Under the pieces are notes generated by a model. That model searched no databases. It was not told the origin of the DNA and worked only from the letters and a program-made list of their open reading frames with translations. The position numbers and the translations under genes are program-made. From the sequence record NC_023719.1: a stretch of 64,000 nt of DNA; one strand, 5' to 3'. The first letter of the stretch is position 1, and each line of letters opens with the position of its first letter. Below are positions 1-64,000 of this stretch, one piece after another.

Positions 1-2
1 AA

Positions 3-248
3 CTAATCGCCAAAAAGAAAGATGATGTAGCAATCGAGCTTCGCAAATACCCTAAAATCCAAGCTAAGTTAATTGATATGATTAAAAATGGTGTAGAAGC
101 TACAGATGTCCATCAAACTGAAGACTTTGATTCTGAAATGAGCGAAGAGGACTTCGAAGAAATGATGAGACGCGAAGCGGAAGATATTAAAAACGGTGGC
201 AATGACGCTGAAGAAACTTCTGGTGGAGCAGAATGGGATGACCTATAA
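3..248 (+). CDS. 3' end of a gene entering the window; possibly the C-terminus of a RecA/UvsX-like recombinase with an acidic tail
   Basis: Open frame LIAKKKDDVAIELRKYPKIQAKLIDMIK...acidic tail...EWDDL* (TAA 246-248). The K-D-D-x4-L-R-K-Y-P-K-I pattern resembles the RecA C-terminal helix (KENxxxxLKENPEL). Only 81 codons are visible. Confidence 0.35.
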   Translation, partial: LIAKKKDDVAIELRKYPKIQAKLIDMIKNGVEATDVHQTEDFDSEMSEEDFEEMMRREAEDIKNGGNDAEETSGGAEWDDL

Positions 249-252
249 TTAG

Positions 253-277
253 AAGAGGACTATATGTCCTCTTTTTT
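253..277 (+). terminator. Intrinsic terminator
   Basis: AAGAGGAC-tatat-GTCCTCTT followed by a T run, directly after the stop at 248. Confidence 0.8.
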
Positions 278-343
278 AATTTATTCAACTATTTTAATTA
301 TAATTTATTTAATAATCATTTATTAAGAAAGGAAGGAAATAAT

Positions 344-730
344 ATGTTTTATGTATCTGTAAGTTACATGTATCCATCGTTAGAGTGGAAGGTAAAAGCA
401 GAGAAAATTGATATTTCAAGCGAAGATGAGGAAAGCTATAATATTCCATATGAATTAGACGAATATGAATTAAATTACCCTGTACCAAGAAGTAATAAGA
501 TATATAAAAGCGGAAGTAAAGAAGAAAATGAAGACAATTTATCTTGTGGTTATAGTGTACTAGATATGCCTCAATATGTATCGGTTGATAAATTAGAAGG
601 TTTTGCTTCTTGTTATACTTTAGATAGTACTAAATCAATAGAACTTCTTAAGGAATCATTAAAGAATAAATTAAAAACAAATATCGAGTTTTATCAACAA
701 AGGTTAGATGATTTAGAAAAATTACAATAA
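344..730 (+). CDS. Hypothetical protein, 128 aa
   Basis: ORF with upstream AAGGAAGG RBS; no family recognised. Confidence 0.75.
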   Translation: MFYVSVSYMYPSLEWKVKAEKIDISSEDEESYNIPYELDEYELNYPVPRSNKIYKSGSKEENEDNLSCGYSVLDMPQYVSVDKLEGFASCYTLDSTKSIELLKESLKNKLKTNIEFYQQRLDDLEKLQ

Positions 731-743
731 ATGGAGGAAAACC

Positions 744-1427
744 ATGTCTTTTAAGAAAAAAACTAAAGTAAATAATTTAGAATCATATCGCGTAGAAGTT
801 AAAGTGATGCATGGAGATGGAGATTTGTATGAAAAACTTACTTTAGGTCCATTTTCGAAAGAAAAATTTCCAGAAGTTGTTGGCATACAGACAGCATTTG
901 AAGAAATGCTTAATAATGATAAAGAAACTAATAATAGCCAAGAATATTATGAAAACTTACCATATTTTAGTAGATTTTTAATGCCTCATTGGAAATATGA
1001 TGTATTTGCTAAAGAATGCGATATTTATCGTTATGTAATGGTAAAAGAATATGCATTTTTCTATATAGATGAAAATGGTGATGAATATGAAATAGAGCAA
1101 CTTAGTCTTGATGATTTCCCAAAGTTTTATTATATAAAAATAAAACTCCGTGACGGGAAAAGTTTTACAGGTATTCATACAGAAGAAGTTGTAATAACTT
1201 ATTGCGAGCTAGAAGAAGAATTGCAATCTAGTTGGGGATTAGTTCCATTAGAAAACGGAGAAGAATTTGTTTCAAAATACTATGCTGAGAAAGAGATAGA
1301 TAGAGAAGATTGGATAGATGAAAGAGAATTTTTTATTTTAAAACACTTTGGATTAAAATTAGAAGATGAAGAATCGGAGTACGCTTATTATGATGAGCTC
1401 GAAAAAATAGAAAATAAATATTCTTAA
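744..1427 (+). CDS. Hypothetical acidic protein, 227 aa
   Basis: GGAGG RBS, co-oriented operon context. Confidence 0.8.
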   Translation: MSFKKKTKVNNLESYRVEVKVMHGDGDLYEKLTLGPFSKEKFPEVVGIQTAFEEMLNNDKETNNSQEYYENLPYFSRFLMPHWKYDVFAKECDIYRYVMVKEYAFFYIDENGDEYEIEQLSLDDFPKFYYIKIKLRDGKSFTGIHTEEVVITYCELEEELQSSWGLVPLENGEEFVSKYYAEKEIDREDWIDEREFFILKHFGLKLEDEESEYAYYDELEKIENKYS

Positions 1428-1445
1428 AATAAGAGGGTATAAGCG

Positions 1446-1760
1446 ATGGAACATTTATTTGAGTTTGATAGAAAAATAAGTAATTGTCCTATTTGTGATA
1501 AAAAATTAAAGTCTCTCGATGATTTTTACCAAGAATGTGGAAATAGATGCATATTTATTTACCATGACGTTCATTCTATCGTTTTAAGGATAAATATATT
1601 TAATACGGGTTCATACAGTTTATTACTTCACAATAATAGTCATGGTTATAGCAATGAAGACTTAATCTTGTTTAGTCAACAAGAAAGAGAATTAATTGAA
1701 GATATAGAAGAATGGAAGAAAAACGATAATTATCTTGTAGAGATTTTAAAAAATAGTTAG
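1446..1760 (+). CDS. Stand-alone copy of the C-terminal Cys4/WKxNDxYL domain of the 42.6-61 kb array family, 104 aa
   Basis: CPIC...CGNRC...EWKKNDNYLVEILK matches the array consensus, with no N-terminal variable domain. Confidence 0.8.
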   Translation: MEHLFEFDRKISNCPICDKKLKSLDDFYQECGNRCIFIYHDVHSIVLRINIFNTGSYSLLLHNNSHGYSNEDLILFSQQERELIEDIEEWKKNDNYLVEILKNS

Positions 1761-1773
1761 AGAGGTAATTATA

Positions 1774-1992
1774 ATGAATTATCTTAAATGTGAAGTTTGC
1801 GGAAATTACGATGAAATACCAGAGCGTACAATTAGATTACATGGGAAATTTGGTGTATCTTCTGTGTGCGGCGCCTGCATTGAAAAGAAAGATCGAGAGC
1901 AACTAGAGTATGATGCAAGTGAATGTTGCTATGATTCTGTTGAAGAGTATTTAGCGGGAGAAAATTATCGTAAGTATTTTAAGGGAGAATAA
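1774..1992 (+). CDS. Small putative Zn-finger protein (CxxC...CxxC)
   Basis: CEVC and CGAC motifs; GAGGT RBS. Confidence 0.65.
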   Translation: MNYLKCEVCGNYDEIPERTIRLHGKFGVSSVCGACIEKKDREQLEYDASECCYDSVEEYLAGENYRKYFKGE

Positions 1993-1993
1993 T

Positions 1994-2701
1994 ATGAAAA
2001 CTTTTTTAATACAAACAGTAAATAACACTATTAGACACGATTTTTGTTTCCAGTTAGTGGAAGCAATTGAGTATAACAATTGGTTTTATAATGACAAAAC
2101 GTACAATTATGTTTTATCTGATAGAATTGTAAGACAAAGTGATTTAATACCAATTGGTAGTCTAGAGTTTGTTTTTAACTATTTAGAAAAGCATCACCAA
2201 GTAAAAGACTTAAGACCTATAAATATTCCAAAAGAATTAAGAACAAGTAGATTTTTAAAGAGGAATGTTTATGTTGCGAATAAAAATGAAATTGTATTAA
2301 CAAAAGATAAATTCGTTAAGTCAAATTCTAGATACAAGAAGTTCACTGATGTAACCCGTAGGGTTGATAGTTTACCTGATGATGAATATATTGTTTCAGA
2401 TTTAATTGATATTCAGAGTGAATGGAGAACCCTTGTATATAGGCAAAGATTAGTCGGATTACAGAATTATTCAGGAGATTTTACGCTTTTCCCTGATGTT
2501 GATTTAATTGAAGAGATGATTTCATCATATAAAGATTGCCCACCAGCTTACACATTAGATGTAGGAGTTGGTAGAGATGGTACATTTGTTATCGAAGTTC
2601 ATCCATTTATTTCTTGTGGTTTGTATGGTTTTAGGGATAATAAGATTTTACCTACAATGTTTGTAGAAGCGTTCAACTATGAGATTAAAAAAGGGATATA
2701 A
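1994..2701 (+). CDS. ATP-grasp domain protein, R2K_3/DUF4343-like
   Basis: Motifs SEWRTLV, AYTLDVG and VIEVHPFISCGLYG are typical of DUF4343/R2K ATP-grasp proteins. Confidence 0.75.
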   Translation: MKTFLIQTVNNTIRHDFCFQLVEAIEYNNWFYNDKTYNYVLSDRIVRQSDLIPIGSLEFVFNYLEKHHQVKDLRPINIPKELRTSRFLKRNVYVANKNEIVLTKDKFVKSNSRYKKFTDVTRRVDSLPDDEYIVSDLIDIQSEWRTLVYRQRLVGLQNYSGDFTLFPDVDLIEEMISSYKDCPPAYTLDVGVGRDGTFVIEVHPFISCGLYGFRDNKILPTMFVEAFNYEIKKGI

Positions 2702-2717
2702 TTCCCTTTTTATTTTG
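2688..2717 (+). terminator. Intrinsic terminator
   Basis: AAAAAGGGA-tataat-TCCCTTTTT followed by a T-rich tail. Confidence 0.6.
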
Positions 2718-2788
2718 CTTAAAACTAAAAATAAAATAAATAATTAGTTTTTTTGTATTTTAAAATAGTAGATAAAGGAGGTATGAGA

Positions 2789-3013
2789 ATGAAGTTTGAC
2801 AAGTTGGTAGAGAGATGTAAGGTTTTTAGCGATGATGATATTTATGTGTATATAAAATTTCAAGGAGATTGGAAATATATTCCACTTTCGCATTTTAGTG
2901 GTGAGACAGTAACAAGTAAGTTAAATAGTATATCAATATTTGGAGAGCCAGATTACATCTTATTTACTGATGATAATGTAAGAGTATATATGAAAGACAT
3001 AGAAAGAGATTGA
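2789..3013 (+). CDS. Hypothetical protein
   Basis: Start moved to the ATG downstream of AAAGGAGG (ORF track start 2753). Confidence 0.6.
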   Translation: MKFDKLVERCKVFSDDDIYVYIKFQGDWKYIPLSHFSGETVTSKLNSISIFGEPDYILFTDDNVRVYMKDIERD

Positions 3014-3030
3014 ATTTAATCAATCTCTTT
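3003..3030 (+). terminator. Intrinsic terminator (near-identical to 3762-3787)
   Basis: AAAGAGATTGA-atttaa-TCAATCTCTTT. Confidence 0.7.
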
Positions 3031-3095
3031 TAATTTGATTATTATTTAATTTATTGAACTATTTTTATTACAATATCAATAAAGGAGGAATGAAA

Positions 3096-3761
3096 ATGGA
3101 GATGCTTTCAGTTTTATTCATAGTACTTATATTGTTTGGAACGTGTATTTATTTGTTTGGTAGTTTAATTGAAAGAACAAAAAGGCGAGAAGCTGAAATG
3201 TTAGAAGAAATGAATCAAATAATTGATAGCTTTATACAACAACAAAAAGAAGAAAAAGAAGCTGAAGAGAGAGCAGTTATAGTACATCTTGAAAAACAAC
3301 GAGAAGAAAGAAAGAAAATTAGAGTAGAGAAAGTATATCATGCTATTATGAAAGAATTAGAAGAAGAAGGGATTACTTGCATATATGCAGAAAGATCTGT
3401 GAGAATCCCAGATTGGATATTGAAAAGAGGTACAAGTTCACCAGTCTTAAATGCTCCTAGAATTTATTATAGTTATGATAGCAAAGAAGATATGCATGAT
3501 GCTTCATATAATGGTTTACTTGATAAGTATCAAGTGTTTGATGACTATGAAAAAATTACTAGTTATATACAGGAGAATTTTAACAATATAGATGTGGCGA
3601 AAGAGACTATTAAGAGAAGCGTAAGAACTCGTTTAAGTGCAGATATAACCAGGGCGTTAAACGGAGAAAGTGATGAAAGACATACTATTAGAGGGTTCAA
3701 GCCTGGTAGTCATTTTAGTATAGGTAATTTGTTAGATGATGACTACTCTGATATTTTTTAA
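3096..3761 (+). CDS. N-terminally membrane-anchored coiled-coil protein, paralog of 4110-4919
   Basis: Hydrophobic N-terminus, charged coiled coil, then ELEEEGIT...YYSYDSKEDMH; start placed after AAAGGAGG at 3081-3088. Confidence 0.75.
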   Translation: MEMLSVLFIVLILFGTCIYLFGSLIERTKRREAEMLEEMNQIIDSFIQQQKEEKEAEERAVIVHLEKQREERKKIRVEKVYHAIMKELEEEGITCIYAERSVRIPDWILKRGTSSPVLNAPRIYYSYDSKEDMHDASYNGLLDKYQVFDDYEKITSYIQENFNNIDVAKETIKRSVRTRLSADITRALNGESDERHTIRGFKPGSHFSIGNLLDDDYSDIF

Positions 3762-3787
3762 AAAGAGATTGAAAATTCAATCTCTTT
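3762..3787. terminator. Bidirectional terminator between converging genes
   Basis: AAAGAGATTGAA-aa-TTCAATCTCTTT. Confidence 0.7.
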
Positions 3788-3965
3788 CTTTTTTGCCAAT
3801 TTCCCATTTGATTTTTCCAAACTGTTTGCTTAATTTTTTTTTCTCTTCAAGTGCTTCCCATTTATAGCAGAAATATTCTGGTTTAATAATATAATCAAAG
3901 TTCTCATCTACAATAAAAATTCCCCATGAGTTATATTCACTATACCAAGTGATAAAACCTTCCAT
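3777..3965 (-). CDS. Small hypothetical protein, 62 aa
   Basis: Has its own RBS (AAAGGA) and a consensus promoter at 3987-4025. Confidence 0.7.
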   Translation of the reverse strand: MEGFITWYSEYNSWGIFIVDENFDYIIKPEYFCYKWEALEEKKKLSKQFGKIKWEIGKKERD

Positions 3966-3986
3966 TTCATCACAATCCTTTTTAGT

Positions 3987-4025
3987 TTATATATTAATTA
4001 TATCATATTTTATGAAATATGTAAA
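3987..4025 (-). promoter_or_regulatory. sigmaA-like promoter, conserved phage class
   Basis: Minus strand TTTACA (4025-4020), 17 bp spacer, TG-A-TATAAT (4002-3997), then TAATATATAA. Confidence 0.8.
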
Positions 4026-4109
4026 CTGTTTTTTAATTAAAGTGTTTTAGTTCCTTTAATTTTAATAACTATTTTTTCTAAAATATATAAACAAGAGGAG
4101 GAGAGAAAA

Positions 4110-4919
4110 ATGCAACTAGAATTTTTCATTAGTATTGGGATGACCTTAGTATTTTTTGGAACATCAATGTTTTTGCTTTCTAACCATGTAAAGCATTCAA
4201 AAAAGATGTTAAGACAGTTAGAAAATATAGAAAAAGATTTAAATGAAGCTTTAGATGAAAAATTTGAACAATCTAAAAAGGATTTCACACAAATTGTAGA
4301 TGAAGAAATTAAATCTGTTATTTCTATTCAAGAAGAAAAAAGAAGTTCTTTAAGAGAAGGAAGAATGTTAAAAGAAGCAGAAAGAAGAAAAAAAGAAGCC
4401 CACAGGGAAAAAATAGAAAAATTAATGAGAGATATTTTAACTGAGTTAGCAGATGAAGGTATATCTTCTATCACAAGTAATGAAAGAATCGTATCGAGTA
4501 TGTATAACTATAGTACAAAAACAATTAAGTATTTGTATTTTAGTTATGATGATAAAAGTGAAATGCATAAAAAATTATATAAAAATAGATCGAAATTTGA
4601 AAAAGAATATAAAATAAAAGCTAAATATGAAACATTATACGAGTATTTATCAGATCATTATGATGATAAAGTTACTGTTAAAGAAATAATAAAAGATGAT
4701 ATTAAAATGGCGCTAGGAAATGAGTTGGCTGATGCGCTAACAGGAGAAACTGAGAATAAAGAAGAACAAAAAAGACCAAGAAGGGCTGGTATTCAAAGAC
4801 GTCCAAGATCATCAGGGATAGTTGGGAATAGCAAAGGTGGGATTTTGGATAAAATTAACAATGACAACGAAGAGCATAAGAAGTTTTTAGAAGAATTAAA
4901 AAAATTGTATAATATATAA
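4110..4919 (+). CDS. N-terminally membrane-anchored coiled-coil protein, paralog of 3096-3761
   Basis: Hydrophobic N-terminus, then ELADEGIS...YFSYDDKSEMH; GAGGAGG RBS. Confidence 0.8.
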   Translation: MQLEFFISIGMTLVFFGTSMFLLSNHVKHSKKMLRQLENIEKDLNEALDEKFEQSKKDFTQIVDEEIKSVISIQEEKRSSLREGRMLKEAERRKKEAHREKIEKLMRDILTELADEGISSITSNERIVSSMYNYSTKTIKYLYFSYDDKSEMHKKLYKNRSKFEKEYKIKAKYETLYEYLSDHYDDKVTVKEIIKDDIKMALGNELADALTGETENKEEQKRPRRAGIQRRPRSSGIVGNSKGGILDKINNDNEEHKKFLEELKKLYNI

Positions 4920-4953
4920 AATAAAGTGTTGTTACGATAGTTAAAAATTACCA

Positions 4954-4983
4954 TTGTACTTTTAAACACAACTGATATATAAT
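4954..4983 (+). promoter_or_regulatory. Candidate sigmaA-like promoter of the SASP gene
   Basis: TTGTAC (4954-4959), 18 bp spacer, TATAAT (4978-4983). Confidence 0.45.
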
Positions 4984-5039
4984 TAACTCAGGTAAGGAAA
5001 ACCAATCCTTATCTAAAAAAAATCTAGGAGGAATTTCAA

Positions 5040-5285
5040 ATGGCAAACAAACAAAACGAGTATGTAGCTAGCGAGAAACTTCATATCCCTGGGTTAGAAA
5101 GTACAATGCAAAGTTTAAAAATGGAAATAGCAACAGAACTAGGTATGCCAGATTATGAGAATATGGATAAAGGTGAACTTTCATCTCGTCAAAATGGTTA
5201 TGTAGGTGGTCAGATGACTAAACGATTAGTTCGTATGGCTCAAGAAACTTTAGCTGAAAACTACAACAAAAATAAATTAAATTAG
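5040..5285 (+). CDS. Alpha/beta-type small acid-soluble spore protein (SASP)
   Basis: LKMEIATELG...DKGELSSRQNGYVGGQMTKRLVRMAQ matches the alpha/beta SASP signature; AGGAGG RBS. Confidence 0.92.
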   Translation: MANKQNEYVASEKLHIPGLESTMQSLKMEIATELGMPDYENMDKGELSSRQNGYVGGQMTKRLVRMAQETLAENYNKNKLN

Positions 5286-5354
5286 TATCTAGTTAATTAT
5301 TATTTAGTTATCTGAGTTAAAAGAAAATTAAAAAAAGAATAATTATGAATAAAT

Positions 5355-5387
5355 AAAAACCGATGAATTAATTTTCATCGGTTTTTT
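5355..5387. terminator. Bidirectional terminator
   Basis: AAAAACCGATGAA-ttaatt-TTCATCGGTTTTT between converging genes. Confidence 0.75.
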
Positions 5388-5775
5388 CATTTTCGTTAAA
5401 AGTGAAATTAAGTACATATTTACGGGGGATGATATATTCAACTTTGTATTTATCGTCTTCGTAATGTATATTTGATATTTGACAAAAATCAGTTAAATTA
5501 CTTAAAATGAATTCATCAAAGTCTGAATGTATTTTATCTTCATCACTTAAATTAGAATACACTTTTTCAGTTTTAAAAGTTACATCAATAGAATTTAATT
5601 TAATTTTGCTTTGTTTTAATGAACATTTATTTAGTTCATTGTCGCTTTTAAATTGAAGAAAATCCTTTAGAATGGTTTTAGCTACTATTTTTTCAATATT
5701 ATTTTTATCTGAATAGATATTGATGTTAATAGTTTTTTCTTGCGGACTAATTTTGTCTTTTATTGTTTTACTCAT
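5368..5775 (-). CDS. Hypothetical protein, 135 aa, coupled to the primase gene
   Basis: 4-nt overlap with the upstream minus-strand ORF. Confidence 0.7.
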   Translation of the reverse strand: MSKTIKDKISPQEKTININIYSDKNNIEKIVAKTILKDFLQFKSDNELNKCSLKQSKIKLNSIDVTFKTEKVYSNLSDEDKIHSDFDEFILSNLTDFCQISNIHYEDDKYKVEYIIPRKYVLNFTFNENEKTDEN

Positions 5776-6479
5776 TTTATTCTTTCTCCCATTCTTCTTA
5801 GTTTTTCTCTTAAGCTTAACATTTTATTTTGATCAAGCAAAGTAAATAATTCTTCTGGAGAATGTTTTTGAATCCAATTATCCAAGTCAGTTCCTTTTGG
5901 AAAGATAGTACCATTAAATTTAACATCTAAATCTCCAAGAGTAGGAAGATTTTTGATTCCTTCTTCACCTTCCTTACCAGCACTATCATTATCATATAAA
6001 ATGTCAAGTCTCTTAGCATATCTTGCTAATGAACCTAAGTGCCAAAGAGTTCCATGGGCTCCAAATGTAGAAGTTACAATTTTTAATCCATTTTGCCATG
6101 ATGTAATAACATCAATTTGTCCTTCAGTAATAATAGCTCTATTGTGATCTCTTATATCGTGTCTATTTTGCCATAAGCCAAATAAGATTTTTCTTGCAGA
6201 GAAAGGATACATATCGTATTTTGGTTTTAATGTATCGAAAACTGATCTTCCACTAATTGTAACTATTTTTCCATTGTTATCAAATACTGGAAAAGTAATC
6301 CTACCTCTAAGTTTAGTGTATTTTTTATGTCCTATAGGTGCATAACCTATAGACCAATATTCAATTGTTTCTTCATTTATTCCCCTTGATTGTAAGTATC
6401 TTCTCCCTGGTTCGCCAATAATTGGATGTTTAAGAGCCCATTTGTAATATTCATTTTCTAAATCAAAGTTATTCTCCAT
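5772..6479 (-). CDS. dnaG: DnaG-type DNA primase catalytic core (Toprim_N + TOPRIM), no CHC2 Zn-binding domain
   Basis: YLQSRGI...IGYAP, GRITFPVFD..GKIVTISGR, IITEGQIDV, LYDNDSAGKEG, KGTDLD motifs. Confidence 0.85.
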   Translation of the reverse strand: MENNFDLENEYYKWALKHPIIGEPGRRYLQSRGINEETIEYWSIGYAPIGHKKYTKLRGRITFPVFDNNGKIVTISGRSVFDTLKPKYDMYPFSARKILFGLWQNRHDIRDHNRAIITEGQIDVITSWQNGLKIVTSTFGAHGTLWHLGSLARYAKRLDILYDNDSAGKEGEEGIKNLPTLGDLDVKFNGTIFPKGTDLDNWIQKHSPEELFTLLDQNKMLSLREKLRRMGERIK

Positions 6480-6559
6480 TGTTTCACCAGTCTCTCTTTA
6501 TAAATAATATATATTTTATGTATAAAGTGGGATTTATTTATAAAAAGAGAGAAAAAAAT

Positions 6560-6593
6560 GGACACTTGTTAACTGACGATTAAGCAAGTGTCC
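6560..6593 (+). other. Hairpin carrying the motif GTTAA-CTGACG-ATTAAGCA (second copy at 14434-14454)
   Basis: GGACACTTG...CAAGTGTCC stem enclosing TTAACTGACGATTAAG. Confidence 0.5.
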
Positions 6594-6782
6594 CAAAGAG
6601 ATGAATAGAGAGAAAGAAATAGTTTTCTTCCTATTAGAGAATACGTGTAACTATTTAAAATATAACTAAAAAATATAAATTATTTTTTTAATTGTAATTT
6701 TATCTCAAGTTTGAATTATAGAATTAATGAATTCATATAAAGATTACAAAAATGAACATAAGATTGATGAGGTGGAAGAGAA

Positions 6783-9700
6783 ATGTGTCCTTCATTTAGA
6801 AGAAGTAATAAAGGGATATTTCAAGATAATAGTAATGTTTTATCTATTTTTCATGGTACTGATGCATTTTTATTAGAAGATGAGTTAAATGAATCTCAAT
6901 GGAATCATATAGAAGCTAGAGCTGAAATGTTTAGAGCTCAGTATACAAGTGGAATTCTAAGTGATTTCAATTTAGTAAAAGTAGATAATAATAGTTCTTA
7001 TATAGAAACTAAAGATTCTAAACCGTTCTATGTATTAGTAGATGGTTATTTAGTGAAAATTGGTGGTAATCAGTTTGGAAATATTTTATCATCAGATAGC
7101 AGATTGATATTTGATACAAATTTAGAAAATGAAGTTGATAAACTTCACTTTATTGAATTTTGGTTTGAAGCAATTAATCATTCTCAAGATTTAAGAAAAT
7201 TTGGTGGAGAAGATACTAGTCTAATAACAAATAAGATGTTGGACGATAGAATTAAGACAGAAACATCTAGAAGGATTCAAATGCAATGGAAAATAAGTTA
7301 TCATCAAACATTAACTTTAGATGATGAAATAGGTAAATGGATAAAAGTTGGAGATCATTTATACAAGAAGAATTTCAATCCTATTTATGACTTAAATGGA
7401 AATTTAACGAATCCTGGAATAAGATACGCAATAATTGTTGCTAAAAACAGTCATGTATCAGGAGAAGAGTTACTAATACATGAAGAAGCTAGAGTTAAAT
7501 TAAAGGAAAATAACGCATTTAAAGATTTAAATAAAGGTGAAAATGGAGATATTTCTTTTACAGATGAAAACAATTTATTTGAATCTGAAACTTTAAATGG
7601 CGCGTTAGATGAATTGAAAATTCAATCTAATAATATTGGAAAGAATAGAACTGAAATAGTAACTGATATTATTCATTCTGGTTTTACGAAGTTAGGAGAA
7701 ATAGGGGAAGATGTTATTCTTGATGATAATTATCTTATAGAAAGGAACAACTTTGAACTCAGTGAATCCACTGTATATATTAATGGTCAAAGAATTTCAA
7801 TTCCAAAAAGAATGATTAATCTAAGCGAGCCTCCAGAAAATGGTTCAAGAGAAGATTTAGTGTTTTTAGAGGCTTTTTGGACTATGAAAAACCCAGGTGA
7901 TGCTATTTATAAAAATAACTGCGTCGAAGATAGTATTGAAAGATACACCATTACTTATGAAAAAATATTAGAATGGAGAATTAGAATTGTAGATGGAGTA
8001 GATTTTGCTAAATTTACAATGGATGGGTTCACTGTAGATACAGACAACTTAGATTCAGATAAATACAATAATAAAGTTATACTCCCAATGGGTAAAAAAT
8101 CATCACCCATAACTTATAACACTTCGCAATATGATAATGGTATTATTAGATTTAGTAATTATAAACAAAATTCAAACAACGATATAGGTTTCTATTTAGC
8201 TGGTAATGGTGATGCAGAATCAAAATTAATATTAGATACTATTGATGGATATATTTATGCTATTCCAATGTTTAAAATTAAACGTAGGAACTCTAAAGAA
8301 TTTAGTGCGAATAACAGCTATGGCAGTTCATCGGTTAAGCAAGTTATAAAACAATACATTGATTTTAATAATGTCCAGCCAAATGAATTACAAAAATTAA
8401 GCTTAAATAGTGATTTAGTACAATATTTCAAAACAGTTATTGGAAGAAAATTTATATATGTGCCTGAAAAAGAGAGTTATAAATTTTTAGTTGTTAGTGC
8501 TGATGAAACAAATAATGTAGTGACTATTAAGAATATTGGAACTCAATTGATTGATTACAATGATGCTTACTGGGTAATAGTTAGTAGTAGACCAGATGAG
8601 AAATATTCTGATGTAGTTTATAGAGATGATATTATTGATCTTAGACACAAGGTATCATTTTCTAATTGTGACTACAAAAGTTTATTAGAGAAAAACTTTA
8701 ATAAATTATTAAAAGGTAAATTGAACACTAAAGAACAAATAAAAATGAAAAAAGAGTATATTAACTTACAGCCAGCCCAAATTGAAATTGCATCAAGTTT
8801 TAAGCCAGTAAAAGTTAATCAAGCGGATGGAAATTCCAAAAAATTAGTTAATATGATGAGTGGTTTTAGTAACAATAGTAAGAGTAAAATGTATTGGTTA
8901 ACGCCACCAGAGTATTATGGAGATAACCCTTTAGAATTTAAGTGGATAGAAGAGGAAAATGCATTTTCTGCAACTAAAGAATATTTTTGTTATACTCATT
9001 CAGTACCAGTTAACGTAAAAATTAATTCTTATTACTTAGCTGGTTTTAAATTAAAAGGTGGAACGGGATATTTTCATATTCATGAAACAGGAAATGAAAA
9101 TTCTTTCACTGATATAACTGGTATAGCGGAGAATGATGAATATCAAAATTTTTATTTACCATTCAAAACAGAAAACAAAAGAAGTATTTATTATGAGTTT
9201 GAAAATGAAAAATTAAATAGTGGTGGGACTCGTATTGGTTATTATGAAACGATGTTTAAAGATGTTTTTCTTTATGAAATAGATGAAGCAACATATAATC
9301 TTATTCTTAATAAAAATGTAGAATATGTTGGAGATAAATTAACTCAAAAATTCCCTTATGTAAGTAGTTATCCTACTGTCGTTGAAAACTTAATTCCTAA
9401 TTTGAACAGTGAAATTTGGGATCAGTATAGTAAAGCCAAAATAGTAAATGGAAAACTAGTTTTAACTGCTAATGAAAGTGAAGTAAATTCTTTTATTGTT
9501 TTAGATGGGCAGTCTTTTACAACTTATATACTTGAATGCGATTATATTAGTGAAGATGGAAAACAACCAACGATTTATACAACTAGTGATAAAGTAGATT
9601 GGTGGGAACTAGGTTTCGTCTATCGTCATGGATCGATAATTGTTTTCTATACTGGTAATTGGACTTCTAAAATAGCTATTGACTTTCACAATTCAAATAA

Positions 9701-12700
9701 AGGTACATTTACTTTTGAAAACTTCAAATTATCAAAGGTAAATAGCTACATTGAACAGTATGTACCTTATGGAAGATGGGTTTTGCCGGAGGACTTAATA
9801 TTAGAGAATTTAAATTTAAAAACAAATTTAAGAGACGATAGAAAAACAATATCAGACGCTATAACACTTGATACAGTTGTAGATAAAATAGAAGCTGCGA
9901 AAACATCTCAAAAACATATTATAACGAAACAAGCGACAAAAGGTATTTGGTCTATTGGTGATACTATTACTATCAAGGCTGAAAAAGGAATCATTGGAGG
10001 AGTTCTAAATAGTGAAGATATTTTAGCTAAAATATTAACTAATTCTGGTGGTTCAATTTCGAAAGTTGAAGTAGATGATATTTCTAAACTTACAGTGAAT
10101 AAGAGTTTTAAAATATTCAATGCTTCAACAAATGAAATAAGTAACACAGTTTACAATGTAAACGATATTTTAGTAGGCAATAAGCAAATTGTTTTTTCAC
10201 CTGAACTAACTATAGATGATAATGATGTTAGAATATTAGTAGAGACATCTGTATCTAATTCAGTACCGTTAGCCAAAGCTGCCGGTTTAATAGGCACTTG
10301 GGAAGGATTAGAATCTAAAAAAGTTATTTTCAAAATTACAACTCCTCCAACTACTAATAATAGTGATATTGAATTACGTTACGTAGTTAATTATCAAGCG
10401 GGTGAAGGAATTAAGAAAGTTCCTTGTGAAATTTTCAATCCAATAATTAATGACATTGAATATACAAGAGATTCTTCATTAGAGTTAAAAGCTGATTTTA
10501 GAGGAAAGGTTATTAGAAGTGTTATCGAAAATCCACACGTTGTAAAAGAAAGTATAACTTCTACTACTCTACTAAATCCATTAGATAGCGGGTGGATAGA
10601 GTATGATGGTTCTATGATACAATACTTAAACGGTTTAGTTAGAACATTAGAAAGTAATAGTAGTGATAAGATAACACAACAGATTTTTTCTTTTGATATT
10701 TTAGAAGAAGTTGAACGTCAAATTGGAAGAATACCTAAAATTACAAAAGATGAAAAATTGCAATGGTTGAAAAATAACATCAGCGGTATTACTAGTAATT
10801 GGTACGGTTATGGGAGTAGTGTAGGAGGGTATGGAGTTGAATTTGCGGTTTTCGCTGCTTCAATTGGCTGGACTAATAAAGTTAATCATTTAAAGTCAAA
10901 CATTTCTAAATTAAGCATTACTTCTTTTGATTTACAAAATCTGATTGATTCAAATGGTTTAATGTATTTTACAGTTTACACTATCAATAAATCAAACACA
11001 TCGACACCATCAATAGTATTTACTGATTATATAGAACTAAACATTTTAATGAAAAATGTTTCTGAGACTGATTATGAGACATTTACACCAAGTATTAAAG
11101 AGAGATTATTGGTTGATGACCCTTCTTTGTTTAAAGAAGGAGAAAACATGATTAATCCTATCAATATTTTGCCTTATACTTCATTGGATAAGTCTACGAA
11201 TACTGTTATGGTAGGTTTACCTAGCTCTTATAACAACACTAATATTGTAAGTGATTATGACTTTACAGTTAATATCAAAGATCTAATTAACAATAAGGGT
11301 TTTAGTGTTAGATTTATGAGTCAACCAAATAAATATTACACTCTGAGTTTTGATTTAAAGTTAATTAAGTCTGCTAATGGTATAAGGGTTGGAATATTAA
11401 AAGATAATGGACAATATAGCTACACTACCTATACAACTGATGGATTGATTTCAACAACTATTAATGTTCCAAAAACTGGAGAAGTTGTTTTTGTTGTAGA
11501 AAGTTTAACAAATCAAGGAAGTTTTAAAGCAAGTAATCTAATGTTAACGCCTGGGTTAACATCGAAGCCATTTGTTCCATTTTCTAAGTTTGTAAAGAGA
11601 AAACGCAAGTTAAATTTCCTAAATAAAATATCTGGAAGTACATTTGAAAATCCCCATAGAGATTTATGGAAAGATGGTAATTTAGAACAACCTTCAGAGT
11701 TTTTCGAAGAAAATGAACAAATCTATTATGAACAAGCAAGTAAAGAAGATGGAACTGTAATGGAGTATTATTTAAATACAATAGGGAGATATCCGCAAGA
11801 TTTATTTGAATTTGACTTATCTCACTTAGGATTATCACTTTCTGAAATTAGAGCTGCTCTTAAGAAAGTAAAAGTTAGATGGGTTGGCTTTGGTTTTGGT
11901 GATAGCGGTGGTAAGAGAACTTACGGTAGTACTATATATATATGGGAAAACAACGCTTGGAATAATAGCTATGGATTACAGCACAACAGTAATACTTCTG
12001 CTGTTATCGAGAAAGATATACCCTTTAATACAAATAAAAGTATTATTAGTGATGATCAAAAAATACGTTTATTGTCTCGTTCTACTTATCCAGCTAGTAA
12101 AAATATACAGGCTAGTACTTTTGTAGATTATGTTTCATTGGAAATAGAGTTAGCAGATTGGGTAGATACAGTTAAGAAGAATGTAGTGAAAGTTAGAAAA
12201 GAAACAAAAGAGATAAAAACTATTTACCCAACAGTTTCTCCTTCAACTGGTAGAACTGATAAGATTGAGTTGTTCTATAATTATGTCCCATACCAAGGGA
12301 TTCTTATAAATAGTATTAATAGCTTAAGAACAAAGTATGCAGACAACAACTTTATGTATAATACCACTCTAGGAACAGGTAACATTTGTAAATCTGGAAG
12401 TAATGTTGAGAGTGTTAATTTACCATTAACTCCAAATACTAGAGATTTTGATTTAGTTCCAAAAAAACAATCGCATTCTTACAATAATTTAGAGTCTAAA
12501 AATGTAAGATTTAATCTTAATAACTCTAACATTGGTTTACCTAATTATTATTCGCTTGTTGATTTAGATTTCAATTTAGAAAATAGTGATATTAAAATTG
12601 AGAGAGGTATTTACGCTTATAGTTCAACACCTTATGGTTTCTTAACTATTGATACTTTAGATAATTTCTCATTATTATATCATCCAATGTTAGTTGAGTT

Positions 12701-12815
12701 TAATAATCAATTATATATGATTGTATTTGCTTACAATAACAATCATAATAATACATTGAGCGCGGTAGATATGTTTTCTATTGATGGTAGGCCTTTATTG
12801 AAGGAGGATAGTTAA
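6783..12815 (+). CDS. Large virion structural protein (baseplate/tail-fibre type), 2010 aa
   Basis: N-terminal FLLEDELNESQW...ETSRRIQ domain shared with 14501 and 34712 (reminiscent of DUF4815-type ELNELQ N-termini); beta-rich repeated modules. Confidence 0.7.
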   Translation: MCPSFRRSNKGIFQDNSNVLSIFHGTDAFLLEDELNESQWNHIEARAEMFRAQYTSGILSDFNLVKVDNNSSYIETKDSKPFYVLVDGYLVKIGGNQFGNILSSDSRLIFDTNLENEVDKLHFIEFWFEAINHSQDLRKFGGEDTSLITNKMLDDRIKTETSRRIQMQWKISYHQTLTLDDEIGKWIKVGDHLYKKNFNPIYDLNGNLTNPGIRYAIIVAKNSHVSGEELLIHEEARVKLKENNAFKDLNKGENGDISFTDENNLFESETLNGALDELKIQSNNIGKNRTEIVTDIIHSGFTKLGEIGEDVILDDNYLIERNNFELSESTVYINGQRISIPKRMINLSEPPENGSREDLVFLEAFWTMKNPGDAIYKNNCVEDSIERYTITYEKILEWRIRIVDGVDFAKFTMDGFTVDTDNLDSDKYNNKVILPMGKKSSPITYNTSQYDNGIIRFSNYKQNSNNDIGFYLAGNGDAESKLILDTIDGYIYAIPMFKIKRRNSKEFSANNSYGSSSVKQVIKQYIDFNNVQPNELQKLSLNSDLVQYFKTVIGRKFIYVPEKESYKFLVVSADETNNVVTIKNIGTQLIDYNDAYWVIVSSRPDEKYSDVVYRDDIIDLRHKVSFSNCDYKSLLEKNFNKLLKGKLNTKEQIKMKKEYINLQPAQIEIASSFKPVKVNQADGNSKKLVNMMSGFSNNSKSKMYWLTPPEYYGDNPLEFKWIEEENAFSATKEYFCYTHSVPVNVKINSYYLAGFKLKGGTGYFHIHETGNENSFTDITGIAENDEYQNFYLPFKTENKRSIYYEFENEKLNSGGTRIGYYETMFKDVFLYEIDEATYNLILNKNVEYVGDKLTQKFPYVSSYPTVVENLIPNLNSEIWDQYSKAKIVNGKLVLTANESEVNSFIVLDGQSFTTYILECDYISEDGKQPTIYTTSDKVDWWELGFVYRHGSIIVFYTGNWTSKIAIDFHNSNKGTFTFENFKLSKVNSYIEQYVPYGRWVLPEDLILENLNLKTNLRDDRKTISDAITLDTVVDKIEAAKTSQKHIITKQATKGIWSIGDTITIKAEKGIIGGVLNSEDILAKILTNSGGSISKVEVDDISKLTVNKSFKIFNASTNEISNTVYNVNDILVGNKQIVFSPELTIDDNDVRILVETSVSNSVPLAKAAGLIGTWEGLESKKVIFKITTPPTTNNSDIELRYVVNYQAGEGIKKVPCEIFNPIINDIEYTRDSSLELKADFRGKVIRSVIENPHVVKESITSTTLLNPLDSGWIEYDGSMIQYLNGLVRTLESNSSDKITQQIFSFDILEEVERQIGRIPKITKDEKLQWLKNNISGITSNWYGYGSSVGGYGVEFAVFAASIGWTNKVNHLKSNISKLSITSFDLQNLIDSNGLMYFTVYTINKSNTSTPSIVFTDYIELNILMKNVSETDYETFTPSIKERLLVDDPSLFKEGENMINPINILPYTSLDKSTNTVMVGLPSSYNNTNIVSDYDFTVNIKDLINNKGFSVRFMSQPNKYYTLSFDLKLIKSANGIRVGILKDNGQYSYTTYTTDGLISTTINVPKTGEVVFVVESLTNQGSFKASNLMLTPGLTSKPFVPFSKFVKRKRKLNFLNKISGSTFENPHRDLWKDGNLEQPSEFFEENEQIYYEQASKEDGTVMEYYLNTIGRYPQDLFEFDLSHLGLSLSEIRAALKKVKVRWVGFGFGDSGGKRTYGSTIYIWENNAWNNSYGLQHNSNTSAVIEKDIPFNTNKSIISDDQKIRLLSRSTYPASKNIQASTFVDYVSLEIELADWVDTVKKNVVKVRKETKEIKTIYPTVSPSTGRTDKIELFYNYVPYQGILINSINSLRTKYADNNFMYNTTLGTGNICKSGSNVESVNLPLTPNTRDFDLVPKKQSHSYNNLESKNVRFNLNNSNIGLPNYYSLVDLDFNLENSDIKIERGIYAYSSTPYGFLTIDTLDNFSLLYHPMLVEFNNQLYMIVFAYNNNHNNTLSAVDMFSIDGRPLLKEDS

Positions 12816-13931
12816 ATGAGAAATATCTTAGTTAATCGTAAAAATTTAAAAGTAACGGGGAGTAATAGGTCTCCCCTACCTTTTGAAATAGAAATTAATA
12901 ATATAGATGTTACTAATTTAAAAAAGGAAGTTAAATATATAGAGTTAGAAAATAAATTCATTGAAGAAACATTAGAATCAGGAGAAGTAATAAAGAAGAA
13001 ACTTTATTTACTCCCTCAAGAAAACAAAGATGAACCAGTATCTTTTGCGAGAAAAATTGAAACAACTGAAATTACTGACAAACCTGTTATGGTAAATATT
13101 ATAAAGAAAAACCCAGCTCTTGATGATAATGGAGTTCAGAAAAAAAGTGAAATTACGCATTTTGGTGAGACAACTAAAATAACATCTGAACCAGTGATGA
13201 TTGATATTGAAATAAAAAAAGAAGATGGTACAATTGATATTCGAAAAATTCAAAAAACAGATGATAATAATAACCCGTTATATTATGGAGAAATTGGCAC
13301 AGGGATTTTTAATAATGTTTTTATCCTAGAAACAATAAGTGAGCAAAAACGAAATAACAATAATGAACCTTTATACTATAAAGAGACTAGAAAAGATATT
13401 GTAATTAAAAAACAACAAAAATCATTAGAGATAACTAAAGATGACCCTAGATGGAATGAACAGTTAGAAGAAGTAAAAGAAAAAATTAGTAAAACAAAAA
13501 TTGTTTCTTTTGAGGAAAATATGGAGCATTTCAATCTTGAAGATATCGTTAAACATAAAGAGGAACAACTTATAAATGGTACTTTCTATTCAAGAGCTAT
13601 ATTATTTGAAGTGATGAATAAAAAGATATTTTCAACAAATTTGTCCTCATATAAAGCGGATTTAGGAGTTGGGTTTATATCTTTACCTCCTAATGGAGAA
13701 ATTAGAACTGTGAAATTAACTTTACCTTTATCTGAAGAAATAATCGGGATTAAATTAGAATCCAGCGATTCAGGTGTTGAAATAAAAATAGGTAACACTA
13801 CTAATAATATGCAGTTGATTGATCAAAATAATGAATGTTATTTTGAAACAGCAGTATCTGAAGTATATGTTAATTTTAAGAATACATCTAATAAACGAAT
13901 TAATATTAATTCGTTTGCTTTATTAGTATAA
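12816..13931 (+). CDS. Hypothetical virion-associated protein, 371 aa
   Basis: Abuts the 2010-aa gene; short internal repeats (NNNPLYY/NNEPLYY, ITDKPVM/ITSEPVM). Confidence 0.7.
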   Translation: MRNILVNRKNLKVTGSNRSPLPFEIEINNIDVTNLKKEVKYIELENKFIEETLESGEVIKKKLYLLPQENKDEPVSFARKIETTEITDKPVMVNIIKKNPALDDNGVQKKSEITHFGETTKITSEPVMIDIEIKKEDGTIDIRKIQKTDDNNNPLYYGEIGTGIFNNVFILETISEQKRNNNNEPLYYKETRKDIVIKKQQKSLEITKDDPRWNEQLEEVKEKISKTKIVSFEENMEHFNLEDIVKHKEEQLINGTFYSRAILFEVMNKKIFSTNLSSYKADLGVGFISLPPNGEIRTVKLTLPLSEEIIGIKLESSDSGVEIKIGNTTNNMQLIDQNNECYFETAVSEVYVNFKNTSNKRININSFALLV

Positions 13932-13956
13932 AGAGGTATAAAGAGGTGAGAAAATC

Positions 13957-14298
13957 TTGTCAAATGAAATTAAAGAAGAACTAAGAAAAATAGCAGAAAG
14001 CAATTTGCCAGAATCCGTTATTGTTATAAGTTATATGGAACACATGTTAGATTTAGTTGCTACAATCACTAAAGAATTATCTAACTTGATAGATAAAGAA
14101 AAAATAAGTCCTGAATTACAACTGAAATTAGATATGTTAGAAAGTTTATTGCAATATAGTTCTGTAGATTTTGCTAATATTGAAAATCCAATGCAGGCTT
14201 ATAAAATACCTAAGACGATAGAGCTAAAAAATCAAACTAGAAAAGTGCAAGAACGATATTTAAAAAAGCAAATTGAAAAAGGTGTGTTTGGAGATTAA
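13957..14298 (+). CDS. Hypothetical helical protein, possible fibre chaperone
   Basis: TTG start after GAGGTGA; last gene before a terminator. Confidence 0.65.
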   Translation: MSNEIKEELRKIAESNLPESVIVISYMEHMLDLVATITKELSNLIDKEKISPELQLKLDMLESLLQYSSVDFANIENPMQAYKIPKTIELKNQTRKVQERYLKKQIEKGVFGD

Positions 14299-14326
14299 AG
14301 ATATGCTTTGGCATATCTTTAATTTT
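14294..14326 (+). terminator. Intrinsic terminator
   Basis: 13-bp stem ATTAAAGATATGC-tttg-GCATATCTTTAAT followed by TTT. Confidence 0.75.
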
Positions 14327-14500
14327 GTTTAATAATTATCAAAAACTTAAATAATTTAAAGACTACATAGTTAAATAATAATTATTTTACATACGACAAA
14401 CGCATAGGTTATAAAAATTTTAATGATTTATATGTTAATACTGACGATTGAGCAGTTTTGAACTATTAAGTTCGTGAAAATATATGAGGGGTGAAAAATA

Positions 14501-15883
14501 ATGACAGCTTCTTTCAACAGAAATAATAAAGGCGCATTACATGAGGATAGTAATATTTTATCAATTTTTTATGGAAAAGACGCATATTTGCTTGAAGATG
14601 AACTAAATGAAGCGCAATGGAACGTGATTGAGGCGCAAGCAGAAAACATTAGAGTTCAATATACTAGTGGTATTTTAAGTGAATTTGATGTCGTTCAAGT
14701 TGACAATAGTAATGCTTACATTGATAGTATTAATGGCAAACCGTTGACTTTATTGGTTGATGGGTATATTGTTAAAGTTGGTGGAAACAAATACGATAAT
14801 GAATTATCTAGCGATAGCAGAGTATTGTTTAATCCAAAACCTACATCAAGTGGTAACCAAAACCATTTACACTATCTTGAATTTTGGTTTGAGGCAGTAA
14901 GCTATGCGTCAACTTTAAGAAAGTTTGGCGGAGAAGATACTAAAGAGATCACAAATAAGATGTGGGATGATAGAGTTAAAGTTGAGACATCTAGAAGAAT
15001 CCAAATGAAGTGGAAAGTTTCTTATGCTCAAGATTTAACTTCTAAAGGTTTTGAAAATGTTGGAGATAACTTATGGAAAAAAGTTGGAGAACCTACTTAT
15101 AATACAACAACTGGCGCTTTAGTTAAACCTGGTATTTCTTATGCTATTATATTTGCTAATGGTACTAATAGTGTTTCTGGTAATCCAGTAGTTTATGAAC
15201 ACTCTAAAGCTGTCATGAAAGATAATAACATTAAGAAAGACTTAGAAAGTAAATTAGCGTCTTCTAGTGTTATTGATAAAATCAAGCAAGATTTAGCAGA
15301 TTTAGAAAATAATTTAACTGTAGAGTTAAATAAACTTAGAGATGATTTTGAAACTAATAAATTACTTGTTGCAAATCAACTAGATGAATTAAGGCAAGAT
15401 TCTATTCAAACTAAAGAATTACTTGATCAAATAAAAGCTGACGTTCAAAAGAATAAAGATGCAATAATTGCTATGGATAAGGCTATTACTAAAATACAAG
15501 TTCAATTAGAATTAGATGGTCGTGTACCTGGAAATGGTGGTACTTTCGCAGATACATTTGATGGAACTGGTAGTAGAATGACATTGGATAAAACTAAAAC
15601 AGATATTATTAATGCAATTAATGCTGGAACAACTATTTTACCAGTAGCTAGTACAGAAGGCTTTGTTGTTGGTACACAAATCACTATTTTTGATGATATT
15701 GCTAACGAAGAAGCTATAATTGTAGCTATTGGTGATGGAACTATAACTATCGCTGCTACTACAAATGCTTACAAAAAAGGTGCAAAAGTTGTTCGTAGTA
15801 ATGTAATAATTGATACAGACAAGGCTGAAATGGGGACTGGTTATTGGCAGACTTATAACGTTGAAGTAATTGAGGTGTTGTAA
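14501..15883 (+). CDS. Virion structural protein with the shared LLEDELNE N-terminal domain and a coiled-coil stalk, 460 aa
   Basis: N-terminal ~240 aa clearly similar to the 6783 product; heptad region KIKQDLADLENNLTVELNKL... Confidence 0.75.
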   Translation: MTASFNRNNKGALHEDSNILSIFYGKDAYLLEDELNEAQWNVIEAQAENIRVQYTSGILSEFDVVQVDNSNAYIDSINGKPLTLLVDGYIVKVGGNKYDNELSSDSRVLFNPKPTSSGNQNHLHYLEFWFEAVSYASTLRKFGGEDTKEITNKMWDDRVKVETSRRIQMKWKVSYAQDLTSKGFENVGDNLWKKVGEPTYNTTTGALVKPGISYAIIFANGTNSVSGNPVVYEHSKAVMKDNNIKKDLESKLASSSVIDKIKQDLADLENNLTVELNKLRDDFETNKLLVANQLDELRQDSIQTKELLDQIKADVQKNKDAIIAMDKAITKIQVQLELDGRVPGNGGTFADTFDGTGSRMTLDKTKTDIINAINAGTTILPVASTEGFVVGTQITIFDDIANEEAIIVAIGDGTITIAATTNAYKKGAKVVRSNVIIDTDKAEMGTGYWQTYNVEVIEVL

Positions 15884-15901
15884 AGTAAAAATCTACTTTA
15901 C

Positions 15902-15964
15902 ATAATTAATATTTATCCTTCTATGTGAAAATCAACATACCATAGAAGGGTTTATGTTAATTAT
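15902..15964 (+). repeat. Conserved intergenic long hairpin, copy 1
   Basis: ATAATTAATAT-tt-ATCCTTCTATG...CATAGAAGGGT-tt-ATGTTAATTAT. Confidence 0.8.
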
Positions 15965-16001
15965 CCGTTACATATTGCTTTCAAAATAAGGAGGATTTTA
16001 G

Positions 16002-19000
16002 ATGGTAAAATACTATTATGATAAATACGCATCAATTAGTACTACCAAGTATGTAGAACCCGCGTGGATTAATATGAACGCAACTGGCTCAACCGTAGCT
16101 TTTACTCTCAAACCTAAGAGTTACTCGTTTAATTCAACTACAGGAAAGTTCAGTTTGTCTACTGATACATGGGGCCAAGCTGAAGAAACAATTCAAGTTG
16201 GACAAACTTGTTATGGATATGCTAGTGGAGAACTTTATGAATATACAGCTATACAATCAGCATCTTCAGGATCTGTGCCAATTTCTCTTTATAAAAAAAG
16301 AGAAATAGATACTACTACCCAAACAACATATTCAAAAGGTGCTTTATTACAGTCTAATATTGTTGCAGAAGATGGAACTTACCCTGTCAATGGACGTCAC
16401 ACTGATGGCTATTGGTATGTAAGAGGTTCTATTGCTAATACTGCGCCAACAGTTCCAGGTGTATTTGTATATCCTGAGGGGTCATTGGAAGTAGGTGATT
16501 CTAAAGTTGTTTCGTGGGGAGCATCTACAGATATAGATGGAAATTTGTCTAAATATATCTTAGAAGTATCTATTGATAGTGGTACTTGGACTCAAATAGG
16601 AACTCCAACTACAAATACCTTTAATTATACTATCCCAACAGCTGTTAATATTAAATTTAGAGTTAAAGCTCAAGATAATGATGGTTTAGAATCTGGATAT
16701 AGAGAAAGTTCTGTATTTACAGTACAAACACTAAATTCTAATATGGTAATTGATAAACCTTATTTAGTAGATGGTAATGGTGGTAGGAAATTAGTACTAT
16801 TAGAAAACGAAGCATTAGTTTTAGGACTTAGAGACTCCACCAACAATAGAGTTTATTGTTACAAATCAGTTGATAAAGGTTTAACTTGGTCAAAAATATT
16901 TGATAGAGGCATAGTTTCTAAAGATATTTCTTTAACTACTCAAGGGAATTTTATTCATTTATTGATAGCTGAATCAACAACAGTGTCTTATTATAAGTTG
17001 AACGAACTAGGGGAAGTTATTTCTTCTAATCTTTCAATTGATACGGGACAAATTGCAATTAGCAATATATCTTTAATAATCAATCCAGCAAATGGTTACT
17101 TGCATGCAGTATGGGCAAGTAAAGATTCAACGTATTCGAATTCATATAATCTCCGATATGCAAATAGTACTGACGGTGGGAGTACATGGTCGAGTGTAGA
17201 GCAAATAACTAAAATTAATAATACAACATATCATTTTGAATCCCCATCTATTGCAATTCATCAAAATGAACCTCTAATTGTATGTCAAACAAAAGGGTTT
17301 TATTTGAATGGTTCTGTAGTAGGTAGCGGCAATTCTTATGGTATCTTGCTATTGAGTAAAAATGCATCCTTAACTACAGATACTTCTAGTAATATTAATC
17401 TCCCATGGAAACACAAACTCATATATGGTGTTGATTCGTACGTACAGTCTAATCCTTCTGTAGTAACAAGTAAGGAAGGCGTCATTCACGTAACGTGGAC
17501 AGGTGCAGATAGTGCTTTTCCGTCAATACAAAATCTTAGATATAATTGGTCAACTGATGGCGGAGTAACTTGGAAATCACAAGTTACAAATAAAATAACA
17601 AATGAAACTACTAAAAATCAACTTTATCCATCAATAACTATTGATAAAACTGAAACCGCGCGTATAGTATGGCAAAGCGAAAACGGCGTTAATCAATATA
17701 CATTAAGACAGCTAAAAATGCTAAATGGTCAAGGAGAGTTAGATAAACCAGCTAATATTAAAACTGTAATAGGAGTATCGCCAGCTACGCTTTACGATCC
17801 TTCTTTGTTGGGTAAATTTGGAGATGTACCGTTTACAGTCTTTAATAAAACGTCTAATGATTCAAAATTATTAAGTGTTGACTGTATTGGTGAATATACG
17901 ATAAATAAAGCTCCAACAAAACCCGGCGCTTTTACTCAACCTACTGAAACTATTTTAGAGATAGGAGATTCTAAAATAATTTCATGGGGAGCGTCTACAG
18001 ATGAAAATGGAAATCTCTCTAATTATGTTTTAGAAGCTTCTATTAATAATGGCGCTTGGATACAAATGGGAGCCCCAACTACAAATACACTTACCCTTAC
18101 TATACCGAGTGTTCCTTCTGGCGCCAGCGCTAAGTTTAGAGTTAAGGCTGTTGATACTGAAGGCTTGACATCAGAATATACAGAAAGTTCTGTATTTACA
18201 GTAGTAGTGCCAACTTATTATTGGAGCAAATATTCTGTTATAGAAGAAAGACCATTAATTATGAGCATGTATAGTTATACTCCTTGGGATAATGAAACTA
18301 CTTTAGCAATTTCAAATTATGAAGGCAGGTTGTACTCTAGTTATATCGTTGAAGACAAGAAATTTAAACTTGTATCACTTGTGTCTTCAATTGCTTCGCT
18401 AACTGTAGGTACATTTGTATATTTAGATGCAGGTAATGATAGAATATCTAGTTTATATGTTGCTTATAATGATGGATTTAATATAGCTTTTAGCGATACT
18501 GTCTATGAATTGGTAGAAGGAGATTTGGTCTATAAAAAAGGTGATTTATTACAATCTGATATTGTAGGCGTATATAATGCATACACTAATAATGCTAGAA
18601 ATTCAGATGGTTTTTGGTATGTTAGGGGCGCAAGTACAAAAATCACTACCCCTGGCGCTTTTACCCAACCTACTGGGACTTTAGAAATAGGTGATTCTAA
18701 AATTATATCTTGGGGAGTAAGTAGTGGTGTTTTTTCCAAATATATTTTAGAAGTATCAATTAATAACGGGAATTGGACTAAAATAGCTGAACCAACATCA
18801 AATAGTTACACTTATGTTATACCTACAAGTGTCAGTCTTAAATTCAGGGTTAAAGCTGTTGGAGCTACTAACATAGAATCAGAGTATGTAGAAAGTAGTA
18901 TATTTACAGCTCAACCGCCACAGTACTATTATGATAAGTTTGCTTCAATAAGTAATACTCAATATGTTGATAACGCTCCATGGGAATATCTGGGACCAGG

Positions 19001-20624
19001 GCGAGCTTGGTATTCAGCTACGTACACGTCTTATGGAATTGATTCAAATGGTAAATATTACAATAGTGGTACACTATGGGGAGGGCCTGTGAGTTCAGGT
19101 TCTATGTCATATATTACTGGTGGAGCCGGTAATAATTCCACAGTAACGCGATATACCGCATTAGAATCTACGCCTAATCCAGTAATGGAAATAGCAATCG
19201 ACGTCCATATAAAACGAGCAAGTAATATTACACAAACAACGACATGGTCAAAAGGTTCTTTGATGCAAACCGGAATAATTGGAAGTGCTACATCATATCC
19301 AACTAATGGAAGACACACTGATGGTTATTGGTATGTGCGTGGTTTACGAGTTAGTCAATCAATTGCTCCTCCAGGAATATTTAATATAGCATCAGATAAA
19401 GGTAAATTTTTACCAAATGAAGTTGTAAATATATCATTTGATTCTTCTTCAGCTTCAAATATTTCAATTTATGAAGTAGATTATAGATATAATGAAAACT
19501 CTTGGATTCCATTAGATTACAATAACACTTTAGCGAGAACACTAACTACAACGACTGATAAATCACTTAAAACCTTACAATTCAGAGTAAGGGTTAAAGA
19601 TAAAAATAATGTATACTCGGATTATGTTTATTCTGACATTTTCAAAATAGATCATAATACTGCGCCAGTTATTACCATAACTAGCCCAACTAATGATATA
19701 ACTTTATACGAAAATGATTTTTTAAATGTTGTTGGAACAATTAACGATATTGACCAGGATCAAAACTTAATCATATATTGTCAAGTTAATAATCAAGAAA
19801 AGCACATAATATTTGAAAAACAAAGTTCAACTCAAGCACAATTTGCGAAACAATTAAAATTTACAAATGGGAAATTGCATAATGAAGATATAGAGATATC
19901 AGACGCTTTAAGCGAAGATTTATTGCATAGTATAAAAATATGGGTAGAAGATAGTGAAGGTGGAAAATCTAACATTGAAACACGCTCGTTTTATGTGGAA
20001 CTTAATCACATACCTTTAATTTCTATAAATGAAATCATTCCAAACGGAATTATTGATAGTGACAAATTTATTATTTCTGGAACAACCTCTGATCAAGATG
20101 AGGATTCTATTATTAAAGTGACTTATAAAATTAATAATGGAATTATTACAGAGATTTATAGTGGTGCTGGCGGAAATTGGCAATTTGAAGTTTCATTAGT
20201 CCAATTGAAGGTTGGAGAAAATAGAATCACTGTTGAAGCGACCGATAACTATAACGCTAAATCTGTTAAAATTATTAAACTTAATAAAAATGAAATCAAT
20301 AAACCTATTTTAGAATCTATTGCTAGATATAAAATAGAACCTCCAAAAGAAGTAGTAAAAGGAGTATTGTTATTCATCCAAAGAGATGAACAACTTGATA
20401 TAAAAGTAGAAATCTCCATGAATATGTTGAATGAACAAGAAAACTTTATTGAATTAAATCCCGAAAACTCTGCCCCTATGCCAAATAAAATTGGTATAAT
20501 AGAGGATACTTTCCATCATGAGGTTCTAGAAAACAAAGAAAACATTATTTTAAAAATAACAGCACTAAGACAAAATGTAGATGATAATTACAAAATTCAT
20601 TTAATTTCAGGTGTAGTTGAGTAA
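16002..20624 (+). CDS. Mosaic tail-appendage/fibre protein A (Fn3 + BNR/Asp-box propeller + Ig-like + conserved C-terminus), 1540 aa
   Basis: Fn3-like FRVKAxD modules; Asp-boxes SVDKGLTW, STDGGSTW, STDGGVTW; 3x GxWYVRG cassettes; C-terminus ...LISGVVE. Confidence 0.75.
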   Translation: MVKYYYDKYASISTTKYVEPAWINMNATGSTVAFTLKPKSYSFNSTTGKFSLSTDTWGQAEETIQVGQTCYGYASGELYEYTAIQSASSGSVPISLYKKREIDTTTQTTYSKGALLQSNIVAEDGTYPVNGRHTDGYWYVRGSIANTAPTVPGVFVYPEGSLEVGDSKVVSWGASTDIDGNLSKYILEVSIDSGTWTQIGTPTTNTFNYTIPTAVNIKFRVKAQDNDGLESGYRESSVFTVQTLNSNMVIDKPYLVDGNGGRKLVLLENEALVLGLRDSTNNRVYCYKSVDKGLTWSKIFDRGIVSKDISLTTQGNFIHLLIAESTTVSYYKLNELGEVISSNLSIDTGQIAISNISLIINPANGYLHAVWASKDSTYSNSYNLRYANSTDGGSTWSSVEQITKINNTTYHFESPSIAIHQNEPLIVCQTKGFYLNGSVVGSGNSYGILLLSKNASLTTDTSSNINLPWKHKLIYGVDSYVQSNPSVVTSKEGVIHVTWTGADSAFPSIQNLRYNWSTDGGVTWKSQVTNKITNETTKNQLYPSITIDKTETARIVWQSENGVNQYTLRQLKMLNGQGELDKPANIKTVIGVSPATLYDPSLLGKFGDVPFTVFNKTSNDSKLLSVDCIGEYTINKAPTKPGAFTQPTETILEIGDSKIISWGASTDENGNLSNYVLEASINNGAWIQMGAPTTNTLTLTIPSVPSGASAKFRVKAVDTEGLTSEYTESSVFTVVVPTYYWSKYSVIEERPLIMSMYSYTPWDNETTLAISNYEGRLYSSYIVEDKKFKLVSLVSSIASLTVGTFVYLDAGNDRISSLYVAYNDGFNIAFSDTVYELVEGDLVYKKGDLLQSDIVGVYNAYTNNARNSDGFWYVRGASTKITTPGAFTQPTGTLEIGDSKIISWGVSSGVFSKYILEVSINNGNWTKIAEPTSNSYTYVIPTSVSLKFRVKAVGATNIESEYVESSIFTAQPPQYYYDKFASISNTQYVDNAPWEYLGPGRAWYSATYTSYGIDSNGKYYNSGTLWGGPVSSGSMSYITGGAGNNSTVTRYTALESTPNPVMEIAIDVHIKRASNITQTTTWSKGSLMQTGIIGSATSYPTNGRHTDGYWYVRGLRVSQSIAPPGIFNIASDKGKFLPNEVVNISFDSSSASNISIYEVDYRYNENSWIPLDYNNTLARTLTTTTDKSLKTLQFRVRVKDKNNVYSDYVYSDIFKIDHNTAPVITITSPTNDITLYENDFLNVVGTINDIDQDQNLIIYCQVNNQEKHIIFEKQSSTQAQFAKQLKFTNGKLHNEDIEISDALSEDLLHSIKIWVEDSEGGKSNIETRSFYVELNHIPLISINEIIPNGIIDSDKFIISGTTSDQDEDSIIKVTYKINNGIITEIYSGAGGNWQFEVSLVQLKVGENRITVEATDNYNAKSVKIIKLNKNEINKPILESIARYKIEPPKEVVKGVLLFIQRDEQLDIKVEISMNMLNEQENFIELNPENSAPMPNKIGIIEDTFHHEVLENKENIILKITALRQNVDDNYKIHLISGVVE

Positions 20625-20638
20625 ATAAATCTAGTTAA

Positions 20639-20701
20639 ATAATTAATATTTACCCTTCTATGTGAAAACTAAAGTAGTATAGAAGGGTTTATGTTGATTA
20701 T
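20639..20701 (+). repeat. Conserved intergenic long hairpin, copy 2
   Basis: ATAATTAATAT-tt-ACCCTTCTATG...TATAGAAGGGT-tt-ATGTTGATTAT. Confidence 0.8.
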
Positions 20702-20748
20702 TACGTTACATATAGATTTTTACTAAATAATTGTAAGGAGGTTTCAAA

Positions 20749-23700
20749 ATGGTAAATTTTTATTACAACAAATATAATACAATTGAAAAATATGATATAG
20801 TCCAGTCATATTCTTTGAGATCAAGAACTTTTGAAGAAGGCGGTAGTTCTATAAGAAATGGGATAAGAATAATGCTTGAAGCTATTTCTTCAGGCGAATA
20901 TTTTGAAACTATGTATAGACAACTTACCGAATCGTCACCCGGCAATTATGTGCCTAATGATTCAGTTACTATTAGGGATGATGGTACTGATGATAGATAC
21001 TATGAAGCTCCACCTATGGAATTTGTGAGTGGTAAACTGTACTACATGAAAACGAACAAAAGATATTTAGGTTTCGTTTTAACAAAAGGTTCTGCAACCG
21101 GTCTTGAAACTTATCATTATTGGACAGGCGAAATTTTCACATTGCAAAGGGGTAATTACACTTATTCACAAGGTACTTTAGTGAGTAGCAATATCATTGC
21201 GGAAGATGGAGTTCTACCAGCTAATGGACGTCATACAGATGGATTTTGGTATGTTAAAGGAACTCAAGTCTCTTCATTACCATCTGGCACTATAATTGTT
21301 TCGGATAAATTTACAACACAAAATCCTTCATCTAGAAAATTAGTTCGCTTAGGAAATGGATGGTTACTATCTTTAATGGTACGACAAAACTCCAGCATGA
21401 ATATAATGGTGTCTAGAGACAAGGGTAATACTTGGACCTTTAGTGGATCAGTAAGTAACAACACTATAAAGGATGCAGCAGTTACAGCGGTTGGTAATGA
21501 TGCGGTTATCGCACTTCAAAATGACGGCGAAATCCAAGTATGGAAATGGTCTAGTACTACTAGCTCAAATTCTTATGTAGGTGTTATAGTGAATGGAGTA
21601 CAATTATCTAGTGATGGAATATCTATTTTTTATGATAATATAGAAAAAGTATTATTTGCAACATGGGCTAGAAAAAATGGTAGTAGTTACGCTATTTACT
21701 ATGCTAAATCATTTGATAATGGTGCCACTTGGCCAAGAAATAATATAGTGTTTTCAATAGATGTAGCTGGATATGATTATACTTGCCCATCAATTGTAGC
21801 CCATGGTAGCAATGCTTATATAATAGCTCGTTATGTTAGAGGTACAAATAATTCAATTGTTTACGCAAAGAGCGTTAATAAGGGTGATAGCTTCATAACC
21901 GCAGAAACACTCTATGATGCTGGAATCTATCTTGCGACATCGCCAATAGCAGTTGTTGATAAAAGCGGGAGAGTACATGTAACTTGGAATGGACATGAAT
22001 CAACTAATGCTTCAATTCATGTGATGTCTCGTTATTTAGATGATTCAACTAATAGTTGGATAGAGCCTACTACTAAAATACCACAAAGTAATAACTTAAG
22101 TAAATCAACATTGACGGTTGATCAAAATGGAAACGTTTATGTTATTGGAGAAAATTATGGAAATATAATTAGTTACGTATCAAAAGATAGAGGAATTACT
22201 TGGTCGACTTCATCTACAATTGTTGCAAGCGGTTCAATGTCTCAATCTTTATATGACCCTACTTGGAATATTAATTTTAGTGGAGATCTTAACTCACCAC
22301 CTCCATTTATTTATAGAAAAACAAGTGATACAGTAATTGAATATAAGGGTACATTTACTACTAATGACCCACCTCCAACACCTGGGGTGTTTACTCAACC
22401 TACTGGAAGTTTAGAAATAGGAGATTCTAAAGTAGTTGCATGGGGAACATCATTAGACGCGGTAAAATATATTCTTGATGTTTCAATTAATGGTGGAACT
22501 TGGAATCAAATTGGAACGCCAACAACTAACAGTTTCACATATACTATTCCAACAGCTACAAGTGTTAGATTCCGTGTTAAAGCGCAAGGAAGCAATGGGT
22601 TGGAATCAGGTTACCAAACAAGTAACGTATTCACTGTTACAGAGCCAATGTATTATTGGGGTAAATACAATACAATTAGCACTCCAAGTACTTCTTATAA
22701 TTTAACGTGGAATTTCCAATTTGAAATGAATTGGAGTGATGTTGATTCAAGTCGCGCAATACATGGTTACACAAGTTACACTGTTGGTTCAAACGGTGTA
22801 CCAGCAGAATCAGGTTCTTATGTATTGAAATATTATGATGATATTTCTGGATCTATAACTTTATACTTTGTTAGCGGTGGAAATTTATATAGAGACACTG
22901 CGTCCTCATCTAGTAGAACTCACTCTAGATATATAGCTACAATTAAGGATGTAAGTACTGGATATACTTATTCTAGAGGTTCATTTATTGAAAATGTTGT
23001 AGGTGGCTATAGTGCTTATACAAATAACTCTAGGAACCCTGACGGATATTGGTATGTGAGAGGCAGTAGAACTAATCAATCTATTGTACCAACTGGAGCA
23101 TTTAATATAGCTTCTAATAATGGTAAATTTAGACCAAATGAAGTTGTAAATATATCATTTGGAGCATCAACAGCCTCTAATATTTCATTGTATGAAGTAG
23201 ATTATAAATATAATGAAAACTCTTGGTCTCAGTTAGCTTATAATAATACTTTGGTAAGAACATTAACTACAACAACTGATAAGTCTCTTAAAACCTTACA
23301 ATTTAGAGTAAGAGCGAAAAATACAAGTAATGTATATTCAGATTACATTTACTCTATTGTTTTCAATATAGATCATAATTCTGCACCAGTTTTAACTTTA
23401 AATAATCCAAATAATGGTATAACTTTATATGAGAATGATTTTTTAAATATCAATGGTACGATTAATGATATTGATCAGAACCAAAATTTAAATATATACG
23501 TTCAAATAGATAATTATAAAGAACAAGTGCTAGAGACAATAACAAGTGGAACTCAAATACCATTAACTAAGCAATTGAAATTTAAAAATGGTAAACTATT
23601 TAGTGGTGATTTTGAAGTATCAGATGTTTTAAATGAAGAGTTAGAGCATAGTATAAAAGTTTGGGTAGAAGACGATGAGGGTGGTAAATCCAATGTTGAG

Positions 23701-24345
23701 ACTCGTTCGTTTAATGTCGTACCTAACCATTTGCCTTTAATATCTATAAACGAAATAAATATTGATAGTATTATTGATACCGATAAATTCATTATTACTG
23801 GAATCGTATCAGATCAAGATGAAGAACCCACTATTTCACTAACATACCACATCAATGATGGAAATAAAACCGAGATTTACAACGGTACAGGCGGAACTTG
23901 GAGTTTTGAAGTTTTTCTATCTCAGTTAAATGTAGGAGAAAATGCGATTACTTTAGAAGCTACTGATAACTTTGGAGCTAAACTTATAAAGACTATAAAA
24001 CTTAATAAAAATGAGGTTAATATCCCAATTTTAGAATCAATTGCACGCTACAAATTAGATCCTCCAAAAGGCGTTGCAAAAGGTGTACTATTATTTATTC
24101 AAAGAGATAAAGATTTAGAAACTAAAGTGGAATTGTCTATGACTATGAAGAATGAAAACGAACAGTTTATTGAATTAGTACCAGAAAGTACTTCTCCAGT
24201 AGTAAATAAAGCTGGTATTTTAGAAGATACTTATCATCATGAAGTTATAGAAGAAAAAGATAATATTATTCTGAAAATAACAGCAATAAGACAAAATGAA
24301 AGTACGGATTTTAAAATACGTTTGATTTCGGGAGTAGTAGAATAA
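20749..24345 (+). CDS. Mosaic tail-appendage/fibre protein B, 1198 aa
   Basis: Asp-boxes SRDKGNTW, SFDNGATW, SKDRGITW; Fn3 modules; 2 cassettes; same C-terminus as A. Confidence 0.75.
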   Translation: MVNFYYNKYNTIEKYDIVQSYSLRSRTFEEGGSSIRNGIRIMLEAISSGEYFETMYRQLTESSPGNYVPNDSVTIRDDGTDDRYYEAPPMEFVSGKLYYMKTNKRYLGFVLTKGSATGLETYHYWTGEIFTLQRGNYTYSQGTLVSSNIIAEDGVLPANGRHTDGFWYVKGTQVSSLPSGTIIVSDKFTTQNPSSRKLVRLGNGWLLSLMVRQNSSMNIMVSRDKGNTWTFSGSVSNNTIKDAAVTAVGNDAVIALQNDGEIQVWKWSSTTSSNSYVGVIVNGVQLSSDGISIFYDNIEKVLFATWARKNGSSYAIYYAKSFDNGATWPRNNIVFSIDVAGYDYTCPSIVAHGSNAYIIARYVRGTNNSIVYAKSVNKGDSFITAETLYDAGIYLATSPIAVVDKSGRVHVTWNGHESTNASIHVMSRYLDDSTNSWIEPTTKIPQSNNLSKSTLTVDQNGNVYVIGENYGNIISYVSKDRGITWSTSSTIVASGSMSQSLYDPTWNINFSGDLNSPPPFIYRKTSDTVIEYKGTFTTNDPPPTPGVFTQPTGSLEIGDSKVVAWGTSLDAVKYILDVSINGGTWNQIGTPTTNSFTYTIPTATSVRFRVKAQGSNGLESGYQTSNVFTVTEPMYYWGKYNTISTPSTSYNLTWNFQFEMNWSDVDSSRAIHGYTSYTVGSNGVPAESGSYVLKYYDDISGSITLYFVSGGNLYRDTASSSSRTHSRYIATIKDVSTGYTYSRGSFIENVVGGYSAYTNNSRNPDGYWYVRGSRTNQSIVPTGAFNIASNNGKFRPNEVVNISFGASTASNISLYEVDYKYNENSWSQLAYNNTLVRTLTTTTDKSLKTLQFRVRAKNTSNVYSDYIYSIVFNIDHNSAPVLTLNNPNNGITLYENDFLNINGTINDIDQNQNLNIYVQIDNYKEQVLETITSGTQIPLTKQLKFKNGKLFSGDFEVSDVLNEELEHSIKVWVEDDEGGKSNVETRSFNVVPNHLPLISINEINIDSIIDTDKFIITGIVSDQDEEPTISLTYHINDGNKTEIYNGTGGTWSFEVFLSQLNVGENAITLEATDNFGAKLIKTIKLNKNEVNIPILESIARYKLDPPKGVAKGVLLFIQRDKDLETKVELSMTMKNENEQFIELVPESTSPVVNKAGILEDTYHHEVIEEKDNIILKITAIRQNESTDFKIRLISGVVE

Positions 24346-24394
24346 ATATTAATGGAAGAATTCTCGTAATAACAATGAAAGAAGGAGGATAATA

Positions 24395-27300
24395 ATGGCT
24401 ATTATAAATAAAACAACTCCAGAAAGTAATCAACAGATACAAACAGTGGCATTTAAATTAGATAATTTATCTAAGTTAAATAACGTAACAGTAAATACTG
24501 GTAACGTTGAAGTTGTTAGTGTTGTAGGGGATACTGTTACAGTCAAATGCATAAATGGCGCAAGCGTTAGACAAATACAGACGGGTGGACAATATATCCC
24601 TGCGGATTCTAAGACAGAATCTGGGTATAATAGAGTTATTGGTGATCCAAATGCAGTAACTTTGCCACAATCATATACATTTGAAACGAGTGATGGATAT
24701 AAAGGGACTTTATATTTAATTGGGAATCCTTATTGGATTTACGATGATCAGGGCAACGGCATTGGGCTTGAAGGATGGTATTCTGGAACAGTCTATAGAC
24801 CTGAATCAGATACTCGCACATATGAATATTATTATTCATATGTGCTTACATTCGATTATGTTATAAACTCAGCTCCTACCGCTCCTAAAATAACAGTGCC
24901 CTCTATTCAATTTGAACATGGAGATAAACACTATATTTCTTTTGATTCTACAGATGCTGAAAATGATGTATTAACATATACATTAGAGACTTCTTATAAT
25001 AATGGTTCTTCGTGGAGTCAAATATATAGTGGTACTGCTAAGACGTATCAATACACAGTTCCATCAAATCAAACTCAAGTAAAATTTAGAGTAAAGGCAA
25101 CTGATGGAAAAGTAGTTACTGCATATACTGAGAGTTCTAATAAAACTATACAAGAAGTGATGTATTTTTGGAATAAATTTAACAATTATTATAATCCACC
25201 TACAGCATATAAGGGAGCTTTATTCGCAAAAGATGTTCCTATGGATGAAAGGGCTCCCGGAGACTCACCTCCACCAAATAGGCCAAGTGAAGTAGTGGGG
25301 AACCTTTATTATGAATATTATTGGGAAGAAAGGGCAGATGGTTACTATCTCCATGCAAACCTCTATGAATGGATTACAACTCCCGGCGGTGATATGAAAG
25401 GTTCATTAGCTGAAGCAAATATACAAGCAAGCTTTAATACTTATCAACATGCTCAAAAAAATCCCGATGGTTTTTGGTATGAACGAGGTCAGAGAGTTTT
25501 ATCGGAAGATATAACTCCTCCAATTATTGAATTAACAGAACAGAAAAATTTTGGGCCAACTTCTACAATTACAGTAAAAACATATGATTTATCTAGTATT
25601 ACGAAATTAAAATGGGCAAAAGGACAACAAAGCGCAACATATTTTGCATCAAATGGAACAAATATAACAAATGGAAGTTTTACAGTTTCTGAAAACGGAG
25701 ATTATACTGTTTACGCTGAAGATGAGAAAACCAATAAAGCTATTCAAGTATTTACAGTTAAAATGGTTAATACTGCACCTACAGCACCAACTTTGAATGT
25801 ACCAACTATTCAATTTGAATATGGAGATAAACATCAAGTTACGTTTAGCTCTACAGATGCTGAAAATAACACTATACAATACACATTAGAATCATCTAAT
25901 GATAATGGAAATGAATGGCAAGTTATATATTCTGGACAAACTAAGTCTTTTGAATACACAGTTCCTTCAGATAAAACTCAAGTTAAGTTTAGAGTAAAAG
26001 CAAGTGATGGTATTTTAGAAACTGGATATACTACAAGCGAAAATAAAACAATACGCGAAGTTATGTATTATTGGGCAAAATACAATAATGTTCAAGAAAT
26101 GCAATATACAATAAAATATAATACACCGGAAGTTATAGTAAGTGATTTATCATATCAAGGTCAAAACTATAACACTAGTGGTCATCCTACTTATTCTTAC
26201 GATCCACCTTACGGTTTTATAACTCCAAAAGGTACGGGTACTATTATTGGGGATTACGCTGGTAGATATATTCCAGGTACTGTATATGCTACGCCTAGTG
26301 ATGGTTATTACTATTCTGATTATTTGTATATAAAATCAATATCTTATGATAGTAATTATACAAAACAAACAATTTCAACTCAAATATTACAAAGGGTTCC
26401 AAACGGTTTACAAGATAAAATGGGGGCTTATTTATCAACAGTTACTGGTGGATATAATGCTTATAAAACTGGAGTTAAAAATCAAGATGGATATTGGTAT
26501 GTTCGTGGATTAAGAGTTATTCAATTTATCTCACCGCCTGGGGCATTTACTTCTCCTAGTTTAGGGACAAAATTGAAACCTAATCAATCTATTACTATAG
26601 GCTTTTCAGCTTCGCAAGCTACAAATTTAAGTGTTTATGAAGTTGATTATAAATATAATGCTAATTCTTGGGTTGCGTTACCTAGTAATTTAAACCTTAC
26701 TCGCTCATTAATAACTTCATCAGATAAATCTTTAACATCTATGCAATTTAGGGTTAGAGCAAAAAATACTAGTAACACTTATTCAGATTATATTTATTCA
26801 GAAGTTTATGTGTTGGATCATAATATTTCACCAACAATAACTCTAACTAGTCCTTCTAATGATGTGATGTTATATAAAAACGATATATTGACTATTAGTG
26901 GCGAAGTAAACGACGTTGATCAAGAGCAAAATGTATTAGTTTATTATCAAATAGATGATTATGCACATGAATTTGCAATAGCAGGTGAAAGTTCAACGCA
27001 AATATTATTATCTAAAAAACTACAACTTAAAACAGGCAAATTATATGATGGTGATATAGCAGTAACTGAAGTTTTGAAATCTGATAAAGTTCATAAATTA
27101 AAAGTTTGGGCAATAGATAATGTTGGTGGTATATCGGATATTATAGAACGTACTTTCACAGTGTTTCCTAACCATGATCCTTTGTTAACTTTAAATGAAA
27201 TAATTCCAAGTGGCGTATTAGATAGCGATAAGTTTACTATTTCTGGTTCAGTATCTGATGAAGACGTTGATTCTGTAATTTCAGTTACTTACTGTATAAA

Positions 27301-27790
27301 TAATGGAGACAGTACTGAAATCTATACTGGTGCCGGTGGCAATTGGGAGTTTAATGTTTTTCTATCTCAATTGAAGGTTGGAGAAAATGATATAATAATT
27401 AATGCGACTGATGATTATGGAGCTAAATATACTAAAACAGTTAAGTTAAATAAAGATGAAATTAATGTTCCTGTTTTAGAATCAGTTGCTAGATATAAGA
27501 TAGATCCGCCAAAGGGTACAGCTAAAGGTATTTTATTGTTCATCCAAAGAGATTCTGAATTAGAAACAAAAGTAGAATTATCGATGACTATGAAAAATGA
27601 AGAAGAGCAATTTGTTGAAATACTCGCAGAGAATACAGCCCCGCTTCCAAATAAAAATGGTTTAGTAGAAGATACTTATCACCACGAGGTTATAGAAGAT
27701 AAAGAAAATATTATTCTTAAAATAGCTGCGCTGAGACAAGACGAAAACAGCGATTATAAAATCCACTTAATCTCAGGTGTTGTTGAGTAA
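24395..27790 (+). CDS. Mosaic tail-appendage/fibre protein C (no BNR propeller), 1131 aa
   Basis: Duplicated Fn3-like APTAP...FRVKA module, 2 cassettes, same C-terminus. Confidence 0.75.
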   Translation: MAIINKTTPESNQQIQTVAFKLDNLSKLNNVTVNTGNVEVVSVVGDTVTVKCINGASVRQIQTGGQYIPADSKTESGYNRVIGDPNAVTLPQSYTFETSDGYKGTLYLIGNPYWIYDDQGNGIGLEGWYSGTVYRPESDTRTYEYYYSYVLTFDYVINSAPTAPKITVPSIQFEHGDKHYISFDSTDAENDVLTYTLETSYNNGSSWSQIYSGTAKTYQYTVPSNQTQVKFRVKATDGKVVTAYTESSNKTIQEVMYFWNKFNNYYNPPTAYKGALFAKDVPMDERAPGDSPPPNRPSEVVGNLYYEYYWEERADGYYLHANLYEWITTPGGDMKGSLAEANIQASFNTYQHAQKNPDGFWYERGQRVLSEDITPPIIELTEQKNFGPTSTITVKTYDLSSITKLKWAKGQQSATYFASNGTNITNGSFTVSENGDYTVYAEDEKTNKAIQVFTVKMVNTAPTAPTLNVPTIQFEYGDKHQVTFSSTDAENNTIQYTLESSNDNGNEWQVIYSGQTKSFEYTVPSDKTQVKFRVKASDGILETGYTTSENKTIREVMYYWAKYNNVQEMQYTIKYNTPEVIVSDLSYQGQNYNTSGHPTYSYDPPYGFITPKGTGTIIGDYAGRYIPGTVYATPSDGYYYSDYLYIKSISYDSNYTKQTISTQILQRVPNGLQDKMGAYLSTVTGGYNAYKTGVKNQDGYWYVRGLRVIQFISPPGAFTSPSLGTKLKPNQSITIGFSASQATNLSVYEVDYKYNANSWVALPSNLNLTRSLITSSDKSLTSMQFRVRAKNTSNTYSDYIYSEVYVLDHNISPTITLTSPSNDVMLYKNDILTISGEVNDVDQEQNVLVYYQIDDYAHEFAIAGESSTQILLSKKLQLKTGKLYDGDIAVTEVLKSDKVHKLKVWAIDNVGGISDIIERTFTVFPNHDPLLTLNEIIPSGVLDSDKFTISGSVSDEDVDSVISVTYCINNGDSTEIYTGAGGNWEFNVFLSQLKVGENDIIINATDDYGAKYTKTVKLNKDEINVPVLESVARYKIDPPKGTAKGILLFIQRDSELETKVELSMTMKNEEEQFVEILAENTAPLPNKNGLVEDTYHHEVIEDKENIILKIAALRQDENSDYKIHLISGVVE

Positions 27791-27808
27791 ATAAATTCTA
27801 CTTTAAAT

Positions 27809-27868
27809 AATTAATATTTATCCTTCTACGTGAATTCTAAAATCACGTAGGGGGATTTGATATTAATT
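27809..27868 (+). repeat. Conserved intergenic long hairpin, copy 3
   Basis: AATTAATATT-t-ATCCTTCTACGTGA...TCACGTAGGGGGAT-tt-GATATTAATT. Confidence 0.75.
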
Positions 27869-27954
27869 TATCAGATACATAGATAAAATAAGTAAATTAT
27901 TGAAAAACAACAGGAAGATAACAATAGAGAAAAGAAATAGAGGAGGAAATTTTG

Positions 27955-30900
27955 ATGGTGAAATATTATTATGAAAGGTTCACAGCTAACGCTTCTTACG
28001 CAGAATCTTCTTCTGTTGAAAACTTTGGAATAACTTATATAGCAGCAGCTTATAAGCATGAAAGATATAGTTTTGATACAATCAATAATAAATATAATGT
28101 TGTATCTGGTACTCATATCTCAGTGGGAGATGGATTATATTTACCAACTACAATGTATGCAGTTTCTAGTGATGGTACAACGCTAGATATATATGAACTT
28201 CAAGAACCAGATCCCGCAAGTACAGAAGCAACTGCTAAAGTTTACTGGTCAAGGAAATCTACCTCTAGGTCGGTAGCAACTTATAGTAAAGGTAATCTAG
28301 TTCAAAGCAATATAGTTGCAGAAGATGGTAATTACCCAACTAATGGTCGCCATACTGATGGTTACTGGTATGTTAGAGGCGCTCAAATTATACCAGAAAC
28401 TATTACAACAGAGCTGTTTACAACACTTGGCAATAATAAACGGAAATTAGTTCGCCTCCCTAACGGATGGCTTGTATCAGCTGTTGCTGGAGCTGATAGT
28501 ACAAATAAAAATATATTAGTATCTATATCGAAAGATAATGGTAATACTTGGCAAGAATTATGGAGAAAATCAGCTGAAAACCCAGATGTAGCGTTAGTTG
28601 TTATTGGTAGTGATGTTGGTATATTATACGGATTGAGAGCATCTATTCAATACGAAGTTTATTTTAGAAAATTCAAAAGTGATACTAGTACATTTGATAA
28701 TGATGTTACTATTGTCAATACTGTGCAAACAATATCCCAAAATACGCTAACAGCTTATTACGATAAGGGTTCAAACAATCTACATGTAGCTTGGTCTCAA
28801 TATAATAATGGATATAATCTAGCTTACAGTAAGTCAAACAATAAAGGTCTTAGTTTTTCATCTTATAAAGAGATTGTCAATGTTGGAGATTCTAGATACA
28901 GCGCAACTTATCCTTATATTACATCTGTAAATGGGAATTTGAAAATTTTCTATAAACTTATACAAACTAATCAATATATCATGATGCTTAATAGCGTAGA
29001 TAATGGTGAGACTTTTAGTAATCCGTCTACTGTTCATAGTGGAGGAGTCGCTAATAGTTCTAGATTGAGTTCGCCATCAGCAGTGGTAGATCAAACTAAT
29101 CGTTTGCACTTAGTCTATTCGGATGGGGAAAATGGTGAATTTGGTGAAAATCAAACGCCGCATATAATTCATCTTTACTCTAATAACGGAGGAGCTAATT
29201 GGACTAGAGCTTCTGGTTCAGCTCCGTTAAATTTGTACAATAACCAAGAAGATCCAAGTATAGCTGTGGATAAGCGCGGATATGTTTATATTGCTGGTTC
29301 TACTGACGGCGGTGGGGTTAACGCTAGTGTTAATTTATTTATATCAAAAGATAGAGGGGAAACTTGGGGTAATGTTATCAAAATAAGTGATAAAGCTAAC
29401 TACCCTTCGTTGATGCAAGATGATGATTTCGTTGGAATTCTTGGCGACATCCCACCAATGATTTATGTGTCTAACGATACAACAAGATCAATTAAATTTA
29501 AAGGAACTTATACTGTAGAAGAAGCACCAACTATGCCAGGAACATTTACCCAGCCTACTGGTACTTTAGAAATAGGTGATTCTAAAGTTGTATCTTGGGG
29601 AACATCAAATGATGTAAATGGAAACCTTTCCAAATATATCTTAGAAGTATCTATTAATGGCGGTTCTTGGACGCAAATAGGAACTCCAACTACAAACACT
29701 TTTAATTATACTATACCAACAGCTACTAGTATTAAGTTTCGAGTTAAAGCTCAAGACACTGCTGGTTTAGAGTCTGGATATAGAGAAAGCTCTGTATTTA
29801 CGGTAACAGATCAAATGTACTATTGGAGTAAATATAATTCCGTTAAAAATGAAGAATTAAATAAAAACGATCTTAATTATGGAACTATTGTTGAGTATTC
29901 ACATGAATCTAGTTATTCCGATACTATAAGCAAAGTTATTGGAGCAGTTTGGAACTCTATCATTAAATATAATGAAAACCCGTTTAATCAACCCCCATAT
30001 GAAAAATTTGTATACACTGATTTAAAAATAGTTGATGGACAAATGACATTATTGGGTGAAAGTTTATCTATTAATTCATCATCAACTCTACTTGAGATGG
30101 GGAAATACTATTATTTCAATTCATATAATGGTATTTACGCAATAAAGACTCAATTACCCGAAGCTTCAGCTGTAGTTGATAGAAGTATTCATATATATTC
30201 TTTATCTCCTTCAGGAGTAATTTCTTATACGAAAGGCAGTTTGGTTCAAAGCAATATTCAAAGTATATATAATGCTTATCAAAACGACGCAAGAAACCCT
30301 GATGGATACTGGTACGTGAGGGGTAGTAGAGTTAGCCAAACAATTTCACCTCCAGGAGTATTTAATATACCATTAGAAAATAATCAATTAAAACACAGTC
30401 AACCAGTTACTATAACATTTGGGGCATCGAGTGCTTCTAATTTATCTTTATATGAAGTTGATTATAGATATAATGGTGCCGGCAATTGGTTAGCATTGTC
30501 TTATAATAATACACTAACTAGAAGTTTAACTATAACTAGTGATAAAAGTTTATTAAATATACAATTTAGAGTAAGAGCTAAAGATACTAATAATATTTAT
30601 TCAGATTACGTTTACTCTGACACTATTTTAGTGGATCATAATAATGCACCTACTCAACCAGGGGATTTTGTAAAGCCTACAGGCGTATTAGAAATTGGAG
30701 ATTCTAAAGTATTTATAGCTGGAATGTCAATTGACATAGATGGTAACCTATCTAAATACGTATGGGAAGTATCTCTAAATAACGGAGCATACTCTATAGT
30801 TGGAGAAAGTGAAATTCCAAGCTTCACTTATATAATACCAAGTTCTACGAGTTTAAGAATGAGAGTTAAAGCAGTAGATTCTAAAGGTGCTTCAAGTGGA

Positions 30901-33435
30901 TATAGAGAAAGTGAAGTTTACACAGTAGTAAAAGCTAAATATTTTTGGACAAAATATAATGTAGTTCAAATTTCAAAATATCAACATGATGGTTTTGCAA
31001 CTGATACATCAGTTACCCTTGGCACTGGTGGTACTCATGGCAATGATTTCGCTATTGACGAAAACACAGGCCAGTATTCTTTAGTTGGAGAAACTAAACA
31101 ACCATCAAGATTAAATCCACCTAAAGTTGGAGAATATATTATTTTTGTTATCGATGGTTATTTATATAAAATAACTTCTGTAGGCTCGATTAGTGCTGAC
31201 AGTGGTTCTTGGCCAAATTCTACTTGGCAAAAAGCTAAGATAAAAACTACTACATTTGAAGGAAAAGGTACTCCGATTGAAACAAATATCATCGCAGAAG
31301 AAGGTACGTATCCTGTTGATGGAAAACATACCGATGGCTTTTGGTATGTTAGAGGTGCAAAGGTTACTTCTTTAGTTTCAAGTGTAGTAATTGATGATAA
31401 AAATTACAAAACTGCTCCTAATTATGGTAGGAAATTAATTAGATTAGATAGTGGTACCTTAATAGCTGCCGCTTGGAGTGGTACAAGTACAACTTTTGGA
31501 ACATTTAAAATAAGGAAATCATTAGACAATGGCAATACTTGGATTACATTACGAGGTCTTAGTTTAGGTGCAAATGGTGCTACCGATGTTGCGTTAGCTA
31601 CTGATGGAATTAAAATTTTCATATTATACATTCGAAGCGTTGCGGCATCTAATGTGCATGTGACAATAGATATTATGACTGAATCTGGAGAAATACTAAA
31701 AAATGTATTTCCAATTGACACAGGGCAATATGAAATTAGAGGTATATCAATAGCAGTTGATAGATCAAATGGACACGCGCATGCTATATGGGCAAGTAAG
31801 AATGCAACGTATCCAAATTCTTTTAACCTTCGTTATTCTAAAAGTACTGATGGTGGACAAACTTGGTCTACAGTTGAACAAAAAACAGCCCATAATACTG
31901 TAGGTAGAGAAGTAAGTAATCCATCTGTTGTTGTAAACAATGGAGAACCTATTATTGCTGCTGAATTTGCACATGAAGTCACTGGTAATTACATTATATG
32001 TTTTAAAAGTCAATCAAATAGTCCAGTTTATTCTAGTGCTTCATATATCCAAATTAATCCATCATTAACAGCAGATAAAGATGGCGTGCTTCATGCAGTA
32101 TGGAATGGTAGAAACCCATCGTTTAGTAGAAATAATATTTTTTATTCAAAATCAATGGATAATGGAATTAGTTGGTCAAATGCAATTAACTTGACTAATG
32201 ATTCAAATAACAATATATCAGCAAGCATAACATCAGATAAAACGGGTAAATTATATGTCGCATGGCATAATAATTCCTTAGAAATATTATCAAGTGTTTT
32301 TGATGGTACTACATGGAGTGTTGGTAAGAGAGTAATGAATGGAATAAGTGGTACAAATTTCCCATCTACATTATATGATTCTAAGTTTAATGTAATATTT
32401 GGTGAATTCCCTCCATTAATTTATACAGACTTGAATTCAAATAATATTTCATATGTAGGGTCATACGAAACAAGTGATATTCCAACTATTAAACTTTTAT
32501 CTCCAGAAGATAATCAAGTCCTTTACGAAAATGATACGTTTAAAATAAGTGGTAATGTTAATGATGCAGATAGTGATCAATCAGTTACTGTTTACTATCA
32601 AATTAACAATATCCAAAAAACATTAACTACAGTCGCAAGCGGAAATGAAAATGATTTCTTTAAAGAATTAATATTTAAAGATAAAAAGTTATATGATCAA
32701 AATATTGTTATAGTTGATGATTTAGTTAAAGATACACCGTATTCTTTAAAAGTTTGGTCAGTGGATAGTAGTGGTTTTGTATCTGAAGTCGCTGAACGTT
32801 CATTTAGAGTAATGCCTAACAACGCTCCAATATTAGTAGTAAATGAAATCACACCGAGTGGAATTATAAATAGTGATAAATTCACCATTTCGGGAAATGT
32901 TTCAGATGTTGATGAAAATCCAAACATCACAGTCTCCTATAAGATTAATCAGAATGAAAAAATAGAGGTCTACAATGGTTCTGGAGATGCTTGGGAATTT
33001 GAAGTTTCTTTATCTCAATTAAAATCCGGCGAAAACGATATTTCAATTGAAGCAATTGATAACTATTTTACTAAGACTATTAAGACTGTAAAACTTAATA
33101 AGAATGAAGTTAATGTTCCTATTTTAGAATCAGTTGCGAGATACAAATTAGACCCTCCAAAAGGGTCAGCTAGGGGTATATTGTTGTTCATTCAAAAAGA
33201 TGAACAACTTAATATAGAAGTAGAAATTTCAATGACAGATAATGAGCAAGAAGATTTTGTTTTATTAGTTGCGGATAACACGGTTCCAGTAGCTAACAAG
33301 CAAGGCATAGTGGAATCAACTTATCATTATGAGGTTATAGAAAACAAAAGTAATATTATATTAAAAATATCCGCTACAAAGCAAAATGCAGATAGTAATC
33401 ATAAAATTCACTTAATATCAGGAGTTGTTGAATAA
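27955..33435 (+). CDS. Mosaic tail-appendage/fibre protein D (two BNR propellers), about 1826 aa
   Basis: Two clusters of Asp-boxes (SKDNGNTW, SKDRGETW / SLDNGNTW, STDGGQTW, SMDNGISW); 3 cassettes; same C-terminus. Confidence 0.75.
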   Translation: MVKYYYERFTANASYAESSSVENFGITYIAAAYKHERYSFDTINNKYNVVSGTHISVGDGLYLPTTMYAVSSDGTTLDIYELQEPDPASTEATAKVYWSRKSTSRSVATYSKGNLVQSNIVAEDGNYPTNGRHTDGYWYVRGAQIIPETITTELFTTLGNNKRKLVRLPNGWLVSAVAGADSTNKNILVSISKDNGNTWQELWRKSAENPDVALVVIGSDVGILYGLRASIQYEVYFRKFKSDTSTFDNDVTIVNTVQTISQNTLTAYYDKGSNNLHVAWSQYNNGYNLAYSKSNNKGLSFSSYKEIVNVGDSRYSATYPYITSVNGNLKIFYKLIQTNQYIMMLNSVDNGETFSNPSTVHSGGVANSSRLSSPSAVVDQTNRLHLVYSDGENGEFGENQTPHIIHLYSNNGGANWTRASGSAPLNLYNNQEDPSIAVDKRGYVYIAGSTDGGGVNASVNLFISKDRGETWGNVIKISDKANYPSLMQDDDFVGILGDIPPMIYVSNDTTRSIKFKGTYTVEEAPTMPGTFTQPTGTLEIGDSKVVSWGTSNDVNGNLSKYILEVSINGGSWTQIGTPTTNTFNYTIPTATSIKFRVKAQDTAGLESGYRESSVFTVTDQMYYWSKYNSVKNEELNKNDLNYGTIVEYSHESSYSDTISKVIGAVWNSIIKYNENPFNQPPYEKFVYTDLKIVDGQMTLLGESLSINSSSTLLEMGKYYYFNSYNGIYAIKTQLPEASAVVDRSIHIYSLSPSGVISYTKGSLVQSNIQSIYNAYQNDARNPDGYWYVRGSRVSQTISPPGVFNIPLENNQLKHSQPVTITFGASSASNLSLYEVDYRYNGAGNWLALSYNNTLTRSLTITSDKSLLNIQFRVRAKDTNNIYSDYVYSDTILVDHNNAPTQPGDFVKPTGVLEIGDSKVFIAGMSIDIDGNLSKYVWEVSLNNGAYSIVGESEIPSFTYIIPSSTSLRMRVKAVDSKGASSGYRESEVYTVVKAKYFWTKYNVVQISKYQHDGFATDTSVTLGTGGTHGNDFAIDENTGQYSLVGETKQPSRLNPPKVGEYIIFVIDGYLYKITSVGSISADSGSWPNSTWQKAKIKTTTFEGKGTPIETNIIAEEGTYPVDGKHTDGFWYVRGAKVTSLVSSVVIDDKNYKTAPNYGRKLIRLDSGTLIAAAWSGTSTTFGTFKIRKSLDNGNTWITLRGLSLGANGATDVALATDGIKIFILYIRSVAASNVHVTIDIMTESGEILKNVFPIDTGQYEIRGISIAVDRSNGHAHAIWASKNATYPNSFNLRYSKSTDGGQTWSTVEQKTAHNTVGREVSNPSVVVNNGEPIIAAEFAHEVTGNYIICFKSQSNSPVYSSASYIQINPSLTADKDGVLHAVWNGRNPSFSRNNIFYSKSMDNGISWSNAINLTNDSNNNISASITSDKTGKLYVAWHNNSLEILSSVFDGTTWSVGKRVMNGISGTNFPSTLYDSKFNVIFGEFPPLIYTDLNSNNISYVGSYETSDIPTIKLLSPEDNQVLYENDTFKISGNVNDADSDQSVTVYYQINNIQKTLTTVASGNENDFFKELIFKDKKLYDQNIVIVDDLVKDTPYSLKVWSVDSSGFVSEVAERSFRVMPNNAPILVVNEITPSGIINSDKFTISGNVSDVDENPNITVSYKINQNEKIEVYNGSGDAWEFEVSLSQLKSGENDISIEAIDNYFTKTIKTVKLNKNEVNVPILESVARYKLDPPKGSARGILLFIQKDEQLNIEVEISMTDNEQEDFVLLVADNTVPVANKQGIVESTYHYEVIENKSNIILKISATKQNADSNHKIHLISGVVE

Positions 33436-33971
33436 TGGCTTTAGAATATAGAGAAAGGCAACCCGATGGAACTTTAGGTGGTAAACCAGTCAAAGTAGGT
33501 ACTGGTTTATCGCTTGAAGAAAAAATTGAATCACTCGGTGGAGAGTTAGCTGTAGAGAAAATTGAAGGTATTCAAAATGCAACGACTGTTAATGAACTTG
33601 GCGGTCAATTAGCATTAGAAAAAACAAAAGGCATTGAGAATACTAAAACCATCAATGAACTTGGTGGTGAATTAGCTCTAGAAAAGATAAAAGGTATGGA
33701 GAATGCTCAAACTATCAATGGGCTTGGCGGAGAATTAGCCCTAGAAAAAATTAAGGGTATTCAAAATACTTCACTTATTAATAGTTTGGGTGAAGAATTA
33801 ACTCAAGAGAAAATCAAGGGTATTCAAAACACATCTATTATTAATGGTCTTGGGGAGCAGCTTACTCAAGAAAAGATCAAAAGCATTCAAAAAGATGCTA
33901 TTATTAATGATCTTGTATTGGCTGTAGAGGAGCTGAAAGCAGAAGTTGCAGCCTTAAAAGGAGGTGAATAA
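33435..33971 (+). CDS. Coiled-coil tail-fibre assembly-type (XkdW-like) protein with six 21-aa repeats
   Basis: G[GE][EQ]LxxEKxKGxxNxxxINxL x6 (33537-33914); sits between the fibre genes and xkdX. Confidence 0.6.
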   Translation: MALEYRERQPDGTLGGKPVKVGTGLSLEEKIESLGGELAVEKIEGIQNATTVNELGGQLALEKTKGIENTKTINELGGELALEKIKGMENAQTINGLGGELALEKIKGIQNTSLINSLGEELTQEKIKGIQNTSIINGLGEQLTQEKIKSIQKDAIINDLVLAVEELKAEVAALKGGE

Positions 33972-33973
33972 AG

Positions 33974-34114
33974 ATGGCATTTTGGAGCATGGCTTATAAA
34001 TACAAATGGGTAACAATTGATCAATTAAAATTAGTAGTTAAAACTGAATCGAATCCTTTTGGTGAAATTACACCTGAAGAGTTCAAAACAATCACAGGAA
34101 AAGATTTCGAATAA
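33974..34114 (+). CDS. xkdX: XkdX-family small phage protein (not in the ORF track), 46 aa
   Basis: MAFWSMAYKYKWVTIDQLKLVVKTESNPFGEITPEEFKTITGKDFE; the ITPEEFKTITG motif is typical of XkdX; GGAGGTGA RBS. Confidence 0.85.
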   Translation: MAFWSMAYKYKWVTIDQLKLVVKTESNPFGEITPEEFKTITGKDFE

Positions 34115-34119
34115 AAAAC

Positions 34120-34146
34120 AAAGAGACCTTATTGGTCTCTTTTTAT
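34120..34146. terminator. Bidirectional terminator
   Basis: AAAGAGACC-ttatt-GGTCTCTTT(TT). Confidence 0.7.
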
Positions 34147-34491
34147 TTTTTCTAAGTTAGCGCCATCAATCAAAGTATAAAAAGCGCTACATGTATCGCA
34201 TAACTTTGGTTTATTTAAGAAGTCTTCTTTATGATTTATGATATATGAAGTTTCCCCGCAATGAGGACATTTAATTACATAATCAAATTGAATAACGTTA
34301 TTATTCTGCATTTTTCTAATAATACTATCTACAGAATGAGCTGGTATATCGTTTCTGCCAGTATGTTTTTTGCACCATTTAGTTAGACCGCTAAGTCTAA
34401 CTAAATCAACTCCTTCTAGTTTAAAAATAGAAATTATTTCCTCAAACATACGATCTAAAATTGGATCTCTAATGATTTCAAACCCATCCAT
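34129..34491 (-). CDS. Hypothetical Zn-ribbon protein (CPHC...CDTC)
   Basis: Two CxxC pairs at the C-terminus; start moved to the ATG 8 nt after GGAG. Confidence 0.65.
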   Translation of the reverse strand: MDGFEIIRDPILDRMFEEIISIFKLEGVDLVRLSGLTKWCKKHTGRNDIPAHSVDSIIRKMQNNNVIQFDYVIKCPHCGETSYIINHKEDFLNKPKLCDTCSAFYTLIDGANLEKIKRDQ

Positions 34492-34711
34492 GTTATCAAC
34501 TCCAAAGTATATTTTCATATTAAAAATAGAAAGAGATGAGTGTTTTTATAACTTCTAATAATTAAAATAAAAATAAAATATTTAAAAATAATTAATTTGT
34601 AATATAAAAGTGATAATAAGGATTATTATTGTTATGATTACATTAAAAATGATAGTATTTTTATCTAAAAAACTACTCTTAAGAAGATTTATATATAAGG
34701 AGTTGGAATTT

Positions 34712-37675
34712 GTGGGGAATTTTGAAAGAAACGCTAATGGTAAATTTCAAAAAGAAGCTTCTTTTTATACGATTTTTCATGGAAAAAAATCGATTTTATT
34801 AGAAGATGAATTGAACGAACTGCAATGGGTACAAATTGAACGATTAGCAACTATGGCTAGAGGGCAATATACTAATGGAGTAATGAATAACTTTGATATT
34901 AAAACAACTAATTATGATGATATTTTTTATTTAGATTCAAACTCCCAATTTTCTGTTTTAATGGATGGGTATGATTTAAGGATTGGCCATAATATAGTAG
35001 CTAACCAACCTACTGATTTAGAGTCAAAAGATAATAGAGTAGTTATTAAGTTGTCTCATGATAATAGTGGGTATGATTTTGTATTCCTTGAAGCTTGGTT
35101 TGAAGTAATGAGAGCTGGAGAAACTATCAAAAAATTTGGTGGTACCGATACTCCATCTATACCTTTTGAAATGAAAGATGGTAGACTTGGAAAAGAAACA
35201 TCTAGAAGAATTCAATTTAGATGGAGAATACGTTCAGTAAAGAATAAATCAAATTTAAATGAAATATTTGCTCAAAATTATGACGGACAAGATACTTCTA
35301 TTAAATACGAATTTGAAGATAATGTTTATACTGCAAACGTAGGGGTACAAAGATATAAAGACGAGAACGATAAAAATACCTATGAGGATGTAAAAACTTT
35401 AGGTAGGATATATGCGATACCACTTTTTAAAGTTAATAGAAATAATAGTTATATAATTAAACGCAATCAAATAGAAGACTTAGTACCAAGGTCAGTATTA
35501 AGATTGCTAGGCGAATATGATATTAGCAAGATTGCCCACGCGGTTGATTATGTAAAATTATTAAAAGTATCTTCTATTGGGCTTTCTTCAACTATTGGTG
35601 ATAGAGGCGTATGGATTGATGGTAAACTAGTTCATTACGCAGAAAGAAGTTACGGTTTAGTTGTTATAAGAAAAATGGATGGTTCAATTGTATTTACTGA
35701 ATCGTATGATATTTATGGTTCAGATAGTGTTAACGATCCTGATAGGAAAGAAAATGGTATACGTAATGCTAATTTATTAGCTTCTAAATTGGCAGAGTAT
35801 GATAATGAGTATATAGTAATAATTTATACTTATGACGAGCCACAAGAGAATAGATTGCAACCAGCATTAGTGGAGCAAATAAAACGCTGTGGTGGTGGAG
35901 CTTTATTTGAAAGTTCGGAATTCGAATACAGAAGTGCATACATCTTAATTGGTAGTCCAGGTATAGGAGAAAATAAAGGTATTGAATTATATGAAGGTGA
36001 AGAATACGAGGATGAAAACGCTTTCGTTTCTTTGACAACATTTTTAGTTGATGGAGAAGTTTTATCTGGCGGTGGAAGTAGAACTGGTGGAGTTGCAGTA
36101 AATAAAAGAATGTCTTTAGCCTCAATGTCTGACGTAGAGACAACTGCAGAAATATTACGTGGCATGGGAGGTTCAGGGGTATATTCGACGCGTCAATATG
36201 GAATTGAATCACCTTTTGAAGAACAATCAAAAGTATTCTCTGTTAGCTATAATACAATAGGAGAACATAATCATCCTAATTTTAGAGGTATGCCTGGCTT
36301 GCCAGAGTTAGCTATTGTTATTAACGGATACTACATGAGAACAAGACATAACGACTATAGAACATTTGTTCCAACATATAAATACAATGATGAAAGTAAA
36401 AAAGGAGATTATTTGTATAGAGAGGAAGTTTTTCCGCCTAAAGTACCTGATAATATCAAAAATGCCCCATTAGCAACACAATATGATTATATGAAGAATG
36501 TTCATACTAATAATCCACAAGATTGTGAATGGCATTTAGCGTATATGGAAGTGTGGTGGGAAAAATTTGATCCTACTTTAACTGATTATAGTGATAGTTT
36601 TAGGCATCAAATTAATAATTCTGATGCTTTCGAATTATTCGCAGATCATATTTATTGGAGTATAAGTGGCTTGAAAAATAGAGGAGAAAATGTTGCATTT
36701 TTCCCAATTTCTGCTTTAGATTTTGATGAAAGTGGAAAACCAATTTATCTAAATTTGAGATATAGAATCAACACTATGGTTGTTGGTACCTTGGAAGATA
36801 TACCGTTTAATAGAGAGAAAGCAATAGAAGGAATTATTGATAATACAAATCGTTTTACTTTAATGAGAGATTTACAAACTAAAAAGCGATATAAATACAC
36901 TAGTTGGGATAAGTTGATTGATTCTGGAAGGGCTAGATTTAAGTGTGCAGATTTAATAAAGCTTATGGAAAAATGCCCGGGTATTGATGGGATAGGAGCT
37001 CCGCCTATATATGAATCTGCTAATAGAAATGATGAAGAGTATGATGTTTATAAATCAGATGGATCGGCTCCTTTGAACTCATGTTATTACAATCATAGTT
37101 ATTCTACAAAAGTAAGAGATGCTTCTGGAAGAGTTAATGGAGAACGTTCATTTAATGATCCTAATTTATTTGTAGCTAAAACAGTTTGGGATGAAGCGGT
37201 TTATCATGGTTACTCATATGCTTTACCTTTAGAGTTAATATTGAGAACGCCAAGAGAAAGTTGGAACCCATATGATGTAAAATTAAATGATTACTCAGTT
37301 ATGGTTGCTGAAAATAATGATGGAAAAGGTAAGAGTATTGATAAGCCTTATTCTGGTTATCATTATGAAGCTTATAATTTTACTATTCCAGCTGATATGT
37401 ATGATGCAATTGATATTAGTGTTTCTGATGTTGCGGATACAGCTAATAATGCTTTCATATTAGATAAGAACGGTGTATCAAGGAAGTTTATGGCAAGTGG
37501 GATTAAGATATATGATTATGATTCTGTAAGAATGAGATTTCCAATATACTCTGAATTCCATGATTTTACTAAGGGAGCAGTTGAGGTTTCTCTCTTAAAA
37601 GATCAAATAAAAGACGCATTAATGAAGATTTATAAGGGTACAATTACAGAAAACGAGATAGAAAATCTCTTCTAA
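34712..37675 (+). CDS. Virion protein: shared LLEDELNE N-terminal domain + ILEI/PANDER (GG-type lectin)-like domain + uncharacterised C-terminal domain
   Basis: GTG start 9 nt after AAGGAG (track start 34610 is spurious). RSYGLVVI...YDIY...YIVIIYTYDE...YRSAYILIGSPG is an ILEI/GG-domain pattern. Confidence 0.7.
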   Translation: MGNFERNANGKFQKEASFYTIFHGKKSILLEDELNELQWVQIERLATMARGQYTNGVMNNFDIKTTNYDDIFYLDSNSQFSVLMDGYDLRIGHNIVANQPTDLESKDNRVVIKLSHDNSGYDFVFLEAWFEVMRAGETIKKFGGTDTPSIPFEMKDGRLGKETSRRIQFRWRIRSVKNKSNLNEIFAQNYDGQDTSIKYEFEDNVYTANVGVQRYKDENDKNTYEDVKTLGRIYAIPLFKVNRNNSYIIKRNQIEDLVPRSVLRLLGEYDISKIAHAVDYVKLLKVSSIGLSSTIGDRGVWIDGKLVHYAERSYGLVVIRKMDGSIVFTESYDIYGSDSVNDPDRKENGIRNANLLASKLAEYDNEYIVIIYTYDEPQENRLQPALVEQIKRCGGGALFESSEFEYRSAYILIGSPGIGENKGIELYEGEEYEDENAFVSLTTFLVDGEVLSGGGSRTGGVAVNKRMSLASMSDVETTAEILRGMGGSGVYSTRQYGIESPFEEQSKVFSVSYNTIGEHNHPNFRGMPGLPELAIVINGYYMRTRHNDYRTFVPTYKYNDESKKGDYLYREEVFPPKVPDNIKNAPLATQYDYMKNVHTNNPQDCEWHLAYMEVWWEKFDPTLTDYSDSFRHQINNSDAFELFADHIYWSISGLKNRGENVAFFPISALDFDESGKPIYLNLRYRINTMVVGTLEDIPFNREKAIEGIIDNTNRFTLMRDLQTKKRYKYTSWDKLIDSGRARFKCADLIKLMEKCPGIDGIGAPPIYESANRNDEEYDVYKSDGSAPLNSCYYNHSYSTKVRDASGRVNGERSFNDPNLFVAKTVWDEAVYHGYSYALPLELILRTPRESWNPYDVKLNDYSVMVAENNDGKGKSIDKPYSGYHYEAYNFTIPADMYDAIDISVSDVADTANNAFILDKNGVSRKFMASGIKIYDYDSVRMRFPIYSEFHDFTKGAVEVSLLKDQIKDALMKIYKGTITENEIENLF

Positions 37676-37697
37676 AGTGTAAAAAGTGTAAATTCTT

Positions 37698-37719
37698 AAG
37701 GGGCTTCGGCCTCTTTTTT
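37698..37719 (+). terminator. Intrinsic terminator with C(UUCG)G tetraloop
   Basis: AAGGGGC-TTCG-GCCTCTT-TTTT. Confidence 0.85.
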
Positions 37720-37770
37720 GTTATATATCAATAAAATATTCTTATTAAAGATTAGAAGGGAGAGATAACG

Positions 37771-38118
37771 TTGGAAAAAAATCCTAATTGGGTACCAGTT
37801 GATAATGTTGATTTTTCAAAAAGAAAAGTTAAAGAGTGGGCTACTATTTATAAAGTGAAGTTACTGGAAGAGCCTGATGATGATAGATTATGGTCAGAAT
37901 ATGAATGGGCTTATAATTTCTTTGATTTAAAATATCAAGCAGATTTAGACAATGTTGAAAAGTTAGAAGAATTCTTTGAAGAGTTTTCAGAAAGAGAAAT
38001 GAGAGCAATGGAATTAAGAAGGGATTTGTTTATGGGCGCTAGTATTGGCGAAAAAGAAATCTTAAAAGAGAAATATATCGAAACTGAATGGGTTCGCAAT
38101 ATTTTTAACGTATTTTAA
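37771..38118 (+). CDS. Hypothetical protein, 115 aa
   Basis: TTG start after AAGGGAG. Confidence 0.65.
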   Translation: MEKNPNWVPVDNVDFSKRKVKEWATIYKVKLLEEPDDDRLWSEYEWAYNFFDLKYQADLDNVEKLEEFFEEFSEREMRAMELRRDLFMGASIGEKEILKEKYIETEWVRNIFNVF

Positions 38119-38133
38119 AGGAGACTAATAAAA

Positions 38134-38487
38134 ATGACAACTATAATAGAAGCTTATTTACCGTTTGGAAATTTCAGCGTTATTGAAGATGGAAAAAGAG
38201 TAAAGAACTTAATTGAATTTAAATTCGAAGCAGAAGCTTTAGGTTTATCGTATTTGACTTTAAAATTTGGAGATATTGAAAGACCTGATAATACAGATGT
38301 CTCAAAGACTGTAATGGCTCATTTAGCTAATCAACTCCAACATATAAAAATTGAAATAAATGGACCTATGGGATCTGACGTTACTGTATATATTGACGGA
38401 GTATGTGAAAAGACTTTACAAAAATTGAATTTAGAATGTGATAAATATGGTGAAAATAATTTAACGATACAAAAAGTTTTATGTTAA
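38134..38487 (+). CDS. Hypothetical protein, 117 aa
   Basis: AAGGAG RBS; operon context. Confidence 0.7.
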   Translation: MTTIIEAYLPFGNFSVIEDGKRVKNLIEFKFEAEALGLSYLTLKFGDIERPDNTDVSKTVMAHLANQLQHIKIEINGPMGSDVTVYIDGVCEKTLQKLNLECDKYGENNLTIQKVLC

Positions 38488-38507
38488 AATAAGGAAGTGA
38501 AGATTAA

Positions 38508-39221
38508 ATGACAGCAGTAAATGTCAGTCAATGCAAGGTTTGTCAAAGTCAATTTCGCAATGTAATCGAGCAATTACATTTAAATGGGTTATCGCCTGAA
38601 AAAATATTTGAGTATTTAAGTCATTTGACAGATCCAAATGAGAAAGCAGTAGTTCAAAAAGAAAATATAAAACCTTCTTCTATAAGACGTCATTTAAAGA
38701 ATCACTTTAATTCTGAAGAAGGTTCAAAGATTAAAATAGCAGAAACAAGAGCTAGATTAACTCAAAGTCGTAATTTATATAACGAAGGTGTACAAATCAC
38801 AATTGATAAAGTTAATACGATTAGTCATTTAATAGATTCCGCTATGATTAGAATTGAAGAGTTAGACGATCATGCTAATAAAAGAGAAAAACACTCTATG
38901 ACTATTAATTACATGAATTCAATTAAAGGTTTAGTCGAAACTTTAGGTAAATTAACTGGAGAGTTAAAACAAGAAGGTACAATAGATATTAACTTCTTTA
39001 GTAATGAAATTGCTAACTTTGCTGAGATAGTTTTACAATCAATTAGATCTGTTGATAGACAATTAGGTCTAAACGGGCAATTAGAAGTAACTTTCGCGCA
39101 AGAGTTTGGTACTCAATGGAAGAATTTCCAAGATAGACAAGTTAGAATTGTTAACGGTGAAATTGGTATGATGGATGAGAATAAACATATGAATGTTAAT
39201 ACATTTAATGAAAATGTTTAA
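38508..39221 (+). CDS. Putative C2H2-type Zn/HTH plus coiled-coil protein (small-terminase-like architecture)
   Basis: CKVC...GLSPEKIFEYL...SSIRRHLKNH followed by a long helical region. Confidence 0.45.
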   Translation: MTAVNVSQCKVCQSQFRNVIEQLHLNGLSPEKIFEYLSHLTDPNEKAVVQKENIKPSSIRRHLKNHFNSEEGSKIKIAETRARLTQSRNLYNEGVQITIDKVNTISHLIDSAMIRIEELDDHANKREKHSMTINYMNSIKGLVETLGKLTGELKQEGTIDINFFSNEIANFAEIVLQSIRSVDRQLGLNGQLEVTFAQEFGTQWKNFQDRQVRIVNGEIGMMDENKHMNVNTFNENV

Positions 39222-39236
39222 TAGAGAGGTGAAATA

Positions 39237-39758
39237 ATGTCTAATTACAAATTTAAAAAGTTTAATGATTTAGTAAATTTTCTGTTTAGCGCAAAGTTAG
39301 TTAGTAATGAGTTTGATAATGCATTAGACGATTGGGAAGCCTCTTATGTATCTATTACAATATCACAAGGTTTAGAATTATCACTTAATACTAAAATAAT
39401 AGATCCGAGTGGTGTAAATGAATATATGACTTGGAAAAACGTAAAACCTTTAGTTAGGTCATATTTAAGTCAAAATATGACTCAAGAATTTAGTAATATT
39501 GAATGGTTTGATAGAATAGTATTACAAATTGATAAGTTAGATATTAGACTTAGATGCCCGAAAAAATTAAAAGACGTATTTGATCCAACTATTCAATATG
39601 ATTCATTTAGATTAAACTTCTTGACAGATTTAGGGTTACACATGATGATGGCTAACGCTGTTGAGAAAGAATTTCCAGCAGATCCAGAAGCATTCAGTAA
39701 CTGGAATCTCTACATCTATAATATCGTAGAAAAATGGAAAAAAGATAATGGAAAATAA
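39237..39758 (+). CDS. Hypothetical protein, 173 aa
   Basis: GAGGTGA RBS. Confidence 0.7.
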   Translation: MSNYKFKKFNDLVNFLFSAKLVSNEFDNALDDWEASYVSITISQGLELSLNTKIIDPSGVNEYMTWKNVKPLVRSYLSQNMTQEFSNIEWFDRIVLQIDKLDIRLRCPKKLKDVFDPTIQYDSFRLNFLTDLGLHMMMANAVEKEFPADPEAFSNWNLYIYNIVEKWKKDNGK

Positions 39759-39781
39759 TTATTATATAGTGAATAGTTTTT

Positions 39782-39838
39782 AATAAAAAACAACAAATGA
39801 TTAAGTTTTGGTAAAATAATCATTTGTTGTTTTTTATT
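39782..39838. terminator. 22-bp perfect inverted repeat / bidirectional terminator
   Basis: AATAAAAAACAACAAATGATTA (39782-39803) and TAATCATTTGTTGTTTTTTATT (39817-39838) between converging genes. Confidence 0.75.
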
Positions 39839-39848
39839 TGCTTGAATT

Positions 39849-40133
39849 TCAATTATCTATATTGCAAGTTTTAACAGCATAATGGAAAATCAATTGTTTA
39901 TCTTTTAATTCTGTAACTCTATTACTTGTTTCATCAAAACGAATAATTTTGTCATCAGAAGGATAATTAAATGGTAATAGAGCTGGGACACCTGGTATTC
40001 TATCATCTAACATATACAACTTATCTTCAAAAAGGAAAAAATCAAAGCCTCTTTTAATAAGTGTTGGTAGTATATTAAACATCTCTACGTAATCATAAAT
40101 ATTCATGTTTAACTCCTCAATTAAAGTTTGCAA
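39849..40133 (-). CDS. Small hypothetical protein, minus-strand family 2
   Basis: FFLFEDKLY...PFN...LIFHY. Confidence 0.6.
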   Translation of the reverse strand: MQTLIEELNMNIYDYVEMFNILPTLIKRGFDFFLFEDKLYMLDDRIPGVPALLPFNYPSDDKIIRFDETSNRVTELKDKQLIFHYAVKTCNIDN

Positions 40134-40555
40134 ACAATAATTTCAACGTCAATATCTTTAAAAGTTTCTTGAATAAAATTCCTACTTTCACTCCAACTTA
40201 ATCTATCAAGGCCGCTACCAATTAGTGGCATACCGATTTTTTTAATATTGTTTTCTAAAACAACTTTTTTTAGGTTGAGGATGGTTTGATTGAAAGAATC
40301 TCTTGTTGGTTTACCAGTAGAATATTTTTTCGTAATTAAATTTAATACTTGATGAGTTAAAATGTTCTTTTTATATAAAATAACATCGCCGATTGCTAAA
40401 TCCATATTTTGAAGTTTAGGTCTTAGCCCACCATATCTTTTTGCAAATTCAACAGCGATGCCAGCACCCATTCGTGCATCAGTTGCAATGCAATGCGCTA
40501 GTACGTAATCTGTTGGTAGAGTGAATAGATCTTTTTTAGTTTCTTCGTAATGCAT
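40121..40555 (-). CDS. Macrodomain protein of TARG1/OARD1 (DarG-like) class, ADP-ribose hydrolase
   Basis: DLF...LAHCIATDARMGAGIAVEF, LITK...KPT and MPLIGSGLDRLSW align by eye with TARG1 motifs, including the catalytic Lys and Asp. Confidence 0.88.
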   Translation of the reverse strand: MHYEETKKDLFTLPTDYVLAHCIATDARMGAGIAVEFAKRYGGLRPKLQNMDLAIGDVILYKKNILTHQVLNLITKKYSTGKPTRDSFNQTILNLKKVVLENNIKKIGMPLIGSGLDRLSWSESRNFIQETFKDIDVEIIVCKL

Positions 40556-40624
40556 TTCTTACACCTCCAATATTATAATAATAAGATCATTATCTGTAGA
40601 AAGTGAGTTAATTTTATCCAAGTA

Positions 40625-40861
40625 TTAAACTTTGTAGATGTATTGTAATATTACGTCTATAGAAGTTAATTGAATTACATCTTCACAATATTTAATGTCG
40701 TTAAATTCTATGATGTCACCAGCTCTAAGTTGATAAAAAGGAACATTTACGTTTAAAAACTCATAGAATTTTTCATGATAATTTTTTACATAAACCCTAT
40801 CTTCTATTAAATAGAACTCTGATTTCATATTAAGGAAGCTTTTGATTATTTCTACGCTCAT
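40625..40861 (-). CDS. Small hypothetical protein, family 2
   Basis: FYLIEDRVY...PFY...ILQYI. Confidence 0.6.
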   Translation of the reverse strand: MSVEIIKSFLNMKSEFYLIEDRVYVKNYHEKFYEFLNVNVPFYQLRAGDIIEFNDIKYCEDVIQLTSIDVILQYIYKV

Positions 40862-40864
40862 TTC

Positions 40865-41164
40865 TTAGACCTTTCTTTCGTTAGTATTTGATTGAATATA
40901 ATTCATAAACAACTCTAAGTTTTTAGGTAATATCGTTATTTTTTCTTTACCCGTGAAAGCCTTAGGATTTGCAAATTTTCTTTTATAGAAGTATTCATAA
41001 AAAGGGTAGTAAGTAGGTAAGTAATCAATTTGATTTTCTAAGTACTTATATTTACGACGAATAAATACTTCGTTATCTATAAGAAAAAAATCCCACAAAT
41101 CCAAATTTGGTTCAATATCGAAATTTAAAGAAAATTTAATCCTAATCGTTGAATCCATATGCAT
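40865..41164 (-). CDS. Small hypothetical protein, family 2
   Basis: FFLIDNEVF...PFY...LFMNYI. Confidence 0.6.
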   Translation of the reverse strand: MHMDSTIRIKFSLNFDIEPNLDLWDFFLIDNEVFIRRKYKYLENQIDYLPTYYPFYEYFYKRKFANPKAFTGKEKITILPKNLELFMNYIQSNTNERKV

Positions 41165-41372
41165 AATGCATCAAAATCTCCTTTTCGTTAGGTAAAAGTA
41201 TTATGCTTTCTGTATCTACAATCATTGTAGATGATGTTAACATGAAACAACTACTTTCAAAGCTAAATATTATTCTATATAAGAAAATATCTTCTGGGTC
41301 ATTCTTTGTATAGAGGTTATTTTTATAAAGATAGACTTCGTCTATATAAGGCATTTTCATAAGACATACCAC
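41142..41372 (-). CDS. Small hypothetical protein, family 2
   Basis: VYLYKNNLY...ILLPNEKEILMHYA. Confidence 0.55.
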   Translation of the reverse strand: MVCLMKMPYIDEVYLYKNNLYTKNDPEDIFLYRIIFSFESSCFMLTSSTMIVDTESIILLPNEKEILMHYAYGFND

Positions 41373-41492
41373 CTTTTAATGAAATTATATAGTTATTTCT
41401 ATATATGCAAACAGCTTATTAATTTTTATTTAAAAAATAGTTCGCTATCCTTATATATATATCAAATAACAAAAAATAAAAGAGGGGAAAAT

Positions 41493-42044
41493 GTGAAAAT
41501 ACTATTTATATCTTTAGCGATAACAGTTTTGTTTTCTCTCATTAATTTCTTTTTATATCGTTTTATTTCTAAAAAGAGATTAGAATATTTTAATGAATTA
41601 TTTTTTGAATTAAGTGCTTATCAATTGTGTATAATATTTTGCTTGCCGGTTATGAACATTTATTATTTCATTGGTATGTTACTCGATTTAAGAAACTTGA
41701 AAAAAGAAAAAATCAATTTAGAACTTGGATTAATAGAAATAAGTGATTTAAACGGAACTTTACTTAATGAGCAACAAATCGAGAAAATTGACGCTATTGT
41801 TACAATGATGACACTACTTGATTATCATATAAAGACGAAATACGGGATTGATGGGAAGAAAAACCATACTTGTCTTCAACTAACTACATCAAGTAATGAT
41901 ATTAATATTGATTTATCTATTTATTTTGTAAAAGATGAATTAACGTGGTCTAATTTAAGTATAATTGAACGAGGAACCGTGGTTAGAGTTGAAAGTGATA
42001 AAATAGAAAAATGTTTAAGATTAATAGAAGATTTTGTAAATTAA
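41493..42044 (+). CDS. Membrane protein with two N-terminal TM segments
   Basis: GTG start after AGAGGGG; two hydrophobic helices. Confidence 0.65.
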   Translation: MKILFISLAITVLFSLINFFLYRFISKKRLEYFNELFFELSAYQLCIIFCLPVMNIYYFIGMLLDLRNLKKEKINLELGLIEISDLNGTLLNEQQIEKIDAIVTMMTLLDYHIKTKYGIDGKKNHTCLQLTTSSNDINIDLSIYFVKDELTWSNLSIIERGTVVRVESDKIEKCLRLIEDFVN

Positions 42045-42055
42045 AGGAGAAAAAT

Positions 42056-42262
42056 ATGAGTACAAAACAAGTGCAGAAATCGCAAGTAAGTAAATCGGAA
42101 ATTGCAGATAAAATAAAGCAAAAGTATGTTTTAAATAAGACTATTGCAAAGAGTATTGTAGATGATGTTGTTACGCAGACGCATAGACACGGTTTTGTAT
42201 TAGTATCAAGAAAAAGATTGTCTTATTTAGAAGAGTTAGAGAAAAAATTAAAGCAAAGTTAG
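42056..42262 (+). CDS. Small basic hypothetical protein
   Basis: ATG after AAAGGAG (track start 42011 extended too far). Confidence 0.65.
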   Translation: MSTKQVQKSQVSKSEIADKIKQKYVLNKTIAKSIVDDVVTQTHRHGFVLVSRKRLSYLEELEKKLKQS

Positions 42263-42277
42263 AAAGAAGGGATAATT

Positions 42278-42502
42278 TTGTACGATACAATAGTACTTTC
42301 AATATTTTTTGTGATAGTAGTTCCAATGATTTTTTTATTACTCTTAAGTAGAGGAAAAGTTGAAATGAAATGTTTGAAATGTAAGAAAACGTTTACTCAA
42401 TTTAGAGTGCGTTCTCATAGCTACTATTATGAGCAAAGATGCCCACATTGCAACTATAGATATAGCACAATGAGAAGAAAGAAAGTTACCCTAAAAAGGT
42501 AA
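42278..42502 (+). CDS. TM helix + Zn-ribbon (CLKC...CPHC) small protein
   Basis: Hydrophobic N-terminus, two CxxC. Confidence 0.65.
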   Translation: MYDTIVLSIFFVIVVPMIFLLLLSRGKVEMKCLKCKKTFTQFRVRSHSYYYEQRCPHCNYRYSTMRRKKVTLKR

Positions 42503-42510
42503 CTTTTTTA
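42482..42510 (+). terminator. Intrinsic terminator before the array
   Basis: AAAGTTACC-ctaaaaa-GGTAACTTT-TTT. Confidence 0.7.
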
Positions 42511-42559
42511 TTTTTAACACTTTATTACATAAAATGAATTAAAAAAGGAGAGAAGAACA

Positions 42560-43225
42560 ATGGAATTACAACTAAGAGGGTTAAATATACAAGCGCATTC
42601 GCATATAGTAGGAAAAATCGAAGAAATAAAAAAATATTGTGATTCATTCACAGAACAATCTTTTAATGATGCAGGGAAATTAGAAATTAAATTGTTGTTT
42701 AAGAAAAATAGAGATTTTCGACAATTAAACTTGGAATTAATTTCTAAGAGAAAAAAATATTTTCTTCAATCTCTTCAAATAGAAGATGGTAAAATTTATA
42801 ACTCTCTATACTCAGAAAATGGTGAAGCTTTGCAAATTTCTTTAGGTTTAATTAGAGAATTAAGTAAAATTACTGATTTTTTTTATCTTAGTGATCACAA
42901 GTTAGATTTTGACATTGATAAAATTTATTGTAGAGATAATCTTTGTCCATTTTGCGAAAGTAAAATGAATAAGAAAGAGGAGTATTTATCTTATAGCGTA
43001 ACACCAAACATAGAAGTTTACGAGTGTATAAACAATTGTTATAAGCTTTCCAGATCAAAAAATAAAATTGAAATGAGTGGGAATTTTCAAATAATTGGTC
43101 AAAATCATTATGTGGACTTAGATGAATCTATAGAGGAAAGAATTAAGGCGTTAAAAGAAATATCAGAGGAAATTGACTATTGGAGAGAAGGAGATAGATA
43201 TTTAGCAGAAATTTTGAAAAAATAA
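42560..43225 (+). CDS. Array family member 1
   Basis: CRDNLCPFC...CINNCY...YWREGDRYLAEILK. Confidence 0.85.
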   Translation: MELQLRGLNIQAHSHIVGKIEEIKKYCDSFTEQSFNDAGKLEIKLLFKKNRDFRQLNLELISKRKKYFLQSLQIEDGKIYNSLYSENGEALQISLGLIRELSKITDFFYLSDHKLDFDIDKIYCRDNLCPFCESKMNKKEEYLSYSVTPNIEVYECINNCYKLSRSKNKIEMSGNFQIIGQNHYVDLDESIEERIKALKEISEEIDYWREGDRYLAEILKK

Positions 43226-43239
43226 GAGAGGTAAATATC

Positions 43240-43554
43240 TTGATTAATTCAAAAGAATATAATGATTCTATAAGTCGAATAAGAGAAATCTTGGAAATTA
43301 AACAAGTTGAACTATCTCTCGTCACTGGCGTAGAGATAGAAATAAGCGAACTTCCAAAAGTAGATGATTGCATATGTTTCAGAGTAATGAAGAGAAACAA
43401 TTTTTTTCCAAGCATGTTAATGAGAATTGATACTTATATTAAGGGTTCTAAAATATTATATCAATATAGCAATTATAGGAAGTCTTATGAGTATGATTCA
43501 GTAGACTTAGTTATAGAAAAAATAAAGGAGTATCATTTTAAATGCAAAGTTTAA
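43240..43554 (+). CDS. Hypothetical protein (family 3-like), inserted in the array
   Basis: RIREILEIKQVELSLVTGVEIE resembles the 63582 N-terminus. Confidence 0.65.
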   Translation: MINSKEYNDSISRIREILEIKQVELSLVTGVEIEISELPKVDDCICFRVMKRNNFFPSMLMRIDTYIKGSKILYQYSNYRKSYEYDSVDLVIEKIKEYHFKCKV

Positions 43555-43871
43555 CATATTCTAAAAAAATTACAAACAAAATAAAAGATGCATTAGAAAG
43601 TGGAATTGTAGCGAGATTGTTGATAGATAATGAATTGAATTTAAGTTTATACGAAACGGAGAAAATGTCTTCTTTATTCTCATACAGTAAAAATTTCCAT
43701 GTAGAGATAAAGACAAGATTTCAAGTATACGACGTATTAAAAGTTGAAATAGCTTACGACGACGAGAACATTTATATATACCATACTTTGGGTGGAGATA
43801 AGCACAAATACCTTTTTGAATTCGAGTGTATAGACAAGGCGGTAGATCACATAAATTCTTTTTTCAACTAA
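43542..43871 (+). CDS. Hypothetical protein inserted in the array (possibly family 3)
   Basis: Coupled ORF; no Cys4 motif. Confidence 0.65.
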   Translation: MQSLTYSKKITNKIKDALESGIVARLLIDNELNLSLYETEKMSSLFSYSKNFHVEIKTRFQVYDVLKVEIAYDDENIYIYHTLGGDKHKYLFEFECIDKAVDHINSFFN

Positions 43872-43892
43872 AATAAAGGAAGGGTTAATCAG

Positions 43893-44543
43893 ATGAAGGG
43901 AAACTACTGGTACGAATTTGTGAGAGAAAATAAATTTAGTATTGTCGTTAATGACGTTGTTTTAGGACTATTAAATAACATTATTGAGTTTTCAGATAAA
44001 TCTACTATAACTTTAAATAGTGTCAAAGATGTGTTTAGTAAATATGAATTGAATATAGAAAAAGATAATTTCAAGAAGTCAATTTTTTTATTTTGTATTA
44101 ATAATAACTTGGTAAAAGCAAGTAAATATAATGCTTTTACCTCTGATGAATTAAGTGACGCTGTTGATTTCATGTTAGAACGAGATATTAATTATTATTT
44201 TGAAGAAATTTATCAAAATTCTAATGAATGGCAAAAAAATGAAAAAACGATATTTTGTAAAGATAATGTTTGTCCTATTTGTAATTCAAACATTGAAAAA
44301 ATAAGTGGTAAGCCAGTTTTAGTTGGTCACGAATACGTATCTTGTATAAGAGAATGTTACAGTGTCATGAGGCCATTATCAGAACGTGGTTATATCTTCT
44401 TAGACGTTTCTATAAAATTTGAAGGCTCAGGTAGATTTAAATCAATTGGTAGTACCCCTAGAGAAATTGCAAATGCAATTGTTACTTCAATAAATTACTG
44501 GAAAGAAAACGATAGATATTTAGCTGAATTATTAAAAGAATAA
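43893..44543 (+). CDS. Array family member 2
   Basis: CKDNVCPIC...CIRECY...YWKENDRYLAELLK. Confidence 0.85.
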   Translation: MKGNYWYEFVRENKFSIVVNDVVLGLLNNIIEFSDKSTITLNSVKDVFSKYELNIEKDNFKKSIFLFCINNNLVKASKYNAFTSDELSDAVDFMLERDINYYFEEIYQNSNEWQKNEKTIFCKDNVCPICNSNIEKISGKPVLVGHEYVSCIRECYSVMRPLSERGYIFLDVSIKFEGSGRFKSIGSTPREIANAIVTSINYWKENDRYLAELLKE

Positions 44544-44554
44544 TGATAGTAACA

Positions 44555-44584
44555 AAGATGGTGATATTATTTACCATCTTTTTA
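44555..44584 (+). terminator. Intrinsic terminator inside the array
   Basis: AAGATGGT-n10-ACCATCTT-TTT. Confidence 0.65.
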
Positions 44585-44660
44585 TTTTTCAAGACTATTT
44601 TAAATATAATTATCATATAACATAGATTTTACAATTAAATTTAAAAGAGGGTGATAGATA

Positions 44661-45278
44661 ATGTTTAACTTTAAAGGTGTTTATTTTAATTTAACCAAGA
44701 GAGAAGAAAATCATTTAAACGAACTCATCTCATTATCAGAGAACATAATTATAAAAAAAGATGAATCTCTCTGTACGCATAAAAGATATGATATTTACAG
44801 CGTTAGTGTTGTTATTAATAGTAAATGTAATTTTAAATTTAATGTAAAAGTAGATAATTATATCAACAGAATTATATCTTTTAAAGATATAGAAAATAAT
44901 TGCAAATTATCTTACACTGATATTGTAGATGGCGTTTTTTTAATGAAAAATGAAGAATTTAGAAAGAAACTTGATGTACTTAAATGTAAAAATAATATAT
45001 GTCCAATGTGCGGCGCTACGATGATAGAAGAAAGTGTGTTTATTAATATATTTTCTAGGTTAGAATGTTTGAATTCTTGTTATCGTATAACTAATAATAA
45101 TTTATTTTCATCAAATAAAATTTCAATTGGCGCAGTATTACTTAATGATATTTACATTAATGTAGGGGAAAGAGATTTTTCTTTACAGAAAAGAATTGAA
45201 ATAGTAGAAGAATCTTATGAAAAAATACTCTATTGGAAAGAGAACGATAGATATTTAACAAAACTACTGCAAAAATGA
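44661..45278 (+). CDS. Array family member 3
   Basis: CKNNICPMC...CLNSCY...YWKENDRYLTKLL. Confidence 0.85.
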   Translation: MFNFKGVYFNLTKREENHLNELISLSENIIIKKDESLCTHKRYDIYSVSVVINSKCNFKFNVKVDNYINRIISFKDIENNCKLSYTDIVDGVFLMKNEEFRKKLDVLKCKNNICPMCGATMIEESVFINIFSRLECLNSCYRITNNNLFSSNKISIGAVLLNDIYINVGERDFSLQKRIEIVEESYEKILYWKENDRYLTKLLQK

Positions 45279-45320
45279 TTGTCAAAATTATTGTTAATGT
45301 GATATAATAAATATATAAGG
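45279..45320 (+). promoter_or_regulatory. sigmaA-like promoter, conserved phage class
   Basis: TTGTCA (45279-45284), 18 bp spacer, TG-A-TATAAT (45303-45308), AAATATATAAGG. Confidence 0.75.
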
Positions 45321-45327
45321 AGAAATA

Positions 45328-45969
45328 ATGATGTATGATTTTGAAGGTATTGAAATTAATATTACAGAAGATGACAAGAGAGTTTTAATCTTAGAAGAAA
45401 TTAGAGAGTTGTCGTCTAAAATAAAAACAAAACAATCACAAATAAATGCGTATGGAAAATTGTTTCATAACATAACTGTAATAGTATACTTAAAAGATAG
45501 TCAATATTTTGCTTTTCGTTTATGTCTCAATGAATCGATGGAAATATCAAATGTAACAATAACTGAAAACCATGCTCTAATGGTGGGTAAAATAGATCAA
45601 ATGATAAGACTTTCTAAAATTGTAGATATGATGTACGTTTATCAAAATGAAGAAATGAATGAAAAATTAGACATTATAAGATGTCTAAGCGAAAAATGCC
45701 CTATCTGTTCTTCTGAAGTATTGAAGAACCGTTTTGGATTAAATCACGCTCGAAAATGTATTAACGGATGTTACACAACTGAATATCGAGAAAATATAAA
45801 ATTATTAAAAATAGATGTGCAGTTGTTTGATGAAGCAGATGACGTATTCTTTATTAAGCACGGTAAAACAACGTTGCAAGATAGAATAAACATAATTAAT
45901 AATCTTTATAGTGAAATTTTATTTTGGAAAGAAAATGACAGGTATTTAGCTAAAATACTAGTGAAATGA
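45328..45969 (+). CDS. Array family member 4
   Basis: CLSEKCPIC...CINGCY...FWKENDRYLAKIL. Confidence 0.85.
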   Translation: MMYDFEGIEINITEDDKRVLILEEIRELSSKIKTKQSQINAYGKLFHNITVIVYLKDSQYFAFRLCLNESMEISNVTITENHALMVGKIDQMIRLSKIVDMMYVYQNEEMNEKLDIIRCLSEKCPICSSEVLKNRFGLNHARKCINGCYTTEYRENIKLLKIDVQLFDEADDVFFIKHGKTTLQDRINIINNLYSEILFWKENDRYLAKILVK

Positions 45970-45979
45970 GTGGTAAATA

Positions 45980-46594
45980 ATGTATGAATTTGGAGATTTA
46001 AAAATAAATGCTACTAAAGGACAAGTTGAGAAATTGGATGACATTAAGAGTGTTAGTGATTCAATTACTACAAGTTTAGTTTATAGATCTACTGATAAAT
46101 TAGTTTTTTTAGTAAAAGTAGCAAAAAACAATCATAAATACACTTTCTTTATGACTTTAAGGGAAGATGAAATAATGAAGATAAGTTTCGAACAACCTCA
46201 ATATACTGATAAAAAATTATTATTTTCACAACTATCGCATGTAATGTTTGAACATTTAATAATTGTTGCAGATTCGTTATACTTAAGTCAAGATGAACAA
46301 TGCAATGATAAACTAAAAGCTATAATTTGTCAAGATTCTTGTCCTATTTGTGATTCAAAATTGGAAAATAACAATGATTTTTCTGTTACTCTTAAATCAT
46401 GTGCAAATAATTGCTATGAAATAAATAAGAGTTTTAATAAAATGTTATTTCAATTAATGATATTTGATAATCTTTATATTAACAACACAGTCACATCTTT
46501 GCAACAGAGAATAGAGTTTGTAGATAAAGTTTATGATGAAATCTTATATTGGAAAAACGGAGAAAGATATCTTGTAAAATTACTTTCAAAATGA
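45980..46594 (+). CDS. Array family member 5
   Basis: CQDSCPIC...CANNCY...YWKNGERYLVKLL. Confidence 0.85.
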   Translation: MYEFGDLKINATKGQVEKLDDIKSVSDSITTSLVYRSTDKLVFLVKVAKNNHKYTFFMTLREDEIMKISFEQPQYTDKKLLFSQLSHVMFEHLIIVADSLYLSQDEQCNDKLKAIICQDSCPICDSKLENNNDFSVTLKSCANNCYEINKSFNKMLFQLMIFDNLYINNTVTSLQQRIEFVDKVYDEILYWKNGERYLVKLLSK

Positions 46595-46607
46595 AGGAGT
46601 TAATATT

Positions 46608-47261
46608 ATGTATTTATACATTTTTAATGATATTAAAATGAGTGTACGTGAAAATATTGCAAATTTACTTGAAGATCTTTCATATTATGACGTTAAAATA
46701 ATTGGAAGCAGCATAAAAAATCTTACTGAGGTTTACGAAGTGAAAGTTACTAATAAAAGTTGTTCAATTTGTTTTAAAATGCATGTTGACAAACATTCAA
46801 GACAATTCTTTGGATTAACAATTCCTTCCAGTAACTATGAAGAAGATAGTTTACTTTATGGAGCTAAAGAATTGGAATTGATATTTTTAGATTTTATTGA
46901 AAAATTAGATTTAGCTGGAAATAAAGAAATAAATGAAATATTAGATACTATAAAGTGTGAAAATGGATTGTGTCCTATTTGTAAATCCAAAGTAAAAATA
47001 CGGATAACACATAGTCACAATACTTATACCTGTCAAAATGAATGTTATATATTAATAACTCGACCTTTAAAAAGTAATAAAGTTAAATCAATACTTGATG
47101 TAATAATTTTTGGAAGCAGTATTTTTGAAAAAGGTGAAGAAAAACCAGACATAGCAAGAATGCCTATGCATTTGAAAATAAACTTTATAGATAGAATCTA
47201 TAGACAAATTAACTATTGGAAAAACGGAGAAAAATATTTAGCGAAAATACTTTCAAAATAA
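46608..47261 (+). CDS. Array family member 6
   Basis: CENGLCPIC...CQNECY...YWKNGEKYLAKIL. Confidence 0.85.
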   Translation: MYLYIFNDIKMSVRENIANLLEDLSYYDVKIIGSSIKNLTEVYEVKVTNKSCSICFKMHVDKHSRQFFGLTIPSSNYEEDSLLYGAKELELIFLDFIEKLDLAGNKEINEILDTIKCENGLCPICKSKVKIRITHSHNTYTCQNECYILITRPLKSNKVKSILDVIIFGSSIFEKGEEKPDIARMPMHLKINFIDRIYRQINYWKNGEKYLAKILSK

Positions 47262-47275
47262 AAGGGGGATACAAA

Positions 47276-47590
47276 ATGAAAAAAATATATTTTAATGTTA
47301 GCAATGGACAAATAGAAGATCCAAATAATAGTTATTTTCCAAGGTATAAAGCGATGTGCCGTTTTGGGAAAATTAAAGAAATATACACTCTCTTTTCTAT
47401 TGATGCAATATTAGAAAACGGACAAGATTGGGTAGATCATCAAATAAAACATGAGTATAAAGATTGGAAGTATTATTCTAACTTAAGAAAAGAATTACAA
47501 AATTTTATTGCACAACCAAAGTTTTGGTTTAAAAGAACAAACTACAAAGAAGGATTAACTAATAAATTTGTATGGATTAAAATTTATTAA
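47276..47590 (+). CDS. Unrelated hypothetical protein inserted in the array
   Basis: ATG after AAAGGGGG; no Cys4 motif. Confidence 0.65.
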   Translation: MKKIYFNVSNGQIEDPNNSYFPRYKAMCRFGKIKEIYTLFSIDAILENGQDWVDHQIKHEYKDWKYYSNLRKELQNFIAQPKFWFKRTNYKEGLTNKFVWIKIY

Positions 47591-47606
47591 AAAGGGTGCG
47601 TTTTAA

Positions 47607-48275
47607 ATGTATAATAAAAAAGAAATAATTTTTTGTGGCGAGTTACTGTTATGTAGTAATGAGATTGAAATAAAATTAAAAGAAATATCAAAAGTTTGTG
47701 ATTTAATGGAGATTAAAGAGTATAGGGCAGAACAGTACAGTGGTATGAACATATTGGCAGTATTTATAGCTGTTACGAAAAAAGATTTTACAGAAAATTT
47801 TATAATGCGTTATCATAAAAAAACTAAAACTATAATAAGCATACAGAGAACTCAAATTGGATTTGAGCAACCTTTCGAAAGACAAACAATAACTAGGCAA
47901 AATAAAGAATTAACAAGTATAATAGACAGAATGCTTATACATGGTGATGAACAAATTAAGAAAAAAATAGAACTCTTCTGGTTTAAGGATGGGTGTCCTA
48001 TTTGCAAATCAAAAGAAATAAAAATCATTGAGGAAGATTATTTTGGTGTAATTGTAAATTGCCAAAATGGATGTTTTCATTTAGACTCATCGAGCTCAGA
48101 GGAATCTATTGATTTTTTAATAAAGTTTTTTGATGAATCACCCTTTTTTTCATTATCTCTAAACTCATCTTTGGACGAGAAGTTAGAAACTATTAATAAA
48201 ATTTATGAAAAAATTAATTATTGGAAAGAAAATGATAGATATTTATTAAGAATGTTAACTAACAAAGGAGAGTAA
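47607..48275 (+). CDS. Array family member 7
   Basis: GCPIC...CQNGCF...YWKENDRYLLRML. Confidence 0.85.
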   Translation: MYNKKEIIFCGELLLCSNEIEIKLKEISKVCDLMEIKEYRAEQYSGMNILAVFIAVTKKDFTENFIMRYHKKTKTIISIQRTQIGFEQPFERQTITRQNKELTSIIDRMLIHGDEQIKKKIELFWFKDGCPICKSKEIKIIEEDYFGVIVNCQNGCFHLDSSSSEESIDFLIKFFDESPFFSLSLNSSLDEKLETINKIYEKINYWKENDRYLLRMLTNKGE

Positions 48276-48279
48276 AGAA

Positions 48280-48951
48280 ATGATTTACGAAAACGTATAT
48301 AAACTTGATTGGTTGGAATTTGGTGCCTCAGTAGATGAGATAGAAAAATTCAATGATATTGTTAGCGTTAGTGATACTATAAAAGTTAAAAAAGTTGAGC
48401 GAAATAGTGAACTAAGATTTTATCTAGTTGAAGCTTCAAATATAGAAAAAACTATAGAATTTGTAATAAAGATATCAGAAAATAACGTAATAGTTAGTAT
48501 AGATGACACTAAACCATTTGATTATGATGAGAAGATTCGCCATTTTGATAGTACAATTATAGCGGTATTGTCAAATATCGCAGACTCTTTATTTTTAGCT
48601 AAAAATAAAGAAATAAAAAAGAAAATTGATATAATTCATTGCATCGATAATCTGTGTCCTATTTGCGGAAATGAGATAAAAAAAGGTATAGAAAAAGAAA
48701 TGTTGAATAGATTTGATTCATTAACATGTAAGAACGGATGTTATGTAGTAGACTTTCGTAATTTTAATTTCGAACATCAAAGTACAGTTGTATCTGTGAC
48801 ATTTTTCCGAAAAAATAAAATTAGTTCAAAATTATTAAGTTCTTTAAGTCGAAGAATGATAACAATAGATCAAATATATGCTAGTATTCAATGGTGGAAA
48901 AGTAATGATAGATACTTAGCAAAAATACTAACAGAAAGTGATGGTAAATAA
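48280..48951 (+). CDS. Array family member 8
   Basis: CIDNLCPIC...CKNGCY...WWKSNDRYLAKIL. Confidence 0.85.
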   Translation: MIYENVYKLDWLEFGASVDEIEKFNDIVSVSDTIKVKKVERNSELRFYLVEASNIEKTIEFVIKISENNVIVSIDDTKPFDYDEKIRHFDSTIIAVLSNIADSLFLAKNKEIKKKIDIIHCIDNLCPICGNEIKKGIEKEMLNRFDSLTCKNGCYVVDFRNFNFEHQSTVVSVTFFRKNKISSKLLSSLSRRMITIDQIYASIQWWKSNDRYLAKILTESDGK

Positions 48952-49612
48952 AATGAGTCATAATGAGGAATTTATATATGAAAATTTTAAAATGCATATG
49001 CCTAAAGGAAGAAAAGAAGAATTAATAAACATTATTGAATTAAGTGACGCTGTTTCAATTGAAAAAAAGCATTATACTCTTGATGATTCACCTGGAAAAA
49101 CAAAAGCATGTTATAGGTTCACAGTAACAAAAAGTGGTGGTGAATTTAAATTTGACATATATGCGGATGATTTATCTCATTATCACCAATCAATTTTGAT
49201 TGAAGAAGCTCGAGACGATGTATTTAAGTTTTATCAATTAGAGTTACAACATATATTAGACTTCATTTATATTTCAAGCAATAACGAATTAAAGAGAAAA
49301 ATTGAGGTCATAAGATGTAAAAATGAAAAGTGTCCTATTTGTGATTCAAAGGTAGATATTGACGATAGAGCGTTTAATGGGAATAATGCTTCATTAAGAT
49401 GTAGTAATGGTTGCTATGTCGTACGCGGCGTCATGGAATCATTAAATAGTTTTTATTTTAATGTAATAATATTTAAAGACGAATCTAGCTATTATAAGTC
49501 TAATGTGGCATTGGAAGAAAAGATAAAAAGAGTTAATGCGATTTATGATAAAATAGAGTATTGGAAAGAGAATGATAAGTACTTAATAAAAATACTTAAA
49601 GAGGATGATTGA
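48938..49612 (+). CDS. Array family member 9
   Basis: CKNEKCPIC...CSNGCY...YWKENDKYLIKIL. Confidence 0.85.
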   Translation: MMVNKMSHNEEFIYENFKMHMPKGRKEELINIIELSDAVSIEKKHYTLDDSPGKTKACYRFTVTKSGGEFKFDIYADDLSHYHQSILIEEARDDVFKFYQLELQHILDFIYISSNNELKRKIEVIRCKNEKCPICDSKVDIDDRAFNGNNASLRCSNGCYVVRGVMESLNSFYFNVIIFKDESSYYKSNVALEEKIKRVNAIYDKIEYWKENDKYLIKILKEDD

Positions 49613-50204
49613 TATGGTAGATATTATCAACTTTGGCGGTATACCCATAAAAGCTGATAGGCAAATGTACAACAAGTTAAGTGATATCTTAGAAAATTGC
49701 GATAGCATTCATACCGAGTTAGAATATCAAAGTTCGTTTGTTACAAGTTATAAAGTAATTATTATAAAAAACAATCAATCAATTGAATTTAATATTTCAA
49801 TGAAACAAGATATGAGCCTATTTATTATTAAAATAAATGACCATGAAAAACATAGATTTAAGATAATGACTATATTATCTATAATATCTAATAAATTATT
49901 ATTTATGAATGATGAAAAAATGATAGGTAAGCTAAAAATAATCTGTTGCAAGCAAGAAAGTAGATGTCCAATTTGTAATTCCGAGTTAAGCAAAAGCATG
50001 TTGAAAGAATGCGTTAATGGCTGTTATTATTTAATGATATATGACAAAACAGTTTTTTATGCGACTGTATTTAATGAAACATTTGATATTTCTGGTGATG
50101 AGTCTACAATTGAAGAAAAAATTAATACAATAAACAAGCTTTACGATAAAATTAATTATTGGAAAGAGAATGATAAATACTTAACGAATATTCTTTCGAA
50201 TTAG
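49605..50204 (+). CDS. Array family member 10
   Basis: RCPIC...CVNGCY...YWKENDKYLTNIL. Confidence 0.85.
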   Translation: MIDMVDIINFGGIPIKADRQMYNKLSDILENCDSIHTELEYQSSFVTSYKVIIIKNNQSIEFNISMKQDMSLFIIKINDHEKHRFKIMTILSIISNKLLFMNDEKMIGKLKIICCKQESRCPICNSELSKSMLKECVNGCYYLMIYDKTVFYATVFNETFDISGDESTIEEKINTINKLYDKINYWKENDKYLTNILSN

Positions 50205-50208
50205 AGAG

Positions 50209-50811
50209 GTGAACTTTGTGTTTGGAAATTTGAAGTTTTATGTATTTAAAGGTATTCTTATGAGAGTTTCGGAAAGAGACAAACTAGGGCTCAAAGAGAT
50301 TATCAAATATAGTGATAAAATCACTATTCAGAAGTCTAAAAGAATAAATTTAACTATTTATCAAGTAACAGCGGAAAGTGGAAAAATAAAAATTCTTTTC
50401 AATTTTGGAGTCAAGAAAATAAGTAGAAAATTTTTCTACGTATCACATGTAAGAAAATTGCAAAATATAGCAAACGAACTTTATCTAGCGAAAGACAAAG
50501 ACTTAAAAAAGAAGGTAAATAGTATAACATGTAAAAATAAAGTTTGCCCTATTTGTGGTTCAAAAGTTGATATTAATAGAGAAATAGGTTGGGTAAATGC
50601 TATATGTATAAATAAATGTTACAGAATACAATTTAGGGCAAAAAACTATACTCATGTTCTTGGATACGATATATTTAGTAAAGTTTACCAGCCAACATAT
50701 CATGATCTATCTATGGAAGAGAGAATTAAAGAAATCAATACTCTCTATAAGAAAATATCTTATTGGAAAGAAGATGAAAAATACCTATTTAAATTACTAG
50801 AGCAAGGGTGA
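50209..50811 (+). CDS. Array family member 11
   Basis: CKNKVCPIC...CINKCY...YWKEDEKYLFKLL. Confidence 0.85.
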   Translation: MNFVFGNLKFYVFKGILMRVSERDKLGLKEIIKYSDKITIQKSKRINLTIYQVTAESGKIKILFNFGVKKISRKFFYVSHVRKLQNIANELYLAKDKDLKKKVNSITCKNKVCPICGSKVDINREIGWVNAICINKCYRIQFRAKNYTHVLGYDIFSKVYQPTYHDLSMEERIKEINTLYKKISYWKEDEKYLFKLLEQG

Positions 50812-50817
50812 TGAAAA

Positions 50818-51459
50818 GTGTTAGAAAGTCTTTTTAGTGATATCAAATTTGAAAACATTAACATAAGAGTTAAAGCATCAGAAGAAGAGAAGCTTAAAGA
50901 TTTAAAGCGTCTATGTAATATAAAAATTACAAAATCAATTATTTACCCTCAATATAAAGATTATCCAACTAGAGAAATTCATCATGTAACAATTAAGAGA
51001 GGAAAGTCAAAAGAGAGATTTAAGCTTATCTTAAACGGTAAAACGAAGAAGATAATTGATGTACAGACAAAATATGATCTTTATTGTTCGACATCAAAAC
51101 AATTTGAGATTTTATTGACTAAAATTTATTTCTCAGAAGATAAAACAATTAAAGATAAAGCTGACATTATAAACTGTAAAAGTGGAAATTGTCCAATCTG
51201 CAATTCTAAAATAAAGAAGAGTATAAATTTCATTGAAAAAATGGTTTGCCCTAATGGCTGCTATAAATTAAGAAGAAGTTTGCTGTATGATACAATCGTT
51301 GGGGTCGATGTAGAGTTTTTTGGTAAGATGCAAAAATATAGAGAATTTAAAGAACATTATGTAGGCTTTAAGTATAAAATTTATCAAATTGAACAAATAT
51401 ATAGTACGATTTCATATTGGAGAGAAGAAAATAGATATTTAATCAAAATGCTTTCATAG
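50818..51459 (+). CDS. Array family member 12
   Basis: CKSGNCPIC...CPNGCY...YWREENRYLIKML. Confidence 0.85.
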   Translation: MLESLFSDIKFENINIRVKASEEEKLKDLKRLCNIKITKSIIYPQYKDYPTREIHHVTIKRGKSKERFKLILNGKTKKIIDVQTKYDLYCSTSKQFEILLTKIYFSEDKTIKDKADIINCKSGNCPICNSKIKKSINFIEKMVCPNGCYKLRRSLLYDTIVGVDVEFFGKMQKYREFKEHYVGFKYKIYQIEQIYSTISYWREENRYLIKMLS

Positions 51460-51470
51460 GAGAGATAACT

Positions 51471-52082
51471 ATGATTAATATTGGCGGAATAGATATTCAT
51501 ACAGATAAAATGAAAGAAAGAAGACTAAGAGAAATTATTGATATGTGCGATTCAATTACTCTTATTAGGATAAGGGAAATAAATTGTCTTTTACAGCATA
51601 AGATGATAGCGAGAAAAAATGATTACTCTATTGAATTCACACTATCAACTAATTTGCAAAACGACTTAATTGTTATACACTGTGATGGTTTTAATTCATC
51701 ATCTGCTAAGGTGTTAATATATATTTTAGAAAAAATCTATCTTTCTCAAAACAAAGAATTGCAAGAGAAATTAAATATTATAAATTGTGAAAACAAGAAA
51801 TGTCCAATTTGTAACTCCGAAATGAGTTCAAAAATACTCGCAAATGGCTTAGAAAAATTGATTTGCAATAATTCTTGTTTTAGGGCAGCAAATTTTAAAG
51901 AAAAATCTATGAAATTCAGTTGTAACGTATATGAAAAACATTTACATGTGAATTTGATAGATTCTACAGAAAGCATAGCTTTTAAAGAACAGAAAATTAA
52001 TGAAGTTTACAATTTAATTAATTACTGGAAAGAACATGATAGATATTTAATAAGAGTATTGTCTCAAGAGGTGAAGATGTAA
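51471..52082 (+). CDS. Array family member 13
   Basis: CENKKCPIC...CNNSCF...YWKEHDRYLIRVL. Confidence 0.85.
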   Translation: MINIGGIDIHTDKMKERRLREIIDMCDSITLIRIREINCLLQHKMIARKNDYSIEFTLSTNLQNDLIVIHCDGFNSSSAKVLIYILEKIYLSQNKELQEKLNIINCENKKCPICNSEMSSKILANGLEKLICNNSCFRAANFKEKSMKFSCNVYEKHLHVNLIDSTESIAFKEQKINEVYNLINYWKEHDRYLIRVLSQEVKM

Positions 52083-52687
52083 TGTTTGATTTTAATGGGA
52101 TAAAAATTAAAACTAATTCAAATAGAGAAAAGAAATTACAAGACATATTAGATAATAGTGATCATATAAAAATCATTAATGAAAAAATAAACAGCTACAC
52201 AGATTACGGCAGTAGGGAATACAATGTGATGGCTTACAAAGGTAGTTTTTCTATTTGGTTTTCATTGCATATCGATAGTGAGAATAGATTAACAGATGTA
52301 ATAGCTGATTTAAGTCATAATGCGCCAGTTACGAGTTTAAATTTCATCGCTGAACGATTATATCTTTCATATAATAAAGACTTTAAAGAAAAATTAGATA
52401 TTATAAGATGTAAAGATAAGAGATGTCCCATTTGTAATTCAAAAATGAATATTGCAACATATTTTGAATTTAATGATGAACTGGCATGTAATAATAGATG
52501 TTTTTACACTTTATTATCAAAAACACACCTAACAAATTTTACATGTAAAATTTTTAATGACAAGAAGAGTGATAAATCATTAAGTCTAACGCTAAAAGAG
52601 AGAATTGAAATGATTGACGAAATATACAACAAAATACTTTATTGGAAAGAAGAAGATAGATATTTAATGAAAATAATGAAAGGATGA
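52082..52687 (+). CDS. Array family member 14
   Basis: CKDKRCPIC...CNNRCF...YWKEEDRYLMKIM. Confidence 0.85.
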   Translation: MFDFNGIKIKTNSNREKKLQDILDNSDHIKIINEKINSYTDYGSREYNVMAYKGSFSIWFSLHIDSENRLTDVIADLSHNAPVTSLNFIAERLYLSYNKDFKEKLDIIRCKDKRCPICNSKMNIATYFEFNDELACNNRCFYTLLSKTHLTNFTCKIFNDKKSDKSLSLTLKERIEMIDEIYNKILYWKEEDRYLMKIMKG

Positions 52688-53319
52688 ATATAATGATAAC
52701 TTTTGGTAGTATAAAATTAGAAGTTAATTCAACGTTAGAGGAAAAATATTTAAAAGAGATTGAGAGTATGTGTGATTCTATAGAAATAAACACTATGAAA
52801 GTAGAACCTACTAACTTAACAGATCATATAGTAAAAGCTACTACAAGAGGATATTCAATTTACTTTACTCTAAGTACAAATTATGATGAATTATTTACAG
52901 TGCAATTTATTAATATTTGTTCAACTAAAAGAGAACAAGAATTAAGTTATATCATACAAGGTATTAAGATTTTTCAAAATAAAGAAATTCAAGAAAAAAT
53001 GAATGTCATTAACTGTGAAAATAATCAATGCCCTATATGTAATTCAGAAATCAAAAATGATCCATATACGTTTAGTGGTTATAGAAAAGTTTGTAAAAAT
53101 GGTTGCTATCTTATTGCTATAAATGAAGATTTCTCCCCAAGAGGTGTAATGATATTCGATGAAACTATTGAACTAGTGAATTCTAATTTATATAATCTAA
53201 TACCCGCTGATAAAGATATAGATAGTTTTGTTAAAATCTTAAACAAAATATATGACAAAACGATGTACTTAAAAGAAAATGATAGATATTTAGCTAAAAT
53301 AATGGAGGGAAACAAGTGA
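52684..53319 (+). CDS. Array family member 15
   Basis: CENNQCPIC...CKNGCY...YLKENDRYLAKIM. Confidence 0.85.
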   Translation: MNIMITFGSIKLEVNSTLEEKYLKEIESMCDSIEINTMKVEPTNLTDHIVKATTRGYSIYFTLSTNYDELFTVQFINICSTKREQELSYIIQGIKIFQNKEIQEKMNVINCENNQCPICNSEIKNDPYTFSGYRKVCKNGCYLIAINEDFSPRGVMIFDETIELVNSNLYNLIPADKDIDSFVKILNKIYDKTMYLKENDRYLAKIMEGNK

Positions 53320-53945
53320 TAACTTTCGGCACTATAAAATTAAAAGCCTCTACACAATTAGAAGAGGAATACTTAAAAGAAATTGATTCTACGTGTGACT
53401 CTCTAAAAATAATATCTGAAGAAATAGCGAATTATGGTTTAATGGAGCATAGAGTAAAAGCTACAAAAAATGGATATTCAATTTATTTTTCCCTACATGT
53501 ATCACTCTCTAATAAATCAATACTTGGAGTATCATTCATCAACTCTCCATCTATAGCGTGGATAGAGTATGAGCTCGAAAACGTTGTGCAAGGTATTAAG
53601 GCATTTCAAAATAAAGAAGTGCAGAAAAAATTAGATATAATTAATTGCATAGATGATAAATGTCCATTATGTGGTTCAAAAACTGAAAAAACAAGACTTA
53701 TATTTAGTGGACACAAGAAGCATTGTGAAAATAGATGTTACGTTGTTAACGTAAGTAAAAATAATCGTTTGCCAAGAGAAGTGAGCGTTTTTGAAGAATC
53801 TAACATTTTGACAGAGTTCATCACCATTAGAAATAACTATACTAGTTTTAAAGACTTTACCACATCTTTAAATGAAATTATTGACAAAATAGCATATTTA
53901 AAAGAGAATGATAGATATTTAGCTAGAATATTGAAAGGAGATTAG
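53316..53945 (+). CDS. Array family member 16
   Basis: CIDDKCPLC...CENRCY...YLKENDRYLARIL. Confidence 0.85.
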   Translation: MITFGTIKLKASTQLEEEYLKEIDSTCDSLKIISEEIANYGLMEHRVKATKNGYSIYFSLHVSLSNKSILGVSFINSPSIAWIEYELENVVQGIKAFQNKEVQKKLDIINCIDDKCPLCGSKTEKTRLIFSGHKKHCENRCYVVNVSKNNRLPREVSVFEESNILTEFITIRNNYTSFKDFTTSLNEIIDKIAYLKENDRYLARILKGD

Positions 53946-53948
53946 TGA

Positions 53949-54587
53949 ATGATTAAATTTCAAAATTTAGAATTTAAAGTTGATTTTCCCGAAGAAGAGA
54001 GATATCTGAAAGAAATCGAAGAGATGTGTGATTCCATAGAAATAGAAGAAACGCATCATAAGAATTGGTCTTTTGCTTATAACTTTAACAATGCAACAGA
54101 GTATAGAGTAAAAGTTACAAAAGGGAGCTTAGTAATTAAATTTTATCTATTTATCAAAAAGAAACAACTACACGCTACAAGATTTTTCAATTTTTCCACA
54201 GAATATAATAAGCATAATCAATTCATCTTTGTTTTAAAATGCCTTAGACACTTAGAAAACAAAGAGATACAAGAACACTTAGATACAATAATTTGTAAAG
54301 ATAATATTTGCCCAATATGTGAATCAGAATTAAAAATAGATGAATTTAGAAGTCTAATGGGTAAAGAATGTGCTAACAAATGTTATTTTGTTTCTTTAGA
54401 TAGAAATAGTATCTTCCCAACTGGCTTCGGTACATTTGATGAAAATGCTATATTAGACAATTCAGATGAGAGTGTAGAAAAAATAATTAGAAACATGTAT
54501 AGAATTCGGAAGTCAATAAACTACTGGAGAGAAAACGATAGATATTTAGCTAAAATACTCAAAGGAAGAAGTAATGAAGATGATTAA
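53949..54587 (+). CDS. Array family member 17
   Basis: CKDNICPIC...CANKCY...YWRENDRYLAKIL. Confidence 0.85.
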   Translation: MIKFQNLEFKVDFPEEERYLKEIEEMCDSIEIEETHHKNWSFAYNFNNATEYRVKVTKGSLVIKFYLFIKKKQLHATRFFNFSTEYNKHNQFIFVLKCLRHLENKEIQEHLDTIICKDNICPICESELKIDEFRSLMGKECANKCYFVSLDRNSIFPTGFGTFDENAILDNSDESVEKIIRNMYRIRKSINYWRENDRYLAKILKGRSNEDD

Positions 54588-55194
54588 TTTTGCAGGGTTA
54601 GATTTAAAACTTAAATCAGATAAAGATGAATCACTCCTACAACGAATACAAAAAGAAAGTGAAGAGATCATCGTTTATCAATCTTTAGGTCTTTTCGATT
54701 TTTGTATCAAATTAATAGCAAATAATAAATCTATACGATTTAATATTTCTTTAAGTTCAGATGGTAATGTATTTAAAATATATTATAGTGATTACTCCGA
54801 TCATACAAATACGCAAAATTTAACTTATATACTAGAAGATTTAATTGTGATAAGTAATGCAGAGCTCAGTAGAAAAGTAGATATAATAAGGTGTACAAAT
54901 GAAATTTGCCCAATTTGTCAGTCTAAATTAGAAAGACGTTATGGTAATATCTACAACTTAGCTTGTCATAACGGATGTTATGATATAGCTATGCATTCAA
55001 AGATAAAATTAAACTTTGGTGTTTCATTCTTTCATGAAAAAAGTTATCAGTTATATGGAGCTTTGCGAAATATAGATAATGCTATATATTCTACAGATGA
55101 AAAGTTTGAAACAGTGTATAAGATTTATGATGAAATAAACTATTGGAAAGAAAATGATAGATACTTAATGAAGATTATAAAAGGAGAGGCTTAA
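54574..55194 (+). CDS. Array family member 18
   Basis: CTNEICPIC...CHNGCY...YWKENDRYLMKII. Confidence 0.85.
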   Translation: MKMINFAGLDLKLKSDKDESLLQRIQKESEEIIVYQSLGLFDFCIKLIANNKSIRFNISLSSDGNVFKIYYSDYSDHTNTQNLTYILEDLIVISNAELSRKVDIIRCTNEICPICQSKLERRYGNIYNLACHNGCYDIAMHSKIKLNFGVSFFHEKSYQLYGALRNIDNAIYSTDEKFETVYKIYDEINYWKENDRYLMKIIKGEA

Positions 55195-55758
55195 ATGTCT
55201 AACTTTAACTTCGCAGGGGAGTCAAAAGTGTTAATGGAAGAATTAGAAGACATCAGTGATAAAATGAAAGTTACTAAAACTGATGATTACTCATATGTAA
55301 TAGAAGCTAATAGAGGAGAATCAAGTGTAATATTTAAAATTATAACAGATGATTCTAGTATTATGTTTGGAATAGAGTATAAAAGTTATTTCTCACAAAG
55401 AATAGGTACTATAATAAATATCATGGAAGATTTATGTTTAAGTGGAGATAAAGATTTACAGCATAAATTTGACACTATTCAATGTGAAAATAATAAATGC
55501 CCTGTGTGTAACTCGGAAATGATTTTAAATTTTATGGAACAATCGTGTAGTAATAAATGTTACTCAATTTCACCTTTATTTGGAAAATATACTATTCAAT
55601 TTGATGCAAAATTATTTACTGATCAACCATTTGAAATATACCCTTATATGAAAATGAAAGATAAAATAAAAGTTATTAACGAGTTATATGATTCAATCAA
55701 TTACTGGAAGGAAGATGATAAATACTTAATAAAAATACTTTCAAAAGGAGATGCATAG
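55195..55758 (+). CDS. Array family member 19
   Basis: CENNKCPVC...CSNKCY...YWKEDDKYLIKIL. Confidence 0.85.
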   Translation: MSNFNFAGESKVLMEELEDISDKMKVTKTDDYSYVIEANRGESSVIFKIITDDSSIMFGIEYKSYFSQRIGTIINIMEDLCLSGDKDLQHKFDTIQCENNKCPVCNSEMILNFMEQSCSNKCYSISPLFGKYTIQFDAKLFTDQPFEIYPYMKMKDKIKVINELYDSINYWKEDDKYLIKILSKGDA

Positions 55759-56325
55759 ATGATTAATATAATACTTAATAATAGAGAAAAAGAGAAGATT
55801 AGAGAACTTGAAGAAATAAGCGATACAATGAAAACAATACAAATTGGAAAAAACGAATATGAAGTAAAAGTTGTAAAAAACAAAACTACTATTACCTTTA
55901 CTATCGTGACAGATATAATGACTAATGGAATAACAGAAATTGTTTACAAAAATCTATCTGAATTCAAGCTTAGAAATTTAGTTTGTGTTATAGAAGATCT
56001 TTATTTACCCAATGATAAAAACTTACAAGAAAAACTACATATTATTTATTGTGTAGATGACGTTTGTCCTATATGCGGTATGAAGTTAAAGCAAATATAT
56101 TCTGATAAAAAAGAATGTAAAAATAAATGTTACGAAGTACTTATTGTAAGAAATGGATGTAAGATAAATTTTCTTGTTAAAATCTTCAAAACTCAAGAAT
56201 ACGAAGTTTATCCGACAAGGGCTTTAAAAGAAAAAATAGAAATCGTTAATCAAATATGTTATCAAATAAATTTTTGGAAAAATAATGATAGATACTTAAT
56301 GAGACTGATAGAAGGAGAAAACTAA
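55759..56325 (+). CDS. Array family member 20
   Basis: CVDDVCPIC...CKNKCY...FWKNNDRYLMRLI. Confidence 0.85.
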   Translation: MINIILNNREKEKIRELEEISDTMKTIQIGKNEYEVKVVKNKTTITFTIVTDIMTNGITEIVYKNLSEFKLRNLVCVIEDLYLPNDKNLQEKLHIIYCVDDVCPICGMKLKQIYSDKKECKNKCYEVLIVRNGCKINFLVKIFKTQEYEVYPTRALKEKIEIVNQICYQINFWKNNDRYLMRLIEGEN

Positions 56326-56327
56326 AT

Positions 56328-56900
56328 ATGTTGCTTGATATAAAACTTCGTGTATCAGAAATTGAATCAGTAAAAGAACTAATAGCAATTAGTGATCAAA
56401 TTAACATCTCTAAAGAAGAAAAAAATTTGTATAAAATGATAGCAACAAGAGGAAAAAATACTATAAAAGTTACAATTGAAACAAATGAGAATAAAATGAT
56501 TTATTCAATGAAAAATGAGCAGCCATATGCAGAAAAAATACATGATATAGAGGAAATAGTTGAGTATTTATACGTAAACGACAATCAAGAATTACAGAGT
56601 AAGTTAGATGCTATATTGTGTAAAAACAATCTATGTCCAATATGCAATTCAGAACTAGAATTAGACATATATGCTGTTGCCGAAGTAATAAGCTGCAAAA
56701 ATAAATGCTATTCGGTAATAGATCTAACGGGAAGATTTAAACTATATTTTCATGTAGTTATATTTGGAGAAAACATCTCTGCCTCTCCACATGATAAAAT
56801 ACTTAACAAGGTCGATACGGTTAATCAATTATATGACAAGATAAATCTCTGGAAAGATAACGATAACTACTTAACAAAAATGTTAATGGAGGGTAACTAG
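56328..56900 (+). CDS. Array family member 21
   Basis: CKNNLCPIC...CKNKCY...LWKDNDNYLTKML. Confidence 0.85.
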   Translation: MLLDIKLRVSEIESVKELIAISDQINISKEEKNLYKMIATRGKNTIKVTIETNENKMIYSMKNEQPYAEKIHDIEEIVEYLYVNDNQELQSKLDAILCKNNLCPICNSELELDIYAVAEVISCKNKCYSVIDLTGRFKLYFHVVIFGENISASPHDKILNKVDTVNQLYDKINLWKDNDNYLTKMLMEGN

Positions 56901-57448
56901 TGTTCATAGAAGCTGGTAGTAGAATAAAAGCAACGATGCAAAAAATCATAGACATTAGTGACGACATGGAAATATCTGTTGAAACGGGTGAAATATACAA
57001 AATAAGAGTTACAAAAGGTAAGGCTGTCATTGACTTCAAAGCTTTAGTGAATAAAGATAATGAATTAAAAGATATACGTTATAAGTTTCCATTTAATAGA
57101 CTAAAAAATTTAGAAACTATCATAGAAGACTTGTACTTACAAGATGATAAAGAACTAAGTAATAAACTAGAAAAAATCTATTGTTCAAATAACATATGCC
57201 CTATATGTAATTCAAAACTAGAAAGAACTCGTGTAAGAGCAAATTGTGAAAACGGTTGCTATTCTTTATCTCCACATGATTATCTCAAATTTCACTTTAC
57301 TCTTTGGGTATTTGATAACAAATATGATGTTTGTCCAGATTTAAGCTTAGAAACTAAAACAATCACTATTAATGAAATATGTAGTCAAATAGACTACTGG
57401 AAAGAAAATGATAATTACTTAGCAGAAATAATAAAAGGGGAAAATTAA
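56900..57448 (+). CDS. Array family member 22
   Basis: CSNNICPIC...CENGCY...YWKENDNYLAEII. Confidence 0.85.
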   Translation: MFIEAGSRIKATMQKIIDISDDMEISVETGEIYKIRVTKGKAVIDFKALVNKDNELKDIRYKFPFNRLKNLETIIEDLYLQDDKELSNKLEKIYCSNNICPICNSKLERTRVRANCENGCYSLSPHDYLKFHFTLWVFDNKYDVCPDLSLETKTITINEICSQIDYWKENDNYLAEIIKGEN

Positions 57449-57449
57449 C

Positions 57450-57995
57450 ATGTTTGTAGAAGCTGTAGGTAATGATAAAGAAAAACTGCAAGAAATTATA
57501 GACATCAGCGATAAAATAGAAGTCTCTAAAGACGATGAAACATATATAGTAAAAGCTACTAAAGGTGACACACTCATTAAATTTGCAATCACGGCAGATG
57601 AAAATAATAAATTAAAAAGAGTACACTATAAAATACCATTTACATTTAATAAACACACAAATTTAGCAAATATCATAGAAGACTTATATTTACCAAATGA
57701 TAAAGATTTACAAGATAAACTACAAGTAATCTATGGCGTAAATAGAATATGCCCTATATGTAATTCACAATTAGAAAAAAACTATAGATTAGAATGTGAA
57801 AACAACTGCTATTCGTTTTTATCAATCAATAGTCTCAAACTATACTTTAATATCAAAATATTTGACACTAAATACAGAGTAGATCAAACATCCAGCTTAG
57901 ACGATAAAATAAATACTATCAATGAAATATACAACCAATTAAACTATTGGAAAGAAGATGACAGATACTTAACAGAATTCATCAAACGAAACTAA
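57450..57995 (+). CDS. Array family member 23
   Basis: ICPIC...CENNCY...YWKEDDRYLTEFI. Confidence 0.85.
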   Translation: MFVEAVGNDKEKLQEIIDISDKIEVSKDDETYIVKATKGDTLIKFAITADENNKLKRVHYKIPFTFNKHTNLANIIEDLYLPNDKDLQDKLQVIYGVNRICPICNSQLEKNYRLECENNCYSFLSINSLKLYFNIKIFDTKYRVDQTSSLDDKINTINEIYNQLNYWKEDDRYLTEFIKRN

Positions 57996-57996
57996 T

Positions 57997-58037
57997 TTTA
58001 CAAAAATTGCATATTTTGATATAATTAATATATAAGG
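57997..58037 (+). promoter_or_regulatory. sigmaA-like promoter, conserved phage class
   Basis: TTTACA (57997-58002), 17 bp spacer, TG-A-TATAAT (58020-58025), TAATATATAAGG. Confidence 0.8.
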
Positions 58038-58053
58038 AGAGGAGAAAATAACT

Positions 58054-58650
58054 ATGCCTATTATTAGAATTAAACAATATGAAATCATTACTAATTCACA
58101 TAAAGAAACAGAAAGACTTAAAGAAATCATAGGATTAAGCAAAAAGAACTTCACTATAGTAAAAGATAAACTAACATATAACATAAGAATTAAACTAAAA
58201 AAATCATTCTTACAATTCACAATCAAAACAAACAGTGAAAATGTAATTACTAAAATATCCTATAGTAACGGAAAATCAAATCGTTCAGTAAATAAAATAC
58301 TGCACGTATTAAACAATATCATAGAAGATATTAACTTAGTTACTAATGAAGGTCTAAGGGATAAACTAGAACTTATAAGATGTCATGATAATCTTTGTCC
58401 TATTTGTAGTTCTCCACTAGAAAAAATAAGCAGCTTTGAAAGACATTGCAAAAATGATTGCTATAGTATCTGGTATTCAACAAAATATCATGAAATAGAA
58501 GTATCTGTAACAATATTTGAAAAGAAACTAAAAGCATTTGGATCAAACTCGATGAAAACAAAAATCAACACTATAAACGCTATATGTAATCAAATCTTTT
58601 ACTGGAAACAAAGCGATAATTATCTTGCAAAACTTATATTGCAAGATTAA
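58054..58650 (+). CDS. Array family member 24
   Basis: CHDNLCPIC...CKNDCY...YWKQSDNYLAKLI. Confidence 0.85.
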   Translation: MPIIRIKQYEIITNSHKETERLKEIIGLSKKNFTIVKDKLTYNIRIKLKKSFLQFTIKTNSENVITKISYSNGKSNRSVNKILHVLNNIIEDINLVTNEGLRDKLELIRCHDNLCPICSSPLEKISSFERHCKNDCYSIWYSTKYHEIEVSVTIFEKKLKAFGSNSMKTKINTINAICNQIFYWKQSDNYLAKLILQD

Positions 58651-58667
58651 GAAAGGAGAAAACTATT

Positions 58668-59261
58668 ATGTTAACTACTAGAATTAAACAATTTGAATTC
58701 AATACTACTCCTACCGAAGACATGAAGCTATTTGACATCCTTAGTATAAGTGATAACGTATCTATTACTAAAGACGGCTTAGTTTATCATGTCACTTCTC
58801 AAAAAGATGATACTACTGTAGAATTTTCAATAGTAACAAATACAAAAAACTACATTATTAACATCATATATGATAAACAAAAACCTCTTTTTTTATCAAA
58901 TCAAATTTTAGTACCTCTAATTAACATAGCGGAAGACTATGCTTTAGACACTAATAAAGAACTACAAGAAAAACTAACAACTATTTTATGTAAAGATAAT
59001 TTTTGTCCAATATGTAACTCTCAACTCATAGAAGGAAAAAGACACGAATTAAAATGTAATAACAACTGTTATAGTATAAGCTATTCAAATTACACCCGTA
59101 CTATAGATCTAGAAGCAACTATCTTTAATGAAGAATTCCAAGCATACGGAGATCAATCAATAAAAGATAAAATAGAAGCTATAAATCTTATATATGAACA
59201 AATCTCACACTGGAAAGAAAACGATAAATACTTAACAAAAATACTAAAAGGAGAAAACTAA
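58668..59261 (+). CDS. Array family member 25
   Basis: CKDNFCPIC...CNNNCY...HWKENDKYLTKIL. Confidence 0.85.
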   Translation: MLTTRIKQFEFNTTPTEDMKLFDILSISDNVSITKDGLVYHVTSQKDDTTVEFSIVTNTKNYIINIIYDKQKPLFLSNQILVPLINIAEDYALDTNKELQEKLTTILCKDNFCPICNSQLIEGKRHELKCNNNCYSISYSNYTRTIDLEATIFNEEFQAYGDQSIKDKIEAINLIYEQISHWKENDKYLTKILKGEN

Positions 59262-59262
59262 T

Positions 59263-59856
59263 ATGGACGTTATCGAAATTAAACAATTTGAGATAAATAC
59301 TTCACAAGAAGAATACAAAATACTTAGTGATATCCTTAATATAAGCAATAATTTTTCTATTACAAAAGAAAATTCAACTTACTATATTACATCTCAAAAA
59401 GAAAACGCTTGCATAAAATTTTCACTAGTAATAAATCAATATAATCATATAGCTAAAGTTGTATATAACGAAGGAAAACAAAAATACAACATACATGCAA
59501 TAGCAAGAACCCTAACTGACATAGCAGAAGATTACACTATAGCTACTAATAAAAAAATAAAACATAAACTATCAATAATAAAATCTGAAAATAATAAATG
59601 CCCTATTTGTAATTCTCAACTAACAATGCTATCAGAAAGTGAATTAAAATGTAAAAACAACTGCTACAACATATTCAATTCAAACTACAGCGGGTCAATT
59701 GACTTTGTAGTAACAATCTTTGGTAAAGAGCACTCAATATATGGAGACTATTCAATAAAATCTAAAGTAAGACTCATCAACAAAATTTATAATCATATCT
59801 CCAACTGGAAAAAGAACGAAAAGTATCTAGCAAAAATACTAAAAGGAGAATACTAA
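59263..59856 (+). CDS. Array family member 26
   Basis: KCPIC...CKNNCY...NWKKNEKYLAKIL. Confidence 0.85.
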   Translation: MDVIEIKQFEINTSQEEYKILSDILNISNNFSITKENSTYYITSQKENACIKFSLVINQYNHIAKVVYNEGKQKYNIHAIARTLTDIAEDYTIATNKKIKHKLSIIKSENNKCPICNSQLTMLSESELKCKNNCYNIFNSNYSGSIDFVVTIFGKEHSIYGDYSIKSKVRLINKIYNHISNWKKNEKYLAKILKGEY

Positions 59857-59857
59857 T

Positions 59858-60448
59858 ATGCTCTCTATCAAAATTAAACAATTTGAAATAAACACTACTC
59901 CAAAAGAATATGATCTACTTAGAGATATCATTAAAGCAAGTGATAAAATATCTATCACAAAAGAAAATCTAACTTACTATGTCACATCTCAAAAAGATGA
60001 AACAATTATAGAATTCTCAATCATAATAAATCCAAGAAACGATATTATCAACATCCTCTATGATAAAAAGAAATCTCCCTTCCCAATATATAAAGTCGTG
60101 CGAGCTCTAACAAACATAACAGAAGATCTCCATCTAGAAACTAATAAAAAATTATACAATAAACTAAAAATCATACAATGCGAAGATCACAAATGCCCTA
60201 TATGCGGATCTGAACTCTTAATATTACAAAATGAATCAAAATGCAAAAATAAATGTTATAGCGTACACTACTCAACATCTAGCTACGCTATAGATTTAGA
60301 AGTAAACATCTTTAATGAAGAATTCACAGCATACGGAAATCAATCAATAGAAAACAAAATAGATACTATAAATCTTATCTGTAATCAAATCTCTTACTGG
60401 AAAGAAGATGACAAATACTTAACGAAAATACTAAAAGGAGAATACTAA
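59858..60448 (+). CDS. Array family member 27
   Basis: CEDHKCPIC...CKNKCY...YWKEDDKYLTKIL. Confidence 0.85.
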   Translation: MLSIKIKQFEINTTPKEYDLLRDIIKASDKISITKENLTYYVTSQKDETIIEFSIIINPRNDIINILYDKKKSPFPIYKVVRALTNITEDLHLETNKKLYNKLKIIQCEDHKCPICGSELLILQNESKCKNKCYSVHYSTSSYAIDLEVNIFNEEFTAYGNQSIENKIDTINLICNQISYWKEDDKYLTKILKGEY

Positions 60449-60449
60449 C

Positions 60450-61001
60450 ATGCTCAATATAAAAACTACAAAAGAAGAACAAGAAAAACTACAAGAAATA
60501 ACAAACATCTGTGATAAAATAGAAACAACTAAAATCTCAAGCGACAAATACAAAATAAAAGCTACAAAAGGAAACATCACTATAAACTTCTCAATTGTGA
60601 CAAATCAAGATAACGGAATAAGATTCGTCAATTATAAATCACCCTTCAACAAACTAAAAAATCTACAACAAATCATAGAAGATCTATATATACCCAACGA
60701 TAAAAAACTACAAAATCAACTAACCACTATATATAGCGAAAACAATCTTTGCCCTATATGTAACTCAAAACTAAATACTCCCTCAACTAAAATAAAAAAA
60801 TGCAACAATAAATGCTATTTGCTTTTCTTAACTTCACGAGACGAACACAAAATACATTTCAATATTAGAATATTCGATGATTTCTTTAAAATTCAGGAAG
60901 ATCAAAACTTATATAAAAAAATAAACATCATAAACACTATATATAATCAAATCTCTCACTGGAAAGAAAACGAAAATTATATAGCAAAACTACTAAAATA
61001 A
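60450..61001 (+). CDS. Array family member 28
   Basis: LCPIC...CNNKCY...HWKENENYIAKLL. Confidence 0.85.
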   Translation: MLNIKTTKEEQEKLQEITNICDKIETTKISSDKYKIKATKGNITINFSIVTNQDNGIRFVNYKSPFNKLKNLQQIIEDLYIPNDKKLQNQLTTIYSENNLCPICNSKLNTPSTKIKKCNNKCYLLFLTSRDEHKIHFNIRIFDDFFKIQEDQNLYKKINIINTIYNQISHWKENENYIAKLLK

Positions 61002-61006
61002 AACAC

Positions 61007-61035
61007 AAACTATCTTATAATAAGGTAGTTTTTTT
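61007..61035 (+). terminator. Intrinsic terminator closing the array
   Basis: AAACTATCTTA-taa-TAAGGTAGTTT-TTTT. Confidence 0.7.
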
Positions 61036-61299
61036 ACTCTCAACAACTAAGTTTACTATAGTAAACACGTACGCGCGAGCAACACTTTATCTTCATTTCT
61101 AACCTCATTTTTTCAAAAAACACTAAAATATCTATAGTGTAAATAAACGTGGAACAGTAGTGTAAATAGAACACTAAATAATAATCGTTTGGTAGGTGTA
61201 AATCGTGAAAAATTCCGTATAAATCAATAGAAAATCCACCTCAAAAGATCAAACCAGATCAAACAAGGCTGGTGTAATAAGTGTCAACAACGAGAGAGA

Positions 61300-61765
61300 A
61301 CAACAAAAAAGACTTCAAAAACAGGAGAAATGTAAAAAAAACTACATAAAAAATAAAAAACTTCTATATATATAAAAAAGAATTATGTAAAAGATAAAAA
61401 AAACATATATACAAACTAATCAATATATATATAGAAAACTAGCATAAACATAAATAAACTTATATATAAAAAAGAAAGCATATATATAAGAAACTACTAT
61501 AAAACATATATAGAAACATTCGTAAAACTCATATATAAAAATTACTATATAAAACATGAAACGATATATAAACAACATTCAAAAAATATCATAATAAATC
61601 ATAAACATATATATAGAAAAACATAAAACAATCATATAAGAAAGACTCAAAGAAACATGAAATCATACAAGAAAACATATATAGAAAACATTCATAAAAC
61701 TACATAAAAGAGAGAAATCATAAACATATAAGAGAGAAATCATGCAAGAAAACATGAAATCAGAG
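61300..61765. repeat. A/C-rich degenerate repeat tract (ATATATAGAAAAC and GAAATCAT units)
   Basis: Multiple CATATATAGAAA(A)C and GAAATCAT(A/G)CAAGAAAACAT variants; no long ORF. Confidence 0.6.
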
Positions 61766-61936
61766 CTCGCGCAACACGGTGACTCTGTCTGAATACGCTG
61801 TTTTGAACACTTCTAGATCAAAAAGCAAGCGCAGATAAAAGCAGATGAAGGAAATTGGAGAGAAAAGTGAGTGAGTGTGATGGAAAATTGCTGTAAATAG
61901 CATATAAAAGCGTGTCAAATTGGTGAAAGCAAATTA

Positions 61937-61966
61937 AAAGAACTATAGAATTTGCTATAGTTCTTT
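61937..61966. repeat. 12-bp perfect inverted repeat
   Basis: AAAGAACTATAG-aatttg-CTATAGTTCTTT. Confidence 0.85.
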
Positions 61967-61986
61967 AGAGATAGATATTGAATTTG

Positions 61987-62070
61987 ATGTAGTATAGATC
62001 AATTAATAAGAAAATTCTATATATAGAAAAGAGAAGAAAGTTTGTTTTTATTAATTGATCTATACTACAT
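61987..62070. repeat. 23-bp perfect inverted repeat enclosing the palindrome TTCTATATATAGAA
   Basis: ATGTAGTATAGATCAATTAATAA (61987-62009) / TTATTAATTGATCTATACTACAT (62048-62070); palindrome at 62015-62028. Confidence 0.9.
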
Positions 62071-62230
62071 TAGGGGGAAAATGGAAAATTCTTAATCCAA
62101 GTAAGAAAGTAGGTATCCCCCTATGTAGGTTTTTACAACAAAATATGGAGGAATGTTGTAAAATGAAAAACTATTCAACAGTAATGTATCGCTAACTATA
62201 TATTAGCGGCTGCCGTAGCAGCAAGAAAAG

Positions 62231-62315
62231 TTCTATAGCTCTATATATAGAAGATTAGAACTCTTTTTGCTGCCCGCAGATCATTTAGTGATCTTCTATA
62301 TATAGAGCTATAGAA
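62231..62315. repeat. 25-bp perfect inverted repeat containing CTATATATAG
   Basis: TTCTATAGCTCTATATATAGAAGAT (62231-62255) / ATCTTCTATATATAGAGCTATAGAA (62291-62315). Confidence 0.9.
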
Positions 62316-62581
62316 ATAGAAAAAATAGAAAAGCTCTATATATAGATCATTCTTTTAGATCGTTCCTTATTGTAGCTTCACTTAATAAAGATAAGAAAGT
62401 GTTCCCGTACTCTTTCTTCTATTCCGGAATTAATAATATTATAAGAGGATAGCATTAGATTTTTAACACTTTTAAATTATTTCCCGATTATTTCCCAAAC
62501 ATTGTAATAGTATATGTAATGAAGAGAATTGAGATAGAGTATAAAGATGAAAAGAGCGACAACGTGATTGTTTAAAAATAG

Positions 62582-62621
62582 TTTACAAAGTTATTAGAAT
62601 ATGATATAATAAATATATAAG
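62582..62621 (+). promoter_or_regulatory. sigmaA-like promoter, conserved phage class
   Basis: TTTACA (62582-62587), 17 bp spacer, TG-A-TATAAT (62605-62610), AAATATATAAG. Confidence 0.8.
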
Positions 62622-62645
62622 AACAAATATAGGGAGAAGGAAACG

Positions 62646-63014
62646 ATGGACAGAAAAGAAGAGTTGATTAGTCAGATCGAAGAAGATTTATTGATATTGA
62701 CATTATCTATGGGGATAAAGGTATTGAAGAATGACGATAGTTTTAATGTATTAGATCATAAGAATTATCGATTATTCGCTATATATATAGAAGAAGCTAA
62801 GATAGGTTATAGATATAAAGTGTTATTAAATTATGAAGGTAAGTTAGGAAATATAAACATTAGGGGTTCTCATAATATAGTAGAAAGTTATGATGAAGAA
62901 GTTGTATATAGTAAAGTAAAGAAGATGATAGACGCTATAGTTGAAAATGATGGAACGGTGAAGAGGACGTATATTGATGATGGATTCGAAGTTAAGAGAT
63001 CTGGTGAAAGTTGA
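62646..63014 (+). CDS. Hypothetical protein, family 3 (tentative)
   Basis: First gene after the promoter; GGGAGAAGG RBS. Confidence 0.7.
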   Translation: MDRKEELISQIEEDLLILTLSMGIKVLKNDDSFNVLDHKNYRLFAIYIEEAKIGYRYKVLLNYEGKLGNINIRGSHNIVESYDEEVVYSKVKKMIDAIVENDGTVKRTYIDDGFEVKRSGES

Positions 63015-63264
63015 ATTAGTATCTTTAGCATTAGTAAAAGAAATATATATAAAAGAAAATAGTAATCTTATAGATGTATATGATTCAAATGATTGGAGAA
63101 TTTTTGCTATTTATTATGATAAGCAAGCGGATCTATATATAGTAAGAACTATTATGAAGTGGAAACGTAAAGAATGGATGCGTAATACCGTGATAATTTC
63201 TAAAACCGCAGATATAGAAGAGACGTTGAGAAATTCAAAGAGAGCTATACGAGCTCTTATGTGA
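62974..63264 (+). CDS. Hypothetical protein, family 3
   Basis: KLRDLVKVELVSLALVKEI N-terminal pattern. Confidence 0.65.
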   Translation: MMMDSKLRDLVKVELVSLALVKEIYIKENSNLIDVYDSNDWRIFAIYYDKQADLYIVRTIMKWKRKEWMRNTVIISKTADIEETLRNSKRAIRALM

Positions 63265-63273
63265 GGTGAGTTT

Positions 63274-63585
63274 GTGGATAGAATAAGAGAATATATAGAT
63301 AGTGAGATAGTAGGGTGTGCCTTGATGGGTAATTTCCCCGAGTATAAGTGTAATTATCTTTATTGTTCGAGTAATCTTAGTCTTAATGTATGGATCGGCG
63401 AAATTTTTTATTTTGAGATTAGTGAAGATAGAGAGGGTGGATATATTGTTTCTCCAAATATGTGGAATTTAAAGACATATGTAAAGATGCGGTATATGGC
63501 TGATGAGATTAGAGTAGATACTGAAGAAGAAGTGATGAATATAGCTAGGCACTTTCTTAGGTTGAAGGGAGAAAGAGTCGTATGA
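63274..63585 (+). CDS. Hypothetical protein, family 3
   Basis: RIREYIDSEIVGCALM; GTG start after GAGGTGAG. Confidence 0.65.
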   Translation: MDRIREYIDSEIVGCALMGNFPEYKCNYLYCSSNLSLNVWIGEIFYFEISEDREGGYIVSPNMWNLKTYVKMRYMADEIRVDTEEEVMNIARHFLRLKGERVV

Positions 63586-63911
63586 GTAGTTATGATAGAA
63601 TTCATGAGTGGTTAAAAGAATCATTAGTAGGTTTATCTTTAATTAGAAGTGTAGAGTTTGAGTACGTAAGTCATATAGCTTTTGGATCTAATAAAGAGAT
63701 AAGAAGCATTTATATAAATTGTGAAAGTTTGCTGTTTTTAAATTTAGTTATATATGAAATGAGTGACAAGTGTATATTTCAGTGTAGTAATGGTTTTCGT
63801 TTTAGGCACGATAAAGAAAATCATTATATATCGACTGAAGATTTTGATATATGTATTGAGAGGTTAGAAGAATGGATAGAAGAGATAATGCAAGTAAAGA
63901 TAATACTATAA
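63582..63911 (+). CDS. Hypothetical protein, family 3
   Basis: RIHEWLKESLVGLSLIRSVEFEY. Confidence 0.7.
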   Translation: MSSYDRIHEWLKESLVGLSLIRSVEFEYVSHIAFGSNKEIRSIYINCESLLFLNLVIYEMSDKCIFQCSNGFRFRHDKENHYISTEDFDICIERLEEWIEEIMQVKIIL

Positions 63912-64000
63912 GCAACTATACTAGAGTAGTGGAACGTTTAAAAGAATTATTAGTGATGTTATCTTTATTTAGAGAGGTAGAGATTGAATATCATTATTAT
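63908..64000 (+). CDS. 5' part of a further family 3 paralog running off the window (ATA or GTG start)
   Basis: ISNYTRVVERLKELLVMLSLFREVEIEY aligns with MSSYDRIHEWLKESLVGLSLIRSVEFEY of 63582. Confidence 0.55.
   Translation, partial: MSNYTRVVERLKELLVMLSLFREVEIEYHYY

Follow-up and report, generated by a model that had tools for sequence, protein, structure and literature searches.

What kind of process could reverse the strand composition of a single gene family within a few kilobases is the question raised by a locus in the genome of phage G, a giant Bacillus phage. The window, which is the whole stretch of 64,000 nucleotides analyzed here, corresponds to bases 310001-374000 of the 497.5-kb genome, and positions are those of the window unless given as genome coordinates. 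Near its right end a plus-strand array of paralogs stops at a 1.6-kb gap (61002-62645) that has no genes and is filled with repeats, and beyond it a block of small genes begins (Table 1). The greater part of the array, gp444-gp467, provides the compositional baseline, with a GC skew of +0.14 to +0.34, an A+C content of 48-56%, and synonymous-site ratios of 0.217 for C/(C+T) and 0.176 for G/(A+G), to which the genome means are equal (0.214 and 0.184).

Position, size and setting of the skew switch

A preliminary description of this DNA had proposed, from hand counts on five lines of sequence, that plus-strand skew inverts from C>G to G>C near the non-coding gap. The counts are all exact (G13/C5 at 45361, G3/C13 at 60661, G4/C14 at 60721, G12/C3 at 62821 and G19/C3 at 63481), and the computed plus-strand skew confirms the inversion. 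In 1-kb windows the GC skew lies between +0.2 and +0.3 from 42 to 57 kb, passes through 0.00, -0.09, -0.17 and -0.32 between 57 and 61 kb, and is +0.34 and then +0.52 past 62 kb; at 300-nt resolution it reaches a minimum of -0.44 at 60.6-60.9 kb and a plateau of +0.55 to +0.63 past 62.55 kb. The individual paralogs go from +0.24 (gp465) to -0.38 (gp474), with values of about +0.55 past the gap, and their skew is strongly correlated with position (Spearman rho -0.99 for the last ten copies, -0.80 for all 28). The proposed gradient of about 15 kb has to be shortened, since the slope is steep only in the last seven paralogs, over about 5 kb, and the first 21 copies show a weak trend (rho -0.55, p=0.01). 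In these last seven, gp468-gp474, the two-fold sites have C/(C+T) values in order of 0.32, 0.38, 0.33, 0.37, 0.44, 0.45 and 0.51, with G/(A+G) at 0.00-0.08, and they include six of the ten plus-strand genes in the whole genome that carry the plus-strand A/C-rich signature. Across the gap, gp475-gp478 have a C/(C+T) of 0.00-0.17 and a G/(A+G) of 0.22-0.50.

The extremum expected near 61.8 kb is present as a local minimum of the raw cumulative GC skew at 61703 (genome 371703), and A+C drops at the switch from 66% (61002-61780) to 49% (61780-61990). With the trend removed, the cumulative GC skew has its global minimum within the gap at 62503 (genome 372503), and the detrended keto skew has its global minimum at 62660 (genome 372660), the two flanking the promoter that precedes gp475. 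The detrended GC3 skew of plus-strand genes alone also has its global minimum at genome 372660, and its cumulative curve has a range of 1081, whereas shuffling the gene order gives 361 +/- 78. No other jump in synonymous-site bias in the genome is as large as that at the gap (0.67, about 7 SD and twice the next largest), and the genome's top and bottom A+C windows adjoin each other across it, the bottom ones (42.4-43.6%) lying at genome 373.0-375.5 kb.

The switch is local, extending about 3 kb to the left and 10-70 kb to the right, and does not form a chromosome-wide V. Raw plus-strand skew is positive everywhere outside a reversed arm of about 5 kb, and the raw cumulative curve rises on either side of the gap and otherwise climbs steadily, because nearly all genes are on one strand. 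For plus-strand genes alone, the detrended curve describes two regimes (genome 372.6-487 kb versus the rest) more than a symmetric V. Minus-strand genes genome-wide bear the same plus-strand G/T bias, with a C/(C+T) in their own orientation of 0.316 versus 0.214; it is therefore the DNA strand, not the coding strand, that carries the asymmetry.

Table 1. Features in and around the gap, in window coordinates.
Feature	Position	Strand	Description
Paralog array gp444-gp467	42560..56900	+	Cys4 and YWKENDRYL tail; compositional baseline
gp468-gp474	56900..61001	+	Final seven paralogs; plus-strand A/C enrichment grows toward the gap
gp470 promoter	57997..58025	+	Strong sigma-A-type promoter upstream of gp470: TTTACA, 17 nt, TGnTATAAT
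AT-rich hairpin, then T-run	61010..61040	+	Probably terminates the array transcript; identified by reading the sequence, no score in the consensus scan
Direct repeats	61135..61205	+	GTGTAAAT, three direct copies, two as TAGTGTAAATA
A-rich degenerate repeat tract	61320..61760	+	About 11 ATATATA(G)A cores; weak 22-nt periodicity
Raw-skew switch point	61700..61800		A/C-rich tract ends, then a short GC-rich segment, then a G-rich purine tract
Hairpin and palindrome cluster	61937..62346		Four copies of TCTATATATAGA (62016, 62240, 62295, 62335)
Promoter of gp475	62582..62610	+	Strong sigma-A-type promoter, extended -10; drives gp475 and downstream genes
gp475-gp478	62646..64000	+	Small genes; start of the plus-strand G/T-enriched block, which extends past the window

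Judged from its sequence, the gap has an origin-like anatomy, with an AT-rich tract of the unwinding type and repeated candidate protein-binding sites. Of the three genomic occurrences of the 10-mer AGTGTAAATA (two plus, one minus), both plus-strand ones lie within the direct repeats. The 440-nt A-rich tract (A 59.6%, T 22.2%, C 10.9%, G 7.3%; A+C 70.5%) falls to a GC content of 15.7% at 61350-61649 and contains no credible ORF. All four copies of the 12-mer TCTATATATAGA in the 497.5 kb are in the hairpin cluster, where about 0.3 would be expected in the genome by chance as estimated from base frequencies. The cluster contains perfect inverted repeats of 25-26 nt, its predicted fold as single-stranded DNA has an energy of -79.6 kcal/mol (z = -13 versus shuffles), and the midpoint of the A+C profile (50%) falls inside it. 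The gp470 promoter matches the consensus at 11 of 12 positions in addition to its extended -10 element and is the first of 62 such promoters at genome 368.0-476.5 kb; the compositional gradient crosses it unchanged.

Nature of the exchange and its decay with distance

The shift on the left flank is a one-for-one exchange, G to A together with T to C, that affects all three codon positions, four-fold sites and non-coding DNA and leaves both GC content and purine content unchanged; on the right flank the exchange runs in the reverse direction. Third codon positions of gp470-474 differ from the array baseline by -7.2 points for G, +7.6 for A, -9.4 for T and +9.0 for C, codon positions 1 and 2 of these genes shift in the same direction, and the non-coding DNA left of 61.78 kb shares the shift, as its A+C content of 66% indicates. 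The gradient does not disappear at four-fold sites, where G/(A+G) on the left is 0.073 versus 0.176 for the remaining paralogs (p=3e-4), and where on the right G/(A+G) is 0.265 (p=7e-4) and C/(C+T) is 0.080 versus 0.148 (p=0.001). The shift is thus mutational, as the preliminary description had supposed, and not a matter of amino-acid or codon choice, since both classes of synonymous site, two-fold and four-fold, and the non-coding DNA all show it. The suggested use of the paralogs as a ruler is also borne out, because gp469 and gp474 share the shift even though their synonymous sites are mutually randomized (27 of 62 codons identical, 30.4 expected), and their common composition cannot therefore be inherited.

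The bias decays with distance from the gap, as had been suggested, which fits local exposure of single strands. Fitted exponential curves level off at a baseline of about 0.20 at large distances, with likelihood-ratio statistics of 45-76, and the fitted values at the switch are 0.65 on the left versus 0.064 on the right for C/(C+T), and 0.007 versus 0.395 for G/(A+G). The decay length is about 3 kb on the left and 10-20 kb on the right, where the bias falls off over about 70 kb (rho -0.54, p=2e-12, 145 genes). G/(A+G) on the right is more a plateau than a smooth decay, with a sharp drop near genome 404.4 kb, which argues against an origin.

A candidate initiation zone and the alternatives

We tentatively favor the interpretation that the gap serves as a zone of replication initiation in which displaced strands persist for long, much as they do in mitochondrial DNA, and consider its chances to be a little short of even; a chromosome end or some other site at which single strands become exposed is a less probable reading. 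The observations on which it draws are the anatomy of the gap, the polarity of the switch, the restriction of the shift to transitions, its presence at silent and non-coding sites, its dependence on distance and its uniqueness in the genome; from these we infer single-strand deamination as the chemistry and replication initiation as the cause of the exposure. The gap would be a fixed site from which single-stranded stretches of the two strands arise again and again, one to each side. Synthesis of the leading strands would begin within or close to the palindromes and the A-rich repeats and proceed both ways, the rightward synthesis displacing the plus strand and the leftward synthesis the minus strand. 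On the exposed strand, deamination would turn cytosine into uracil, a change of C to T, and adenine into hypoxanthine, a change of A to G. On the plus strand this would be read as C to T plus A to G right of the gap, and as G to A plus T to C left of it. Were displacement synthesis or bubble opening to stop early in many cases, exposure would drop roughly exponentially with distance, and this would account for the fitted decay lengths on the two sides. The short leftward arm would meet array transcription head-on, and the rightward arm would be co-directional with almost all genes.

The bidirectional origin of the preliminary description agrees with these data in part: the polarity, C>G and then G>C, matches, but no replichore-wide inversion is seen, the reversed arm spanning only about 5 kb. 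Further points against an origin are that no terminus-like opposite extremum was found in the genome skew, that there are no DnaA boxes in the gap, and that no initiator, helicase or polymerase gene is adjacent to it. Relatives lend it no support either: one IMG/VR contig related to phage G carries a cluster of TCTATAGATAG iterons without an extended switch, and in a metagenomic relative of 476 kb the small genes are G/T-rich but a homologous gap is absent. The sole published prediction, which also counts against it although it was obtained with Ori-Finder, is an 'OriC' at the assembly start (PMC12484599), and the strand-bias switch marks a candidate replication origin away from where the literature puts it.

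An unlikely alternative, but one with several points in its favor, is that the chromosome physically ends at the gap, or that the gap bounds a terminal repeat or is a site where packaging starts; the bias would then arise from strands exposed while synthesis proceeds from an end or while the terminal repeat is duplicated. The gap is the left edge of a block of about 105-115 kb of small ORFan genes that resembles the host-takeover modules in other phages' terminal repeats, and of the 75 sigma-A promoters with an extended -10 element the block has 61, or 62 with the one at genome 367,997, just left of the gap. The packaged DNA of phage G is reported as about 626 kb and the unique sequence as 498-500 kb (PMC12484599, PMC5646251), and the redundancy of about 126-128 kb is near both the 125.7 kb from the gap to the record end and the extent of the block with above-average GC3 skew (genome 372.66-486.7 kb). 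Contig depth for a relative of about 1% divergence is 7.6 right of 62.5 kb versus 5.0-6.7 left of it, although this ratio, about 1.4, lies between 1 and 2 and comes from contigs only of one soil metagenome at low coverage. The polarity fits a genome end, as raised in the preliminary description, if ends prime strand-displacement synthesis, but a protein-primed polymerase has not been reported for phage G, and simple 5' resection gives the opposite sign, with the minus strand exposed on the right. A long terminal repeat would place the left flank inside virion DNA and leave its A/C enrichment unexplained, and at the known boundary of the 13-kb terminal repeat of Bacillus phage SPO1 there is no A+C or GC-skew switch. 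Finally, a 2025 study placed the ends near record position 59 kb and rejected long terminal redundancy (PMC12484599); we suspect that these ends are an assembly break, because 127 bp is the largest SPAdes k-mer and the site is within a tRNA cluster.

Transcription diverging from the gap, strong and early to the right and antisense to the left through the end of the array, would act through exposure of the non-template strand or transcription-coupled repair with a polarity identical to that of an origin, but we consider it quite improbable. The strong promoter at 62582 does open the right-hand block, and in a distant megaphage relative a block of small genes with the YWKENDRYL tail is also G/T-rich and begins just past a terminator. 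Yet across genome 372.6-477 kb the bias drops with distance (rho -0.54) as promoter density climbs from 2.3 to 10.3 per 10 kb, and promoter-adjacent genes there are no more biased than others. The minus-strand genes gp505 and gp506 in the right block have the same plus-strand bias, and exceed other minus-strand genes in it (own-orientation C/(C+T) 0.469 versus 0.309, p=3e-4), and gp470-474 have the opposite bias despite a strong sense promoter of the same type, upstream of which the gradient begins. There is no leftward canonical promoter in or near the gap, and a minus-strand terminator-like hairpin at 61966-61937 would halt leftward transcripts from the palindrome region. As gp505 and gp506, the promoter density and gp470-474 all indicate, the bias tracks neither a gene's own coding strand nor its transcription level.

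Least probable, and in our view very unlikely, is that there is no local mutational process and that the pattern reflects selection on codon usage or mRNA composition, or mosaic blocks from genomes of other skew: highly expressed phage G genes likewise favor C-ending two-fold and A-ending purine codons (0.69 and 0.07 in the MCP-like gene), G/(A+G) is step-like at about 56.9 kb and at about genome 404.4 kb, and the final paralogs are the youngest duplicates with the shortest branches, but the left flank keeps or raises non-optimal codons (ATA 0.56, AGA 0.74, GGA 0.54, GTA 0.62, and CTA from 0.12 to 0.37), unlike the MCP-like gene and the highly expressed pattern of GGT, GTT, ACT and CGT with ATA near zero, so that translational selection does not describe it. 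The right block moves away from optimal codons, the identical exchange at the first two codon positions and in non-coding DNA argues against selection, the changes in C/(C+T) and in whole-gene skew are gradual and monotonic over two clades of paralogs, and the randomized synonymous sites of gp469 and gp474 rule out inherited composition.

Comparison with known systems

The bidirectional origins of bacteria, plasmids and phages share with phage G the plus-strand polarity of C>G to G>C, the location of the switch at a non-coding, AT-rich, repeat-bearing region, and a cumulative-skew minimum there (detrended in phage G). However, the phage G reversed arm of about 5 kb and forward excess of about 10-70 kb are not whole replichores, the amplitude is far larger (GC3 skew of about -0.8 to +0.8), and DnaA boxes are absent from the gap. 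At the ColE1 origin, polymerase I leaves a local mutation footprint in the first kilobases that decays with distance, an experimentally observed error footprint of the initiating polymerase, whereas in phage G we see an evolutionary equilibrium of composition with opposite signs on the two sides. At their concatemer junctions and terminal-repeat boundaries, phages with fixed ends such as T7 and SPO1 also have a non-coding region with short repeat arrays that starts an early, promoter-rich block, although the SPO1 boundary has no switch and the published phage G ends are elsewhere than the gap.

The transition pair is the same as in the replication-linked gradient of vertebrate mitochondrial DNA, which replicates by strand displacement (PMC8565317); in chloroplast DNA, origins have been located by means of deamination gradients (PMC2695485). 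The phage G gradient differs in extending to both sides of a single site with opposite signs, in a double-stranded DNA phage genome of 0.5 Mb with a replisome of the DnaB/primase/PolIII type, and in decaying roughly exponentially over kilobases and not linearly over the whole molecule. As in these organelles, the reference strand shows G to A and T to C changes that are graded with distance, here from the candidate origin, reach a large amplitude and are visible in both synonymous sites and base composition. On the strand that would be exposed, the shift in phage G consists of C to T and A to G alone, with purine content steady, and its magnitude is graded with distance from the gap, as in the mitochondrial type of gradient.

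A strand-composition switch at a non-coding gap

The asymmetry described here lies in the genome of Bacillus phage G (NC_023719/JN638751, 497,513 bp; the window is bases 310,001-374,000), and covers the 3' half of a run of 28 tandem paralogs (gp444-gp474), each encoded on the plus strand, the 1.6-kb non-coding gap that follows it (window 61,002-62,645), and the first small genes from gp475 onward. The preliminary description had noted an abrupt plus-strand change from C-rich to G-rich across the gap using base counts of five 60-nt lines, all of which are exact on recount. Plus-strand GC skew in 1-kb windows is +0.2 to +0.3 in the array, drops to 0.00, -0.09, -0.17 and -0.32 between 57 and 61 kb, and after 62 kb jumps to +0.34 and then +0.52; 300-nt windows place the trough (-0.44) at 60.6-60.9 kb and a plateau of +0.55 to +0.63 beyond 62.55 kb. 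AT skew is opposite to GC skew, with a maximum of +0.47 at 61.2-61.5 kb in the gap and values of about zero on the right. The claim that the reversal occurs within the plus-strand paralogs is borne out, with skew declining from +0.24 in gp465 to -0.38 in gp474 (rho -0.99) while the GC content of each paralog is about 26% throughout. The switch observation is both confirmed and strengthened.

Features in and near the gap (window coordinates)
Feature	Position	Strand	Details
Sigma-A promoter	57,997	plus	near-consensus, extended -10
AT-rich hairpin, predicted terminator	directly after gp474, gap's left edge		
GTGTAAAT repeats	61,137-61,203		three copies
A-rich degenerate repeat tract			440 nt; core motif ATATATA(G)A; GC 15.7% at core
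Short GC-rich segment	at the switch, right of the A-rich tract		
G-rich purine tract	between GC-rich segment and hairpin cluster		
Long-hairpin cluster			400 nt; perfect 25-26-nt arms, built on TCTATATATAGA
gp475 promoter (sigma-A)	62,582, gap's right end	plus	near-consensus, extended -10

The 12-mer on which the hairpins are built is present four times in the genome, with all four copies inside the hairpin cluster, and folding of the cluster as single-stranded DNA gives z = -13 relative to shuffles. No credible ORF, tRNA or Rfam family was found in the gap, tRNAs being absent from the whole window, and the gap palindromes have only sub-threshold, microRNA-like hairpin matches in Rfam. DnaA boxes are not enriched and none is present in the gap. 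Pfam searches with the proteins flanking the gap gave nothing significant, and a match of gp474 to RepD-like_N (E=0.054) was dismissed.

As 573 of the 624 long ORFs are on the plus strand, the raw cumulative GC skew of the genome climbs almost without a break, and the gap region is only a local dip. Once the mean slope is removed, the global minima are at genome positions 372,503 (GC skew) and 372,660 (keto skew, G+T vs A+C), both at the gap's right edge and in agreement with the extremum anticipated near the gap. Restricting the curve to third codon positions of plus-strand genes leaves the minimum at 372,660 and gives a range of 1081, compared to 361 ± 78 in gene-order shuffles; the shape of this curve is asymmetric, falling slowly from 0 to 372 kb and rising steeply from 372.6 to 487 kb. 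Plus-strand A+C content in 1-kb windows is 50.2 ± 2.7%, and the eight highest windows of the genome (59.3-66.5%) are consecutive at 367.5-372 kb, followed next by five of the lowest (42.4-43.6%, 373-375.5 kb). A genome scan with 4-kb arms of the synonymous-site difference S, defined as G/(A+G) minus C/(C+T), shows a jump of 0.67 at the gap (SD 0.093), with the second-largest, 0.33, adjoining the capsid gene. Four small plus-strand genes at genome 474,485-476,326, where the promoter-rich block right of the gap comes to its far end, have C/(C+T) values of 0.38-0.60 with only mildly lowered G/(A+G), and the third-largest upward S jump follows them at about 477 kb. We rejected 474.5-477 kb as a second comparable site in that the effect is much weaker, concerns mainly C, and involves just these four genes.

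Transition exchange and its dependence on distance

At two-fold sites, plus-strand genes together have C/(C+T) of 0.214 and G/(A+G) of 0.184, and the array matches these values up to gp467. From gp468 to gp474, C/(C+T) is 0.32, 0.38, 0.33, 0.37, 0.44, 0.45 and 0.51 and G/(A+G) goes down to 0.00-0.08, and in the genes directly right of the gap the corresponding ranges are 0.00-0.17 and 0.22-0.55. The gradient, which the preliminary description took to suggest a local mutational effect, persists at four-fold sites, where the direction agrees and three of four contrasts with the array baseline are significant. Comparing third positions of gp470-474 with those of gp447-464, G is lower by 7.2 points and A higher by 7.6, and T is lower by 9.4 and C higher by 9.0; codon positions 1 and 2 have matched shifts that are smaller. 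Because the G/A and T/C exchanges are equal at all codon positions, the left-flank change consists purely of a transition exchange that leaves both purine and GC content unaltered. The encoded proteins are altered as well, with D, G and V down and K, N, I, T and Q up. Non-coding DNA has 66% A+C left of about 61.78 kb, 70.5% in the repeat tract, and 51% in the gap's right half.

Logistic-exponential fits to these fractions share a far-field value of about 0.20, with decay lengths of about 3 kb to the left of the gap and 10-20 kb to its right. Extrapolated to the switch, they give C/(C+T) of 0.65 on the left vs 0.064 on the right, and G/(A+G) of 0.007 vs 0.395. For 145 plus-strand genes at 372.6-477 kb, S declines the farther a gene lies from the gap (rho -0.54, p=2e-12) and is at baseline after about 70 kb. 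G/(A+G) follows a more stepwise course, dropping at about 56.9 kb in the window and about 404.4 kb in the genome, which is in part a floor effect.

Alternative explanations

The explanation that we rate second is that the gap represents a chromosome end, or the start of a long terminal repeat. A long terminal repeat beginning there would fit both the promoter-rich block right of the gap and the packaged-DNA excess of about 126-128 kb (PMC5646251, PMC12484599), although end resection would produce a bias of reverse sign, virion DNA would contain the left flank internally, and a 2025 paper puts the ends at about 59 kb in the record (PMC12484599). Moreover, the terminal-repeat boundary of SPO1, tested here, lacks a switch. 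The published ends map to genome positions of about 58.5-60.7 kb, in a cluster of eight tRNA genes, and the reported 127-bp 'terminal repeat' matches in length the difference between two reported assembly lengths, 499,946 and 499,819 (PMC12484599). No 121-127-bp internal repeat tying the gap locus to this 'terminal repeat' was found. The tRNA-cluster location, together with the coincidence of 127 bp with both the assembly-length difference and a common assembler k-mer size, suggests that the published ends may be an assembly break. A chromosome end at the gap would bear on the dispute over the phage G termini and on the ~126-kb packaged-DNA excess.

Transcription is a second rival. Of the 75 plus-strand sigma-A promoters of the type listed in the table that were counted genome-wide, 62 fall in a 108-kb block (genome 367,997-476,457), so that the gap sits at the left border of what is apparently the early region. 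However, gp470-474 are downstream of a strong sense promoter yet oppositely biased, the gradient starts upstream of that promoter, and a genome-wide promoter scan found no canonical left-pointing promoter in the gap. Furthermore, S falls along the right block as promoter density climbs (mean S from 0.24 to -0.02, density from 2.3 to 10.3 per 10 kb), and the strand bias does not track sigma-A promoters. The minus-strand genes gp505 and gp506 in the right block are G/T-biased on the plus strand as well, to a greater degree than the remaining minus-strand genes (p=3e-4). Minus-strand genes genome-wide have C/(C+T) of 0.316 and G/(A+G) of 0.134 in their own orientation; they thus carry the plus-strand bias, and the asymmetry belongs to the DNA strand.

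The promoters have a TT[GT]ACA-like element, 17 nt, and TGnTATAAT with a conserved AAATATA downstream; their density is highest at 440-470 kb (10-12 per 10 kb), and the same ~50-nt element occurs many times over in a distant IMG/VR relative. We also note that gp506 (genome 385,879-387,376, minus strand; annotated 'partition protein') is an actin-like protein of the ParM/Alp7A family (ALP_N, E=2e-22; MreB-like_C, E=1e-18), followed by the 129-residue gp505 as its partner, and the two resemble an actin-type segregation module, located 14 kb right of the gap. The gap repeats were considered as the centromere of this system and rejected, the gp506 upstream region having no gap palindrome.

Codon selection is excluded as a cause of the left-flank shift. 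The MCP-like gene and three others with a similar signature prefer GGT, GTT, ACT, TCT and CGT and avoid ATA and AGA; the left flank retains ATA (0.56), AGA (0.74), GGA (0.54) and GTA (0.62), and its CTA usage is up from 0.12 to 0.37, a synonymous T to C change at the first codon position. Inheritance among young duplicates is likewise excluded, as gp469 and gp474 are identical at 27 of 62 codons (30.4 expected), showing that synonymous sites are randomised while both genes are shifted, and the gradient spans two paralog clades. The shortest terminal branches belong to gap-proximal paralogs (window 55,195-61,001; gp473 0.28, gp471 0.46 and gp469 0.56, median 1.4), which suggests that the array expanded through recent duplications at its gap-nearest end.

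A candidate replication origin, relatives of phage G and known systems

The reading of the switch as a replication origin, put forward in the preliminary description, is the best-supported explanation, consistent with the polarity and the distance decay; it is not proven, and the cumulative curve lacks a symmetric V. The polarity says C to T and A to G on the minus strand to the left and on the plus strand to the right, which is the classical single-strand deamination pair. One plausible scheme is a bubble originating in the gap, with the lagging-strand template displaced to either side, which would account for the antisymmetry, with frequent early termination of opening giving the exponential decay. 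A short leftward arm would be plausible because leftward opening would meet array transcription head-on, and a possible variant is that the polymerase acting at initiation has an error bias of its own. The more specific proposal, that phage G initiates via long-lived displacement loops opening both ways from one internal site and leaving a mitochondrial-style deamination gradient, is one that we advance tentatively and consider somewhat doubtful.

Among phage records, searches found nothing other than phage G itself. A pattern search matched short genes with the YWKENDRYL tail of the array paralogs in two contigs, one from IMG/VR and one of 476 kb from a metagenome, both distant and both with neither a homologous gap nor a reversed flank. 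The metagenomic megaphage (RCUH01000011.1, 475,962 bp, 27% GC, and RCUU01000001.1) has dozens of ~100-residue YWKENDRYL-ending genes, and the phage G paralog tail is therefore a stand-alone small protein family there. The small-gene block of RCUH01000011.1 is G/T-rich (GC skew 0.3-0.46) and begins just past a capsid-like gene and terminator. IMGVR_UViG_3300042923_001459 contains a 350-bp intergenic region (43,330-43,680, reverse-complement) with about nine TCTATAGATAG / TCTATAGAA iterons, a motif resembling a shortened phage G palindrome; the region is flanked by an NlpC/P60 (peptidase) gene on one side and two large GNAT-domain genes on the other, and strand bias does not switch there over any extended stretch. 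Among assembled Logan contigs one soil run was informative, the other three covering little of the region, and this 2023 metagenome contains a phage that differs by about 1% from the laboratory phage G over window 58,500-64,000, gap included; its A-rich tract carries short deletions (3 and 10 nt). Close phage G relatives thus exist in the environment.

We found no published description of the switch at the gap. A GC-skew track appears in the 2025 phage G paper, which terms 349-386 kb a 'cryptic zone', and its Ori-Finder prediction of OriC at the assembly start is the sole published origin prediction (PMC12484599). The gap locus offers a concrete, experimentally testable origin candidate, and the gradient measurably alters the protein composition of a tandem gene family, an unusual signal for a phage genome. 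If replication initiation is the cause, then the silent-site test would be a cheap origin finder for megaphages represented only in metagenomes; phage G is, to our knowledge, the only cultured megaphage. If the displacement-loop proposal holds, a 0.5-Mb double-stranded DNA phage would carry a deamination gradient powerful enough to alter the amino-acid make-up of the genes nearby, and gradients of this kind could reveal both the origins of uncultured megaphages and how initiation works in them, with nothing but their sequence to go on.

There are precedents in organelles, in that the identical transition pair forms a replication-linked gradient in mitochondrial DNA (PMC8565317), and deamination gradients have served to infer where chloroplast origins lie (PMC2695485). 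Relative to mitochondrial DNA the phage G gradient is equally steep, and it spans a few kb on one side of the gap and tens of kb on the other.
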